NCBI RefSeq assembly: GCF_022045235.1
Contig: NW_027266330.1
Location: forward strand, 33,294,001 to 33,358,000
DNA length: 64,000 nucleotides
Direction: 5' to 3'
From: Haliotis cracherodii
Lineage: Eukaryota
The notes under the pieces are model-generated. The model had not been told where the DNA came from and searched no databases. It saw only the letters and a list, made by a program, of their open reading frames with translations. The translations under genes and the position numbers were made by a program. Positions 1-64,000 of this stretch are shown piece after piece; within the stretch, counting starts at the first letter, position 1; every line of letters starts with the position of its first letter.

Positions 1-127
1 TCTATTCAAAGAGGGGCTTAACCAAATTCATTCACTCACCAATAAAGGAACGCTAAGATTGCACATTTCTCCTGTTGCCTCTGGTCAGAACGACATTTCT
101 GAAAAGTCCATTTCAAGCTCCTGACAA

Positions 128-430
128 GGTGAGGTGAGGTGAAATTGGGTTTAACGTTGCGTTCAAGATTATTGCACTTATATATTCAAGGTGTGTGCAC
201 GTGTGTGTGTTTGTGTGGCTGCTTGTACTAGTCCGGACCGATGCCGATTTATAGTGCTAGCTCACTGAAATACCATGCCGCAGTTTAACATGAATACCCC
301 ACTCAGAAACAGTATACTGACTCCGAGCCGACCAGTCCTTGTTTTAGCCCCTTAATGCCGAGCGCCAGACAGGGTAACAACAAGTACCATATTTTAACGT
401 CTTTTGGTATGGTTTGGTTTGGTTGGTTTG
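128..430 (-). mobile_element. 5'-truncated SINE with Meta/MESC-like central domain (also ~915-1145, 9048-9355, 9838-10065, 18178-18485, 18968-19260, 26815-27105; + strand ~41315-41600)
   Basis: Reverse strand reads ataccaaaagacgttaaaatatggtacttgttgttaccctgtctggcgctcggcattaagggg...gactggtcggctcggagtcag with a (tcacc)n tail. Dispersed copies present. The domain name is from memory of molluscan SINEs. Confidence 0.7.
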
Positions 431-1389
431 TTGTTTCCTGACACCGACTCCGAACCGACCAGTCCATCTTACCTGTGCTCGTGGGATTCGACAGTGAAAA
501 CTCCTTATACCTTCAACGCCTCGAGCTTTTCTCTTACATGAAGCTGGTACGATGATATATAATCGAAATAACATTCAAAGCGGTGCTCAAACAACTTCAC
601 TCAGTCACCAATAAAGGAACGCTAAGATTGCACATTGCTCCTGTTGCCACTGGTCAGAACGACATTTCTGAAAAGGTCCATTTCAAGCTCCTGACATGGA
701 TAGCCCGTTCGCGAAACTCTGTTTATGCTATCGCTGCCCAAAACAGGTCCCCACAGTTCAATAGCAGCCTGAAACAACGCTTGGAGTTGAACGCACAATC
801 AACTAACTTGTGTTTGCAAACAAGAGATGACTGTCGTGAAGCCGAAGACACTTACCTCAGCTAAATGTTTCCTTTGTTAGTCAATTTGAATTTCTAATAT
901 TTCAACTTTTGTAAGGTGGTGAGGTGAAATGGGGTTGAAATTCGCATCCAAGATTATTGCACTTATATAGCGACGTGCATGCACGTGTGTGTGTTTGTGT
1001 GGCTGCTTGTACTAGTCCGGAGTGATGCCGATTTAAAGTGCTAGATCACAGAGATACCATGCTGCAATTTAACATGAATACCCCTTCAGACACAATATAC
1101 TGACTCCGAGCCGACCAGTCCTTGTTTAAGCCCCTTAATGCCAAGCTCAGTAATATTCCAGCTATATGACGGCCATCTGTAAATAATCGAGTCTGGACAA
1201 GACAATCTAGTGATTGACAACATGAGCATCGATCCACGTAATCAGGATACTATGACATGCATTACCCAAATCAGCGAACTTGACCACCCGATCCCGTTAG
1301 TCGCCTCTTACGACAAACACAGTCGCCTTTTATGGCAAGCATGGGTTGCTGAAGACCTATTCTACCCCGGATCTTCAAAACATTTTTGT

Positions 1390-1700
1390 TGACTGCAGTT
1401 TGACATTGATCAAACAAAGTTCAGTCGTTCAGTCACTGCGAACAACTTTGACCTTCTTGGTCGACCTGGTCTTTCTTCTGAGAATTTGTAATTTGTAGTT
1501 ATGCAGAGCCCTTGATCTGTGACCAGTCATTGCACATAATATCTGTTCATCTACCCATGCCTAGTGAAGACAGTGGTTAATGCGTATTCACGTCAAGCCA
1601 ACTGTTTTACACATTCTCTGTACCGTAGTCACAACCTTATGTTAGCCCAAAGGTTGTTCACAAAACCACAGATCCTATCTAGATGATCAGTTCATCAGTT
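1390..1700 (-). mobile_element. Crypton-like tyrosine-recombinase (DUF3504-type) relic (also ~10320-10630, 19530-19850, 27375-27680 plus 28010-28100)
   Basis: The 10351-10554 copy translates MCKKVGLTGIRINHCL..QAWVDEQILCAMTGHGSRAVHNYK, matching the NHSLR...DEQ...TGH.S..V..Y tyrosine-recombinase C-terminus with an internal deletion. Confidence 0.7.
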
Positions 1701-2014
1701 ACAAAGGACCCGGTTTTGTTTGTTTGTTTGTTGATTAACGCCGTACTCAGCAATATTCAAGCTATTTGTCGGCGGTCTGGACCAGACAATACAGTGATTG
1801 ACATCATCAGCATCGATCCATGCAATTGTGACCACCCGATCCTGTTAGTCGCCTAATACGACACGCATACGATGTAGTGAAGGGAGCAGGCAATGCACAC
1901 GGAGGAACAATTACATTAGACTGATGTGCACGTGTTTACATGTGTTTGGTCTTTTTTTCATTTGATTCTTTTTAAATAAAGAAAACATGGGTTGCTGAAG
2001 ACCTATTTTACCCT

Positions 2015-2300
2015 GGGGGGCACGGGTGGCCCAGTCGTCTAAGGCGCCGCAATTCGCTGTGCAGAGTTGCGTCCCTTGGGCACGCCAGAAACTTATGATT
2101 GTGGGTTCGAATCCCGGTTCGCCCCGATTATGTTTCTAGGTATGTCAGCACCATACCCGTGCTCGTGGGTTTCACCGAAGTGGTAAACGTCTGACACCTG
2201 CATCACTTGGGGCTTTCCTCCCACATTAAACTGACACGCCGTGATATAACTGGAATACTGTTAAAAGCGGCTTTAAACCGAATTCACTCACTCACTCACT
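2015..2300 (+). mobile_element. tRNA-derived SINE with tRNA-Leu/Ser-like head
   Basis: A box tggcccagtcgtctaagg, B box gggttcgaatccc, (actc)n tail, target-site duplication ctattttaccc. Confidence 0.85.
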
Positions 2301-4749
2301 ATTTTACCCCGAAAGTATGTAAAACAGGACCATTTGTCATATATCTGCCCGCTGATCGTCGCGCATGATTATTGACAATCCCAAATGGTTGCACAGCTAT
2401 CACTGCTTTGCTGACTGAAGGTGTTACTATTAATTAGTTCACTCAACTTTTATTCCGTACATGACAAATCACTTTATCGTGGCAGCCTTTGCTCAGTCTA
2501 ATCAACGGTTTCCTGTCTTTTAGGATTCAAGCGGTATCGTGCTTAGGCCATTATATTGATATACATTCTTTTTGTACTTATCAGGACAAGTCAACAACGG
2601 TATAAGGATCTATACCGAAACGTCGCTTTTTACAGTATTAAAGAAGTTGTTATCAATAAAATTGTGTCTACCTTCTATTGTGTTGTCTTCCTTCACCTCA
2701 CCACACCTCACCTCACTTTACCTCACCTCACTTCACTTCACCTCACCTCACCGCAACACAACAAAACGCAACGCATTTCATTGCATTACATTATAACCTC
2801 CAATTTCTCTTGATATCAATGACTATTACTTTGCACAAAGCAGTGACGAGCACCACACCATGAGTATATTCTTGGCAGCACCATACCCATGCTCGTGGAT
2901 TTCACCAAATTGGAAAACGTCTAAGGCCTGCATAACTTTAGGCTTTCCTCCCACATTAAGCTGACACGCCGTATAACTCGAATATTGTTCAAAGCGTCAT
3001 TGAACCAAACGTACTCACTCACTCGGTGGCATAGATTACCCTGTCCAGGGTTGCGTCCCTTGGCTCTGACAGACATCTATGATCACGGGTTTAAACCAAA
3101 CTCACTCACTCACGTGTAATTTTATCTCGACCCCGATGACTATAACCTATACCAAGTCAGTGACCCCGGGTCACCTGCTGGTGATTTAATTCATGAGTGT
3201 TTCACGTTCTAAAGACATTGTTTGGCGTCATCCTCCACTAAAGGAAAACGTCTAAATTTTCTATGTATTATTATTTGGTAGTTATCAAATACACTGTTTA
3301 TTAAAAGATTCATTCTAACCACAAAACGCACTGACATTAACTCTACCATGACGTTGAGGTATAATTGATTCTGATATTTTTTTGCTACGGAAGCCCCTTT
3401 TAAATATATTAAGCCTTTTCATGCACAAAAAAAACGTACCTCTAGTACACGCTATGTCGCCAATGCAAGACAGGTCTCAGATACACACCGACATTAATAG
3501 ACGGACTAGCGTCTGATAGAGGAAATACGGTAGTTTGATTTCGGATGTTTTTATCGATGATGTGATGTTCTAGACAGTAACGCTGCTTCGATGATGAGAT
3601 TATAAGGTTTAACGAAAGCATATCTTTTGCATACAAATGATAATGTTTATGAAACTGTTAGGGACATGTTCAATGAATACACCCAGAACAGGCAATTTTC
3701 TCATTGACAATGAAAGCACAATATAACATTATAAAAAGTGTTGTAAACAACTTTATTCATGACAACATGTTGTTTACAAATTGTTTTGGAATCGACAATC
3801 ATTGCCATGTCCGTCAACCACCAACGTTAGGATTTGGCAGGAGGGGATTTGAAAGTCCATCAGAATACACTCCTCCCTTTGAAAGGCCACGGAAACAATG
3901 TCCCAACATCACTGGAGTCACAGCACGGGCACTTGATCATAACAACTTATCCAACTTGATGAACTTCATTTCTGAACACACATAATTAAGCAAATCATAC
4001 ACAAACCACTGTTTTTTGGCAACAACTGTCACATTTGTTTCACACACTGGCGTCGAATACTGTGAAATCTTGAAATTGGCAGGTCAAATCAAATCCCTCC
4101 TGTCAAAATAGCCGGCTCATCCGCAGCCTAAAAAAGCGGCTGTTCAGTCATTCTCCAGTTCCATTGGCAATAACGTTGCACCATCAGGCTCATTCCCTGT
4201 AAATCTACAAGTTAATGTTCAACCACATCATAGATCTGGGTTGTCATCCTGCTTTGTGTAACTTGTATCTACTCTACAGCGGGACTCAATCAAATTTCAA
4301 AACCCAGAAGGTTTATCTCCTAAATAATATACTTTATGCTCTGTAGATTCGTGAGGATTAGATAATGTTTTCCATCGATGTAACTGTTTTGATTGCTTCA
4401 TGGGGAATGTTTTACCTGGCAAGTGTTTAGTCAACATTTGTCACAAAGACAGACAGCTTGGATTTAGGTTGTGCAAACTATTGATATGAAAGTATAACAT
4501 ATAATGCTTAATGTATTACTTCATAAGACGGCTAAGCATGCTGATTATACCGTAGAAATTAAGAATAATAAGAATTCTGAACTATATTTAAAGTTATGTG
4601 TTATCATAGATTCAAGCAAGTTATAAAATATATTCTAAAAATAATGATGTGGTATTGTTTGATTATATCATATCATGTGCTGTGTTGTGTTGTGTTGTGT
4701 TGTGTTGTGCTGTGTTGTGTGGTGGAGGATTATGGGGCGTGATCCTAGA

Positions 4750-7700
4750 CTAAAGGAAAACTATCACAGGGCCTGTTTCGTTCTTATCGGGATCAATATC
4801 CATTAGCTCGTAATGGGGTGCTTCCGGCTGTTCCACTGGATATTCCTCTTCTTTGTCATCTGTTTCTTGCCTGTAAGAAAAATCATGTGTTTGTTTATCG
4901 TCATTGGTAATAGAACATAGGAATATTATCTCCGTATTCAGGGAGGTGTGGATATGGAGTGTGCAGTGTGGGGAGTTTATCGAAAGAAGGAAATTGTCCC
5001 CGGAAAGCCTTGAAATTCTTTATTATCCTTCAGACTGTTGAAAGAAATAATAACCAGAATATCAAGTTGTCGGTCCTTAGCATATATGTAAAATAGGATA
5101 CGTCGAAGTGCTCAGACGAGAGCACAGATGTTAAATATAACAGAAAGCATTCTTAATTTGTCTTGTTCATTGTTTACATAAAGCACTTGGATATAAACCT
5201 TTTGGTGCGTCCGTAGTATCCAATGCATACAGCTACTATGATGCCAACCAGGCAACACGCTGATGATGTTCCGATAATGATCAGTGGTGGACTCTCAGTG
5301 GTAGGCTCTTTGGAAACAATAATGTTATCAAGTTTAATAATATTGTTAACGTGTACGTACACGTATATGTCGCTTATAAACACCAGAATAGTGGCACAGT
5401 AAAATAGTTTACATGCAGAGCCTCTATATCAATAGGTGCAATACCTAAAACCTTGAACTTGTGACACAAAGTACCTACAAATGGACAGATGTTCATTAGG
5501 ATGCGTAAATAAATTATCTGTGATCAAGTAAAGTGGATGACCAAATGTTTATCATATATTTGTATTCTCCGTTCCTACATCTCAGGGTAAATTAGATTGG
5601 GTCATGTTGGAACATTAGAGAAGGCTTAATGAAAACCCATAAAATCAACACCTGTGACCCATTCTAACCTTATCTCTAAACTAATTGATATAAATTCAAA
5701 CCATACCAGTGTGACATTGAACAAAGTCTAATCATCATTCGTCTGAGGACAGCTGATACCATTTCTACGAGTGATTGATTGAGTGAGTGAGTATGGTTTT
5801 ACGCCTCTTTTAGCAATATTCCAGCAATATCACGGCGGGGGACACCAGAAATGGGCTTCACAAATTTTACCCATGTTGGAAATCGAACCCGGCTCTTCAG
5901 CGTGACGAGCGATCCCGTTCTACGAAGAAGGATATTGGTCATCAATTACATCAACGGAATATCATATTCACACACAAATGAGTTATCTTATAAATTGGTT
6001 GATGTATTATTCTATTCCACTGATGCATCTGTTTTAATCCCTTCACAGGTAATGCCCGTAATTGTCAAGTTTCAGATGGTCAGTGTTTTTGTCAACATCT
6101 TGTTAAGGATGTTTGGGTGTCGTTTTTCTAAACTATTGACATGAATGTATAACATATAATGATCTTTATTACTGTCAGTGCATATCCCACAGGTAGTTCT
6201 CAGAGTGACATTCGTGATCAATGCAGTTTCCAAAGCATGAACAGTCCGACCCAGCTTAACTTGGTGTACAATCATCTACACACGCCCCTGAATCAGTGCA
6301 GGACATATTTACACACTTCGAGTTATATCGAGATGAGCAATTAGTACAATACCATCCGACATTACAACCGTGGATACGATCTCCTGAATAGTTGTTACAT
6401 TCGAGGATGTAATTGTTGGGCAGGGGGATTTCTGGCACATGCTGGGACAGAAGTTGTGTGACAGTTTTTACTGCACGCCTTGTCACACCAGTGACCATAA
6501 TATCCAAATAAATAGGTCTTACCACATGTATTATCCTTGACGCAGGTATCTATAGGACAGTCACTTGAACAGGTAGACTTGCATCTTTGATCAGTAATGT
6601 TGCATCCTTTGGTGCAGGTTCCAGACTCCCTGTCACAAATCCCATCAATGCAAACCCTACAGCTGGTGTTACAAAATGCACCGTAATAACCATTGTCACA
6701 CCCTTTCGCACAGGTTCCGTCCTCAGAGAAACAAATATGCTCGATGCAGTTTTCAAAGCATGAACAGTCTGAACCAGCATATCCTGGAGCGCAGCCAGCT
6801 ACACACGCCCCTGTACCATTGCAGGACATATTTACACACATTGGGTTACACTGAGTTGAGCAGTTGGCTCCATACCACCCGCCAGTACAGCCATGAATAC
6901 AGAACCCTGTCATGTGGTCACATTCGGGACTACACTTCTTTGAAGCATTTCTGTCACATGCGCCAGGACCAGCGCGGCAGTTTTCACTGCACACCTTTTC
7001 ACACCTGTGACCATAAAATCCGCGATTACAGCCTTCTTTGCATCCGGCCTTGCATGTTCCTTTACAATTCTCACATGACATCTCACAGTTGGGACCAGTG
7101 TATGGCGAATGACACTGGTCACATATTCCAGTGCTTCTATTGCACGATTTACATTGTTCAGAACAGTTCTTGCAGTCAAGGCCATAGTAGGAGTCGACGC
7201 ATCCAGAAACACAGGATGAATCCATCTGGCAGTACTTACCGACACACCCTCCTTTGCATTCTGTACACTGTCTCCAATTCTTATCACATGGTATGTTGCA
7301 CTTTGGCCCTTCGAATCCTGAAATACAGCCATTGGTGCATACCGCGATGCCACTGCCTGTTTGTAGTTCACACTTTCTATTTCTGCAGCCATTGCTGCAC
7401 TTAGATGTGCATCTCGTGCCGAAATACCCAAGGTGACACTTTGATGTGCAGTAACCTTTGTCGTTACACTTTGAGCAGTTCTGGCTATAATAGCAGGGTT
7501 TTGCTGAAAAGAAAGAATAAGCATTTAGATTGGACAGAGGTAACCATATAGGCAAAGCTATGAGAGCACATTGTGATGCTTCAGACGACTGGGTAGTATT
7601 CATAGTACTTTTGAAAGTAGGATATTGGATCCATGAGTGATATGGACTTTTGAAAACTTCATGTTAATGATTGAAAATAAGCCCAGGTTTAAATAAATAT

Positions 7701-8137
7701 GCTTTGCTTGCTTGTTTGTTGTTTAACGCCACACTCAGCAATATTCCAGCTATATGACGGCGGTCTGTAAACATTCGAGTCGGGACCATACAATCCAGTG
7801 ATTGACATCATGAGCATCGATCCACGCTATTGGGATACGATGACATGTATCAACCAAGTCAGCGAGCCTGACCGCCCCATCCCATTTGTCTCTTCATAAG
7901 ACAAGCATAGTCACCATGTACGGCAAGCATGGGTTGCTGAAGGCCGATTCTACCCCAGATCTTCACGGGTCGAAATAAATATGTGAAGAATATGATAAAT
8001 CAGCCTCCTTAATAGTCACCAAACCAAGAACGTTTATCTTTCGAAGCATAATCCTGGACGACACAATGATTATCTGCAAACTTACCTTGTATGAAAAGTA
8101 GAACGGATGCAAAACATAGGATCACCACAGAAGTCAT
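4750..8137 (-). CDS. Multi-EGF-like type I membrane receptor (MEGF/SCARF-like Cys-rich ectodomain), copy 1, 420 aa
   Basis: Exons: 8137-8086 (MTSVVILCFASVLLFIQ, donor gtaagt); 7503-6523 (981 nt, phase 1-1, 62 Cys, repeated CxxGxxGxxC); 5307-5199 (TM LIIIGTSSACCLVGIIVAVCIGYY, acceptor aag here versus cag in the other copies); 4870-4750 (RQETDDKEEEYPVEQPEAPHYELMDIDPDKNETGPVIVFL*). All introns are GT-AG with compatible phases; total 1263 nt. Confidence 0.88.
6185..6522 (-). pseudogene. Decayed duplicate of EGF repeats at the start of the intron after the EGF exon (also ~15015-15364, 23898-24044, ~33790-34147)
   Basis: Translates as GHWCDKACSKNC...HGCNVGWYCTNCSSRYNSKCVNMSCTDSGACV, paralogous to the exon. 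Frameshifted in copies 1 and 2, largely deleted in copy 3, open in copy 4. Confidence 0.75.
7703..7969 (-). mobile_element. Short non-autonomous retroelement without a tRNA head (also ~1146-1378, 10066-10298, 19262-19515, 25224-25490, 27105-27355, 35327-35594, 46553-46750)
   Basis: 5' end cccgtgaagatc..ggggtagaat; 3' end ctggaatattgctgagtg..gcgttaaacaacaaac. Flanked by the direct repeat aaataaatatg. Absent from the same intron in copy 2. Confidence 0.8.
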
Positions 8138-8234
8138 GATATGTCTGAAAATGGAAAATGATATATACCCAACTATCAGCACAACAAACATATTACTGTA
8201 TTGCTCGAAATAAGTATATGTTTAATCTACTTAC

Positions 8235-8400
8235 TGGTTATGAGAAAGGAACATTTTCAATGTTGGTGTATCAAGCTATAGCAATTGATATGGCCTCCGG
8301 GTGTTAACTCGTGCGAGTTGTAATCGCGGAATCAGACTTCATATTGACAGTTAACCTTCAACTTCCCTATAAGGGGGAAGTGTGAAATGAATCTGTTCAT
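8235..8400 (-). promoter_or_regulatory. Probable non-coding first exon and proximal promoter of receptor copy 1 (equivalents in each copy)
   Basis: A cag|gtaagt-like donor (ccag|taagt read as gtaagt at 8229-8234) lies ~90 nt upstream of an ttttcag acceptor that is 7 nt before the ATG. The arrangement is kept in all four copies. Confidence 0.45.
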
Positions 8401-10934
8401 TAATAAAACATATGCTCTCTTATGAGAAGAGTTATCTCTTAGTCATGTTGCAAAAATGTACTTAATGATTTATGTTTCTATTAGCTACGTGATCAGACTG
8501 TTTTTGTTGTTTTTCATGTAGAACATGAACACCGTTTCTATTGCGAGTATATTTCAAAATGTTGTTTGTTTTTGTATATCTGACGTGGACGCGTATAGTA
8601 ATGTATTTTTATTCACATATATTGTGAAAGAAAAAGTTTAAAGTTGGAAAAAGACATCACTGGCACAAATGTGGTGTACAGGTTCTCCCCTCATTGTGCA
8701 ACCTGGCAATACACTAAACAACATCCCTCATATCCCTGTGGTTAAAGGCAACAATGGCAGGGATACAAGTTAGAATGTCGTCTAAGGAGACGCAATTAGC
8801 TGTGTAGACCTGATTTGTTTTACCTGTGCTCGTGGGATTCCACGAAGTAAAAACGTCTTATACCTGCAACGCCTCAAGCTTTCTTCTTACATGAAGCTGG
8901 TACGATGTAAAATAATCGTAATTCTATTCAAAGAGGGGCTTAACCAAATTCATTCACTCACCAATAAAGGAACGCTAAGATTGCACATTTCTCCTGTTGC
9001 CACTGGTCAGAACGACATTTCTGAAAAGTCCATTTCAAGCTCCTAGCAAGGTGAGGTGAGGTGAAATTGGGTTTAACGTCGCGTCCAAGATTATTGCACT
9101 TATATATTCAAGTTGTATGCACGTGTGTGTGTTTGTGTGGCTGCTTGTACTAGTCCGGACTGATGCCGATTTATAGTGCTAGCTCACTGAGATACCATGA
9201 TGCAGTTTAACATGAATACCCCACTCAGACATAGTATACTGACTCCTAGCCGATCAGTCCTTCTTTTAGCCCCTTAATGCCGAGCGCCAGACAGGGTAAC
9301 AACAAGTACCATATTTTAACGTCTTTTGGTATGGTTTGGTTTGGTTTGTTTGTTGTTTCCTGACACCGACTCCGAGCCGACCAGTCCATCTTACCTGTGC
9401 TCGTGGGATTCGACAGTGAAAACGTCTTATACCTGCAACGCCTCGAGCTTTCCTCTTACATGAAGCTGGTACGATGATATATAATCGAAATAACATTCAA
9501 AGCGGTACTCAATCAACTTTACTCAGTCACCAATAAAGGAACGCTAAGATTGCACATTGCTCCTGTTGCCACTGGTCAGAACGACATTTCTGAAAAGGTC
9601 CATTTCAAGCTCCTGACATGGATAGCCCGTTCGCGAAACTCTGTATATGCTATCGCTGCCCAAAACATGTCCCCACAGTTCAATAGCAGCCTGCAACAAT
9701 GCATGGAGTTGAATGCACAATCAACTAGCTTGTGTTTGCAAACAAGAGATGACTGTCGTGAAGCCGAAGACACTTACCTCAGCTAAATGTTTCCTTTGTT
9801 AGTCAATTTGAATTTCTAATATTTCAACTATTGTAAGATGGTGAGGTGAAATCGGGTTTAATGTCGCGTCCAAGATTATTGCACTTATATAGCGACGTGC
9901 ATGCACGTGTGTGTGTTTGTGTGGCTGCTTGTACTAGTCCGGAGTGATGCCGATTTAAAGTGCTAGATCACAGAGATACCATGCCGCAATTTAACATGAA
10001 TACCCCTTCAGACACAGTATACTGACTCCGAGCCGACCAGTCCCTGTTAAAGCCCCTTAATACCGAGCTCAGTAATATTCCAGCTATATGACGGCCATCT
10101 GTACATAATCGAGTCTGGACAAGACAGTCTAGTGATTGACAACATGAGCATCGATCCACGTAATTAGGATACTATGACATGCATTACCCAAATCAGCGAA
10201 TCTGACCACCCGATCCCGTTAGTCGCCTATTACGACAAACACAGTCGCCTTTTATGGCAAGCATGGGTTGCTGAAGACCTATTCTACCCCGGATCTTCAA
10301 AACATTTTCGTTGACTGCAGTTTGACATTGATCAAACAAAGTTCAGTCGTTCAGTCACTGCGAACATCACTGACCTTCTCGGTCGACCTGGTCTTTCTTC
10401 TGAGATTTTGTAATTTGTAGTTATGCACAGCCCTTGATCCGTGGCCAGTCATTGCACATAATATCTGTTCATCTACCCATGCCTGGTGAAGACAGTGGTT
10501 AATGCGTATTCCCGTCAAGCCAACTTTTTTACACATTCTCTGTACCGTAGTCACAACCTTATGTTAGCCCAAAGGTTGTTCACAAAACCACAGATCCTAT
10601 CTAGATGATCTGTTCATCAGTTACAAAGGATTCGGTTTTGTTTGTTTGTTTGTTGATTAACGCCGTACTCAGCAATATTCAAGCTATTTGTCGGCGTTCT
10701 GGACCAGACAATACAGTGATTGACATCATCAGCATCGATCCACGCAATTGTGACCACCCGATCCTGTTAGTCGCCTAATACGACACGCATACGATGTAGT
10801 GAAGGGAGCAGGCAATGCACACGGAGGAACAATTACATTAGACTGATGTGCACGTGTGTACATGTGTTTGGTCTTTTTTCATTTGATTCTTTTTAAATAA
10901 AGAAAACATGGGTTGCTGAAGACCTATTTTACCC

Positions 10935-11221
10935 TGGGGGGCACGGGTGGCCCAGTTGTCTAAGGCGCCGCAATTCGCTGTGCAGAGTTGCGTCTCTTGG
11001 GTACGCCAGAAACCTATGATTGTGGGTTCGAATCCCGGTTCGCCCCGATTATGTTTCTAGGTGTGTCAGCACCATACCCGTGCTCGTGGGTTTCACCGAA
11101 GTGGTAAACGTCTGACACCTGCATCACTTGGGGCTTTCCTTCCACATTAAGCTGACACGCCGTGATATAACTGGAATACTGTTAAAAGCGGCGTTAAACC
11201 GAATTCACTCACTCACTCACT
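10935..11221 (+). mobile_element. Same tRNA-derived SINE in unit 2
   Basis: Near-identical to 2015-2300 with the same TSD; empty site in unit 3 at ~20152-20163. Confidence 0.85.
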
Positions 11222-13611
11222 ATTTTACCCCGAAAGTATGAAAACAGGACCATTTGTCATATATCTGCCCGCTGATCGTCGCGCATGATTATTGACAATC
11301 CCAAATGGTTGCACAGCTGTCACTGCTTTGCTGACTGAAGGTGTTACTATTAATTAGTTCACTCAACTTTTATTCAGTACATGACAAATCACTTTATCAT
11401 GGCAGCCTTTACTCAGTCTAATCAATGGTTTCCTGTCTTTTATGATTCAAGCGGTATCGTGCTTAGGCCATTATATTGATATACATTTTTTTGTACTTAT
11501 CAGGACAAGTCAACAACGGTATAAGGATCTATACCGAAACGTCGCTTTTTACAGTATTAAAGAAGTTGTTATCAATAAAATTGTGTCTACCTTCTATTGT
11601 GTTGTCTTCCTTCACCTCACCACACCTCACCTCACTTCACCTCACCTCACCTCACCGCAACGCAACGCAACGCAACGCAACGCAACGCAACGCAACGCAA
11701 CGCAACGCAACACAACGCATTGCATTACATTATAACCTCCAGTTTCTCTTGATATCAATGACTATTACTTTCCACCAAGCAGTGACGTGAACCACACCAT
11801 TAGTATGTTTCTTGGCAGAACCATACCCAAGCTCGTAGATTTCACCAGATTGGGTAACGTCTAAGACATAACTTAAGGCTTTCCTTCCACATTAAGCTGA
11901 CATGCCGTATAACTGGAATATTGTTCAAAGCGTCAATAAACCAAACGTACTCACTCGGTGGCACAGATGACCTTGTCCAGTTGCGTCCCTTGGCTACGCC
12001 AGAAACCTATGATCACGGGTTTAAACCAAACTCTATCACTCACTCACTTGTAATTTTATCTCGACCCCGATGACTATTACCTATACTAAGTCAGTGACCC
12101 GGGGTCACCTGCTGGTGATTTATCATGTATTATTAAATGGTAGTTATCAAATACACTGTTTATTAAAATATTCATTCTAACCACACAACTCACTGACTTT
12201 AATTCTACCATGACATTAAAGAATGTTTGAATCTGATGTTTCTTGGGCTACGGAAGCCCCTTTTAAATATATTAAGCATTTTCACGATCACCCATAGGAA
12301 CTTAAAGCATTAAGCATTACCTCTATTACACGCTGGGTCGCCAATGCAAGCCAGGTCTCTGATACACGCCGAAATTAATAGACGGCCTAGCGTCTGATAG
12401 AGGAAATACGGTATTTTGATAACGGAGGTTTTTATCGGTGATGTGATGTTCTAGGTAGTAACCTTGCTTCGATGATGATATTATAAGGCTCGACGAAAAT
12501 ATATATTTTGCATACAAATGATAATGTTTATAAAACTGTTAGGGACATGTTCGATGAACAGACCCAGAACAGGCAATTTCCTCATTGACAATGAAAGTAC
12601 AATATAACATTATAAAATGTGTTGTTAAAAACTTTATTCATGACAACATATTGTTTACAAACAGTTTTGTAATCGACAATCATTGCCATGTCCGTCAACC
12701 ACAAACGTTAGGTGGAGGGGGTTTGAAAGTCCATCAGAATACACTCCTCCCTTTGAAAGGCCACGGAAACAATGTCCCAACATCACTTGAGCCACAGAAC
12801 GGGCACTTGATCATAACAACTTATCAAACTTGATGAACTTCATTTCTGAAGACACATAATTAAGGAAATCATACACAAACCACTGTTTTTGGGCAATAAC
12901 TGTCACATTTGTTTCACACACTGGCATCGAATACTGTGAAATCTTGAAACTGACAGGTCAAATCACATCCCTCCTGTCAAAATAGCCGGCTCATCCGCAG
13001 CCTAAAAATGGAGCTGTTCAGTCATTCTCCAGTTCAATTGGCAACCACGTTGCACCATCAGGCTCATTCCCTGTAAATCTACAAGTTACTCTTCAACCAC
13101 ATCATAGATCAGGGTTGTCATCTTGCTTCTTGTAACTTGTATCTACTCTACAGCGGGACTCAATCACATTTCAAAACACAGTAGGTTTATCTCCTAAATA
13201 ATATCCTTTTTGCTCTGTAGTTTCGTGAGGATTAAATAATGTTTTCCATCGATGTAACTGTTTTGATTTCTTCATGGGAAATGTAACAACATTTGTCACA
13301 AAGACAGACAGCTTGGGTTAAGGTTTGGAAACTATTGATATGAAAGTATAACATATAATGCTTAATGCATTACTTCATAAGACGGCCAAACATGCTTATT
13401 TTTCCGTAGAAATTAAGAATAATAAGAATTCTGAACTATATTTAAAGTTATGTGTTATCATAGATTCAAGCAAGTTATAAAATATATTCTAAATATAACT
13501 ATGTGGTATTGCTTGATTATATTATATCATGTGTTGTGTTGTGTTGTTGTGTTGTGTTGTGTTGTGTTTTGCTGTGTTGTGTGGTGGGAGATTATGGAGC
13601 GTTATCCTACA

Positions 13612-16600
13612 CTAAAGGAAAACTATCACAGGGCCTGTTTCATTCTTATCAGGATCAATATCCATCAGTTCGTAATGGTGTGCTTCCGGCTGTCCCACTG
13701 GATATTCCTCTTCTTTGTCATCTGTTTCTTGCCTGTAAGAAAAATCATGTGTTTGTTTATCGTCATTGGTAATAGGACATATGAATATTATCTCCGTATT
13801 CAGGGAGGTGTGGATGTGGAGTGTGGAGTGTGGGGAGTTTATCGAAAGAAGGAAATTATCCCCAGAAAGGCTTGAAAAATATTATTATGCTTCAGACTGT
13901 TGAAAGAAATATTAAACAGAAAATCAAATTGTCGGTCCTTAGCATATATGTAAAATAGGATACGTCATAGTGCTCAGATGAGAGCATATATGTTAAATAT
14001 TACAGAAAGCATTCTTAATTTGTCTTGTTCATTGTTTACATAAAACACTTGAATATAAACCTTTTGGTGCGTTCGTAGCATCCAATGCATACAGCTACCA
14101 TGATGCCAACCAGGCAACACGCTGATGATGTTCCGATAATGATCAGTGGAAGGCTCTCATTGGTAGGCTCTGTGGAAACAATAATGTTATCAAGTTTAAT
14201 TATATTGTTAATGTGTACGTACACGTATATGTCGCTTATAAACACCAGAATAGTGGCACAGTAAAATAGTTTGCATATCAATAGGTGTAACACCTAAAAC
14301 CTTGAACTTATGACACAAAGTACCTACAAATGGACAGATGTTCAAATAGGATGTGTAAATAAATTATCTGTGATCAAGTAAAGTGGATGACCTAAATGTT
14401 TATCATATATTTGTATTCTCCGTTCCTACATCTCAGGGTAAATTAGATTGGGTCATGTTGGAACATTAGAGAAGGCTTAATGAAAACCCATAAAATCAAC
14501 ACCTGTGACCCATTCTAACCTTATCTCTAAACTTATTGTTATAAATCCAAACCATACCAGTGTGACATTGAACAAAGTTTAATCATCATTCATCTGGAGA
14601 CAGCTGATAACCTTTCTACGAGTGGGTGAGTGAGTATGGTTTTACGCCGCTTTTAGCAATATTCCAGCAATATCATGGCGGGGGACACCAGAAACGGGCT
14701 TCACACATTGTACCCATGTCGGGAATCGGCGTGATGAGCGATCGCTTTCTACGAAGAAGGATATTGGTCATCAATTACATCAACGGAATATCATATTCAC
14801 ACACAAATGAGTTATCTTATAAATTGGTTGATGTATTATTCTATTCCATTGCTGCATCTGTTTTAATTCCTTCACGGGCAATGCCAGGAAATTGTCAGGT
14901 TTCAGATGGTCAGTGTTTTGTCAACATCATATTAAAGAAGTTTGGGTTTAGTTTTTCGAAACTATTGACATGAATGTATAACATATAATGATCTTTATTA
15001 CCGTCAATGCATATCCCACAGGTAGTTCTCAGAGTGACATTCGTGATCAATGCAGTTTCCAAAGCATGAAAAGCCCGACCCAGTTTAACGTGGTGTACAA
15101 TCATCTACACATGCCCCTAAATCAGTGCAGGACATATTTACACACTTCGAGTTTCATCGAGATGAGCAATTAGTACAATACCATCCGACATTACAACCAT
15201 GGAACGATCTCCTGAATAGTTGTCACATTCGAGGATACAATTGTTGGGAGAGGGGGGATTTCTGGCACATGCTGGGACAGAAGTTGGTTGAGTGCCAGCG
15301 CGACAGTTTTTACTGCACATCTTTGCACACCAGTAACCATGATATCCAAATAAATAGGTCTTACCACATGTAATTTCCTTGACGCAGGTATCTATAGGAC
15401 AGTCACTTGAACAGGTAGACTTGCATCTTTGATCAGTAATGTTGCATCCGTTGGTGCAGGTTCCAGACTCCTGCTCACAAATCCCATCAATGCAAACCTC
15501 ACAGCTGGCGTTACAAAATGCACCGTAATAACCATTGTCACACCCTTTCGCACAGGTTCCGTTCTCAGAGAAACAAATATGCTCGTTGCAATTTTCAAAG
15601 CATGAACAGTCTGAACCAGCATATCCTGGTGCACAGCCAGCTACACACGCCCCTGAATCAGTGCAGGACATATTTACACACCTCGGGTTACATTGAGTTG
15701 AGCAGTTGGCTCCAAACCACCCGCCATTACAGCCATGAATACAGATTCCTGTCATGTTGCCACATTCGGGACTACAATTGTTTGAAGCATTTCTGTCACA
15801 TGCATCAAGGCCAGCGCGGCAGTTTTCACTGCACACTTTTTCACACCAGTGACCATAAAATCCGCGATTACAACCTTCTTTGCATCCGGCCTTGCATGTT
15901 CCTTTACAATTCTCACATGACATCTCACAGTTGGGACCAGTGTATGGCGAATGACACTTGTCACATATTCCAGTGCTTCTATTGCACGATTTACATTGTT
16001 CAGAACAGTTCTTGCAGTCACGGCCATAGTAGGAGTCCACGCATCCAGAAACACAGGATGAATTCAGCTGGCAGTACTTACCGACACAACCTCCTTTGCA
16101 TTCTGTACACTGTCTCCAATTCTCATCACATGGTATGTTGCACCTTGGACCTTGGAATCCTGAAATACAGCCATTGGTGCATACCTCGGTGCCACTGTTT
16201 GTGATTTCACAAAATTTATATCTGCAGCCACTGCTGCACTTAGATGTGCATGTCTTTCCGAAATACCCAGTGTGACACTTTGATGTGCAGTAACCTGTGT
16301 CGTCACAGCTAACGCAGTTCTGCCAATAATCGCGGGGTGTTGCTGAAAAAAAAGAATAAGCATTTATATCGGACAGAGGTAAGCAAATAGGCAAATCTAT
16401 GAGAGCATATTGTGATCCTTCAGACGACTGGGTAGTAGTCATAGTACTTTTGAAAGTAGGATATTGGATCCCTGAGTGCTATGAGAGCAAATTGTGAAGC
16501 TTCAGTGAGTGAGTGAGTATGGTTTTACGCCATTTTTTAGCAATATTCCAGTAATATCAGGGCGGAGGACACCAGAAATGGGCTTCACACATTGTGACCA

Positions 16601-16709
16601 TTTCGGGAATCAAACACGGGTCTTAAGCATGACGAGCGAACGCTTTAGCCACTAGGCTTCCGACCTGCGAAGCTTCAGGCGACTGGGTAGTAGTAATAGT
16701 ACTTTTAGC

Positions 16710-16759
<50 letters not shown>

Positions 16760-16863
16760 CAGCGTCAGTAGTAGTAGTAACTCTGGCAGTAGTAGTTGTA
16801 CTGGTAGTAGTAATAGTAGTTGTAGTAGCGGCAGTTGTAATAGCAGTAGTAGCAGTGGTCGTG

Positions 16864-16906
<43 letters not shown>

Positions 16907-17248
16907 CTGGGCCAATAATGAACGTTTCTTCTTATAATAGTAATGTTTATTTTGAAACAAACTACAATGTTTAATATATCTTTATTCTTCGCAACACTTA
17001 GTCAATTTATGAAAGTAGGATAGTGAACCGTGAGTTATTCCCCTTTCAAAAAAACTCCATGTGGGGATTGTATAAGTCCAGGTTGAAATAAGTACGTGAA
17101 GAATATGATAAATTAGACTCCTATAGTCACAAAACCAAGAACGTTTATCTTTCGAAGCATAATCCTGGTCGAGACAATGCATATCTGCAAACTTACCTTG
17201 TATGAAAAGTAGAACGGATGCAAAACATAGGATCACCACAGAAGTCAT
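13612..17248 (-). CDS. Multi-EGF-like type I membrane receptor, copy 2, 419 aa
   Basis: Exons 17248-17197, 16342-15365 (978 nt), 14169-14061, 13732-13612. Frame open, GT-AG introns. The first ectodomain Cys is replaced by Arg. Confidence 0.88.
16505..16667 (-). mobile_element. Short tRNA-derived SINE, specific to the copy 2 intron
   Basis: Same family as 48174-48336; TSD gaagcttcag. Confidence 0.8.
16706..16905. repeat. (GTA)n microsatellite expansion
   Basis: Imperfect GTA trinucleotide run; it explains the poly-L and poly-V ORFs. Confidence 0.95.
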
Positions 17249-20200
17249 GATATGTCTGAAAATGAAAAATAATATAAACCCACCAATCAGCACAGCAAAC
17301 ATATTACTGTATTACTCGAAATAAGTATATGTTTAATCTACTTACTGGTTATGAGAAAGGAACATTTTCAATGTTGGTGTATCAAGCTACAACAATTGAT
17401 ATGGCCTCCGGGTGTTTACTTGTGCGAGTTGTAATCGCGGAATCAGACTTCATATTGACAGTTAACCTTCAACTTCCCTATAAGGGGGAACTAGGAAATG
17501 AATCTGCTTATTAATAAAACATGTGCTCTCTTATGAGAAGAGTTATCTCTTAGTCATGTTGCCAAAATGTACTTAATGATTTCTCTTTCTATTAGCTACG
17601 TGATCAGACTGTTTTTGTTGTTTTTTCATGTAGAACATTACCAAATGATTCCCGTTAGAGAACCGTTTTTATTGCGAGTATATTTCAAAATGTTGTTTGT
17701 TTTTGTATATCTGACGTGGACGCGTATAGTAATGTATTTTACTCACATAAATTGTGAAAGAAAAAGTTTAAAGTTGGAAAAAGACATCACTGGCACAAAT
17801 GTGGTGTACAGGCTCTCCCCTCATTGTGCAACCTGGCAATACACTGTACAACATCCCTCATATCCCTGGGGTTAAAGGCAACAATGGCAGGGATACAAGT
17901 TAGAATGTCGTCTAAGGAGACGCAATTAGCAATGTAGACCTGATTTGTCTTACCTGTGCTCGTGGGATTCGACAAAGTAAAAACGTCTTATACCTGCAAC
18001 GCCTCAAGCTTTCTTCTTACATGAAGCTGGTACGATGTAAAATAATCGTAATTCTATTCAAAGAGGGGCTTAACCAAATTCATTCACTCACCAATAAAGG
18101 AACGCTAAGATTGCACATTTCTCCTGTTGCCACTGGTCAGAACGACATTTCTGAAAAGTCCATTTCAAGCTCCTGACAAGGTGAGGTGAGGTGAAATTGG
18201 GTTTAACGTCGCGTCCGAGATTATTGCACTTATATATTCAAGGTGTATGCACGTGTGTGTGTTTGTGTGGCTGCTTGTACTAGTCCGGACTGATGCCGAT
18301 TTATAGTGCTAGCTCACAGAGATACCATGCCGCAGTTTAACATGAATACCCCACTCAGACATATTATACTGACTCCTAGCCGACCAGTCCTTCTTTTAGC
18401 CCCTTAATGCCGAGCGCCAGACAGGGTAACAACAAGTACCATATTTTAACGTCTTTTGGTATGGTTTGGTTTGGTTTGTTTGTTGTTTCCTGACACCGAC
18501 TCCGAGCCGACCAGTCCATCTTACCTGTGCTCGTGGGATTCGACAGTGAAAACGTCTTATACCTTCAACGCCTCAAGCTTTCGTCTTACATGAAGCTGGT
18601 ACGATGATATATAATCGAAATAACATTCAAAGCGGTGCTCAAACAACTTCACTCAGTCACCAATAAAGGAACGCTAAGATTGCACATTGCTCCTGTTGCC
18701 ACTGGTCAGAACGACATTTCTGAAAAGGTCCATTTCAAGCTCCTGACAGGGATAGCCCGTTCGCGAAACTCTGTATATGCTATCGCTGCCCAAAACATGT
18801 CCCCACAGTTCAATAGCAGCCTGAAACAACGCTTGGAGTTGAACGCACAATCAACTAACTTGTGTTTGCAAACAAGAGATGACTGTCGTGAAGCCGAAGA
18901 CACTTACCTCAGCTAAATGTTTCCTTTGTTAGTCAATTTGAATTTCTAATATTTCAACTATTGTAAGATGGTGAGGTGAAATCGGGTTTAAATTCGCGTC
19001 CAAGATTATTGCACTTATATAGCAACGTGCATGCACCTGTGTGTGTTTGTGTGGCTGCTTGTACTAGTCCGGACTGATGCCGATTTATAGTGCTAGCTCA
19101 CTGAGATACCATGCCGCAATTTAACATGAATACCCCTTCAGACACAGTTTACTGACTCCGAGCCGACCAGTCCTTGTTTAAGGCCTTAATGCCGAGCGCC
19201 AGACGGGGTAACAACAAGTACCATCTTTTAACGTCTTTTGGTATGGTTTGGTTTTGTTTTTGTTTTTTTGTTTAACGCCGCACTCAGTAATATTCCAGCT
19301 ATATGACGGCCATCTGTAAATAATCGAGTCTGGACAAGACAATCCAGTGATTGACAACATGAGTATCGATCCACGTAATTAGGATACTATGACATGCATT
19401 AACCAAGTCAGATAGCCTGACATCCCGATCCCGTTAGTCGCCTCTTACGACAAACACAGTCGCCTTTTATGGCAAGCATGGGTTGCTGAAGACCTATTCT
19501 ACCCCGGATCTTCACAACATTTTCGTTGACTGCAGTTTGACATTGATCAAACAAAGTTCAGTCGTTCAGTCACTGCGAACATCACTGACCTTCTCGGTCG
19601 ACCTGGTCTTTCTTCTGAGAATTTGTAATTTGTAGTTATGCACAGCCCATGATCCGTGGCCAGTCATTGCACATAATATCTGTTCATCTACCCATGCCTA
19701 GTGAAGACAGTTAGCAGTGGTTAATGCGTATTCACGTCAAGCCAACTGTTTTACACATTCTCTGTACCGTAGTAACAACCTTATTTTAGCCCAAAGGTTG
19801 TTCACAAAACCACAGATTCTATCTAGATGATCTGTTCATCAGTCACAAAGGACTCGGTTTTGTTTGTTTGTTTGTTGATTAACGCCACACTCAGCAATAT
19901 TCAAGCTATTTGTCGGCGTTCTGGACCAGACAATACAGTGATTGACATCATCAGCATCGATCCATGCAATTGTGATCACCCGATCCCGTTAGTCCCCTAA
20001 TACGACAAGCATAAGATATTGTAGTGAAGGGTGCAGGCAATGCACACGGAGAAACAATTACATAAGACTGATGTGCACGTGTGTACATGTGTTTGGTCTT
20101 TTTTTTCATTTGATTCTATTTTAGATTAAGAAAACATGGGTTGCTGAAGACCTATTTTACCCCGAAAGTATGAAAAGAAGACCATTTGTCATATATCTGC

Positions 20201-22605
20201 CCGCTGGTCGTCGCGCATGATTATTGACAATCCCAAATGGTTGCACAGCTATCACTGCTTCGCTGACTGAAGGCGTTACTATTTATTAGTTCACTCAACT
20301 TTTATTCAGTACATGACAAATCACTTTATCGTGGCAGCCTTTGCTCAGTCTAATCAACGGTTTCCTGTCTTTTAGGATTCAAGCGGTATCGTGCTTAGGC
20401 CATTATACTGATATACATTCTTTTTGTACTTATCAGGACAAGTCAACAACGGTATAAGGATCTGTACCGAAACGTCGCTTTTTACAGTATTAAAGAAGTT
20501 GTTATCAATAAAATTGTGTCTACCTTCTATTGTGTTGTCTTCCTTCACCTCACCACAACTCACCTCACTTCACCTCACCTCACCGCAACACAACACAACG
20601 CAACGCATTTCATCACCTCCAATTTCTCTTGATATCAATGACTATTACTTTGCACAAAGCAGTGACGAGCACCACACATATTCTTGGCAGCACCATACCC
20701 ATGCTCGTGGATTTCACCAAATTGGAAAACGTCTAAGGCCTGCATAACTTTAGGCTTTCCTCCCACATTAAGCTGACACGCCGTGTAACTGGAATATTGT
20801 TCAAAGCGTCATTGAACCAAACATACTCACTCACTCGATGGCATAGATGACCTTGTCCAGAGTTGCGTCCCTTGGCTCCCCCAGACATCTATGATCACGG
20901 GTTTAAACCAAACTCACTCACTCAGTTGTAATTTTATCTCGACCCCGATGACTATAACCTATACCAAGTCAGTGACCTGGGGTCACCTGCTGGTGATTTA
21001 ATTCATGAGTGTTTCACGTTCTAAAGACATTGTTTGACGTCATCCTCCACTAAACGAAAACGTCTAAATTTTCTATGTATTATTAAATGGTGGTTATAAA
21101 ATACATTGTTTATTAAAAGATTCATTCTAACCACAAAACGCACTGACATTAACTCTACTATGACGTTGAGGTATAATTGATTCTGATAATGTTTTGCCTC
21201 GAAAAGCCCCTTTTAAATATATTAAGCCTTTTCATGCACAAAAAAACGTGCATATGAATACTTCGAATACCTACAAGTTGATTCATAAATAATGGCTGCC
21301 GTTCGATTACCTATAGGAACTTCAAGCATTAAGCACTACCTCTAGTACACGCCATGTCGCAAATGCAAGACAGGTCTCAGATACACACCGACATTAATAG
21401 ACGGCCTAGCCTCTGATAGAGGAAATACGGTAGTTTGATATCGGATGTTTTTATCGATGATGTGATGTTCTAGGCAGTAACCCTGCTTCCATGATGAGTT
21501 TATAAGGCTTAACGAAAGCATATCTTTTGCATACAAATGATAATGTTTATGAAACTGTTAGGGACATGTTCGATGAACAGACCCAGAACAGGCAATTTCC
21601 TCATTGACAATGAAAGTACAATATAACATTATAAAAAGTGTTGTAAAAAACTTCATTCATGACAACATGTTGTTTACAAACTGTTTTGTAATCGACAATC
21701 ATTGCCATGTCCGTCAACCACCAACGTTAGGATTTGGCAGGAGGGGATTTGAAAGTCCATCAGAATACACTCCTCCCATTGAAAGGCTACGAAAACAATG
21801 TCCCAACATCACTGGAGTCACAGCACGGGCACTTGATCATAACAACTTATCCAACTTGATGAACTTCCTTTCTGAAGACACATAATTAAGCAAATCATAC
21901 ACAAACCACTGTTTTGGGGCAACAACTGTCACATTTGTTTCACACACTGGCATCGAATACTGTTATCTTGAAATTGACAGGTCAAATCAGATCCCTCCTG
22001 TCAAAAAAGCTGGCTCATCCGCAGCCTAAAAAGCGGCTGTTCATTCATTCTCCAGTTCCATTTCCAATCACGTTGCACCATCAGGCTCATTCCTGGTAAA
22101 TCGACAAGTAAGTCTTCAACCACATCATAGATCGGGGTTGTCATCTTGCTTTTTGTAACTTGTATCTACTCTACAGCGGGACTCCATCAAATTTCAAAAC
22201 ACAGTAGGTTTATCTCCTATACTTTATGCTCTGTAGATTCGTGAGGATTAGATAATGTTTTCCATCGATGTAACTGTTTTGATTTCTTCATGGGGAATGT
22301 TTTAACTGACAAGTGTTTAGTCAACATTTGTCACAAAGACAGACAGCTTGGGTTAGGTTTTGCAAACTATTGATATGAGAGTATGACATATAATGTTTTA
22401 GGCATTACTGAATAAGACGGCTAAGCATGCTGATTATACCGTAGAAATTAAGAATAATAAGAATTCTGAACTATATTTAAAGTTATGAGTTATCATAGAT
22501 TCAAGCAAGTTATAAAATATATTCTAAAAATAACTAAGTGTTGTGTTGTGTTGTGTTGTGTTGTGCTGTGTTGTGTGGTGGGAGATTATGGGGCGTGATC
22601 CTACA

Positions 22606-25600
22606 CTAAAGGAAAACTATCACAGGGCCTGTTTCGTTCTTATCAGGATCAATATCCATAAGCTCGTACTGGTGTGCTTCCGGCTGTCCCACTGGAAATT
22701 CCTCTTCTTTGTCGTCTTTTTTTTGCCTGTAAGAGAAATCATGTGTTTGTTTATCGTCATTGGTAACAGGACATAGGAATATTATCTCCGTATTCAGGGA
22801 GGTGTGGGGTGTGAAGTGTGGAGTGTGGGGAGTTTATCGAAAGAAGGAAATTGTCCCCGAAAAGGCTTGAAATTTTTTATTATCCTTCAGACTGTTGAAA
22901 GAAATAATAAACAGAATATCAAATTATCGGTCCTAAGTATATATGTAAAATAGGATACGTCACAGTCCTCAGATGAGAGCATATATGTTAAATATAACAG
23001 AAAGCATTCTTAATTTGCCTTGTTCATTGTCTACATAAAGCACTTGAATATAAACCTTTTTGTGCGTCCGTAGCATCCAATGCATACAGCTACCATGATG
23101 CCAACCAGGCAACACGCTGATGATGTTCCGATTATGATCAGTGGAAGGCTCTCACGGGTAGGCTCTGTGGAAACAATAATGTTATCAAGTTTAATTATAT
23201 TGTTAATGTGTACATACACGTATATGTCGCTAATAAACACCAGAATAGTGGCACAGTAAAATAGTTTACATGCAGGGCCTCTACATCAATAGGTGTAATA
23301 CCTTAAACCTTGAACTTATGAGACAAAGTACCTACAAATGGACAGATGTTCAAATAGGATGTGTAAATAAATTATCTGTGATCAAGTAAAGTGGATGACC
23401 CAAATGTTTATCATATATTTGTATTCTCCGTTCCAACATCTCAGGGTTATAAATCCAAACCATACCAGTGTGACATTGAACAAAGTCTAATCATCATTCA
23501 TCTGGAGACAGCTGATAACCTTTCTACGAGTGAGCGAGTGAGTGAGTGAGTATGGTTTTACGCCTCTTTTAATAATGTTACAGCAATATCAAGGCGGGGG
23601 ACACCAGAAACGGGCTTCACACATTGTACCCATGTTGGGAATCGAACCCGGGTCTTCGGTGTGACGAGCGATCGCTTTCTACGAAGAAGGATATTAGTCA
23701 TCAATTACATCAACGGAATATCATATTCACACACAAATGAGTTATCTTATAAATTTGTTGATGTATTTCATTGATGCATCTGTTTTAATTCCTTCCCGGG
23801 GATAGCCCGTAATTTTCAAGTTTCAGATGGTCAGTGTTTTGTCAACATCATATTAAAGAAGTTTGGGTTTAGTTTTTCTAAACTATTGACATGAATTACG
23901 ATCTCCTGAATAGTTGTTACATTCGAGGATGCAATTGTTGGGCAGGGGGATTTCTGGCACATGCTGGGACAGAAGTTGTGTGACAGTTTTTACTGCACAC
24001 CTTTTCACACAAGTAGCCATAATATCCAAATAAATAGGTCTTACCACATGTAATTTCCATGACGCAGGTATCTATAGGACAGTCACTTGAACAGGTAGAC
24101 ATGCATCTTTGATCAGTAATGTTGCATCCTTTGGTGCAGGTTCCAGACTCCCGGTCACAAATCCCATCAATGCAAACCTCACAGCTGGTGTTACAAAATG
24201 CACCATAATAACCATTGTCACACCCTTTCGCACAGGTTCCGTCCTCTGAGAAACAAATATGCTCGATGCAGTTTTCAAAGCATGAACAGTCTGAACCAGC
24301 ATATCCTGGTGCACAGCCAGCTACACACGCCCCTGTATCAGTGCAGGACATATTTACACACCTCGGGTTACACTGAGTTGAGCAGTTAGCTCCATACCAC
24401 CCGCTATTACAGCCATGAATACAGATTCCTGTCATGTTGTTACATTCGGGACTACACTTCTTTGAAGCATTTCTGTCACATGTGCCAGGACCAGCGCGGC
24501 AGTTTTCACTGCACACCTTTTCACACCTGTAACCATAAAATCCGCGATTACAGCCTTCTTTGCATCCGATCTTGCATGTTCCTTTACAATTCTCACATGA
24601 TATCTCACAGTTGGGACCAGTGTATGGCGAATGACACTGGTCACATATTCCAGTGCTTCTATTACACGATTTACATTGTTCAGAACAGTTCTTGCAGTCA
24701 AGGCCATAGTAGGAGTCCACGCATCCAGAAACACAGGATGAACCCAGCTGGCAGTACTTATCGACACAACCTCCTTTGCATTCTGTACACAGTCTCACCT
24801 TCTGTTCACATGGTATGTTGCACCTTGCACCGTAAAATCCTGAAATACAGCCATGGGTGCATGTATCGGTGCCACTGTCACTGGATAGGTTACATGACAT
24901 ATTCCTGCAGCCACTGCTGCACTTAGATATGCATCTCTTGCCGAAATACCCAAGTTGACACTTTGATATGCAGTTACCTATGTCATCACACCTTAAGCAG
25001 CTATGGCTAAACTTGCAGGGTTTTGCTGAAAAGAAAGAATAAGCATTTAGATCGGACAGAGGTAACCAAATAGGCAAAGCTATGAGAGCAAATTTTGATG
25101 CTTCAGACGACTGGGTAGTAGTCATAGTACTTTTGAAAGTAGGATATTGGATCCATGAGTGTTATTGACTTTTGAAACCTTCATGTTAATGATTGAAAAT
25201 ATGTCCAGGTTGAAATAAATATGCTTTGCTTGCTTGTTAGTTGTTAAACGCCGCACTCAGCAGTAGTCAAGCTATATGGCGGCGGTCTGTAAACAATCGA
25301 GTCGGGACTAGACAATTCAGTGATTGAAATCATGAGAATCGATCCACGCTATTGGGATACGATGACATGTATCAACCAGGTCAGCGAGCCTGACCACCCA
25401 ATCCCGTTGGTCGCCTCATAAGACATGCATAGTCGCTTTTTACGGCATGCATGGGTTGCTGAAGACCAATTCTACCCCGGATCTTCACGGATCGAAATAA
25501 ATATGTGAAGAATATGATAAATTAGACTCCTATAGTCACAAAACCTAGAACGTTTATCTTTCGAAGCAGATTCCTAGACGAAACAATGAATATCTGCAAA

Positions 25601-25657
25601 CTTACCTTGTATGAAAAGTAGAACGGATGCAAAACATAGGATCACCACAGAAGTCAT
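22606..25657 (-). CDS. Multi-EGF-like type I membrane receptor, copy 3, 420 aa
   Basis: Exons 25657-25606, 25025-24045, 23164-23056, 22726-22606. Frame open. Tail RQKKDDKEEEFPVGQPEAHQYELMDIDPDKNETGPVIVFL*. Confidence 0.88.
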
Positions 25658-28527
25658 GATATGTCTGAAAATGGAAAATAATATATACCCACCTATCAGC
25701 ACAACAAACACATTACTGTATTACTCGAAATAAGTATATGTTTAATCTACTTACTGGTAATGAGAAAGGAACATTTTCAATGTTGGTGTATCAAGCTATA
25801 GCAATTGATATGGCCTCCGGGTGTTAACTCGTGCGAGTTGTAATCGCGGAATCAGACTTCATATTGACAGTTAACCTTCAACTTCCCTATAAGGGGGAAG
25901 TGTGAAATGAATCTGTTCATTAATAAAACATGTGCTCTCTTATGAGACGAGTTATCTCTTAGTCATGTTGCAAAAATGTACTTAATGATTTATCTTTCTA
26001 TTAGCTACGTGATCAGACTGTTTTTGTTGTTTTTTCATGTAAAACATTACCAAATGATTCCCGTTAGAACACCGTTTCTATTGCGAGTATATTTCAAAAT
26101 GTTGTTTGTTTTTGTATATCTGACGTGGACGCGTACAGTAATGTATTTTTACTCACATAAATTGTGAAAGAAAAAGTTTAAAGTTGGAAAAAGATATCAC
26201 TGGCACAAATATGGTGTACAGGCTCTTCCCTCATTGTGCAACCTGGCAATAAACTGTACAACATCCCCTCATATCCCTGTGGTTAAAGACAAAAATGACA
26301 TTGGCAGGAATACAAGATGGAATGTTGTCTTAGAAGACGCAATTAGCTATGTAGACTTGATTTGTCTCACCTGTGCTCATGGGATTCGATAGTGAAAACG
26401 TCTTATACCTTCAACGCCTCAAGCTTTCCTCTTACATGAAGCTGGTACGGTGTAAAATAATCGTAATTCTTTTCAAAGCGGGGCTTAACCAACTTCACTC
26501 AGTCACCAATAAAGGAACGCTAAGATTGCACATTGCTCCTGTTGTCAGTGGTCAGAACGACGTTTCTGAAAAGGTCCATTTCAAGCTCCTGACAAGGATA
26601 GCCCGTTCGCGAAACTCTGTATATGCTATCGCTGCCCAAAACAGGACCCCACAGTTCAATAGCAGCCTGCAACAATGCATGGAGTTGAACGCACAATGAA
26701 CTATCTGGTGTTTGCAAACAAGATATGACTGTCGTGACGCCGAATATGCTTACCTCAGCTAAATGTTTCCTTTGTTAGTCAATTTGAATTTATATTTCAT
26801 TTCAACTATTGTAAGGTGGTGAGGTGAATTGGGGTTTAACGTCACGTCCAAGATTAGTGCACTTATATAGCGACGTACATGTACGTGTGTGTGTTTGTGT
26901 GCCTGCTTGTACTAGTCCGGACTAATGCCGATTTATAGTGATAGCCCACTGAGATACCATACCGCAGTTTAACTTGAATACCCCACTCAGACACAGTATA
27001 CTGACTCCGAGCCGACCAGTCCTTGTTTTAGCCCCTTAATGCCGAGCGCCAGACAGGGTAACAACAAGTACCATCTTTTAACGTCTTTTGGTATGGTTTG
27101 GTTTGGTTTGTTGTTTAACGACGCACTCAGTAATATTCGGCTATATGACAGCGGTCTGTAAATAATCGAGTCTGGACAAGACAATCCAGTGATTCGAAAC
27201 ATGAGCATTGATCCACGCAATTGGGATACTATGACATGCATTACCCAAGTCAGCGACCTGACCACCTGATCCCGTTAGTCGCCTCTTACGACAAACACAG
27301 TCGCCTTTTATCGGAAGCATCGGTTGCTGAAGACCTTTTCTACCCCGGATCTTCAAAACATTTTCGTTGACTGCAGATTGACATTGATCACAAAGTTCAG
27401 TCGTTCAGTCACTGCGAACATCACTGACCTTCTCGGTCGACCTGGTCTTTCTTCTGAGATTTTGTAATTTGTAGTTATGCACAGCCCTTGATCCGTGGCC
27501 AGTCATTGCACATAATATCTGTTCATCTACCCATGCCTGGTGAAGACAGTGGTTAATGCGTATTCCCGTCAAGCCAACTTTTTTACACATTCTCTGTACC
27601 GTAGTCACAACCTTATGTTAGCCCAAAGGTTGTTCACAAAACCACAGATCCTATCTAGATGATCTGTTCATCAGTCACAAAGGATTCGGTTTTGTTTGTT
27701 TGTTTGTTGATTAACGCCGCACTCAGCAATATTCAAGCTATTTGGCGGGGCTCTGGACCAGACAATACAGCGATTGACATCATCAGCATCGATCCACGCA
27801 ATTGTGACCACCCGATCCCGTTAGTCGCCTAATACGACACGCATACGATGTAGTGAAGGGAGCAGGCAATGCACACGGAGGAACAATTACATTAGACTGA
27901 TGTGCACGTGTGTACATGTGTTTGGTCTTTTTTCATTTGATTCTATTTTAGATTAAGAAAACATCGGTTGCTGAAGACCTATTTTACCCCTGATCTTCAC
28001 GTGTCCAAAGAGAATGGATATTGTGAGCAATACTTTTCAAACTATTTCACAATGCATCTGTTAGGATCGTAACTACCAAATAGTTTTCTCTCCAGTCTGC
28101 AATACTTTAGCCCTCCAAGTATACAGTGAGTTATTTCAATGATCTAGTTCACAGAAACGTGAGTAATCACTGTAAAGTGTCACTTGAAACCTTCAAATTT
28201 GAAAATGGAAGTGACAGGTTCCTGCAAATTAAGAAAGAAATGGAAAAAGAGCATACTGAATTGCCTTTTAGGCTATTTAATGCAATCGAAACCTGTTGCT
28301 TCGAAATCCTGTTGACCAGAAAAATAGTTCGACCTCATTTCCGCCATCAGACAACAGACGCAAACGTCCCACTTCGTACATTTTGGACAAATAACATTTA
28401 TGTAGTATGAAAACAGGATCATTTGTCATATATCTGCATCACGTGCCCGCTGATCGGCGCGCATGATTATTGACAATCCCAAACGGTTGCACAGCCATCA
28501 CTGCTTCGCTGACTGAAGGTGTTACTA

Positions 28528-30065
28528 TACTGAACTAAATTAAAAACTTCACAATCCTAAAATTTTAACATTTTGACCAGTTATCATTGTGGGCCCTTAT
28601 TGTGTATTTAAACAGAAATGGCCACGTATTGTCTTCAGATAACACCCGTTTTTGTTCAGGTGAATCGATCAAAATCATGTGCACAGCACTATAGTGGCAA
28701 AAGGGATTTTTCACGTGCAACTGGTCACGTGGCCATAATACCGCACGTGTTTTCAGCCATACTTGTTAGCAGTCATTAACAAAAAAAAGAAAAACACAAG
28801 AAAACAAAAGTCTTTACGGCCATTTGTCATGCCACGCCTTTTAAATGTGCAACGTGAACGTGCCATCGGCATGTTGCAGACGGGAACGTCCGTAGCTGAA
28901 GTCGCAAGGACGATGGGTTGTAGTCGACGGACTGTTTATGATTTACAGACGCGTCTACAGCAAACGGTTACCACCGCTGATCGCCCTCGGCCAGGTCGAC
29001 CACCTGCGACGTCACATGCAGAGGATCGTCAGATTGTCTTACGTCACCTCTGTAAGCGATTTTTTGACGGCTACATCAACCAGAAATGAACTGTTTAGGG
29101 GTAGACTGAGTGCGCAAACTGTTCGAAACCGTCTGAGAACTGCTCACCTTCAAGCATGACGGCCATACTGCGGGCCGATTCTGACTCAATTACACAGACG
29201 TCAACGTCAATTGTGGGCACAGCGACACTTACGATGGACTCAAGAGGAATTGGAATCAAGTCGTCTTCAGTAATGAATCCCGATTTAATCTTCGATTTGC
29301 TGATGGTAGGGCGAGGGTGTGGAGGCGCCGTCATGAACGTTACGCCCAGTGTTGTGTACAGGAAGTTGACAGATTTCGAGGCGGAAGTGTCATGGTGTGG
29401 GTTGCTTTCTGTGGCAATGCACGTTCCAGGCTTCTTGTCATCCGTGACAACTTCAGCCGCTGCTGCTTACCGCGACCAGGTACTAGCACCAGAACTTCTG
29501 CCTTTTATGGCAGCACATGGACCCGGTTTGATCTTCCAACACGACAATGCCAGACCTCACACAACAATTTTGACTAGGAATTTCCTTCCGAATGCGGGAG
29601 TCAACGTCATGAACTGGCCGTCAAAGTCTCGCGACCTCAATCCCATCGAACACGTCTGGGAAGCTCTTGGCAGAAGTCTGCGCACTCTCCAGAACCAACC
29701 ACAGAATGTGCAAGATCTTGGCACCATTTTGCAGCAACAATGGCGTCGTCTTCCCAATCATGTGTTCACAAGCATCACACGGTCCATGCGGAGGCGTTGT
29801 GTGGCAGTTGTCAACGCACATGGTGGCCATACACGCTACTGAACTTGTGTGCCATCAGATTCTCGTGCTTGGGACTTATGATTTAAACTGTTGATGTTAT
29901 TAACGAATACCGTAGGTGCTTGGAACAAATTATGGTTACCACCGTTAATTAAAATCCTTCTTTGGACATTAATGATTAAAAATTACCTTCTCTGATACAT
30001 TTGTCAGTTGTACATCATATATGGGATTACTTTTAAAAATGTGAAGTTTTTAATTTGACTCGGTA
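28528..30065 (+). mobile_element. Tc1-family DNA transposon (DD34E), full length, frameshifted transposase 28829-29842
   Basis: TIRs tactgaactaaattaaaaacttcaca / tgtgaagtttttaatttgactcggta, TA TSD, empty site gttactattaattag in units 1-3. Protein motifs MPRL..RERAIGML HTH, FQHDNARPH, WPSKSRDLNPIEHVW (34 aa between D and E) and GGHTRY. Confidence 0.95.
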
Positions 30066-32361
30066 TATTAATTAGTTCACTCAACTTTTATTCAGTACAT
30101 GACAAATCACTTTATCGTGGCAGCCTTTACACAGTCTAATCAACGTTTTCTTGTATTTTATGATTCAAGGGGTATCATGCTTAGGATATTATATTGATAT
30201 ACATTCTTTTTGTACTTATCAGGTCAAGTCAACAACGATATAAGGATCTATACCGAAACGTCGCTTTTTACAGTTTTAAAAAAGTTCTTATCCATAAAAT
30301 TGTGTCTACCTTCAATTGCGTTGTCTTCCATCACCTCACTTCACCTCACCTCACTTCACCTCACCTCACCTCACCTCACCGCAACACAACGCATTGCATT
30401 GCATTGCATTACATTATAACCTCCAATTTATCTTGATATCAATGACTATTACTTTGCACCAAGCAGTGACGTGCACCACACCATGAGTATGTTTCTTGGA
30501 AGCACCATACCCATGCTTGTGGATTTCACCAAATTGGGAAACGTCTAAGACCTGCATAATTTTAGGCTTTCCTCCAATATTAAGCTGACACGCCGTATAA
30601 CTGGAATATTGTTCAAAGCGTCAATCAACCAAACTTACTCACTCACTCGGTGGCACAGGTGTCCCTGTCCAGAGTTGCGTCCCTTGGCTACGCCAGAATC
30701 ATATGATCACGGTTTTAAACCAAACTCACTCACTCACTTGTAATTTTCTCTTGACCCCGATGACTAAGCCAGTCACCTTGGGTCACCTGCTGGTGATTTA
30801 ATTCATGAGTGTTTCACGTTCGAAAGATATTGTTTGACCTCATCCTCCACTAAAGGAAAACTTCTAAATTTATCATGTACTATTAAATGGTGGTTATCAA
30901 ATACACTGTTCATTAAAATATTCATTCTAACCAAACAACTCACTGACATTAATTCTACCATGACATTGAAGAATGCTTGATTCTGATATTTCTTTGCTAC
31001 GGAAGCCCCTTTTAAATATAATAAGCCTTTTCACGATCACCTATAGGAACTTAAAGCATTAAGCACATTACCTCTATTGCACGCTGTGTCGCCAATGCAA
31101 GACAGGTCTCAGATACACGCCGAAATTAATAGACGGCTTAGCGTCTGATAGAGGAAATACGGTAGTTTGATATCGGATGTTTTTATCGATGATGTGATGT
31201 TCTAGGCAGTAACACTGCTTCCATGGTGAGATTATAAGGCATAACGAAAGCATATCTTTTGCATACAAATGATAATGTTTATGAAATTGTTAGGGACATG
31301 TTCGATGAATAGACCCAGAACAGGCAATTTCCTCATTGAAAATGAAAGTACAATATCACATTATAAAAAGTGTTGTAAAAAACTTTATTCATGACAACAT
31401 GTTGTTTACAAACCGTTTTGTAATCGACAATCATTGCCATGTCCGTCAACCACCAACGTTAGGGTATGGCAGGAGGGGATATGAAAGTCCACCAGAATAC
31501 ACTCCTCCCTTTGAAAGGCCACGAAAACAATGTCCCAACATCACTGGAGTCACAGCACGGGCAATTGATCATAACAACTTATCAAACTTGACAAACTTCA
31601 TTTCTGAAGACACATAATTAAGCAAATCATACACAAACCACTGTTTTTTGGCAACAACTGTCACATTTGTTTCACACACTGGCGTCGAATACTGTGAAAT
31701 CTTGAAATCTATAGGTCAAATCAGATCCCTCCTGTCAAAATAGCCGGCTCATCCGCAGCCTAAAAATGGAGATGTTCTGTCATTCTCCAGTTCCATTGGC
31801 AATCATGTTGCACCATCAGGCTCATTCCTGGTAAATCTACAAGTTAATGTTCAACGACATCATAGATCTGGGTTGTCATCTAGCTTGTATCTACTCTACA
31901 GCGGGACTCAATCAAATTTCAAAACACAGTAGGTTTATCTCCTAAATAATATACTTTAAGCTCTGTAGATTCGTGAGGATTAGATAAAGTTTTCCATCGA
32001 TGTAACTGTTTTGATTGCTTCATGGGGAATGTTTTAACTGGCAAGTGTTTAGTCAACATTTGGCACAAAGACAGACAGCTTGGGTTTAGGTTTTACAAAC
32101 TATCAATATGAAAGTATAGCATATTATGCATTATTCATTACTTCATAAGACGGCTAAGCATGCTGATTATACCGTAGAAATTAAGAATAATAAGAATTCT
32201 GAACTATATTTAAAGTTATGTGTTATCATAGATTCAAGCAAGTTATAAAATATATTCTAAAAGTAACTAAGTGGTATTGTTTGATTATATTATATCATGT
32301 GCTGTGCTGTTCTGTGGTTTGTTGTGTTGTGTGGTGGGAGATTATGGGACGTGATCCTACA

Positions 32362-35300
32362 CTAAAGGAAAACTATCACAGGGCCTGTTTCGTTCTTATC
32401 AGGATCAATATCCATTAGCTCGTACTGGTGTGCTTCCGGTTGTCCCGCTGGATATTCCTCTTCTTTCTTATCTGTTTCTTGCCTGTAAGAAAAATCATGT
32501 GTGTGTCGTCATTGGTAATAGGACATAGGGATATTATCTCCGTGTTCAGGGAGGTGTGGGGTGTGGAGTGTGGGGATTTTATCGAAAAAAGGAAATTGTC
32601 CCTGGAAAGGCTTGAAAAACATTATTATGCTTCAGACTGTTGACAGAAATAATAAACAGAATATCAAATTGTCGGTCCTTAGCATATATATAAAATAGGA
32701 TACGTCACAGTGCTCAGATGAGAGCATATATGTTAAATATAACAGAAAGCATTCTTAATTTGCCTTGCTCATTGTTTACATAAAACACTTGAATATAAAC
32801 CTTTTGGTGCGTCCGTAGCATCCAATGCATACAGCTACCATGATGCCAACCAGGCCACACGCTGATGATGTTCCGATAATGATCAGTGGAAGGCTCTGAG
32901 AGGTAGGCTCTGTGGAAACAATAATGTTATCAAGTTTAATTATATTGTTAATGTGAACGTATACGTATATGTCGCTAATAAACACCAGGATAGTGGCACA
33001 GTAAAATAGTTTACATGCAGGGCCTATATATCAATAGGTGCAATACCTAAAACCTTGAACTTATGACACAAAGTACCTACAAATGGACAGATGTTCAAAT
33101 AGTATGCGTAAATAAATTATCTGTGATCAAGTAAAGTGGATGACCAAATGTTTATCATATATTTGTATTCTCCGTTCCTACATCTCAGGGTAAATTAGAT
33201 TGAGTCATTTTGGAACATTAGAGAAGGTTTAATGAAAACCCATAAAATCAACACCTGTGACCCATTCTAACCTTATCTCTAAACTTATTGTTATAAATCA
33301 GAACCCTACCAGTGTGACATTGAACAAAGTCTAATCATCATTCATCTCGAGACAGCTGATAACCTTTCTACGAGTGAGCGAGTGAGTGAGTGAGTATGGT
33401 TTTACGCCGCTTTTAGCAATATTCCAGCAATATCAAGGCGGGGGACACCAGAAACGGGCTTCACATATTGTACCCATGTCGGGAATCGAACCCGGGTCTT
33501 CGGCGTTACGAGCGATCGCTTTCTATGAAGAAGGATATTGGTCATCAATTACATCAACGGAACATCACATTCACACACAAATGAGTTATCTTATAAATTT
33601 GTTGATGTATTATTCTATTCCATTGATGCATCTGTTTTAATTCCTTCACGGGGATAGCCCGTAATTGTCAGGTTTCAGATGGTCAGTGTTTAGTCAACAT
33701 CTTGTTAAAGAAGTTTGGGTTTAGTTTTTCTAAACTATTGACATGAATGTATAACATATCATGATCTTTATTACCGTCAATGCATATCCCACAGGTAGTT
33801 CTCAGAGTGACATTCATGATCAATGCAGTTTCCAAAGCTTGAACAGTCCGACCCAGCATAACCTGGTATACAATCATCTACACACGCCCCTAAATCAGTG
33901 CAGGACATATTTACACACTTCGAGTTACATCGAGATGAGCAATTAGAAAAATACCATCCGACATTACAACCATGGATACGATCTCCTGAATAGTTGTCAC
34001 ATTCGAGGATGTAATTGTTTGGGGGTGGGGGGTGGGGGGGATTTCTGGCAAATGCTGGGACAGAAGTTGCGTGAGGGCCAGCGCTACAGTTTTTACTGCA
34101 CACCTTGTCACACCAGTAACCATAAATTCCAAATAAATAGGCCTTACCACATGTAATTTCCTTGACGCAGGTATCTATAGGACAGTCACTTGAACAGGTA
34201 GACTTGCATCTTTGATCAGTAATGTTGCATCCTTTGGTGCAGGTTCCAGACTCCTGGTCACAAATCCCATCAATGCAAATCTCACAGGTTGTGTTACAAA
34301 ATGCACCGTAATAACCATTAGCACACCCTTTCGCACAGGTTCCGTCCTCAGAGAAACAAATATGCTCGATGCAGTTTTCCAAGCATGAACAGTCTGAACC
34401 AGCATATCCTGGTGCACAGCCAGCTACACACGTCCCTGAATCAGTGCAGGACATATTTACACACATTGGGTTACATTGAGTTGAGCAGTTGGCTCCAAAC
34501 CACCCGCCATTACAGCCATGAATACAGAATCCTGTCATGTGGTCACATTCGGGACTACACTTCTTTGAAGCATTTCTGTCACATGCGTCAGGACCAGCGC
34601 GGCAGTTTTCACTGCACACCTTTTCACACCAGTGACCATAAAATCCGCGATTACAGCCTTCTTTGCATCCGGTCTTGCATGTTCCTTTACAATTCTCACA
34701 TGACATCTCACAGTTGGGACCAGTGTATGGCGAATGACACTGGTCACATATTCCAGTGCTTCTATTGCACAATTTACATTGTCCAGAACAGTTCTTGCAG
34801 TCAAGGCCATAGTAGGAGTCCACGCATCCAGAAACACAGGATGAACCCAGCTGGCAGTACTTACCGACACACCCTCCTTTGCATTCTGTACACTGTCTCC
34901 AGTTCTCATCACATGGTATGTTGCACCTTGTACCTTGGAATCCTGAAATACAGCCATGGGTGCATACCTCGGTTCCACCGTCTGTGAGTAGTTCACACGA
35001 TCTATTTCTGCAGCCACTGCTGCACTTAGATATGCATCTCTTGCCGAAATACCCAGGGTCACAATCTGATGTGCAGTAACCTTTATCGTCACAGCTTACG
35101 CAGTTCCGGCTATAATCGCAGGGTTTTGCTGAAAAGAAATAACAAACATTTAGATCGGACAGAGGTAACCAAACAGGCAAAGCTATGAGAGCAAATTGTG
35201 ATGCTTCAGATGACTGCGTAGTAGTCATAGTAATATTGAAAGTAGGATATTGGATCCATGATTGTTGTGGACTTTTGAAACCTTCATGTTAATGATTGAA

Positions 35301-35760
35301 AATAAGTCCAGGTTGAAATTAATATGCTTTGCTTGCTTGTTTGTTGTTAAACGCCGCGCTTAGCAATATTCCAGCTATATGACGACGGTCTGTAAACAAT
35401 CGAATCGGGACTAGACAATTCAGTGATTAACATCATGAGCATCGATCCATGCAAATGGGATACGATGTCATGTATCAACCAAGTCAGTGAGCCTGACCAC
35501 CCCATCCCGTTTGTCGCCTCATAAGACAAGCATACTCGCCTTTTACGGTATGCGTGGGTTGCTGAAGACCGATTCTACCACGGATCTTCACGGGTCGAAA
35601 CAAATATGCAAAGTATATGATAAATTAGGCTCCTATAGTCACAAAACCAAGAACGTTTATCTTTCGAAGCATAATCCTGGTCGAGACAATGAATATCTGC
35701 AAACCTACCTTGTATGAAAAGTAGAACGGGTGCAAAGCATAGGATCACCACAGAAGTCAT
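32362..35760 (-). CDS. Multi-EGF-like type I membrane receptor, copy 4, 420 aa
   Basis: Exons 35760-35709, 35128-34148, 32909-32801, 32482-32362. Frame open, GT-AG introns. Tail RQETDKKEEEYPAGQPEAHQYELMDIDPDKNETGPVIVFL*. Confidence 0.88.
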
Positions 35761-36994
35761 GATAAGTCTGAAAATGGAAAATAATATATTCCCACCTATC
35801 AGCACAACAAACATATTACTGTATTACTCGAAAGAAGTATATGTTAAATCTACTTACTGTAAATTAGAAAGGAACATTTTCAATGTTGGTGTATCAAGCT
35901 ATAGCAATTGATATGGCCTCAGGATGTTTACTTGTGCGAGTTGTAATCGCGGAATCAGACTTCATATTGGCAGTTAACTTTCAACTTCCCTATAAGGGGG
36001 AAGTGTGAAATGAACCTGCATATTAATAAAACATGTGCTCTCTTATGAGAAGAGTTATCTTTTAGTCATGTTGCAAAAATGTACTTAATGATTTTATCTT
36101 TCTATTAGCTACGTTATCAGACTGGTTTGTTTTGTTTTTTCATGTAAAACATTACCAAATGATTCCCCGTTTGAACACCGTTTCTGTTACGATTATATTT
36201 CAAAATGTTTGGTTTTTAAACAAATACACGAGTTATACCAGAAACATTATATCTGACGTGGACGCGTATAGTAATGTATTTTTACTCACCTAAATTGTGA
36301 AAGAAATAAGTTTAAAGTTGGAAAAAAAACATCACTGGCACAAATATGGTGTACAGACTCTTCCCTCATTGTGCAACCTGGCAGTACACTGTACAACATC
36401 CACTCATATCCCTGTGGTTACAGGTAACAATGATACTTACATACTGGTGGCAGTGATGATATCAGTAGGGTTATGAAGGTGACACGTGGTGGGAAGACGC
36501 TTGTGGCCAACTGATCCAAGGATGGCCACACTCATTAACATCACAAAGATCGAGGTTGTAGTTGTTGTGGCGATAAATCTGATGATACCAAAACCTAATA
36601 TTTTGTAATACCGATATACGACTTACTTGAACACACATTGGAGAGTCTGTATACTCTTTCGTTCGCAAATCCTGCGCTAGATCAAACACTACTACAATAA
36701 TCACAGGGCACTTGGACAAAATTTAGTAAACTATGTGAATCATTCGACAGCATCTGAGATACAGGCATATTTTGTTGACGCTTCTCAGGTGTTGCTTGAA
36801 AGTTAGAAGGGTGTATTGGGAGAAGATCAATCAGATGAGAGTGAATAGTTGCGCACTGCTACCAACGATCCCATGTCCAGAGAATGACCAACAATAATTC
36901 CGTCAGCAAATGATGTTATTACCCGTTCGAGCTGATATTTATTTAACTTTGCGTCGTCAATGGTTTAGTGATAAATGTGATTTAGTACATTTGG

Positions 36995-37330
36995 CATCAA
37001 TCAAGCCAACTGTTTTACATATTCTCTGTGTGGTAGTCACAAGCTTATGTCATCCCAAAGGTTGACCACAAAACCACAGAAACTATCTGGATGGTAAATT
37101 CATCAATCACAAATAAATGGCTTCTTTTAGATTACAATGGACACAGTGAGCAATACTTTCTGGACAATTTCACAACGCATACGTTAGGATTGTCCGCTTG
37201 TTCGCTAGTACCAAGTTGTTTATTGTCCAGTCTGCAACGAACCTCCACCGTTTCGTTTAGACGCTCGTTCAATGTACATTAGTTAATTTCATCATCACTT
37301 TGACAGTTCTAAAACTATGAATCAGGTTGC
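36995..37330 (-). mobile_element. Crypton-like relic, a diverged paralogue of the spacer copies
   Basis: tcaagccaactgttttaca...aaaaccacaga matches 1593-1670; gtgagcaatacttt...ttaggat matches 28023-28067. Confidence 0.6.
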
Positions 37331-38174
37331 TCCAAGGTCCAACTTCAAAAACGAGGTGTGCCCCCACGGCACCAAAGCAAACACCGGAAAGCTCATCCCG
37401 CTAATCTTGTAAAATCTCTTTCGCTTTCGTTGAGGTTTCTGATCAAAACGACTCCCAGAGCACAAGGACCTCCCAGTTGAACACAGGATTCATATTCTCG
37501 CTACAGCGATGGGTTCATCAACAACCTTAAAAGTATGCATGTGATCGTACTCTCAATAACAATGACCAGTTTGACAGGTCACATGTTGTTATGATAAGCC
37601 TTAAAAAACTGATTGGCTGTGACAGCCCTGTTTCCTTTACTTGTAGTGTTTTCCGGGGATAGTATCGTAGTCCCTGATTACATATGATAATAATGGTTAG
37701 TCTATTAGTGTATGATATTACAATGTATCCCAGTTTGATATCACTCTCCCTATTTCATTATTATATATTTGTATGTTTGTTCAGGGTATGTTCAGTTGAG
37801 ATGTTGGCAGAAACAATACTAGTACACATGTAAATAAAGCTGTTTCAACAATACCTGTATATATGTAAATAAATCTGTAAGTACTTGTATGTACATGTCA
37901 CAGTCAATGTTTCAGTCAGTATACTACTTAATGCAATCTCCTCATACTAATTTGGATCTATTTTGATCACAGTAACTTATATAAGAAATTCAACAGTGAA
38001 TTGATTGGTTCTTCAAACATGAAAGAATACTAGAGTCCCTTTATATGTTACTTATTTTTATTGACATAACGAGCAGTTCAGCTACAGAACATCCAGAATA
38101 TATTGTGAACAAACATATGACTTAGTGATATTGTTTGCACATAGGTTTTCGCAGTTGTTACAGGTGAACAAATA

Positions 38175-39650
38175 TACTCACATGCAAAAGAAACGCGAGT
38201 CGATTATGCAAGATACATGTTACTTATTTTCAACTGTAAAGACAAGACATGCTAATATGGCAAGATTGAAAAAAAATGGACTAAAGACAGTTTAATGGAT
38301 TAAAAGGTAGATGACATAATTATTTTTTTCAAATGTTAAGGTCTTACACAGTTTCGGGTCAATACCCAAAATGTCAGTCAATACCTGGTGTGACCACCAT
38401 TAGCATTGATCACTGCCACACATCTCCTGTACATTGAGTAGATCAGACGATTTGTGAAGGCCCTAGGGGTCTTCCTGCACACATCCAGAGAAGCTGTGCG
38501 TAGTTCATCGGCAGTTGTAGGGACTGGGCGCACATTGTGCAGACGCCCTTGAACCTCATCCCACAAGTGTTCGATGGGGTTCAGATCAGGGCTGAGGGCT
38601 GGCCACGGATGTTGTGTTGTTGCAGAAAGGCCATGGTAGCTCTGGCAACATGGGAACGAGCGTTGTCCTACTGGAAAATGTGTTGTTGATCTTGGACGTG
38701 GAGTTTGATCACTTGGTCGATATACCCCGTGTCCCCGTCCTTGACCAACATTCAGAAAGCACATGGGTCCAAGTCTCGCATTAAGTCCAATCACTGCCCA
38801 TATCATGACGCTAGGTCCACCCTATGGATCCCTTTCCAAACGTTTCTGTCAGCGAAACGATCACCTCGACTCCTCCAAATTCTGACTCTTCCGCCTGCAT
38901 GGGAGACACAAAAGCGACTTTCATCAGTGAAGATGACAAGCCTCCACTCACGATGACGCCAATTGTGATGACCCTGTGCCTACTGAAGTCGTGCTTGTCG
39001 ATGCCGTGGTAGGAAAACAGGACGGCGTGCTGGTCGGCGACATCTGAGGTTGTTGAAACGGAGACGTCGGATCACAGTGTCCCGGCTAATGTGTCGATTA
39101 TGTGTTCCTATGGTCTGACGAGCAGCTTGGTGTTGACGGGTAATCTGCCGATCTAGTCGAGGTGTGGTGACCTCTCCGCTCCGAGGAAGGTCATCTGTGG
39201 TCTGTGTAGCATTGTATCGTTGCAGGAGACGGTAAATTGTGGTTATGTGAACGTTGAAATGCGGGGCAACATCTTGGACAGACTCTCCAGCTTCCAAACA
39301 TCCGATAGCCTGGTTTCTCTGAATTCTCTGAGTAAGGCGTGGCATTGTTGACCAAGGAGTGGTAGGTCTAAGAATCGTCCCCAGTTTTATACCCACTACA
39401 GTTCGTGACAGTTCGTGCATTTTCGATTTTTCGCGAGAAATGGGTGCATGATACCCACATATTCATTGAAATGGTGCGTTTTGGCGATTCGTTTTTTATG
39501 TTGCGTTCTTACTCGGGGCTTCCAAAATGCAACCAAACTTATCGATAACACCATCAGGCTTCACTACATGCTAAAACTCGTATCAATTTATGGTTCCGTG
39601 TTTGATACCTATTTGCTCAAAACCACTTGCGTTTCTTTTGCGTGTGAGTA
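38175..39650 (-). mobile_element. Tc1-family DNA transposon, decayed transposase
   Basis: TIRs tactcacatgcaaaagaaacgcgagt / acttgcgtttcttttgcgtgtgagta with TA TSD. Motifs MPRLT..QAIGCLEAG, WPALSPDLNPIEHLW and GGHTRY; frameshifts present. Confidence 0.93.
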
Positions 39651-39699
39651 TACATCATCAGTCAAAATTGTGGACAGCTATTTTTGTCACATGTAAGTC

Positions 39700-41200
39700 T
39701 GGAGTAGCACCTGCTGTTGCATCTTAAACCTGCTTTGTAAAATTTTGCATCCAATGTCTAACACTGTTTGCCGCTTACTACACAACAACATTTTGGTAAA
39801 TCTCTGACCGCCGCACTTGGACTCATTTTGCACTCCCTGTCGGAGGCCCAGGTCTTTGTCTTTACACGTGTCCTAAATGCTGTACAGGTTGAACTGGGTT
39901 CTGCTGCTACCTGATACAGGTCAATGTTGTCTCTGTCTACAATGACGCCCATGATATTACGAGGGTCGCCTTTACAACGACAGACAAGCGGGATCGCAAC
40001 TGTTACATTATCACCAGGGTTGCCAGGAACGTGCAGAAAACGACTGCGCCTGAGCATGCATTCCGCCTGTGCAAGTTGACCATCTGCTGCCCTATGTTGC
40101 TGGACCTGGATGTTTAGTTCAATGGTCCTTAGCTGAACCTCTGGGTCATCTTCAGTCTCTTCAGATGTCTGTTGCAACTATGTGGCGATTTCACTTGTCT
40201 GATTTGTGGGAGTGTATGCTGCGATAAGAACGTCTTCAGACACCGTTCTCTCGAGAGGTTCCGTTGGTATGGAATAGGTACGAAGTCAAACTTCGGCTTC
40301 AGTACCAAACCAGGATTTGTATGGTGACTGCTAGATAACAGAATGGTGGCTGCTGCATTTTTGGAATTGTTCAATACGGAGTCCCATAGACCAGTCTGTT
40401 GAATCATTGTCCCCTAACCACGCAATGAGCATGTCCTGTACGTCACAGTTTAAACGTTCAACTGAACCTTGGCTTTGTGGGTGTTTTGGTTTTCAATGTA
40501 CCATCAGGCCATAGAAGCATGAACTCAGAGATAACAAATGCAGTAAATTCCCCACCATTATCACTCTGCTAAACTGAGGTGGGCCAAGCAATACATAATT
40601 ACCACCAACTCAAAAGCCAACTTCTGCAGCGCGTTTAGATGTCACTGGACGCGACACACAATACTTAGTAAGATGGTCCTGATATACCTGTATCCACTTG
40701 TACGAGCTATAAGCCATTGACTGCATGTCGACAAGGTCCACCTGGCCTCCAGATCCAAAGTCCCTGGACATTGGACTGTATTTAACAACTACGCCCTTTG
40801 CTGTGATGCGTTTAGGCTTCTTCAGACATTCAGTGCAAAGCAGTACAGCCCTACTACCTCACGAAAGATATTAGCATAATTAATGCTCTCACCATTTTGT
40901 CACGATCAGCATGACCAGTTGAAACGTGACCTCTCTTAATGCTGCCAAATATATCATTGATTGGGCAAAGTATATGAGTTCTTGAGCACTGTCAATGCAT
41001 TTACGAAAGAACTTTTCAATATCACCATGAAGAATTTCATACCGGCCAAAAATGTAACACTATGTCTTAGCAGAACAAGCTTCTTAGGGTCCTTCAAAAA
41101 ACGCACTTTGTTTGTTATTGGGCAATAATAAGGATTTGTTGTCAGAATATTTCTTTTTCAACAGCTGTTAATGAAATGAAGCTTCCAACAACGGTTTACT
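39700..41200 (-). mobile_element. Decayed DDE integrase-type transposon (KRBA2/SCAND3-like, Ginger-related)
   Basis: Broken frames give GQVDLVDMQS (~40720-40750), YQDHLTKYCV, QSDNGGEFT, KPKHPQSQGSVERLN, GDNVTVAIP...DPRNIMGVI and a C-terminal CNSRC. Confidence 0.85.
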
Positions 41201-41469
41201 ATTACTGTCCATTTTTTATTAGGTCTTATAAGTATGTATGCTAGTTGCCTCAGGCCAGCAGCGGTATTATATGTGCATTATCTCTATATTATCTACTTAT
41301 TATCAGTGACGATAAAAGATTGTACTTGTTGTTACCCTGCCTGGTGCTCAGCATTTTGTAAGGGACTGGTCGTGTAGGGTATTCATGTTAAACTGTGGCA
41401 TGGACTCTCAGTGGGCAAGCACTATAAAATCGGCATTAGTCCGGACTAGTACAAGCATACACACGCAAA

Positions 41470-41503
41470 TAGACACACACACTCAAACACTCACACACAC
41501 GCA

Positions 41504-41565
<62 letters not shown>
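41470..41565. repeat. (CA)n/(CACG)n microsatellite inside a SINE
   Basis: Seen directly in the sequence. Confidence 0.95.
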
Positions 41566-41567
<2 letters not shown>

Positions 41568-41649
41568 CATACATGTGGCTATATAAGTGCAATAATTATT
41601 AATCTGTAATGAACAACATCCCTATTGTGACATTGAATAAGATTTAATG

Positions 41650-43111
41650 CAAAGTTACGTTTTTTTTACCAAATCTGTAACAATTTCGATTTGCAACAGA
41701 TAAAAGGCTCCTGCAAGTGTTCAAATGGTTTAATTTGCCAGACTGACTTCAGAAAATGCGTAAATTCATAAAAGACATGAACATGCCAAAATGTCAATTT
41801 ACAAATCAATAGCGTGTGTGTCCACCTCTGGTTGCGATGCAAGCAACACATGGTCTCATGGAATGGACCAGGCGTCGCACAAAGTCCTGTGGGGTATCTG
41901 TCCATATCTGCTGGAGCATGTTTCGAAGTTCCTGGAGTGTCTGTGGAAAGCGTGGTTGACCTCGAAGGCGCCGATCCATCACTTCCCACATGTGCTGGAT
42001 TGGTGAGAGATCAGGGGAGCGAGCCGGCCAGGGGATGACATTCACGTTGTTTTGTTGAAGATCATCCTGCACAAGTCGAGCAATATGAGGCTGGGCGTTG
42101 TCATGTTGAAAGCTAATGCCTGGGCCATGACGACGCAAAAACGGTAGAACAACAGGGCCGATGATCTCGTCGCGGTAGCGCTGTCCATTGAGATTTCCTT
42201 CTACCAAACTGTCTATCAAACTTCTATCAAACGGGTCCTCTGTCTTGCTGTAGTCCCACCCGAAACCATAACGCTGCCGTCCCAGAACCGATCTTTTTCA
42301 ATGACACAATGATTGGCGTAACGTCCACCTCGACGTCGGTACACTCGAATCCGTCCATCGCTGTGGCTGGGGTGAAAACAAGACTCGTCAGTGAATAGAA
42401 CTTGTCCCCACTGCATGGCCGTCTAGGATAGACGCTGTCTACACCACTGTAGACGTGCTTGACGGTGGTTTCATGTCAAAATGGGACGTCTGGCGGGTAT
42501 TCTGGGGACAATCCCTGCACATCTGAGGCGACGACGTACGGTTTGTGAAAGATGCTTCTTGCAGCCAGTGTTGATGGCTGGAATCGATTTTGTAGGCGTG
42601 TTGCTCGAATCCAGTTATCTTATCGATGATTGGTTACGTGTGGCCTGCCACTCCGAGGAAGGTCTCTGACTGCATGCGTATGTTGCCAACGTTGCCATAA
42701 ACACCAAATGGTGTTTCTATGGACGTTAAATTGTCTTGCAACATCATGTTGACTCGATCCTGCTTCAGGCATACCAATGGCTCTCAGACGCTCATTTTCG
42801 GACAGGCCTGGCATTTCGTAATGTTGAATAATTGCGTAACTTTGTTGCTTTTCTGGGTGGTTGTTGTCAGCACGATGCTAAACAATGCATATGGAATCCC
42901 GTTAACCCACATGTTTTTATACCCATTCTTTGGTAGTGAATGCATGGGGATTGCATAAAAGTCAACTTTTGCATGGAATGCATGCTTTTCTGTAGCAGTA
43001 GCGTTTTTTGTGACTTGATTCCATACATGTACTACAAGATTGAAAACCAAACTTCACTTTTTTTTAAATACACTAAAATATTGGTGTCACATGAACTTTT
43101 GTTGTTGAGTA
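41650..43111 (-). mobile_element. Tc1-family DNA transposon, decayed; left TIR eroded
   Basis: Motifs MPGLSENERLRAIGM, VLFTDES, FQHDNAQPH, WPARSPDLSPIQHMW and GGHTRY across four broken ORFs. Right end ...gttgttgagta|ta. Confidence 0.9.
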
Positions 43112-43230
43112 TATTATAATCTATTAATCTATTTATGATAAGGAAATAAATCGCATGGTTTAGTTTTGAGTGTCTCGATGGACCGAACTTTACAACTCGC
43201 TGTTCGGAAGCTAAATGAAGGAGATGAAAG

Positions 43231-43567
43231 TACGGAAACCTTTTAGGGCCATTTCTTTGTTTTTTTGTTATTTTTCTTGAAATTTGAAGATATTATGTTA
43301 AAGTTTGAAGATGCAAAGTTGAACTATCAAGTGGGAAACTTAAAATTTCAACTTATTATCTTGAAATTTCATCTTAGTATGTATATTGAACTTTCAAGAT
43401 ACTAAGTTGAAATTTCAAGGTGATAAGTTGAAATTTTAAGATTCTAACTTGACATTTCAACCTAGTATCTTCAAACTTCAACATAACATCTTGAAATTTC
43501 AAGTAAGTATGTTTCAATTTGAAAAAAACAAAATAAAAAAAACAATTGGCCCTAAAAGGCTTCCGTA
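43231..43567. mobile_element. Fold-back/MITE-like element
   Basis: Terminal inverted repeats tacggaaaccttttagggcc / ggccctaaaaggcttccgta, with internal ~21-bp ttgaaattt(c)aa subrepeats in both orientations. Confidence 0.75.
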
Positions 43568-43938
43568 TGATAGAGATTGTTCGTAGAAATTATATTTCCC
43601 GTTTACGAGGAAGTATCACCCATATTCAAGGGACATGTTTGTACGTTGACTGTAAGGTCGCCAACGCATTTAAACACAACAAAACTGATTTTCATGTTTA
43701 ATTTCCTGTTTAGATTGTACTGACACATTCGCACATGGGAGTGTTTTCAACCTCATGCAAAATAATTCACTACAACTGTGAACCTTTAACTTTCTATAAA
43801 GAGAAATATATGGTGCTAAGCCATCTTCACAAATAAAGGTTTATCAAAATCACATGGCGGGTCCGTCCTGCTCTCTTCATTGTCATCCAGCTTGAGATTG
43901 CCCACCGAGGCCCACTACTTTTATTACTGCAGAATGTC

Positions 43939-43972
43939 GGGAAATCCCAATATTATAGTCGAGGGAATTCCC
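43939..43972. promoter_or_regulatory. Paired canonical NF-kB/Rel sites
   Basis: GGGAAATCCC at 43939-43948 and GGGAATTCCC at 43963-43972. Confidence 0.45.
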
Positions 43973-44510
43973 TTTCTGCTCACGTGTATCGTCACGCACA
44001 GGACATTTACCGACTTCCGTGCATATTCATTGCCCAAACTACCCTTTGAAACCGAAGGCTCGCTCGCCTCGGTTCAGCTTTTATGTCTTCGGGTTTCATT
44101 TCTAACTAGCATTTTTCCAACTGTGTTTTACAGTAATCAGGGAAGTAATGTTTGAATTTGGCGGTAACTGACCATGTTATTTGAAACAGCCGCCTTCTCT
44201 CGGACATATTTCTTCCAGGGCCGTAACAGTCTGACTGTTGCAGATCTTTTCGCCCCTTGCCTTAATTGACAGGTCCAATGAACATTGTTTTGATCCTACT
44301 CTCCGTTGATTGGCTACTGACTGTGTAGGCGTGGAAAGTTATGTGCATAAATTAAACGATCACCTGACTCATGTCACGCCACTGTATGTATTCCTACACC
44401 TGGAATGTTTATCAATATCGTCATTTTTGTCTGTTTTGATATATACAACAGTTTTTGGTTAAACTATTGTAGATAAAAGATGTTTTACGTCGTCGAATGT
44501 CATAAGCATA

Positions 44511-44643
44511 GACTGTGTATTGTTTTCGTTTCATTGAGGTATGAATCGAAAAACCGATGTGCAAACTTTTGTACGCGGATTCATACAGTTTGCACATCGG
44601 TTTTCCGATTCATACCTCAATGAACCGAAAACAATACACAGTC
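44511..44643. repeat. Near-perfect inverted repeat, ~57-bp arms
   Basis: gactgtgtattgttttcg...gtgcaaact / agtttgcac...cgaaaacaatacacagtc. Confidence 0.9.
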
Positions 44644-44870
44644 AATCCCTAAATATTATTATCAAACGTCATTACACCTGACAGTTTTATAACATCAGCA
44701 TCAAACAGACAGGGATATTGCTCTAATAGTGTGTATGTCATCCACTTTTACAATTAAACTTGCCTAGCAGGTGAGGGCACTAAAGCTGTGATGGCCATTA
44801 ACAGATATCAGAGGACAGTTTGAGATGTACCATGCAAGGAACTATTCCCTCCTATTCTGTGTTATGGTGC

Positions 44871-45043
44871 TGAGTGAGTGAGTGAGTGAGTATGGTTTTA
44901 CGCCGCTTTTAGCAATATTCCAGCAATATCACGGCGGGGGACACCAGAAGTGGGCTTCACACATTGTACCCATGTCGGGAATCGAACCCAGATCTTCGAC
45001 GTGACGAGCGAACGCTTTAACCACCAGGCTACCCGACCGCCCC
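44871..45043 (-). mobile_element. Short tRNA-derived SINE, full length (truncated copies at ~5783-5910, 14626-14745, 23530-23677, 33373-33520)
   Basis: A box tagcctggtgg, B box ggttcgattcc, (actc)n tail. Confidence 0.88.
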
Positions 45044-45143
45044 CAATTAAACATGAAGGCAATACTGTTGATGATGATGATTATAACGATGATAATAATA
45101 GCAGCATATGGTTAAATAAAATAGCAATTCTATGTGGCAGTTG

Positions 45144-45151
45144 TAATAATG

Positions 45152-45208
<57 letters not shown>
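45144..45208. repeat. (AAT)n microsatellite
   Basis: Seen directly in the sequence. Confidence 0.95.
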
Positions 45209-48173
45209 TTGTCATACAAAAACCTACACAGGCTGTAACTGTAAGGTTGTCCGTAAAAAAATGAGTACAATGCTGTTATTAACAGCTTTAGTAACTGTTT
45301 TGTTTGTTTTTGTATGAACGCTATCATTCATAGTCAAGAGTTTGAAGAAAAAGTCACTCATCGATGATGACACACAGTGTGATTACTTTTCTAAGCATGC
45401 ATTTAAGCTCGTGGCAAAACATTTCCTCGTGGAAACATATTCAAACTGGTTTCGTTCTTCGGGAAGACATGCAACACAAAGTTGACTGCAACTAAAGACT
45501 ATCAATCCCATTAGGCAAAGTTATTCATGGAATGTTCTCTGTACATGAGAGCCCCCAGTCGAACCCTAAGTGAAGTGTTCACGTGACCCAACTGAATCCG
45601 AAACAGACCAAATGAAAAAACAACTTCCCTATTTCCCTATTTATGATCGATTGCAGTGACCGTCATTTCGAAGGTGGGACTCTCAACATGCATGTTGCGA
45701 CTGTGTGGAGGATCTCTTACAATGCAGGGGAGACAAGCCATTCATATACCGATGGCGTAGATCTTTTTCAGCACAAGGGAGATAACCCATGCATATAGCG
45801 ACTGTTAAGAAGATCTCGGACCAAGTTTTCCACAGCGATAGCGATCGTGGAGCTCTCTATACTATCGCTGCCCCCAGTCAAAACTCCCCACTGTGATAGG
45901 TGGCTACAACCATGCTAGTCGCAACCGGCCGACGGTTATGTTTACAAACAAGTGGTGACTGCCATGACGCCAAATACTCTCACCCCTGCTAAATTATTTT
46001 CTTTGTTTGTCAATTTTGAATTTCTATTTCATTTCAACTATCATGTAATTGGTATAGTAAGAATGTAAGGGGGAAGTTGGGTGATTTTCCCTTCGTCTGC
46101 AATCTCGAACCAATCTATATAAACAAAACGAAAGGTAGATTCGTTTGGGAAATATGGTCAGTCGTAAACCTTACAAAAATGAACTATGATGGCATTCCCA
46201 AAGACAAAAACAAAAGAATAAGCATTGCTACATTTGAGGTTAGAGGGCACATTTCAAGATTCTTGTAATGTCCGCACCCACAGTGGTGGCAGTGATGTTA
46301 CCGAGAGTGCAACGAAGGAGTCACGCGCTGGGAAGGAGCTTGGATCTCTAACAACACAGGGGAGACAAGCCAGTCATGTAGCGATTGCGATGATTTGTTA
46401 CAGCGCAAGGGAGACAACCCATGTATGGAGCGACTGTGTGATAGGAGGTCAAAACCATGCTTGGAGTTGAAGTTGCAACCGACTGACCGTTATGTTAAAT
46501 GCCATGTAAATGAGGTTTAACACCGCGTTCAAGATATTTTCATATAGACAGTGTTTGTTTGTTGTTTAACGCCGCACTCATCAGTATTCGAGCCCTATGA
46601 CGGCAGTCTGTAAATAATCGAGTTTGGACCAGACAATCCAGTAATCCAGTAATCCTGGGATACGATAACATGTATCAACCAAGTCAGCGAGCCTGACCAC
46701 CCGATCCCGTTACTCCTCTTATGACAAGTATAGTCGCCTTTTACAGCAAGTTGTTGATAAAGAGACTCTGAGATTGTCTGAACAAATATCAAAGAATCGA
46801 GAACTGAACCGATTCTGCTCCGTTCACTTAAGGATTGAAGTTGTATTTGTTGACGTTCATCAACTGATGAAGACAGTGCCTCACGTGAGCAAATTTATCA
46901 TGAAGCGCTTCAGATAGGACGATCCATTTCGCTTTTACTTCCTTTTTATGAAGTACGATTTCATAATTTCTTGTGGTTATTTTTATACCTAAACGTAAAC
47001 AGTTTCAATATTGATATTTCTGTTGGAGTAGTTTAGTTCCTCGAGAACAAAATACCACGAAGATTCATTGGACTTATCCCCAGCTTATTCTCACCAAGAA
47101 TGACTTCGATAACGTCGGAGAAAGACGTCATTTGTATTTGTATTTAAGGATTGAAATTGTATTTGTTGACGCTCATCAGCTGATGAAGACAGTGCCTCAT
47201 CTGAGCAAATTCCATACATTGACAGATACATTAATCATAACAAAACAATCCATTAAACATCAAACTTTAATTATTGAAAGCGAACTATATCAAAGCGGGG
47301 AGTCTTGACGTCGTGACGTCATCCGTCCCAAACATTCCGTTTGGAGTGACATCCCTTGGTTTTACAAACGGCAGAAAATGGCGGCTACCGCAATGTCATT
47401 CGTTTGAAATATAAGTTGTCCCCAGTAAAGTTAGCATTGGAATTGGAAAGAAATCCAGACCCGGCTCATGCTGAAAATGGATATATATTAACGTTCTGTG
47501 AAAGTTTGATGTGTGTTTGAGTCATACTACGGCTGCTGTTGACGGGGATTACCGCTTGAGGCGGCGCGGTTGGATTTACTGAGTCACGATAGTGTGGAGC
47601 TCGGTGATTTCTTTTGGAGAGTAGTGTATTCTCTGTTATAGCTTCAAATGGACGCTTCATTTCGGTGACCCGACATATACATGATCTGTCTGATTTCAAA
47701 GCCTGCAAGGCGGTCGGGTAGCCTGGTGGTTAAAGCGTTCGCTCGTCACGCCAAAGACCCGGGTTCGATTCCCGACATGGGTACAATGTGGGAAGCCCAT
47801 TTCTGGTGTCCCACGCCGTGATATTGCAACCGACTGACAGTTATGTTAAATGCCATGTAAAATGAGGTTTAACACCGCGTTCAAGATGTTTTCATATAGA
47901 CAGTGTTTGTTTGTTGTTTAACGCCGCACTCATCAGTATTCGAGCCCTATGACGGCAGTCTGTAAATAATCGAGTTTGGACCAGACAATCCAGTAATCCA
48001 GTAATCCTGGGATACGATAACATATCATGTACGGTTGGATTTACTGAGTCACGATAGTGTGGAGCTCGGTGATTTCTTTTGGAGAGTAGTGTATTCTCTG
48101 TTATAGCTTCAAATGGACGCTTCATTTCGGTGACCCGACATATACATGATCTGTCTGATTTCAAAGCCTGCAA

Positions 48174-48336
48174 GGCGGTCGGGTAGCCTGGTGGTTAAAG
48201 CGTTCGCTCGTCACGCCGAAGACCCGGGTTCGATTCCCGACATGGGTACAATGTGGGAAGCCCATTTCTGGTGTCCCCCGCCGTGATATTGCTGGAATAT
48301 TGCTAAAAGCGGCGTAAAACCAAACTCACTCACTCA
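48174..48336 (+). mobile_element. Short tRNA-derived SINE, full length (partial duplicate at 47709-47827)
   Basis: A and B boxes present; 13-bp TSD tcaaagcctgcaa. Confidence 0.9.
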
Positions 48337-49008
48337 AAGCCTGCAATCATTCATCACCTACATCGATGTCGCTCTCAGTTTTTTCCCTAATATTATTTTT
48401 AATGTTATCTTTAGACATTGCGGAATTCCCCTAAAGTAGTTCTTAAGGTCTACGTGCGATTGACAACGTAATCATGTGACATAGTGACGTTCATTGAGAA
48501 ATGAATGACAGTCAGCTTGGTGGTGTTCACCAAGGCGAGTCACCCGCTGCTGTCAATATAATAAATTGATGCAGCATCGACTGTGGAGAATGTGCCTTAT
48601 GTTGTATGCTTTAGTGTAACTTGGTATACTCCCCATATTGCCAGGAAGGGCATTGCGATATAAATATACATCAACTGTTGAATTGTGAAGAGCGTTTTCT
48701 ACAGAGAAATGTTATGTACAAAACGTTGTTGGAATCAGTTATGCTAGACCGGTTTATAAGACTGGAAGACTGTACGGAAGGCGCTATGGTCACACTCCGA
48801 GGTAGTATCACACATGTCGTAGAGGATATGGACCTTAAACTGTGCGACTAATTCTTAAGCATTGTGTCAAAAGAAATATGTTCATGGAACCTAAAATCTG
48901 TACTATACCTGTGAAAGAATATCAGCAATGTAAATAACCCATTCTAACTTACCTGTATAATCTGACAATTCATTGTTCATGTACATACATGTAATGCGTT
49001 GTGTTAAC

Positions 49009-49165
49009 NNNNNNNNNNNNNNNNNNNNNNNNNNNNNNNNNNNNNNNNNNNNNNNNNNNNNNNNNNNNNNNNNNNNNNNNNNNNNNNNNNNNNNNNNNNN
49101 NNNNNNNNNNNNNNNNNNNNNNNNNNNNNNNNNNNNNNNNNNNNNNNNNNNNNNNNNNNNNNNNN
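49009..49165. other. Assembly gap (157 N)
   Basis: Run of N. Confidence 1.
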
Positions 49166-50247
49166 CGCTGAACAATACATTGTAGTTCAACTCAGGAGAC
49201 TTGCTGCTAGGTATACATGTCCCGCGGCAGTGCGCTGAAAAAACACTATAGTTGGGGGTTTTTTTTGGCAGTATGATGTATGCGCGTAGCCTACTGTAGA
49301 ATTGTATGTATAACACAATACTCATTCATATTGCAGTCACTTTATTTCAGAACAAAACATCTTATATGGGTTATGCATTGTAGATAACAACAATAACCGA
49401 GTAACCGAGTACAATAATTGTCCTGAATGGTTACAATTATTGGATTTCTATATCAGGTGAAATATGAATGTTTCGAAAACTTCTAAGGTAGAATGAGCAA
49501 AGAAAAGTATTGTCCTTTATATTATTAAAGGTTCATTATTCATGTCCATGCATTGGAATAGGATCTTCAACTGCTGTGCTGTTCTCGTCCATCAACAGGG
49601 AGCCAGGTACATGTTTCCCCATCTTTACAACAGTTGCAATGGTTTTGTTCATCTTGTGGATCGGCTGGTTCTGAAAGAGACAATTTTTCCATGAGCGAAC
49701 CTTACACGATAATGCAGAACTAGAGAATATCACCATCATCTGAGAGTATCTTTTGATCAAGTATACCAACACTTTTCGACAAAAGTTTAAAACACCTCGA
49801 TACACATAGTAGTTAGAAGTAGGTCTGCAAAACAATCGGATGCAATTCTTTGTAGCAGTATCTCGCCTGTAGATCACACCATGTAGATGATAGAAAACAA
49901 TACTGCCATTGTGAAAAAATATTGTGCCACGTATAGCTGTGTTCCAAAGATATTTGAGCTGTTGTGATGTTTCACATTTCATAGTCAGAACGCCTCCAAA
50001 CCTGTGGTCACTAGCGGCTATTGCAGTTGTACATTGACGAGAGTTACAACACACCGAGATAAATAGACTAAAGTATTTGCTTTATTGGTTGTGTAAGACA
50101 TACATCTATTTTGCTATTGAATATTAGCTAGAGAAGAGTAGAATTCCTTTTAGCAAGATACAGGTTACACTGACGACCGCAATATTATTTTTTTTTAAGC
50201 GAAAGAACGAAAAATAATGTTAATAACGTCATGAAGTAAGAACTTGT

Positions 50248-53200
50248 TTACTCACAAAAAAGCCATTTTCCCGTAGACCCCCAACCCGTTGCCACGCCCA
50301 CATAGCTGATCAGTGTTGGAGATGGGTCTCTCCAAGACATGAACTGACGTCTCCCGACCTCTGTGCCAGCACCAACGGCGATTGTACCATCGCTGAAGCT
50401 GATCCAGAAGGGCAGGTGCTTGTTCCCTGACAGTGGAGCGTGACGCGCACGCGCAAGGTTTCTCCCTTGCTTCCTGTCTCTGATGACAGACTGGGTGTTT
50501 CGCCAGCCTCCGATGACGATTTCGTACATGTTTTGGTCGTAGTCGCCTTTGTTGCGTAGTAACGCAATGTGAGCGTCATTGGTAGTCTTTACCCAAAAGG
50601 TGAAGGATGTTCGTCCATTGAGGTGAAATCCACGGTCATGGAGGGAGTGGTAGTGGTAGTCGTTGGCCGTTTCCAAACAAACCAGTGGAAGGATGCGCTC
50701 TGAAATAGGAACTTTGGAAATACAGTTGTGTTATTGTGCTTATGTTGGAGAAAACACAGATTCGGGGTAGTTTTGGTGCTTGACTAATGTTTATACAGAC
50801 ATCCAATCGGTTTTCTTTCTGGTCAGGTAGTAAATGCAAAACAACAACACATATTCATCCCATACTCAACAATATTAAAAAAAGCAAACATTTTGTCAAC
50901 TAAACTTCTCTTCATATACTTAAACATGCCCAGAAGTGCACACCTAGCCCAGTCGTCCGCTTGTATTTTTATTGATAAAACGTTTTAAAAAATGCCTTTA
51001 TAATCGTCAGCATTTCTGCAATATTCACCGTGAAAGTGTCTACAATCAGCGCATGGCACGCTGTGAAATACCCTACAAAGAGGAATAAAGCACAACTCAC
51101 TCCATCAACCAGATACTACTTCTGACGGTGACGATAAGCTACTTACCAAACTGCCACAGTCCCGTTGACCCCCATCCAGTAGACACAGCGATGAACCTGA
51201 CGGTGTGAGGGGAGGGGTCTCTCCACGACATGAACCTCCCAACTCCGACCTCCGTCCCTGCCCCAACAGAGATCACACCATTCTCCCAAGAAATCCAGAA
51301 ATCACGGAACTTGGATGCACTCAAAGGTGTGTGGCGAACTGTTACTCTGTTGGCGTGCTGCATGCCTGTTCTGATAACTGATTGGGTGTTGCCCCATCCG
51401 CCAATCACCACCTCGTATATGTTCTGATCGGTTACTCCATCATCCCGTAGCAGGGCCAGGTGAGCATCGTTTGACGCGCGGACCTTGGAGAAAGCAACTT
51501 AACTGTACAACACGGAATTTATAGAATATTTTGTTCTTATGATCATTCTCTTACCTATAAAAAACGTGTGGCTGGTTCGAACTGATAACATTTGTACTGA
51601 CCGTTTACAAAGGAACTGTATAAATTCATGTGTAAACATATATGACAATGTGTTAATTCTTGGTTGATTCAATTTGGTCGGGTTGTCAATCGTGCCATCG
51701 GACGTGTGCATCATTCTTTGGGCGTTGGTTTTAATAACAACCACCGGATATTTTAGGACTACTTAGCACATACTCGATTATTTACAGGCTGCCGAGATAT
51801 AGCTTGAATTAACCGACTGTGCAATAAACAACAAAACAAACAAGGCTTACCTTGAACGTGAATGACGTGGCTCCAGGCGCCAAATCCACACCCAGATTAT
51901 GAAGCGACTGGTATCGGTAAACTGTGTTCGTCGCAAGTGAGACATCAGAAGACAGGGCTGATCCACACGCATTGTAGAAAATAATACGATTAAACAAATA
52001 AAATACCGATAATTAACGTTTTCTATTAGATTTCTGTTCAGAAAATGCGGCCCCAGCTGAACGTTGCAAATCTCACATAATGAGTGTAAAGGTGAAAACA
52101 GATTTAAAATTGAGAAACGGATGTCACACAAAAAAACATTTCTTGTCATTCACATCATTGTTTACTGCAGACGGTGACAATAAGCTACTTACCAAACTGC
52201 CACTGACCCGTTGACCCCCATCCAGTAGACACAGCGATGAACCTGACGGCGTGAGGGGATGGGTCTCTCCACGACATGAACCTCCCAACTCCGACCTCCG
52301 TCCCTGCCCCAACAGAGATCACACCATTCTCCCAAGAAATCCAGAAATCACGGAACTGGGTTGCACTCAAAGGTGTGTGGCGAACTGTTACTCTGTTGGT
52401 GTGCTGCATGCCTGTTCTGATAACTGATTGGGTGTTGCCCCATCCGCCAATCACCACCTCGTATATGTTCTGATCGGTTACTCCATCATCCCGTAGCAGG
52501 GCCAGGTGAGCATCGTTTGACGCGCGGACCTTGGAGAAAGCAACTTAACTGTACAACACGGAATTTATAAATAAAATCACTTTTCTTTCTGGCTTACCTA
52601 GGGGCAGTGGGGTGGGTAGTCCAGCGGTTAAAGCGTTCGCTCGTCACACCGACGACCCTGGTTCGAATCCTCACATGGGCACAATGCGTGAAGCTCTTTC
52701 CTGGTGTCCCTCACCGTGATATTGCTTGAATATTGCAAACCGTACTCACACCCACACACCCTGACTCACCTTGAACTTGAATGACGTGGCGCCAGGAGCC
52801 AAATCTACGCCCTGTTCGTGGAGGGACTGGTAGCTGTAAGTTGTGGTAGTCGCAAGTTCCACGTAGGCTACACCACATGTAATGTAGAAAATGTCACATT
52901 AGAAACGTGAAATCCTTATCTTTTAATCAAAAGAATCGCAGCAGCATATGGAAAATGCTTAATCTATGTTAAGTTCACAGATTTCTTATGGAATATTATA
53001 TGAGAGTAGGCTAGTTACAACTAAGGTCATCTGGTGTATCACAAACACCCTTGCACAAAACATAATGAAAGTGTACAATAAAGTACAATGTATTCATGTA
53101 GAATGTATGGCACCTTTGACCTTTACTTTACTTAACGTTATGTTTAATTACGATAAATTAATCTGACGCAACTTACTGACGTTATACCCTAGTACAACGC

Positions 53201-54559
53201 AAACTCAAAGGACTATAACATGACGTTAACGCCACAACACCCTCATGACTGGATGGTAATATCACGTCTTCAACGTTGAAAATCATCAGGGCACTCACAC
53301 AGGCACAACCAATGTATCAAATAGAAGGTGACGTGGAAGCTGATAGTCCAAAGATTAAGTCTGTAATTCTGTTTGTTTTTCAGAGAATGTGACATCAAAC
53401 TAAACAGTGAAATGTGCTCTCCCTGGGTGCACATAAAGTTACTACGAACATAAGGTACATATCACCCTTTGCAGAAGGTAATACTGACCTATTGGTAATA
53501 TCATCACGAACATAAGGTACATATTACCCTCTGACAGAAGGTGGTACTGACCTATTAGTAATGTCATCACGAACATAAGGTACATATTACCCTGTGACAG
53601 AAGGTGGTACTGACCTATTAGTAATGTTACAACGAACATAAGGTACATATTACCCTTTAGGAGAAGGTGGTACTATAAGAAATGTCATCACGAACAAATG
53701 GTACATATTACCCTTTGGCAGAAGGTGGTACTGACCTATTAGTAATGTCACCACGAACATAAGGAACATATTACCCTTTAGGAGAAGGTGGTACTATAAG
53801 TAATGTCATCACGAACATAAGGTACATATTACCCCTGCAGAAGGTGGCACTGACCTATTAGTAATGTCACCACGAACATAGGGTACATATTACCCTTTGG
53901 CATAAGGTGGTACTGCTCTGTTAGTAATGTCACCAAGAACATAGGGTACATATTACCCTTTGGCACAAGGTGGTACTGCTCTGTTAGTAATGTCACCACG
54001 AACATAGGGTACATATTACCCTTTGGCAGAAGGTGGTGCTGACCTATTAGTAATGTCATCACGAATATAAGGTACATATTACCCTTTAGGGGAAGGGGGT
54101 ACTATTAGTAATGTCATCACGAACATAAAGTACATATTACCCTTTGGCAGAAGGTGGCACTGACCTATTAGTAATGTCATCACGAACAAAGGGTACATAT
54201 GACCCTTTGGCAGAAGGTAACTATAAGGAGGACTGAAAACAGTAACTTGCCCTATTCTGTCAAGGATCGTGTCCGATCGTGTGATTATTCGGGAGTCTCT
54301 CAACATTCAGCCTTAAGAGTCCCAGGTAGAACCATTGGCCCTAGGGTACAACTGCTCAAATTATTGCCAGTGAGAGATGTTTTTCTACGTTAATGGCCCT
54401 CTGCTCTTTAGTAGCCTGTGACCTGTGTGAAGTACAGAAGAATCACTTTACGGAGCTCAAGGATTGTCCTAAATACTCACGCAGACAAATCCCGTTAGCG
54501 ACAGATGGTACTAGTGCAACAGCCACCAGCGTCGTCAGCAACTGCATCGTCGCCATCAT
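50248..54559 (-). CDS. Secreted protein with three tandem Methyltransf_FA (farnesoic acid O-methyltransferase-like) domains, ~469 aa
   Basis: Exons 54559-54481 (signal peptide MMATMQLLTTLVAVALVPSVANG), 52867-52770, 52529-52193, 51957-51851, 51483-51147 and 50699-50248; intron phases 1,0,1,0,1 are consistent. Each domain has F.V...NDAH.AL...YE.VIGGW.NTQSVIR...FWIS...G.I.VG...W.DP.P....TGWGSTG.W. The exact C-terminus is uncertain because a gtgagt donor overlaps the last codons. Confidence 0.88.
52601..52760 (+). mobile_element. Older copy of the short tRNA-derived SINE in an intron of the FAMeT-domain gene
   Basis: gcggttaaagcgttcgctcgtcac...ggttcgaatcc...gtgatattgc. Confidence 0.75.
53430..54220. 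repeat. Intronic minisatellite, 63-bp unit with 57-bp variants, about 12-13 units
   Basis: Unit acgaacataaggtacatattaccctttggcagaaggtggtactgacctattagtaatgtcatc. Confidence 0.95.
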
Positions 54560-56182
54560 TCTTTCTGCAATACGTACATATTGGTGAGTGCCATGTTCAC
54601 TTATCTAATGACCACCTATTGCTGAGTGATATGTTCGCTGTTATAATGTGTACATTTTGTTGAGTGTCATGTCGAGTAGGTGGGGAGATCAAATATCGTC
54701 ACTATCGAGGTTTCTGATAATGAGGTATCACCATTTGCAACTTTGTCACCCGATAGGGGCGAATAAATGAAGACGTGGAGACGCTAAAACAAATGGCTGT
54801 TTTTCTGATTTTTATTCAGGCTATCCTGCCGACAAAGTATTTGTGTACCCCACATCAAGATATCGAATACATATGTTTCTCTCACCAAGTGACGAGGGCA
54901 AAGTGAAAATATCTCATCCCCCCCCACCCTTGGTGAAGACAAATGTGCATGAATGATATTCTTGTATGAACAAATAACGATATGAGGCTATAAGAGTTTA
55001 TATACCGAGGTTTTTTCTGAAGTTGAGAAAAAGGATATTGTCATTGCAATGAACATATCGCTTGATATTTCACTGTAAATTGCTCATTTAACCTCGAGAC
55101 GGTTCGTTTTGAAAAACGCCGTTATTATTACTTGACCAGCGTGTATTCTCTACCTTCCAACAGAGGTCTCGAAGTTTCAAGAATATTTTTTGTTAATTCT
55201 GATTTGTATATAATCATATATATGATAAAGAATTTTCGTGACCCTAAATATTTTTTGCTACTTATTTTATACATTTAATTTTTTCGCAAACACAAAACTA
55301 CTTTTTAAGTCGCAAATACAAGTGGAGGTGAACCGTCCCTGTGTGTAAGGTAGGGAGAATTTCATTTCAAGGTTTTACATTGTAAAGAAATAATTTAATT
55401 TTCTGGTAGACACACAAACACTCAAAGTACATAATAAATAGGACATTCCACGTGTCTCGTGAAATATCATGTTTCTTTCATCTCGTGCCGGGGGGAAAAG
55501 GAGATATTTCTTGGGACACATGAAATATCCTCTATATATCGTAATTTGTTCACAAAAAATATGATTCATGTATATTAGTCTTCACTTTGATGAAATAAAA
55601 AATTATGCACTTTTGTTTCCATTTTCCATAAGTCTATCAACTATTTTGTGTTTCGAATATGATCAGTGATGGGAGCGGTTTGACTCTACAGTTCGTGGTT
55701 TGTAACACAAGATGACGCGCAATCACATGAATAACAAAATATATGTCAGTAAAGAATGTTCATGGTGTTATCCGCATAACATTATATACAAGTACAAACA
55801 TAACTGGAATCACATACATTAATTGATAACTGATAAATATTAATCAATAATGGTGATATGAAGTATATGTCTTCACAGATTGATAAGTCTGTGCACAAAA
55901 ATAGTAGTTTTTCAGCGTTCAGTTGTTTCACAAAGCGCCTGTAAACATTTCCTGTAAAGAACACAATCAGTACTCGGTAGAAGTTGTTTTGCATATACAA
56001 GTTTAATTACTTCTCATGAAAGTTAAGTGTAACATTTCCAACATTTTAAAACATATCAAGTTGTAAGAGTTTACAGATAAATTAACACGGTAACCCCTTC
56101 CTATGTACTATAGACTATCCGTGATAACATGTGTTTAACTAAACATAACAGTGCGATAGTGAATATGATTCTGTTTCCATAC

Positions 56183-56266
56183 CTGTAAGTCGTCAAACGT
56201 GTTCGCACTGTACTGTAGCCGGCGTCAGCTGAACGTTTTTTTTGTGACATCCCTGTGACTTATATA
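56183..56266 (-). promoter_or_regulatory. Probable TATA box and non-coding exon 1 of the FAMeT-domain gene
   Basis: TATATAA at 56266-56260, Inr-like TCAGCT at ~56230, donor CAG|gtatgg at 56183. The signal-peptide exon starts at a ttgcag acceptor 5 nt before the ATG. Confidence 0.5.
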
Positions 56267-56838
56267 CAGTGAAGACCCGGATGAACGTTTTATCACGCGC
56301 AGTTAAACTGTCCAGGATTTCTTGGAAACGCGCTATATATAACGCCTGCCTTGTTATGCATGCCCGTCAATCTGAACGTTCATGTGATATATTGTTTAGT
56401 GTGTTGAAGGTTCCGGCCCAGTTCCATGAATTGCACGCTCCTCCGGATCACGAAACTACATAAAGCACATATATGACGTCAATCTATTGTTTAAACGATA
56501 CATTATTTTTCACTTATAGACTACTGGACGTCAATTATGTACACTCGGAATTAACGGAACCGTTTGTATTTTGACAGTAAAATGAAATATTTCAAATTTT
56601 GTAGAAAACATGAGTCGCAAGGGGGGCACTGACCCGCAGTTTAAAATTTGGAGCCGTCCAAAAGTCGACCTCATATAGTGACAGAAAAATGTAACAATAA
56701 CTATTAAATAATTTCAAATATTTGTATAATTTTTAAAAGCTCAGTAAATATTATGTAGAATGTTTTGTTACATTATGTTACCTGCAACGATGTTCATATA
56801 CATGTAAATATTATTACGGAAGGCTTTGGGGAGAAAAA

Positions 56839-57012
56839 CTGACTGACTGACTGACTGAGTATGGTTTTACGTCGATTTTAGCAATATTCCAGCAATATCA
56901 CGGCGTGGGACACAAGAAATGGGCTTCACACATTGTACCCATGTCGGGAATCGAACCCGGGTCTTCGGCGTGACGAGCGAACGCTTTAACCACTAGGCTA
57001 CCCGGCCGTCCC
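56839..57012 (-). mobile_element. Short tRNA-derived SINE, full length
   Basis: A and B boxes present; 12-bp TSD tggggagaaaaa. Confidence 0.88.
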
Positions 57013-57659
57013 TGGGGAGAAAAAAAAACGGGAGACGCATAAGATGTCCTTGTTCAGGGCTCTGTTTCCTGTCGCACCTGTAAGCATATTGACAACTGTT
57101 CTAGCGATTGATTAAGTCCTCGTTTAGGGCGCCATTACATAATGAATTTCTGGTCTGTTTTTCAAATACGTTCTGCAAAAGAATGCTTTGTCACAGTCTA
57201 ACAGTGGGATGTGCTTCAAGGTTACTAGAATGTCTGCTCATATATATCCACTCAAATGTGTCTCCTCGATTACCAACCAACTGTGTCTGTTAAACTGTTT
57301 ATATCTACATATCTACTCGAATATATACTCGATTATCTATAATGTCCATTCCCGTATGTTCATCCGTATGTCAAACTCGTATATTTACTCGTCTAATGTC
57401 TACTAGAAAGTGTCCTTGAATGCCTACTCGTATGTTAACTCGAATGTCTACAAGTGTTCGTTTCCTATGTCTGCTTGATTGTTCATTCGAAATTCTATAT
57501 ATCGCTTTGTCAACTCGAATATCTACGTGAATCTCTAGTCGTATCTTAACTCGGATGCATCTACTCAATGTCTGCTCATATTTTTACTCGAATGTCTTCT
57601 GGTGTGTCTGCTCGAATATGTAAATCCTAATGACTACACGAATGTCTCACTGAATGTTT

Positions 57660-59080
57660 ACGGGAAAGTGTATGTGTACCCGAATGTCTGTCTATCCGTA
57701 TGTGTACCCGAATGTCTATTCGTATGTGTACCCGAATGTCTGTCTATTCGTATGTGTACCCGAATGTCTGTCTATCCGTATGTGTACCCGAATGTCTGTC
57801 TATCCGTATGTGTACCCGAATGTCTATTCGTATGTGTACCCGAATGTCTGTCTATCCGTATTTGTACTCGAATGTCTATCCGTATGTGTACCCGAATGTC
57901 TGTCTATCCGTATGTGTACTCGAATGTCTATTCGTATGTGTACCCGAATGTCTGTCTATCCGTATGTGTACCCGAATGTCTATTCGTATGTGTACCCGAA
58001 TGTCTGTCTATTCGTATGTGTACCCGAATGTCTGTCTATCCGTATGTGTACCCGAATGTCTGTCTATCCGTATGTGTACCCGAATGTCTATTCGTATGTG
58101 TACCCGAATGTCTGTCTATCCGTATTTGTACTCGAATGTCTATCCGTATGTGTACCCGAATGTCTGTCTATCCGTATGTGTACTCGAATGTCTATTCGTA
58201 TGTGTACCCGAATGTCTGTCTATCCGTATGTGTACTCGAATGTCTATTCGTATGTGTACTCAAATGTCTATCTCTATGTGTACTCGAATGTCTATTCACA
58301 TGTGTACTCGAATGTCTATCCGTATGTGTACTCGAATGTCTATTCGTATGTGTACTCGTGTGTCCATCTGTATGTGTACTCGAATGTCTGTCTATTCGTA
58401 TGTTTACTCGAATGTTTATTCGTATGTGTACTCGAGTGTCATCCGTATGTGTATTTGAATGTCTGTCTATCTGTATGTGTACCCGAATGTCTGTCTATCC
58501 GTATGTGTACTCGAATGTCTATCCGTATGTGTACCCGAATGTCTGTCTATCCGTATTTGTACTCGAGTGTCCATCTGTATGTGTACTCGAATGTCTGTCT
58601 ATTCGTATGTTTACTCGAATGTCTATTCGTATGTGTACTCGAATGTCTGTCTATCTGTATGTGTACTCGAGTGTCTGTCTATTCTTATGTGTACTCGAGT
58701 GTCTGTCTATTCGTATGTGTACTGGAATGTCTATTCGTATGTGTACTCGAGTGTCCATCTGTATGTGTGCTCGCATGTCTGTCTATTCGTATGTGTACTC
58801 GAATGTTTATTCGTATGTGTACTCGAGTGTCCATCTGTATGTGTACTCGAATGTCTGTCTATTCGTATGTGTACTCGAATGTTTATTCGTATGTGTACTC
58901 GAATGTTTATTCGTATGTGCACTTGAGTGTCTATCCGCATGTGTACTCGAATGTCTATCCGTATGTGTACTCAATGGCTATTCGTATGTGTACTCCAATG
59001 TCTGTCTATTCTTATGTGTACTCGAATGTCTATCCGTATGTGTACTCGAATGTCTATTCATAGGATTACTTGAGTGTCTT
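57660..59080. repeat. Satellite of mixed 24/28-bp monomers with a degenerate left flank from ~57230
   Basis: Monomer cgtatgtgtac(c/t)cgaatgtct(gtct)at(c/t). Confidence 0.97.
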
Positions 59081-59084
59081 CTCG

Positions 59085-59670
59085 AACAACATCGTCAACT
59101 TTAATGTCTACACGTAAATGTACTCCATAGTCTTCTCAAACAACATCGTCAACTTTAATGTCTCCACGTAAGTGTACTCCATAGTCTTCTCAAACAACAT
59201 CGTCAACTTTAATGTCTCCACGTAAGTGTACTCCATAGTCTTCTCAAACAACATCGTCAACTTTAATGTCTACACGTAAGTGTACTCCATAGTCTTCTCA
59301 AACAACATCGTCAACTTTAATGTCTCCACGTAAGTTTACTCCATAGTCTTCTCAAACAACATCGTCAACTTTAATGTCTCCACGTAAGTGTACTCCATAG
59401 TCTTCTCAAACAACATCGTCAACTTTAATGTCTACACGTAAGTGTACTCCATAGTCTTCTCAAACAACATCGTCAACTTTAATGTCTACACGTAAGTGTA
59501 CTCCATAGTCTTCTCAAACAACATCGTCAACTTTAATGTCTCCACGTAAGTGTACTCCATAGTCTTCTCAAACAACATCGTCAACTTTAATGTCTCCACG
59601 TATGTTTACTCCATAGTCTTCTCAAACAACATCGTCAACTTTAATGTCTACACGTAAGTGTACTCCATAG
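59085..59670. repeat. 54-bp tandem repeat, about 11 copies
   Basis: Unit agtcttctcaaacaacatcgtcaactttaatgtct(c/a)cacgtaagtgtactccat. Confidence 0.97.
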
Positions 59671-60535
59671 TTTACTCGAACATAGTTTGGTCTGTCTACT
59701 CGAATGTCTACACGCATATTTCCCCGACTATCTATGTATGTTTATACATGTAATGTAATTTAAATGTAAATATAATGTAGGAGAGATTGGTTTTACGACG
59801 CTTTCAACAATATTCAATAATAGTCACAGCGCAAAATGTAAATAGAAATACTGAAGTTTCCTTTCAAAATTGACGAATATGTGCCTATTAATTTCTATAT
59901 CAAATAAGACTTATTTAATCTGTAACTGTAGCTTGGTAAGAAAAAATGTGTAATGTGCTCTTGTTGTGACACTGATGAAGACACGACACGTTGATAACCT
60001 CATCCGGGAAACAGGGACTTTACAGCTAAACCAACAATATGACAGGAAAACAATCACTGCTGTCATTGGTCATATGAGTCAGCCCGTCCTGGGTTGTTTT
60101 GCATAATGAGGTTAATGTATATGCTCTTTCTTTATTCTAGATTCATATGCAGATAGGTTTCGGAATAACTGTCAACTTGCACAAAGCAAATGTTGTTTTT
60201 AAAAGATGAGGAAACGTATCAGTTAAAGAAGTATGGTACTCTATAGGACAAGTTGTAGACGTTGTTAATAGACATCTAGGATTAGTCTTCATCTGTAAAT
60301 TTAGCCGAAGTATATGTATTGCTGATAAAGCGCTACGTGTCAAAAAGGCTTGATATGCGTTACTTACTACAACAAGAAACATATCTGCTACTGCCTCCAA
60401 CGTGTTCTTTAAGTTATTTGATTGTCAGAGTAGTCCGATTCTTTTGTATGCATCTGACATTTTTGGGATCAATAGATTTGAGAGTATAGAGAAAATCTAC
60501 CGAGGTTGTAAAACCTTCTTACAAATAGGACAAGG

Positions 60536-60800
60536 CCCTTGAAAATCCGGGTAGGATAGGTCTTTAGCAACCCATGCTTGCCCTATAAGGCGACTATGCT
60601 TGTCATAAGAGGCGACTAAGGGGATCGGGTGGTCAGGCTCGCGGACTTGGTTGATGCATGTTATCGTATCCCAATTGCGTGGACCGATGCTCCTGATGTC
60701 AATCGCTGGATTGTCTTGTTCAGACTCGAATATTATTTAGACCGCCGTCATATTGCTGGAATATTGGAGTGCGGCATTAAACAACAAACAAACAAAACAA
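60536..60800 (+). mobile_element. Full-length copy of the short non-tRNA retroelement
   Basis: Reverse complement of the 7703-7969 family; flanking repeat caaataggac. Confidence 0.85.
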
Positions 60801-60896
60801 CTCAAATAGGACCACAAACACCAAATGCTATAGTTTATGGTAAATGTGGCCGATATCCAATGTATTTCAACTCACTTGTTCGTAGTATTCTTTTTA

Positions 60897-61160
60897 TGGT
60901 GGCCCAGTCGTCTGATGCACCGCGATTACAGAGTTGCGTCCCTTGGCCACACCAGAAACCTATGATTGTGGATTCGCGTCCCGGTTCGCCCCGATTATGT
61001 TTCTAGGTATGTCAACACCATACCCGTGCTCGTGGGTTTCACCGAAGCGGTAAACGTTTGAGACCTGCATCACTTTGGGTTTTCCTCCCACATTAAGCTG
61101 ACACGCTGTGATATAACTGGAATACTGTTAAAAGCGGCATTAAACCCGTCTCACTCACTC
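60897..61160 (+). mobile_element. tRNA-derived SINE (family of 2015-2300)
   Basis: ggtggcccagtcgtct...gttcgccccgattatg...cactcactc. Confidence 0.85.
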
Positions 61161-62433
61161 GTAGTGTTGGATACTGGTGTAAAATAGTGTCAATGCACGA
61201 GGACCGCCCGAGGATCTACTACAAATAACAGTTCAAGATATAACCTTTATAAAAAATATATAAAGTTTGTTAGAGCCAGAAAAATGTCTTTATGCAATTA
61301 GCGAATTAAAGCTACGAAGTAAAGTTTAGAGGGGGACTATTGCAGTTGATCAATAATGAGGTGGCAAAAAATTGATATAGGCATGAGAAACTGCCCCTTA
61401 TGTGATCGAGGTATACAGGACGAATATCTTTTTCTACTTGTATATGCTACTTTTGATGCTATTATAATTAAATATCAACCAAAGACTTGTATAACTAATG
61501 TAAATATGCATCTATTTAAAAACATAATTGCCACAAACAATACAGAACAAATAAAATCACTATGCCTGTATATTTATCATGCGTATGAAAGAAGAAAGTA
61601 TTTGTTAAACAAATTGAATGTTTGAAATTATGTATTTTGCCACTACCATACTTGTAAACTGTTATTTGTATGTGCGCCTCTGGCCTTCGTACTAAATAAA
61701 GTATTGATTGATTGATACTCTCCATAAAAAAGTAGCGATAATGCTAAATGTTCATGATCATGTATTTTTTCAATGAAATTGCTTTACACTAAATTATACA
61801 GAGTTTAGATCTGAATGCTGTTATGATGTTAATGGATATGACCTACGAACCGTCCTGTTTGGTAACGTCAGCTTAGACGAAGAAATACTGTTGAATACCG
61901 TTGACCCTGTACATCATTTTCTCTCCATGAGCAAAAGATTTGTCTAAACATGCACTCTTATATATATCTCACCAACAACTGTTTTACCTTTGTTGTACCA
62001 CATGTGACTTAATATCAAGTTTATACTACTGTATGACATTAATACTACTGCTGCTTGTTCGAACTTTGATAGTGAGAAATATTCATGTAGGCTCTGCCTG
62101 TTTATCAATCCCCTTCCAATGTACCAAGTGGAAATAAATATCGTTTAACGAAAATAGTAGGTGATCACGAAGTATGAATGTTATGAAAAATCAGCTTTGA
62201 AAATGACCGTCAAGAGATAGAACGGTTTCCAACCAAAACCATGGACCCATTCGTAAAATTCCACGTGGACCATTCCTAAGCGTACGTTGGTCGGTGTCAC
62301 TTCTTGCTTTTGACACTTCAGTGAAAGGTCGTCAAATCACCCTGAACCATTATTATTGTTGATTTTCATTATCCACAGTAACAAGTAGGCTCTCTGCTCT
62401 TGCTTTAATGTAGTATCTGTGATCAGATTGGGA

Positions 62434-63340
62434 ATGCCTTGTCTACAACATGATGAACGCCTAAGGGCTATTGGTAAGCATCAAACTGGTAGAACTCCGC
62501 GAGAGGTAGCAAATATACTGAATGTGTCTCAGTCTGTGATTTGTAGACTTTGGAACAGTTTCCAACAGAACTTTAATGATCGGCCCCGCACGGGGTTTCC
62601 AAGATCAACAACACAGGTCCGGGGTTGATTAATCAGAATCAGGCCAAAAGAATTCGAGCTCAAACAACAATCAAATCATTGTTCATTTGCGCCATGTTAC
62701 TGACTTGGCGATAAGAAGGTGTCTGGATGCTCGGCTCTCACGTGTTGTACCACCGTGAACAAATTCACATATTCCAGCAAGACAACAATGCTAACGTTAA
62801 CGTAATTCAACATGCCAGATTGTGGGGTAGAACTGTAATGATATGGGCGAGATCACTATGGTTGCCAGAACGCTATTGCATATTGCCCATGGAAGGGTCA
62901 CTGGACTAAACTACGGAGACGACATACTGGCGCCAATAGGTGTGCCGTTAGTCTGTCTTACAGACCCTGATACAAATATATCAAAGTCTAGATTTCTACA
63001 GCATATGAATATGAAGAGAGTCTCTGGGCTCCTTTTTATTAATTGTTTTTAAGATAATTTAACAACTGTTTTTTTCTGTACGATATGTTCATTTCAGAGA
63101 CAAGATGTTAGTCTAGTGTGCCGTCTGCGAGCCATGATAGCCCATGGTTTGTCTTCCAAGACGAAAACGCTCGTACTTATTTACTTAAATTAGGAATTTA
63201 ACGTGCGCTTTCCGACATATCCGTATTTCGCGCTCGGGCCCGCCAGGCCATTTGGTGTTTGGTCGAAAAGGGTATGTCCGAAAAGGTGAGGCAACCTAGG
63301 TGGGGCTCGTGTCCAAATGCACGTTTTATAATTGACTACC
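62434..63340 (+). mobile_element. Highly decayed Tc1-family transposase
   Basis: MPCLQHDERLRAIG...DRPRTGFPRSTT, then WGRTVMIW, and VFQDENAR near 63150. Confidence 0.7.
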
Positions 63341-63379
63341 TCCAGCAGAAAAAAACATCACCCGAATGGCCGCACATGA

Positions 63380-63916
63380 GCCCGCCTGTTCCCACCTGTG
63401 CCCGCCTGTTCCTACCTGTGTCCGCCTGTTCCTACCTGTGTCCGCCTGTTCCCACCTGTGCCCGCCTGTGCACTCCTGTTTCCACCTGTGCCCGCCTGTG
63501 CCGGCCTGTACCCACCTGTGCCCGCCTGTTCCCACCTGTGCCCGCCTGTTTCCACCTGTGCCAAACTGTGCCCGCATTCCCACCTGTTCCCACCTGTGCC
63601 CGCCTGTTCCCACATGTGCCCGCCTGTACCCACCTGTGCCCGCCTGTTCCCACCTGTGCCCGCCTGTGCCCACCTGTGTCCGCCTGTTTCCACCTGTGCC
63701 CGCCTGTTCCCACCTGTGCCCGCCTGTTCCCACCTGTGCCCGCCTGTACCCACCTGTGCCCGCCTGTTCCCACCTGTGCCCGCCTGTACCCACCTGTGTC
63801 CGCCTGTTTCCACCTGTGCCCGCCTGTTTCCACCTGTGCCCGCCTGTTTCCACCTGTGCCCGCCTGTACCCACCTGTGCCCGCCTGTTCCCACCTGTGCC
63901 CGCCTGTTTCCACTTG
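63380..63916. repeat. GC-rich 20-bp (2x10) minisatellite
   Basis: Unit cccacctgtgcccgcctgtt. Confidence 0.97.
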
Positions 63917-64000
63917 TGTAAATAACATGGTGATTGGCTAGTATTGGATTACCTAGGGGGAACTGAAAGGTCGAAATAATATTTCCCGAAAATGTGAGAG

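What the first reader, a model, noticed from the sequence alone, without database searches (positions are those of the whole stretch)
4750..35760. Tandem array of four intact EGF-repeat membrane receptors: candidate undescribed variable recognition-receptor system
Seen in sequence: four young paralogues all splice into open 419-420 aa proteins (signal peptide, ~9 EGF-like repeats in one exon, TM, Tyr-bearing tail). Exon lengths are fixed at 52/978-981/109/121 nt while the introns and spacers carry many indels and TE insertions. The ORF track shows only the ectodomain as a long ORF and misses the tail exon entirely. Established: tandem, copy-variable receptor families with a variable distal domain and a constant signalling tail are typical of innate-immune and allorecognition loci. 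Inference: this is such a locus in a mollusc, not a single-copy MEGF10/Draper orthologue, since it has no EMI domain, no NPxY and only a short tail.
Basis: partly seen in the sequence, partly recalled or inferred. Interest (0 to 1): 0.88.

Follow-up and report, generated by a model that had tools for sequence, protein, structure and literature searches.

The report
Abalone SREC-like EGF receptor array
Four neighbouring, intact and transcribed genes in the black abalone genome (part of a six-gene array) encode small membrane receptors of the scavenger-receptor/MEGF type, with a fast-changing outer tip and an unchanging inner tail. Two of them are already in the public annotation, and their function has not been tested.

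Summary

Corrections:
- The window is Haliotis cracherodii (RefSeq assembly).
- The array has six copies; two lie left of the window.
- A 5' exon with an upstream ATG was missed, so the proteins are 428-429 aa.
- c3 and c4 match RefSeq XP_071086722 and XP_071086710 ('cell death abnormality protein 1-like') exactly over the EGF exon.

A spliced public contig joins the EGF, TM and tail exons at the predicted sites.

The genes belong to a family with at least 147 scored loci in this genome. Only 13 loci carry this short tail. The closest solved relative is human SCARF1 (profile E 8.6e-6; Foldseek E 8.9e-7; Z 5.8). No EMI domain, NPxY motif or NIM repeat is present.

The first 80 ectodomain codons change about four times faster at amino-acid sites than the stalk (pN/pS 1.6 against 0.67). 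The copies are mosaic, which points to gene conversion. The last 20 residues (YELM...GPVIVFL) are invariant.

Most likely these are diversified scavenger or phagocytic recognition receptors. An immune or allorecognition role is not shown.

Apart from two notes on this same window, the look-ups I made in the scan's earlier notes (near this place, and genome-wide for 'EGF') listed no note on this family.

The parts
4750..8254 (-). Gene c1, from start codon to stop. Coding exons: 8235-8254, 8086-8144, 6523-7503, 5199-5307, 4750-4870.
   Evidence: GT/AG at every junction and an open frame. No matching protein turned up in the database search over the 180-570 aa range.
13612..17365 (-). Gene c2. 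Coding exons: 17346-17365, 17197-17255, 15365-16342 (978 nt, with one codon deleted), 14061-14169, 13612-13732.
   Evidence: The frame is open. The first ectodomain Cys is replaced by Arg.
22606..25774 (-). Gene c3. Coding exons: 25755-25774, 25606-25664, 24045-25025, 23056-23164, 22606-22726.
   Evidence: The EGF-exon translation is an exact substring of RefSeq XP_071086722.1 (P0045), and the tail exon matches at 100%.
32362..35877 (-). Gene c4. Coding exons: 35858-35877, 35709-35767, 34148-35128, 32801-32909, 32362-32482.
   Evidence: The EGF-exon translation is an exact substring of RefSeq XP_071086710.1 (P0001). A spliced contig in run X13 joins 34148-34279, 32800-32909 and 32286-32481. 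A contig in run X6 ends exactly at 35128.
7264..7503 (-). Variable tip of c1: the first 80 codons of the EGF exon. The equivalent stretches are 16103-16342 (c2), 24786-25025 (c3) and 34889-35128 (c4).
   Evidence: There are 0.37 nonsynonymous changes per site here against 0.09 in the stalk, and pN/pS is 1.6 against 0.67. Net charge of the tip ranges from 0 to +8 between copies.
6523..7263 (-). Conserved stalk of c1: EGF/laminin-type repeats 3 to 8 plus a C-terminal Cys-rich piece.
   Evidence: Eight C-x3-[GSP]-aromatic-x-G-x2-C units and 62 Cys. The AlphaFold2 model has pLDDT 70-90 in this region.
5199..5307 (-). Transmembrane exon of c1. The c2, c3 and c4 equivalents are 14061-14169, 23056-23164 and 32801-32909.
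   Evidence: hydrophobic segment IIIGTSSACCLVGI(I/M)VAVCIG.
4750..4870 (-). Cytoplasmic tail exon of c1, ending in the invariant YELMDIDPDKNETGPVIVFL and the stop codon. The c2, c3 and c4 equivalents are 13612-13732, 22606-22726 and 32362-32482.
   Evidence: the last 20 codons show 0 nonsynonymous and 5 synonymous changes; only 13 loci in the genome have this exon.
6185..6505 (-). Decayed internal duplicate of EGF repeats 5-7 inside intron 2 of c1. It is about 73% identical to 6706-7021 and is frameshifted with a stop. The equivalents are 15014-15347 (c2), 23950-24027 (c3, mostly deleted) and 33787-34130 (c4, still open, which produces the 483-aa ORF).
   Evidence: The RefSeq models do not include it. 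No contig covers 33764-33910 in three of the four runs, and depth there is under 1 in the fourth.

Best explanation
The locus is a lineage-specific tandem array in black abalone: six genes, four of them in the window. They encode short type I membrane proteins of the scavenger-receptor class F / MEGF10 / CED-1 kind.

Each protein has these parts:
- a signal peptide;
- a rigid rod of eight laminin/SCARF1-type EGF-like repeats plus a Cys-rich end piece;
- one transmembrane helix;
- an acidic cytoplasmic tail of about 45 residues that ends in the invariant YELMDIDPDKNETGPVIVFL.

Shown: the genes are real, spliced as predicted, transcribed and kept intact by selection. They diversify mainly in the two membrane-distal repeats. 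Sequence is exchanged between copies.

Inferred: the variable, mostly basic tip binds ligands such as polyanionic microbial or altered-self surfaces, as in SCARF1. The conserved Tyr motif (YxxPhi within an acidic stretch) and the hydrophobic C-terminus couple the receptor to endocytosis, phagocytosis or a kinase/adaptor. The array would then give the animal a small repertoire of related recognition specificities.
For: Gene structure: exons, phases, splice sites; 5' exon in all six copies; the RefSeq junctions are identical, and c3 and c4 match the RefSeq proteins exactly over the EGF exon.

Transcription. Contig 10 of run X13 joins the EGF, TM and tail exons at 34148|32909 and 32800|32481. Contig 5 of X1 ends at 34148, and a contig of the same depth covers the TM exon. 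Contig 28 of X6 ends at 35128 with 106 more nt upstream. That split fits 59 nt of exon 1 plus 47 nt of the 5' exon.

Constraint: 2 exon indels against 24 expected; 0 stops against 9.4 expected; 61 of 62 Cys columns invariant; last 20 codons: 0 nonsynonymous, 5 synonymous.

Variable tip. The tip differs from the stalk in its nonsynonymous:synonymous ratio (Fisher p 0.028). Tip nonsynonymous rate against introns 2 and 3 gives OR 3.1, p 3e-9.

Mosaic copies: (526 of 903 informative site pairs fail the four-gamete test; PHI-like permutation 11/2000).

Charge pattern: (tip net 0 to +8 on a stalk of -5 to -8). SCARF1 binds modified LDL through positively charged residues, and teichoic acid competes for that binding (PMC11563577).

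The Y-x-E/D-Phi...GPxIVFL end is conserved in short-tailed paralogues of four Haliotis species.
Against: No ligand, tissue or induction data exist. The runs were coded and available only as contigs, guessed to be RNA.

No Pfam EGF model reaches its threshold (EGF_TEN 16-19 bits against a cutoff of 65). The structural Z of 5.8 is modest.

Positive selection is not established. The ratio of 1.6 has binomial p 0.10, synonymous change is also raised in the tip, and the 136 nt of intron 1 next to the tip are nearly as divergent (OR 1.5, p 0.10).

Overall pN/pS for the EGF exon is about 1, which relaxed constraint on non-Cys positions could also produce.

c1 and c2 have no protein record in the size range searched and no copy-specific RNA evidence. 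c2 lacks one Cys.

The tail-motif readings (AP-2 YxxPhi, SH2 docking, PDZ class II) come from general knowledge and were not tested.
Confidence: 0.55

Rival explanations
1. The proteins are cell-cell adhesion or self-recognition molecules used in tissue patterning, cell spacing or haemocyte attachment. They would act through homophilic or heterophilic EGF-rod contacts rather than by sensing non-self.
For: The closest solved relative, SCARF1, forms homodimers through its N-terminal EGF repeats (PMC11563577). The Drosophila EGF-repeat receptor Eater is needed for haemocyte attachment as well as phagocytosis (PMC4359741). A variable tip on a constant stalk would suit matching specificities equally well.
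Against: Developmental adhesion genes are usually conserved and few in number. Here the family has at least 147 loci, the tip is fast-evolving and mosaic, and even the nearest H. rufescens relatives differ by about 12% in protein. No binding was tested.
Confidence: 0.2
2. The copies are largely redundant products of recent birth-and-death duplication. They drift under relaxed constraint, and the tip variability has no adaptive meaning.
For: pN/pS over the whole EGF exon is about 1. c2 has lost a Cys. The copy left of the window has AT instead of GT at the exon-1 donor. c1 and c2 were not found as annotated proteins. Three tail exons in the sister array carry a TAG. The intron next to the tip is also divergent.
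Against: All six copies keep open frames, splice sites and 61 of 62 Cys columns at 6-10% divergence. Exon indels are 2 against 24 expected, and stops are 0 against 9.4 expected. The 20-residue C-terminus shows only synonymous change. Spliced transcripts exist. H. rufescens sequences nest inside the clade, so the copies have persisted since before that species split.
Confidence: 0.12
3. The four units are an assembly artefact: haplotypes or collapsed repeats laid out in tandem.
For: Unit identity is high (90-95%) across about 9 kb. No long-read check was possible.
Against: The units differ by private transposon insertions and by deletions of 100-228 nt. Amino-acid identity between copies is 83-88%. 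There are two different intron-1 types and six distinct RefSeq-consistent loci on a 63.4-Mb chromosome-scale contig. H. rufescens homologues are interleaved among the copies in the tree.
Confidence: 0.02
4. The genes are true orthologues of CED-1/Draper/MEGF10 engulfment receptors and work through NPxY/CED-6 and ITAM/Syk signalling.
For: RefSeq names them 'cell death abnormality protein 1-like'. Long-tailed paralogues carry NPxY and YxxL.
Against: There is no EMI domain. The tails of c1-c4 have no NPxY and no ITAM. The tail is only about 45 aa. The family is huge and lineage-specific rather than one-to-one.
Confidence: 0.03

Closest known systems
Scavenger receptor class F (human SCARF1/SREC-I and SCARF2)
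   Same: Both are type I membrane proteins whose ectodomain starts directly with a curved rod of EGF-like repeats, with no EMI domain. SCARF1 is the only significant sequence-profile match in the PDB (E 8.6e-6) and the top structural match (Foldseek E 8.9e-7; Z 5.8 with 31% identity over 72 residues). The distal part is basic, as in the SCARF1 ligand site (PMC11563577).
   Different: SCARF1 has a long cytoplasmic domain, whereas the tail here is about 45 aa with its own invariant motif. SCARF1 and SCARF2 are two conserved vertebrate genes, whereas this is a tandemly expanded, fast-evolving family. Ligand binding was not tested here.
CED-1 / Draper / MEGF10-11 / PEAR1 engulfment receptors
   Same: The repeat style is shared: C-x3-G-aromatic-x-G-x2-C laminin-type EGF units. 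Both have a single TM. Long-tailed paralogues in the same Haliotis family keep NPxY and YxxL, and RefSeq names the genes after this group.
   Different: There is no EMI domain. c1-c4 have no NPxY and no ITAM or YxxL (they have YELM). There are 8-9 repeats instead of about 15-17. No Pfam EGF_PEAR1L or EGF_laminin hit was obtained.
Drosophila Nimrod family (Eater, NimC1)
   Same: These are EGF-repeat transmembrane phagocytosis receptors of haemocytes with short tails (PMC6852320, PMC4359741). That their genes are clustered and that binding maps to the N-terminal repeats is from my own knowledge. This is the best functional analogy for a clustered repertoire of EGF-rod receptors.
   Different: The NIM repeat signature and the CCxGY motif are absent. 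No sequence or fold match points to this family specifically. The resemblance is analogy, not membership.
Other expanded mollusc recognition-receptor families (FREPs, C1qDC and similar) and the 'MEGF' expansion reported for the vent snail Gigantopelta aegis
   Same: All are lineage-specific expansions of recognition-type genes in molluscs. MEGF is listed among the immunity-related expanded families in PMC7895826.
   Different: That paper gives only a family count. It does not describe gene structure, a tip/stalk/tail pattern or tail classes. FREPs and C1qDC proteins use unrelated binding domains.

Membership tests
CED-1/Draper/MEGF10 | N-terminal EMI domain | tested here: not met
   A Pfam scan of the full-length products P0001, P0045, P0046 and P0048 at E up to 1 gave no EMI hit. 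The mature protein starts directly with Cys-rich repeats.
CED-1/Draper/MEGF10 | Many atypical (laminin/PEAR1-type) EGF repeats | tested here: inconclusive
   Eight repeat units were found by motif and the fold matches laminin-type EGF modules at Z 3.7-4.5. Pfam EGF_laminin and EGF_PEAR1L gave no hit, and EGF_TEN is far below its cutoff.
CED-1/Draper/MEGF10 | NPxY motif in the cytoplasmic tail | tested here: not met
   A pattern search found none in P0001, P0045, P0046 or P0048. It is present only in the long-tailed paralogues P0010, P0012 and P0050.
CED-1/Draper/MEGF10 | YxxL / ITAM in the tail | tested here: not met
   The only conserved Tyr motif is YELM, a single copy. The leftmost array member P0048 has YWEI and YSHL.
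Scavenger receptor class F (SCARF1/2) | Ectodomain made of EGF-like repeats from the N-terminus, related in sequence and fold to SCARF1 | tested here: met
   Profile search E 8.6e-6 against 8hna. Foldseek E 8.9e-7, probability 1.00. VIA-align Z 5.8, rmsd 5.2, 72 residues aligned, 31% identity. These are moderate scores.
Scavenger receptor class F (SCARF1/2) | Long cytoplasmic domain | tested here: not met
   The tail after the TM is about 45-49 aa. SCARF1 is described as having a large cytoplasmic portion (PMC11563577).
Scavenger receptor class F (SCARF1/2) | Binding and uptake of modified LDL or other polyanionic ligands | not testable with these tools
   The only relevant observation is the charge pattern: tip net 0 to +8.
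Nimrod/Eater | NIM repeat consensus (CxPxCxxxCxNGxC...) and the CCxGY motif | tested here: not met
   A pattern search found zero matches in P0001, P0045, P0046 and P0048.
Haliotis short-tail subfamily (defined here) | C-terminus of the form Y-x-[ED]-Phi ... GPxIVFL-COOH, encoded by a separate 121-nt last exon | tested here: met
   It is identical in c1-c4 and in the copy to the left. It occurs at 13 loci in the genome. It is also present in H. rufescens, H. rubra and H. asinina proteins.

The most novel reading that the evidence does not exclude
The short-tailed arrays (this one and its sister at 4.5-5.0 Mb on the same chromosome) form a gene-conversion-driven repertoire of polymorphic non-self or allorecognition receptors. 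Segments of the two distal EGF repeats are shuffled between copies to create new specificities, and these are read out through one invariant tail motif found only in abalones. This would be an EGF-rod counterpart of snail FREPs or sea-urchin Sp185/333.
Probability: 0.2. Interest if true: 0.65.

Novelty: new member of a known kind. Interest (0 to 1): 0.35.

Why it matters
Molluscs have no antibodies and rely on expanded families of surface and humoral recognition proteins. EGF-rod (SR-F/MEGF-like) receptors are among the largest of these families in genome annotations, yet they are almost unstudied.

This locus gives a clean, fully resolved example. It has a variable basic tip, a rigid conserved stalk, an invariant Tyr-bearing tail, and sequence exchange between copies. 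These features can be turned directly into binding, uptake and population-genetic experiments.

The host species, black abalone, is critically endangered and was devastated by withering syndrome, a bacterial disease (own knowledge). Candidate phagocytic receptor loci that vary between individuals could therefore be useful markers for resistance studies.

If the family proves only to be redundant adhesion-type genes, the finding is ordinary.

Tried and rejected
Exons were searched by reference. For full-length work I used P0001 and P0045, whose EGF and tail exons match c4 and c3 exactly.
I could not list the RefSeq gene calls around c1 and c2, nor fetch other Haliotis loci.
- Single-sequence phmmer against the PDB gave only chance HypA hits.
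- Pfam gave nothing above threshold for the ectodomain or the full proteins.
- A search with the TM plus tail region found only Haliotis proteins. The tool's word-sharing limit means a blank beyond Haliotis says little.
- Reads: only Logan contigs of runs guessed to be RNA were available.
- The first intron-based neutral control was spoiled by non-homologous insertions in intron 1 of c2 and the left copy. It was redone with introns 2 and 3 and with the 136 nt next to the exon.
- I first took the 94-95% tblastn identity to the RefSeq proteins as a sign of another species. It came from the signal peptide being aligned to translated intron. Exon-only comparison gives 100%.
- Literature searches for a description of this family in abalone, oyster or molluscs found only gene-list mentions.
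- Complex prediction and the search of protein representatives were not used. No binding claim is made, and a Cys-rich query would mostly collect unrelated EGF proteins.
The N run at 49009-49165 was left alone.
Full report
**What is there**

The window holds four long minus-strand ORFs of 402-483 aa, spaced 8.7-9.8 kb apart. A self-comparison shows four units that are 90-95% identical over exons, introns and spacers. Window positions 1-3195 are already part of another unit.

I rebuilt each gene from the sequence. In every copy the exons measure 52, 981 (978 in c2), 109 and 121 nt. All introns are GT..AG, the phases are 1/1/2, and no exon has a stop.

**Identity of the genome and of the genes**

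A protein search with the EGF exon of c1 returned only Haliotis proteins at high score. The window is G000:C67:33294001-33358000. C67 is 63,398,646 bases long, the same length as the H. cracherodii contig that encodes the best hits.

The EGF-exon translations of c3 and c4 are exact substrings of RefSeq XP_071086722.1 (P0045) and XP_071086710.1 (P0001). Both are 429 aa and named 'cell death abnormality protein 1-like'.

They start nine codons earlier. The genes therefore have at least five coding exons and give products of 428-429 aa.

No protein matching c1 or c2 was found in the 180-570 aa range the tool covers.

Exons were searched by reference, and P0001 and P0045 served as the full-length products of c4 and c3.

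**Extent of the array and of the family**

The genome search found six EGF exons at 84-100% identity to c1. Two of them lie left of the window.
- The nearer left copy (RefSeq P0046) has the same TM and tail exons. Its exon-1 donor reads AT instead of GT.
- The farthest left copy (P0048, 489 aa) uses a different, roughly 107-aa tail.

To the right of c4 the array ends in transposase remains, and an unrelated gene fragment follows.

Genome-wide there are 147 scored matches out of 1265 first-look candidates. They sit in clusters on C67, C26, C6, C35, C31, C34 and C11. The 121-nt tail exon is much rarer, at 13 loci: five here, seven in a sister array at C67:4.58-4.98 Mb (three of them with a TAG), and one weak hit.

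**Transcription**

Only Logan contigs of runs guessed to be RNA were on offer. Laid on c4, they gave three informative records:
- A 458-nt contig in run X13 aligns as 34148-34279, then 32800-32909, then 32286-32481. This joins the EGF, TM and tail exons at the predicted borders.
- An 857-nt contig in X1 stops at 34148, and a contig of the same depth covers the TM exon.
- A contig in X6 stops exactly at the EGF-exon acceptor (35128) and carries 106 further nt. Its depth splits between two bins as expected for 59 nt of exon 1 plus 47 nt of the 5' exon.

The runs come from four coded organisms, so relatives also splice this way.

The ORF extension beyond the EGF-exon donor is the reason for the 483-aa ORF in c4. 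It is a decayed internal duplicate of repeats 5-7 and is not part of the RefSeq products. Contigs are absent or at depth under 1 over 33764-33910. One run shows low depth at 33911-34057, which I could not explain.

**Selection on the genes**

Compared with introns 2 and 3 (22 indel events), the exons have 2 indels where 24 would be expected (P 1e-8). One of these is an in-frame codon loss. The other, a 1-nt difference in the last exon of the left copy, may come from how I placed that exon's acceptor. There are no stops where 9.4 would be expected (P 6e-5).

Sixty-one of 62 Cys columns are invariant. The last 20 codons of the tail show five synonymous and no nonsynonymous changes. These are maintained genes, not decaying copies.

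**Variable tip**

An alignment of the six EGF exons shows that change is concentrated in the first 80 codons. Minimum nonsynonymous changes per site are 0.37 there against 0.09 in the rest. pN/pS is 1.6 against 0.67, and the difference in the nonsynonymous:synonymous ratio has Fisher p 0.028.

The tip's amino-acid-changing rate is three times the rate in introns 2 and 3 (OR 3.1, p 3e-9). It is not clearly above the 136 nt of intron 1 that adjoin it (OR 1.5, p 0.10), and the test for a ratio above 1 alone gives p 0.10. Diversifying selection is likely but not proven. A local rise in mutation or an older coalescence cannot be excluded.

The copies are mosaics. Of 903 informative site pairs, 526 fail the four-gamete test, and neighbouring sites are more compatible than shuffled ones (11/2000). 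This points to gene conversion between copies.

Net charge of the tip ranges from 0 to +8 between copies, on a stalk of -5 to -8.

In a protein tree, H. rufescens sequences nest among the six copies with moderate support. The array therefore predates that species split and is not an assembly of haplotypes.

**What kind of protein**

Pfam finds nothing above threshold in the ectodomain or the full products, and no EMI domain.

A profile of 36 family members matches one solved protein significantly: human SCARF1 (E 8.6e-6). An AlphaFold2 model has mean pLDDT 69, and most of the ectodomain lies at about 70-90. Its best Foldseek hit is the SCARF1 N-terminal fragment (E 8.9e-7), followed by Notch ligands and laminin-type EGF modules. 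The second-look aligner gives SCARF1 Z 5.8, then perlecan and laminin LE modules at Z 3.7-4.5. [quoted passage not shown]

Eight C-x3-G-aromatic-x-G-x2-C units are present. NIM-repeat and CCxGY signatures are absent.

**Tails**

Haliotis family members fall into two tail classes.
- Short tails end in Y-x-[ED]-Phi...GPxIVFL-COOH. This end is found in four Haliotis species.
- Long tails begin with a related Y-x-E-I-x-D-x-D motif and continue with SYTHL or NPxYxxL and Y.KYITP.

The family thus descends from, or is sister to, the CED-1/SR-F type. The genes in the window are a truncated-tail derivative of it. YELM fits the general YxxPhi sorting signal and also SH2-type motifs, and V-F-L-COOH fits a class II PDZ ligand. 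These readings come from general knowledge and were not tested.

**Literature**

I found no description of this family's structure or function. MEGF appears in a list of expanded immunity-related families in a vent snail (PMC7895826). Two MEGF10 genes are listed in the Aplysia immunome (PMC9334734). SCARF1 structure and charge-based ligand binding are described in PMC11563577. The Drosophila EGF-repeat receptors Eater and NimC1 are described in PMC6852320 and PMC4359741.

**Verdict**

This is a lineage-expanded, variable-tip, constant-tail receptor array and not a Draper orthologue. However, it is a member of the known SR-F/MEGF kind, two of the four genes are already annotated, and an immune or allorecognition role remains inference.

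Noticed in passing
G000:C67:33283024-33284001 (EGF exon; L002) and L001:8880-9170 (tail exon): The leftmost array member (RefSeq P0048, 489 aa) shares the EGF exon but uses a different TM and a tail of about 107 aa containing YWEI and YSHL. The array therefore mixes a long-tailed and five short-tailed receptors, a layout that recalls paired receptors.
   Followed up: partly
L003, exon-1 donor of the copy just left of the window (genome about 33293144): The exon-1 donor reads AT instead of GT (CATACAAG|ataagt), yet RefSeq still models a 429-aa product (P0046). This may be a non-canonical site, an assembly error or a dying copy.
   Followed up: no
window 33323-33616 and 35234-35674 (also about 7700-7965, 46552-46750, 60536-60795): Short interspersed repeats lie inside introns 1 and 2, with contig depth in the hundred-thousands in all four runs. 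These are SINE-like elements that are abundant in transcript assemblies.
   Followed up: no
window 29156-29842 (+), 38378-39420 (-), 41806-42219 (-): Broken Tc1/mariner-type transposase ORFs (Pfam DDE_3, HTH_Tnp_Tc3_2). One lies between c3 and c4 and two lie just beyond the array.
   Followed up: yes
window 50248-50676 (-): An ORF with a strong farnesoic acid O-methyltransferase N-terminal domain (Pfam Methyltransf_FA, E 2.7e-36). It is probably one exon of a neighbouring gene. An N run lies next to it at 49009-49165.
   Followed up: partly
window 53434-54218, 57300-59700, 63373-63919: Three minisatellite arrays with roughly 50-60-nt periods in the self-comparison. They create long spurious ORFs on both strands.
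   Followed up: no
window 33911-34057: Run X13 shows contig depth of about 8 just downstream of the EGF-exon donor of c4, inside the still-open relic duplicate. This could be intron retention, an alternative donor, or cross-mapping from a longer paralogue.
   Followed up: no
G000:C67:4.54-4.98 Mb: A sister array of about 12 EGF-exon loci, 60-71% identical to c1, with seven short-tail exons. Three of those exons contain a TAG. RefSeq fuses two of its members into a 939-aa model (P0049).
   Followed up: partly

What the first reader, a model, noticed from the sequence alone, without database searches (positions are those of the whole stretch)
7264..7503. Hypervariable N-terminal tip on a conserved stalk
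Manual alignment of copy 1 against copy 3 gives 32 differences in the first 80 ectodomain residues but only 20 in the remaining 247. The signal peptides are identical except one site in copy 4. Changes sit between fixed Cys: CYYSQNCSKC / RDYWQNCVSC / CKFSHSCLRC / CDYSRNCVSC, and RKCELQTGSGIAVC / KFCEITN-SGTEVC / MSCNLSSDSGTDTC / RSCELLTDGGTEVC. Position 65 is E/Q/Y/Q. The tip looks more diverged than the neighbouring intron. Inference: diversifying selection on a ligand-binding surface.
Basis: partly seen in the sequence, partly recalled or inferred. Interest (0 to 1): 0.85.

Follow-up and report, generated by a model that had tools for sequence, protein, structure and literature searches.

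The report
Fast-evolving tip on abalone EGF receptors
Six neighbouring black-abalone genes encode cysteine-rich cell-surface receptors whose outermost two modules differ far more between copies than the rest of the gene. Part of this is because that stretch is older, and part is because amino-acid changes there seem to be favoured, as in many immune-type receptor families.

Summary
Copy 1 against copy 3 gives 32 amino-acid differences in the tip and 20 in the remaining 247 residues.

- **The locus.** It is a tandem array of six (not four) ~9 kb units in Haliotis cracherodii. RefSeq models at least four of the six as "cell death abnormality protein 1-like". Each gene has a signal-peptide exon, one 981-nt exon with 62 cysteines (about ten EGF-like modules), a membrane exon and a short tail exon.
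- **The divergence island.** 45 of 79 tip codons vary against 49 of 247 in the stalk. Tip dN is 0.173 and dS 0.106. Stalk dN is 0.041 and dS 0.062.
- **The tip is partly older.** dS is 1.7 times that of the stalk. The last 100 nt of the neighbouring intron are nearly as diverged (0.126), against 0.05 across the rest of the unit.
- **Amino-acid change still exceeds the local neutral rate.** The ratio is 1.46 (P = 0.02), or 1.78 without the invariant cysteines (P = 0.0005). Site models put 40-47% of tip codons at omega 3-5, but heavy recombination inflates those tests.
- **What it is not.** It is not CED-1/MEGF10 (no EMI domain, no NPxY). Its weak nearest solved relative is human SCARF1.

Ligand binding, expression and population variation could not be tested. 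This is a new member of a known kind.

The parts
7264..7503 (-).
   Evidence: 45 of 79 codons vary among six copies; dN 0.173, dS 0.106
6523..7503 (-). Exon 2 of g3: whole ectodomain, 326 full codons plus two split codons, 62 Cys, phase 1-1
   Evidence: acceptor TCAG, donor GTAAGA; matches RefSeq models of sister copies
8086..8137 (-). Exon 1 coding part of g3: signal peptide MTSVVILCFASVLLFIQ plus 1 nt
5199..5307 (-). Transmembrane exon of g3
   Evidence: tblastn with RefSeq protein P0001
4750..4870 (-). Cytoplasmic tail exon of g3 (YELM motif, stop codon included)
15365..16342 (-).
24045..25025 (-).
34148..35128 (-).
17197..17248 (-). Signal-peptide exon of g4
25606..25657 (-). Signal-peptide exon of g5
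35709..35760 (-). Signal-peptide exon of g6 (one S-to-P change)
7504..7603 (-). Last 100 nt of intron 1 of g3: non-coding flank that shares the raised divergence (JC 0.126)
1..36660 (-). The four window units of the six-unit tandem array (~9 kb each), mosaic in their mutual similarity

Best explanation
What it is. Six tandem paralogues encode type-I membrane proteins. Each has a rod of about ten disulfide-locked EGF-like modules, a membrane helix and a short tail. The membrane-distal two modules form a divergence island.

Two processes together explain the island.
1. Exchange between units (gene conversion or unequal crossing-over) keeps most of each 9 kb unit about 95% alike. It has not homogenised the 5' end of exon 2 or the adjoining end of intron 1, so that stretch coalesces two to three times deeper.
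2. On top of that, replacements in the loops between the fixed cysteines have accumulated faster than local neutral sites. So differences between the tips are favoured, and conversion tracts that would erase them are probably removed by selection.

Shown here: the island, the fixed scaffold, the mosaic units, and dN above the local neutral rate.

Inferred: the tip is the recognition surface and each paralogue has its own target. The most likely targets are microbial or altered-self ligands taken up by haemocytes, as for class F scavenger receptors and the insect receptor Eater.
For: - Island. Nucleotide divergence is 0.155-0.183 in the tip against about 0.05 across the unit.
- Rates. dN is 4.2 times the stalk value and dS 1.7 times.
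- Excess over neutral. dN over local neutral is 1.46 (P = 0.022) and 1.78 for non-Cys codons (P = 0.0005). This test uses pairwise distances and needs no tree.
- Other estimators. Four independent pairwise estimators give tip omega 1.6-2.2.
- Likelihood. My M0 gives tip omega 1.84. M2a puts 40% of tip codons at omega 5.1 (2dL = 20.5). With three outgroup paralogues it puts 47% at omega 3.3 (2dL = 21.6), while stalk omega is 0.58.
- Scaffold under constraint. At the non-Cys replacement rates, about 16 Cys-changing events are expected in the tip and about 13 in the stalk. One and zero are observed (arithmetic).
- Exchange between units. The closest pair changes along the unit, and Rm >= 13 in the stalk.
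- No outside donor. Each tip's best genomic matches are its array mates at 79-87%, then outgroups at 72-78%.
- No intrinsic hypermutation. Against outgroup paralogues, tip dS is 0.5-0.9 of stalk dS.
- Cross-species pattern. A H. rufescens protein of the same cluster differs from the six copies by 25-32 stalk residues, against 14-27 within the species. Its tip distance (16-33) lies inside the within-species range (18-34), as expected if only the stalk evolves in concert.
- Charge. Tip net charge ranges from 0 to +8, while the stalk stays at -5 to -8.
Against: - The mean tip omega is only borderline above 1 (bootstrap CI 0.98-3.02; M0 LRT P = 0.048 and 0.10).
- A conservative tree-free count gives 77 replacement and 16 silent events, a ratio of 1.15 (P = 0.36).
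- Recombination inflates the site-model tests. The stalk also 'passes' them (2dL = 32), which shows they are not trustworthy here.
- GC3 is not higher in the stalk (0.42) than in the tip (0.49). So the GC-biased signature used to support conversion in protocadherin clusters is absent.
- Other clusters of the same family show no tip excess (C67 4.5-5.0 Mb) or a tip omega just below 1 (C26).
- No expression, population or binding data could be obtained.
- In SCARF1 the mapped ligand site is not at the N-terminus (PMC11563577).
Confidence: 0.55

Rival explanations
1. Old segment only. The tip and the adjoining intron simply escaped homogenisation, for example because conversion tracts end in the transposon-filled, structurally different intron 1. 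The tip then drifts under relaxed constraint (omega about 1 outside the scaffold), with no adaptive diversification.
For: - Local neutral divergence is raised: tip dS 0.106 against 0.062, and intron 0.126 against a 0.05 background.
- Intron 1 carries two different insertion structures (g1, g2, g4 against g3, g5, g6) right next to the tip, which could block tracts.
- The conservative event count gives a ratio of 1.15, not significant.
- Stalk omega within the array is already 0.66-1.08.
Against: - dN rises 4.2-fold and dS only 1.7-fold. P(omega tip <= omega stalk) = 0.01.
- Non-Cys dN exceeds pooled local neutral divergence, ratio 1.78, P = 0.0005.
- 21 tip codons carry three or more amino-acid states.
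Confidence: 0.25
2. Same selection, different job. The tip sets partner specificity between receptors (dimer or cell-to-cell recognition, as in clustered protocadherins, or gamete or tissue recognition) rather than binding foreign ligands.
For: - The N-terminal fragments of SCARF1 solved in PMC11563577 form homodimers.
- The model's residues 1-154 align loosely to SCARF1 64-209.
- A diversified N-terminus with a homogenised remainder is documented for protocadherin clusters (PMC1852091).
Against: - The structural match is weak (Z 4.1, rmsd 8.5).
- No interaction was tested.
- The short tail with a YxxPhi-type motif suits uptake as well as adhesion.
Confidence: 0.13
3. Local hypermutation. A mutational process targeted at the 5' end of exon 2 raises both silent and replacement changes there.
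For: Both dS and the adjoining intron are raised. The transition/transversion ratio in the tip is low, 0.61 against 1.28 in the stalk.
Against: - Against outgroup paralogues, tip dS is not raised (0.5-0.9 of the stalk).
- Non-coding sequence of the unit has a similar transition/transversion ratio, 0.76-0.89.
- The cysteines stay fixed.
Confidence: 0.04
4. Decaying pseudogenes or an assembly artefact.
For: Stalk omega is near 1 within the array. Copy g4 has lost one cysteine and one codon.
Against: - All six exon-2 frames are open with intact splice sites.
- 61-62 cysteines are kept in each copy against about 29 expected losses.
- RefSeq models four of them.
- All six units are distinct throughout.
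Confidence: 0.03

Closest known systems
Class F scavenger receptors (human SCARF1/SREC-I, PDB 8HNA/8HN0; PMC11563577)
   Same: Type-I membrane protein whose ectodomain is only EGF-like modules starting right after the signal peptide. It is the best solved match by profile (E = 4.9e-6) and by Foldseek (E = 1.4e-5).
   Different: - The similarity is weak (VIA Z 4.1; no phmmer hit).
- The tail is about 45 residues, not the long tail of SCARF1 (own knowledge).
- SCARF1 binds modified LDL through arginines in the middle region, not at the tip.
- SCARF1 is not known to me as a tandem array with a variable tip.
CED-1 / Draper / MEGF10 engulfment receptors (the RefSeq name of these genes)
   Same: Single-pass receptors with many atypical EGF repeats.
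   Different: No EMI domain was found (Pfam) and there is no NPxY. The name reflects cysteine-rich composition, not orthology.
Drosophila Nimrod receptors Eater and NimC1 (PMC6852320, PMC4359741)
   Same: EGF-like repeat receptors of blood cells used in bacterial uptake. Eater's N-terminal repeats are the reported microbe-binding part, and insect recognition genes are reported to evolve fast (own knowledge).
   Different: There is no CCxGY motif and no CC dipeptide in the ectodomain. The repeat type and the tail differ.
Clustered protocadherins (PMC1852091 and the work it cites)
   Same: Tandem paralogues in which regional gene conversion homogenises the membrane-proximal part while the N-terminal specificity domains stay diverse under diversifying selection. 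This is the same evolutionary pattern.
   Different: The fold is unrelated (cadherin). The protocadherin conversion signature of raised GC3 is not seen here.

Membership tests
Class F scavenger receptor (SCARF/SREC) | Signal peptide, ectodomain made only of EGF-like modules, single membrane helix | tested here: met
   Exons mapped with RefSeq proteins. 62 Cys in 326 residues. The AF2 model shows EGF-type hairpins.
Class F scavenger receptor (SCARF/SREC) | Detectable homology to SCARF1/2 | tested here: inconclusive
   Profile against PDB: SCARF1 is the best hit, E = 4.9e-6. Foldseek E = 1.4e-5. But the single sequence finds nothing and VIA Z is only 4.1.
Class F scavenger receptor (SCARF/SREC) | Long cytoplasmic tail | tested here: not met
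   g2-g6 have about 45 residues after the membrane helix. g1 has a different, acidic tail of about 96 residues.
Class F scavenger receptor (SCARF/SREC) | Binding of polyanionic ligands (modified LDL, teichoic acid) | not testable with these tools
   Only tip net charge (0 to +8) could be computed.
CED-1 / Draper / MEGF10 | N-terminal EMI domain | tested here: not met
   Pfam scans of exon 2 and of the full RefSeq protein give only a sub-threshold EGF_TEN hit.
CED-1 / Draper / MEGF10 | NPxY and YxxL signalling motifs in the tail | tested here: not met
   The printed tail sequences show no NPxY, only YELM.
Nimrod (Eater, NimC) | CCxGY motif followed by NIM repeats | tested here: not met
   No CC dipeptide in any of the six ectodomains.
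Genes under diversifying selection with regional concerted evolution | dN above dS or the local neutral rate in the variable part | tested here: met
   Ratio 1.46 (P = 0.022), or 1.78 for non-Cys codons (P = 0.0005). It is borderline in M0 tests.
Genes under diversifying selection with regional concerted evolution | Evidence of exchange between paralogues outside the variable part | tested here: met
   The nearest neighbour switches along the unit. Rm >= 13 in the stalk. The stalk is closer within the species than to the H. rufescens copy. The GC3 signature is absent.

The most novel reading that the evidence does not exclude
The array may be one visible piece of a germline-encoded variable-receptor system in abalone. 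One ectodomain exon type has over a hundred near-full-length matches in the genome and 1,265 first-look candidates. Its phase 1-1 exon is joined to different signalling tails: the short YELM tail, a long acidic tail in g1, and an ankyrin tail elsewhere according to an earlier unchecked note. Its membrane-distal modules carry a paralogue-specific recognition code, kept apart by selection against gene conversion. If alleles vary as much as paralogues do, this would be a repertoire comparable in logic to snail FREPs or insect Nimrod receptors.
Probability: 0.25. Interest if true: 0.7.

Novelty: new member of a known kind. Interest (0 to 1): 0.42.

Why it matters
Black abalone is critically endangered, largely through withering syndrome, a bacterial disease (own knowledge). 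Its recognition receptors are poorly known.

A tandem array with a constrained cysteine scaffold and tips that change faster than neutral sites gives a concrete, small set of candidates for testing how a mollusc without antibodies diversifies recognition: six genes and two modules of about 35 residues each.

It is also a clean example of two things. Regional concerted evolution can exaggerate a 'hypervariable' contrast. And the RefSeq name (CED-1-like) is misleading. The pattern itself is familiar from other receptor families, so the finding is useful rather than surprising.

Tried and rejected
- **DNA of orthologues.** No DNA of the H. rufescens copies could be fetched, so no between-species dN/dS was possible. 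Only one protein-level comparison was made.
- **Expression and alleles.** Splice sites rest on conserved signals and on RefSeq proteins.
- **Mapping on the structure.** Model coordinates are not exposed, so whether the variable sites form one face could not be tested. They were placed only by loop.
- **Outside donors.** Ectopic donors for the tips were sought in the whole genome and none was found.
- **GC3 test for conversion.** Negative.
- **A family-wide variable tip.** Rejected. The C67 4.5-5.0 Mb cluster shows tip dN about equal to stalk dN.
- **Site-model LRTs on the whole exon** (2dL = 73). I do not rely on them because one tree was forced on a mosaic.
- **Pfam.** It gives no domain above threshold.
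- **Literature.** Searches found no description of this array or of variable tips in mollusc MEGF/SREC-like genes. The library is partial, so this is weak evidence of novelty.
- **Not done on purpose.** The N run at 49009-49165 was left alone.

Full report
**1. What is there**

The window is G000:C67:33294001-33358000 of a 1.18 Gb abalone genome. The contig length (63,398,646) and exact protein identities show it is the Haliotis cracherodii assembly annotated by RefSeq.

The finding lies on the minus strand. Window 7264-7503 is the first 240 nt of a 981-nt exon, 6523-7503. The exon has acceptor cag|CA and donor G|GTAAGA, and both introns are in phase 1.

Upstream is a 52-nt coding exon for the signal peptide MTSVVILCFASVLLFIQ (8086-8137). 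Downstream are a membrane-helix exon (5199-5307) and a tail exon (4750-4870) ending in ...YELMDIDPDKNETGPVIVFL.

The unit is repeated about every 9 kb. A whole-genome search shows six copies, not four. Two more (g1, g2) lie just before the window.

RefSeq models g1, g2, g5 and g6 as "cell death abnormality protein 1-like" (XP_071084354.1, XP_071086266.1, XP_071086722.1, XP_071086710.1). g3 and g4 were not in that protein cluster.

g1 uses a different membrane exon and a long acidic tail. g2-g6 share the short YELM tail.

**2.

- All quoted strings are present.
- Copy 1 against copy 3 gives 32 and 20 differences, as stated.
- Among six copies, 45 of 79 tip codons vary against 49 of 247 in the stalk (Fisher P = 1.3e-9). 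21 tip codons have three or more states against 4 in the stalk.
- 62 cysteine columns are fixed apart from Cys3-to-Arg in g4.
- A profile along the aligned 9 kb units shows nucleotide divergence of 0.155-0.183 in the tip. Almost everywhere else that aligns cleanly it is about 0.05.

**3. Is it selection or age?**

Pairwise rates. NG86 over 15 pairs gives tip dN 0.173 and dS 0.106, and stalk dN 0.041 and dS 0.062. dN rises 4.2-fold and dS 1.7-fold. Codon bootstraps need no tree and are therefore robust to recombination. They give:
- tip omega 1.64 (CI 0.98-3.02; P(omega<=1) = 0.03);
- 1.84 without the cysteine codons (P = 0.011);
- stalk omega 0.66;
- P(tip omega <= stalk omega) = 0.01;
- P(tip dS <= stalk dS) = 0.078.

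Other estimators. Biopython's NG86, LWL85, YN00 and ML estimators give tip omega 1.6-2.2 and stalk omega 0.66-1.4. This agrees with my own codon-likelihood code, which gives tip M0 omega 1.84 (P = 0.048 against 1) and stalk omega 1.05.

Outgroups. With three outgroup paralogues from the C67 4.5-4.7 Mb cluster, tip omega is 1.43 (P = 0.10 against 1). Fixing tip omega at 0.45, below the stalk estimate, costs 2dL = 32. Stalk omega is 0.58.

Site models. They favour a positively selected class in the tip: M1a against M2a gives 2dL = 20.5 with 40% of codons at omega 5.1. With outgroups it gives 21.6 with 47% at omega 3.3. The high-posterior sites sit in the loops between cysteines. The densest run is the long hairpin loop of module 2 (residues 42-54).

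I discount these tests. Four-gamete analysis gives at least 5 recombination events in the tip and 13 in the stalk. The stalk 'passes' the same tests through two-state sites shuffled among copies.

The neighbouring intron. The last 100 nt of intron 1 align cleanly in all six copies. Their JC distance is 0.126 (CI 0.085-0.174), far above the 0.05 background and similar to tip dS.

Pooled neutral reference. Pooling the tip's synonymous sites with those 100 intron sites gives 0.119. Tip dN still exceeds it: ratio 1.46 (CI 1.01-2.16, P = 0.022). For non-cysteine codons the ratio is 1.78 (CI 1.22-2.57, P = 0.0005).

Conservative count. The most conservative tree-free count takes a minimum spanning set of codon states and the paths with fewest replacements. 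It gives 77 replacement and 16 silent events, a ratio of 1.15, not significant. The stalk gives 0.59.

Scaffold constraint. At the non-cysteine replacement rates, about 16 cysteine-changing events would be expected in the tip and about 13 in the stalk. One and zero are seen (arithmetic). The genes are therefore under constraint and are not decaying.

**4. Why the tip is older**

- The units are mosaics. The closest pair of copies changes from block to block along the 9 kb, while in the tip block no pair is closer than 0.093.
- Intron 1 carries two different insertion structures right next to the tip. g1, g2 and g4 have an (ACT)n run plus a tRNA-like SINE. g3, g5 and g6 have another element. 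These could also stop conversion tracts.
- No tip was imported from elsewhere. Each tip's best genomic matches are its array mates (79-87%), then the outgroup cluster (72-78%).
- The tip has no intrinsically higher mutation rate. Against outgroup paralogues its dS is 0.5-0.9 of the stalk's.
- A H. rufescens protein of the same 90% cluster (XP_046378128.2) differs from the six copies by 25-32 stalk residues, more than the copies differ from each other (14-27). Its tip distances (16-33) fall inside the within-species range. This is what concerted evolution of the stalk alone predicts, though it rests on one sequence.
- GC3 is not higher in the stalk (0.42 against 0.49). So the GC-biased conversion signature used for protocadherins (PMC1852091) is absent.

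**5. What the protein is**

- Pfam gives nothing above threshold, and in particular no EMI domain. There is no NPxY and no CCxGY. So despite its name it is not a CED-1/Draper/MEGF10 or Nimrod family member.
- A profile of 39 family members finds human SCARF1 as the best solved relative (E = 4.9e-6).
- An AlphaFold2 model (mean pLDDT 78) has SCARF1's N-terminal fragment as its best Foldseek hit (E = 1.4e-5). The structural alignment is weak (Z 4.1; laminin-type EGF modules reach Z 4.7).
- In SCARF1 the modified-LDL site is a pair of arginine clusters in the middle region, and the N-terminal fragments solved there form homodimers (PMC11563577). So analogy does not by itself make the tip a ligand site.
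- Tip net charge varies from 0 to +8 and N-glycosylation sequons come and go, while the stalk stays at -5 to -8.

**6. Scope**

The ectodomain exon type is hugely expanded. The search listed 150 matches and 1,265 first-look candidates. The variable tip is not a family property. The C67 4.5-5.0 Mb cluster shows equal tip and stalk dN. A C26 cluster shows a weaker version, with tip dN 0.174 against stalk 0.046 and tip omega about 0.9.

**7. Verdict**

The contrast is a compound of regional escape from homogenisation and a moderate, statistically supported excess of replacements in the loops. The binding role is inferred.

The pattern matches a known evolutionary kind: protocadherin clusters, and many immune receptor arrays (the latter from my own knowledge). 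I found no published description for these abalone genes.

**8. Limits**

There are no orthologue DNA, reads, expression or allele data.
Exons were searched by reference, and full-length proteins were those returned by the database.

Noticed in passing
window 6196-6522 (g3) and the matching stretch after exon 2 in g2-g6; in g6 the frame stays open to 33777: Past the exon-2 donor the 'intron' continues in frame as a decayed extra EGF-like module. It carries stops in g3 and g4 but is open in g6, giving a 483-aa ORF. Outgroup paralogues L025 and L030 have exons of 381-382 codons. This suggests the donor site arose inside a formerly longer exon.
   Followed up: partly
G000:C67:33281889-33282008 and 33278881-33279171 (before the window): The edge copy g1 keeps the same signal peptide and ectodomain exon but is spliced to a different membrane exon and a long acidic tail (RefSeq XP_071084354.1, 489 aa). 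One ectodomain exon type therefore serves different tails.
   Followed up: partly
window 7650-8000, 16650-17100 and the matching parts of the other units: Intron 1 holds two alternative insertion structures: an (ACT/GTA)n run of about 220 nt plus a tRNA-like SINE in g1, g2 and g4, and another element in the opposite orientation in g3, g5 and g6.
   Followed up: partly
window 29156-29842 (+), 38378-39420 (-), 41806-42219 (-): Fragments of Tc1/mariner-type transposases (Pfam DDE_3 and HTH_Tnp_Tc3_2). The first lies in a ~1.5 kb insertion present only in the g6 unit.
   Followed up: partly
window 50248-50676 (-): An open frame with a strong match to the farnesoic acid O-methyltransferase domain (Methyltransf_FA, E = 2.7e-36), probably an exon of a neighbouring gene.
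   Followed up: no
window 53444-54218, 57670-59059, 59076-59682, 63380-63918: Four minisatellites with periods of 63, 24/52, 54 and 20 nt. Their long ORFs are repeat artefacts.
   Followed up: no
window 4750-4870 and copies: The tail exon is nearly invariant around YELMDIDPDKNETGPVIVFL in g2-g6. YELM fits a YxxPhi sorting motif or an SH2-type motif.
   Followed up: partly
   Followed up: no
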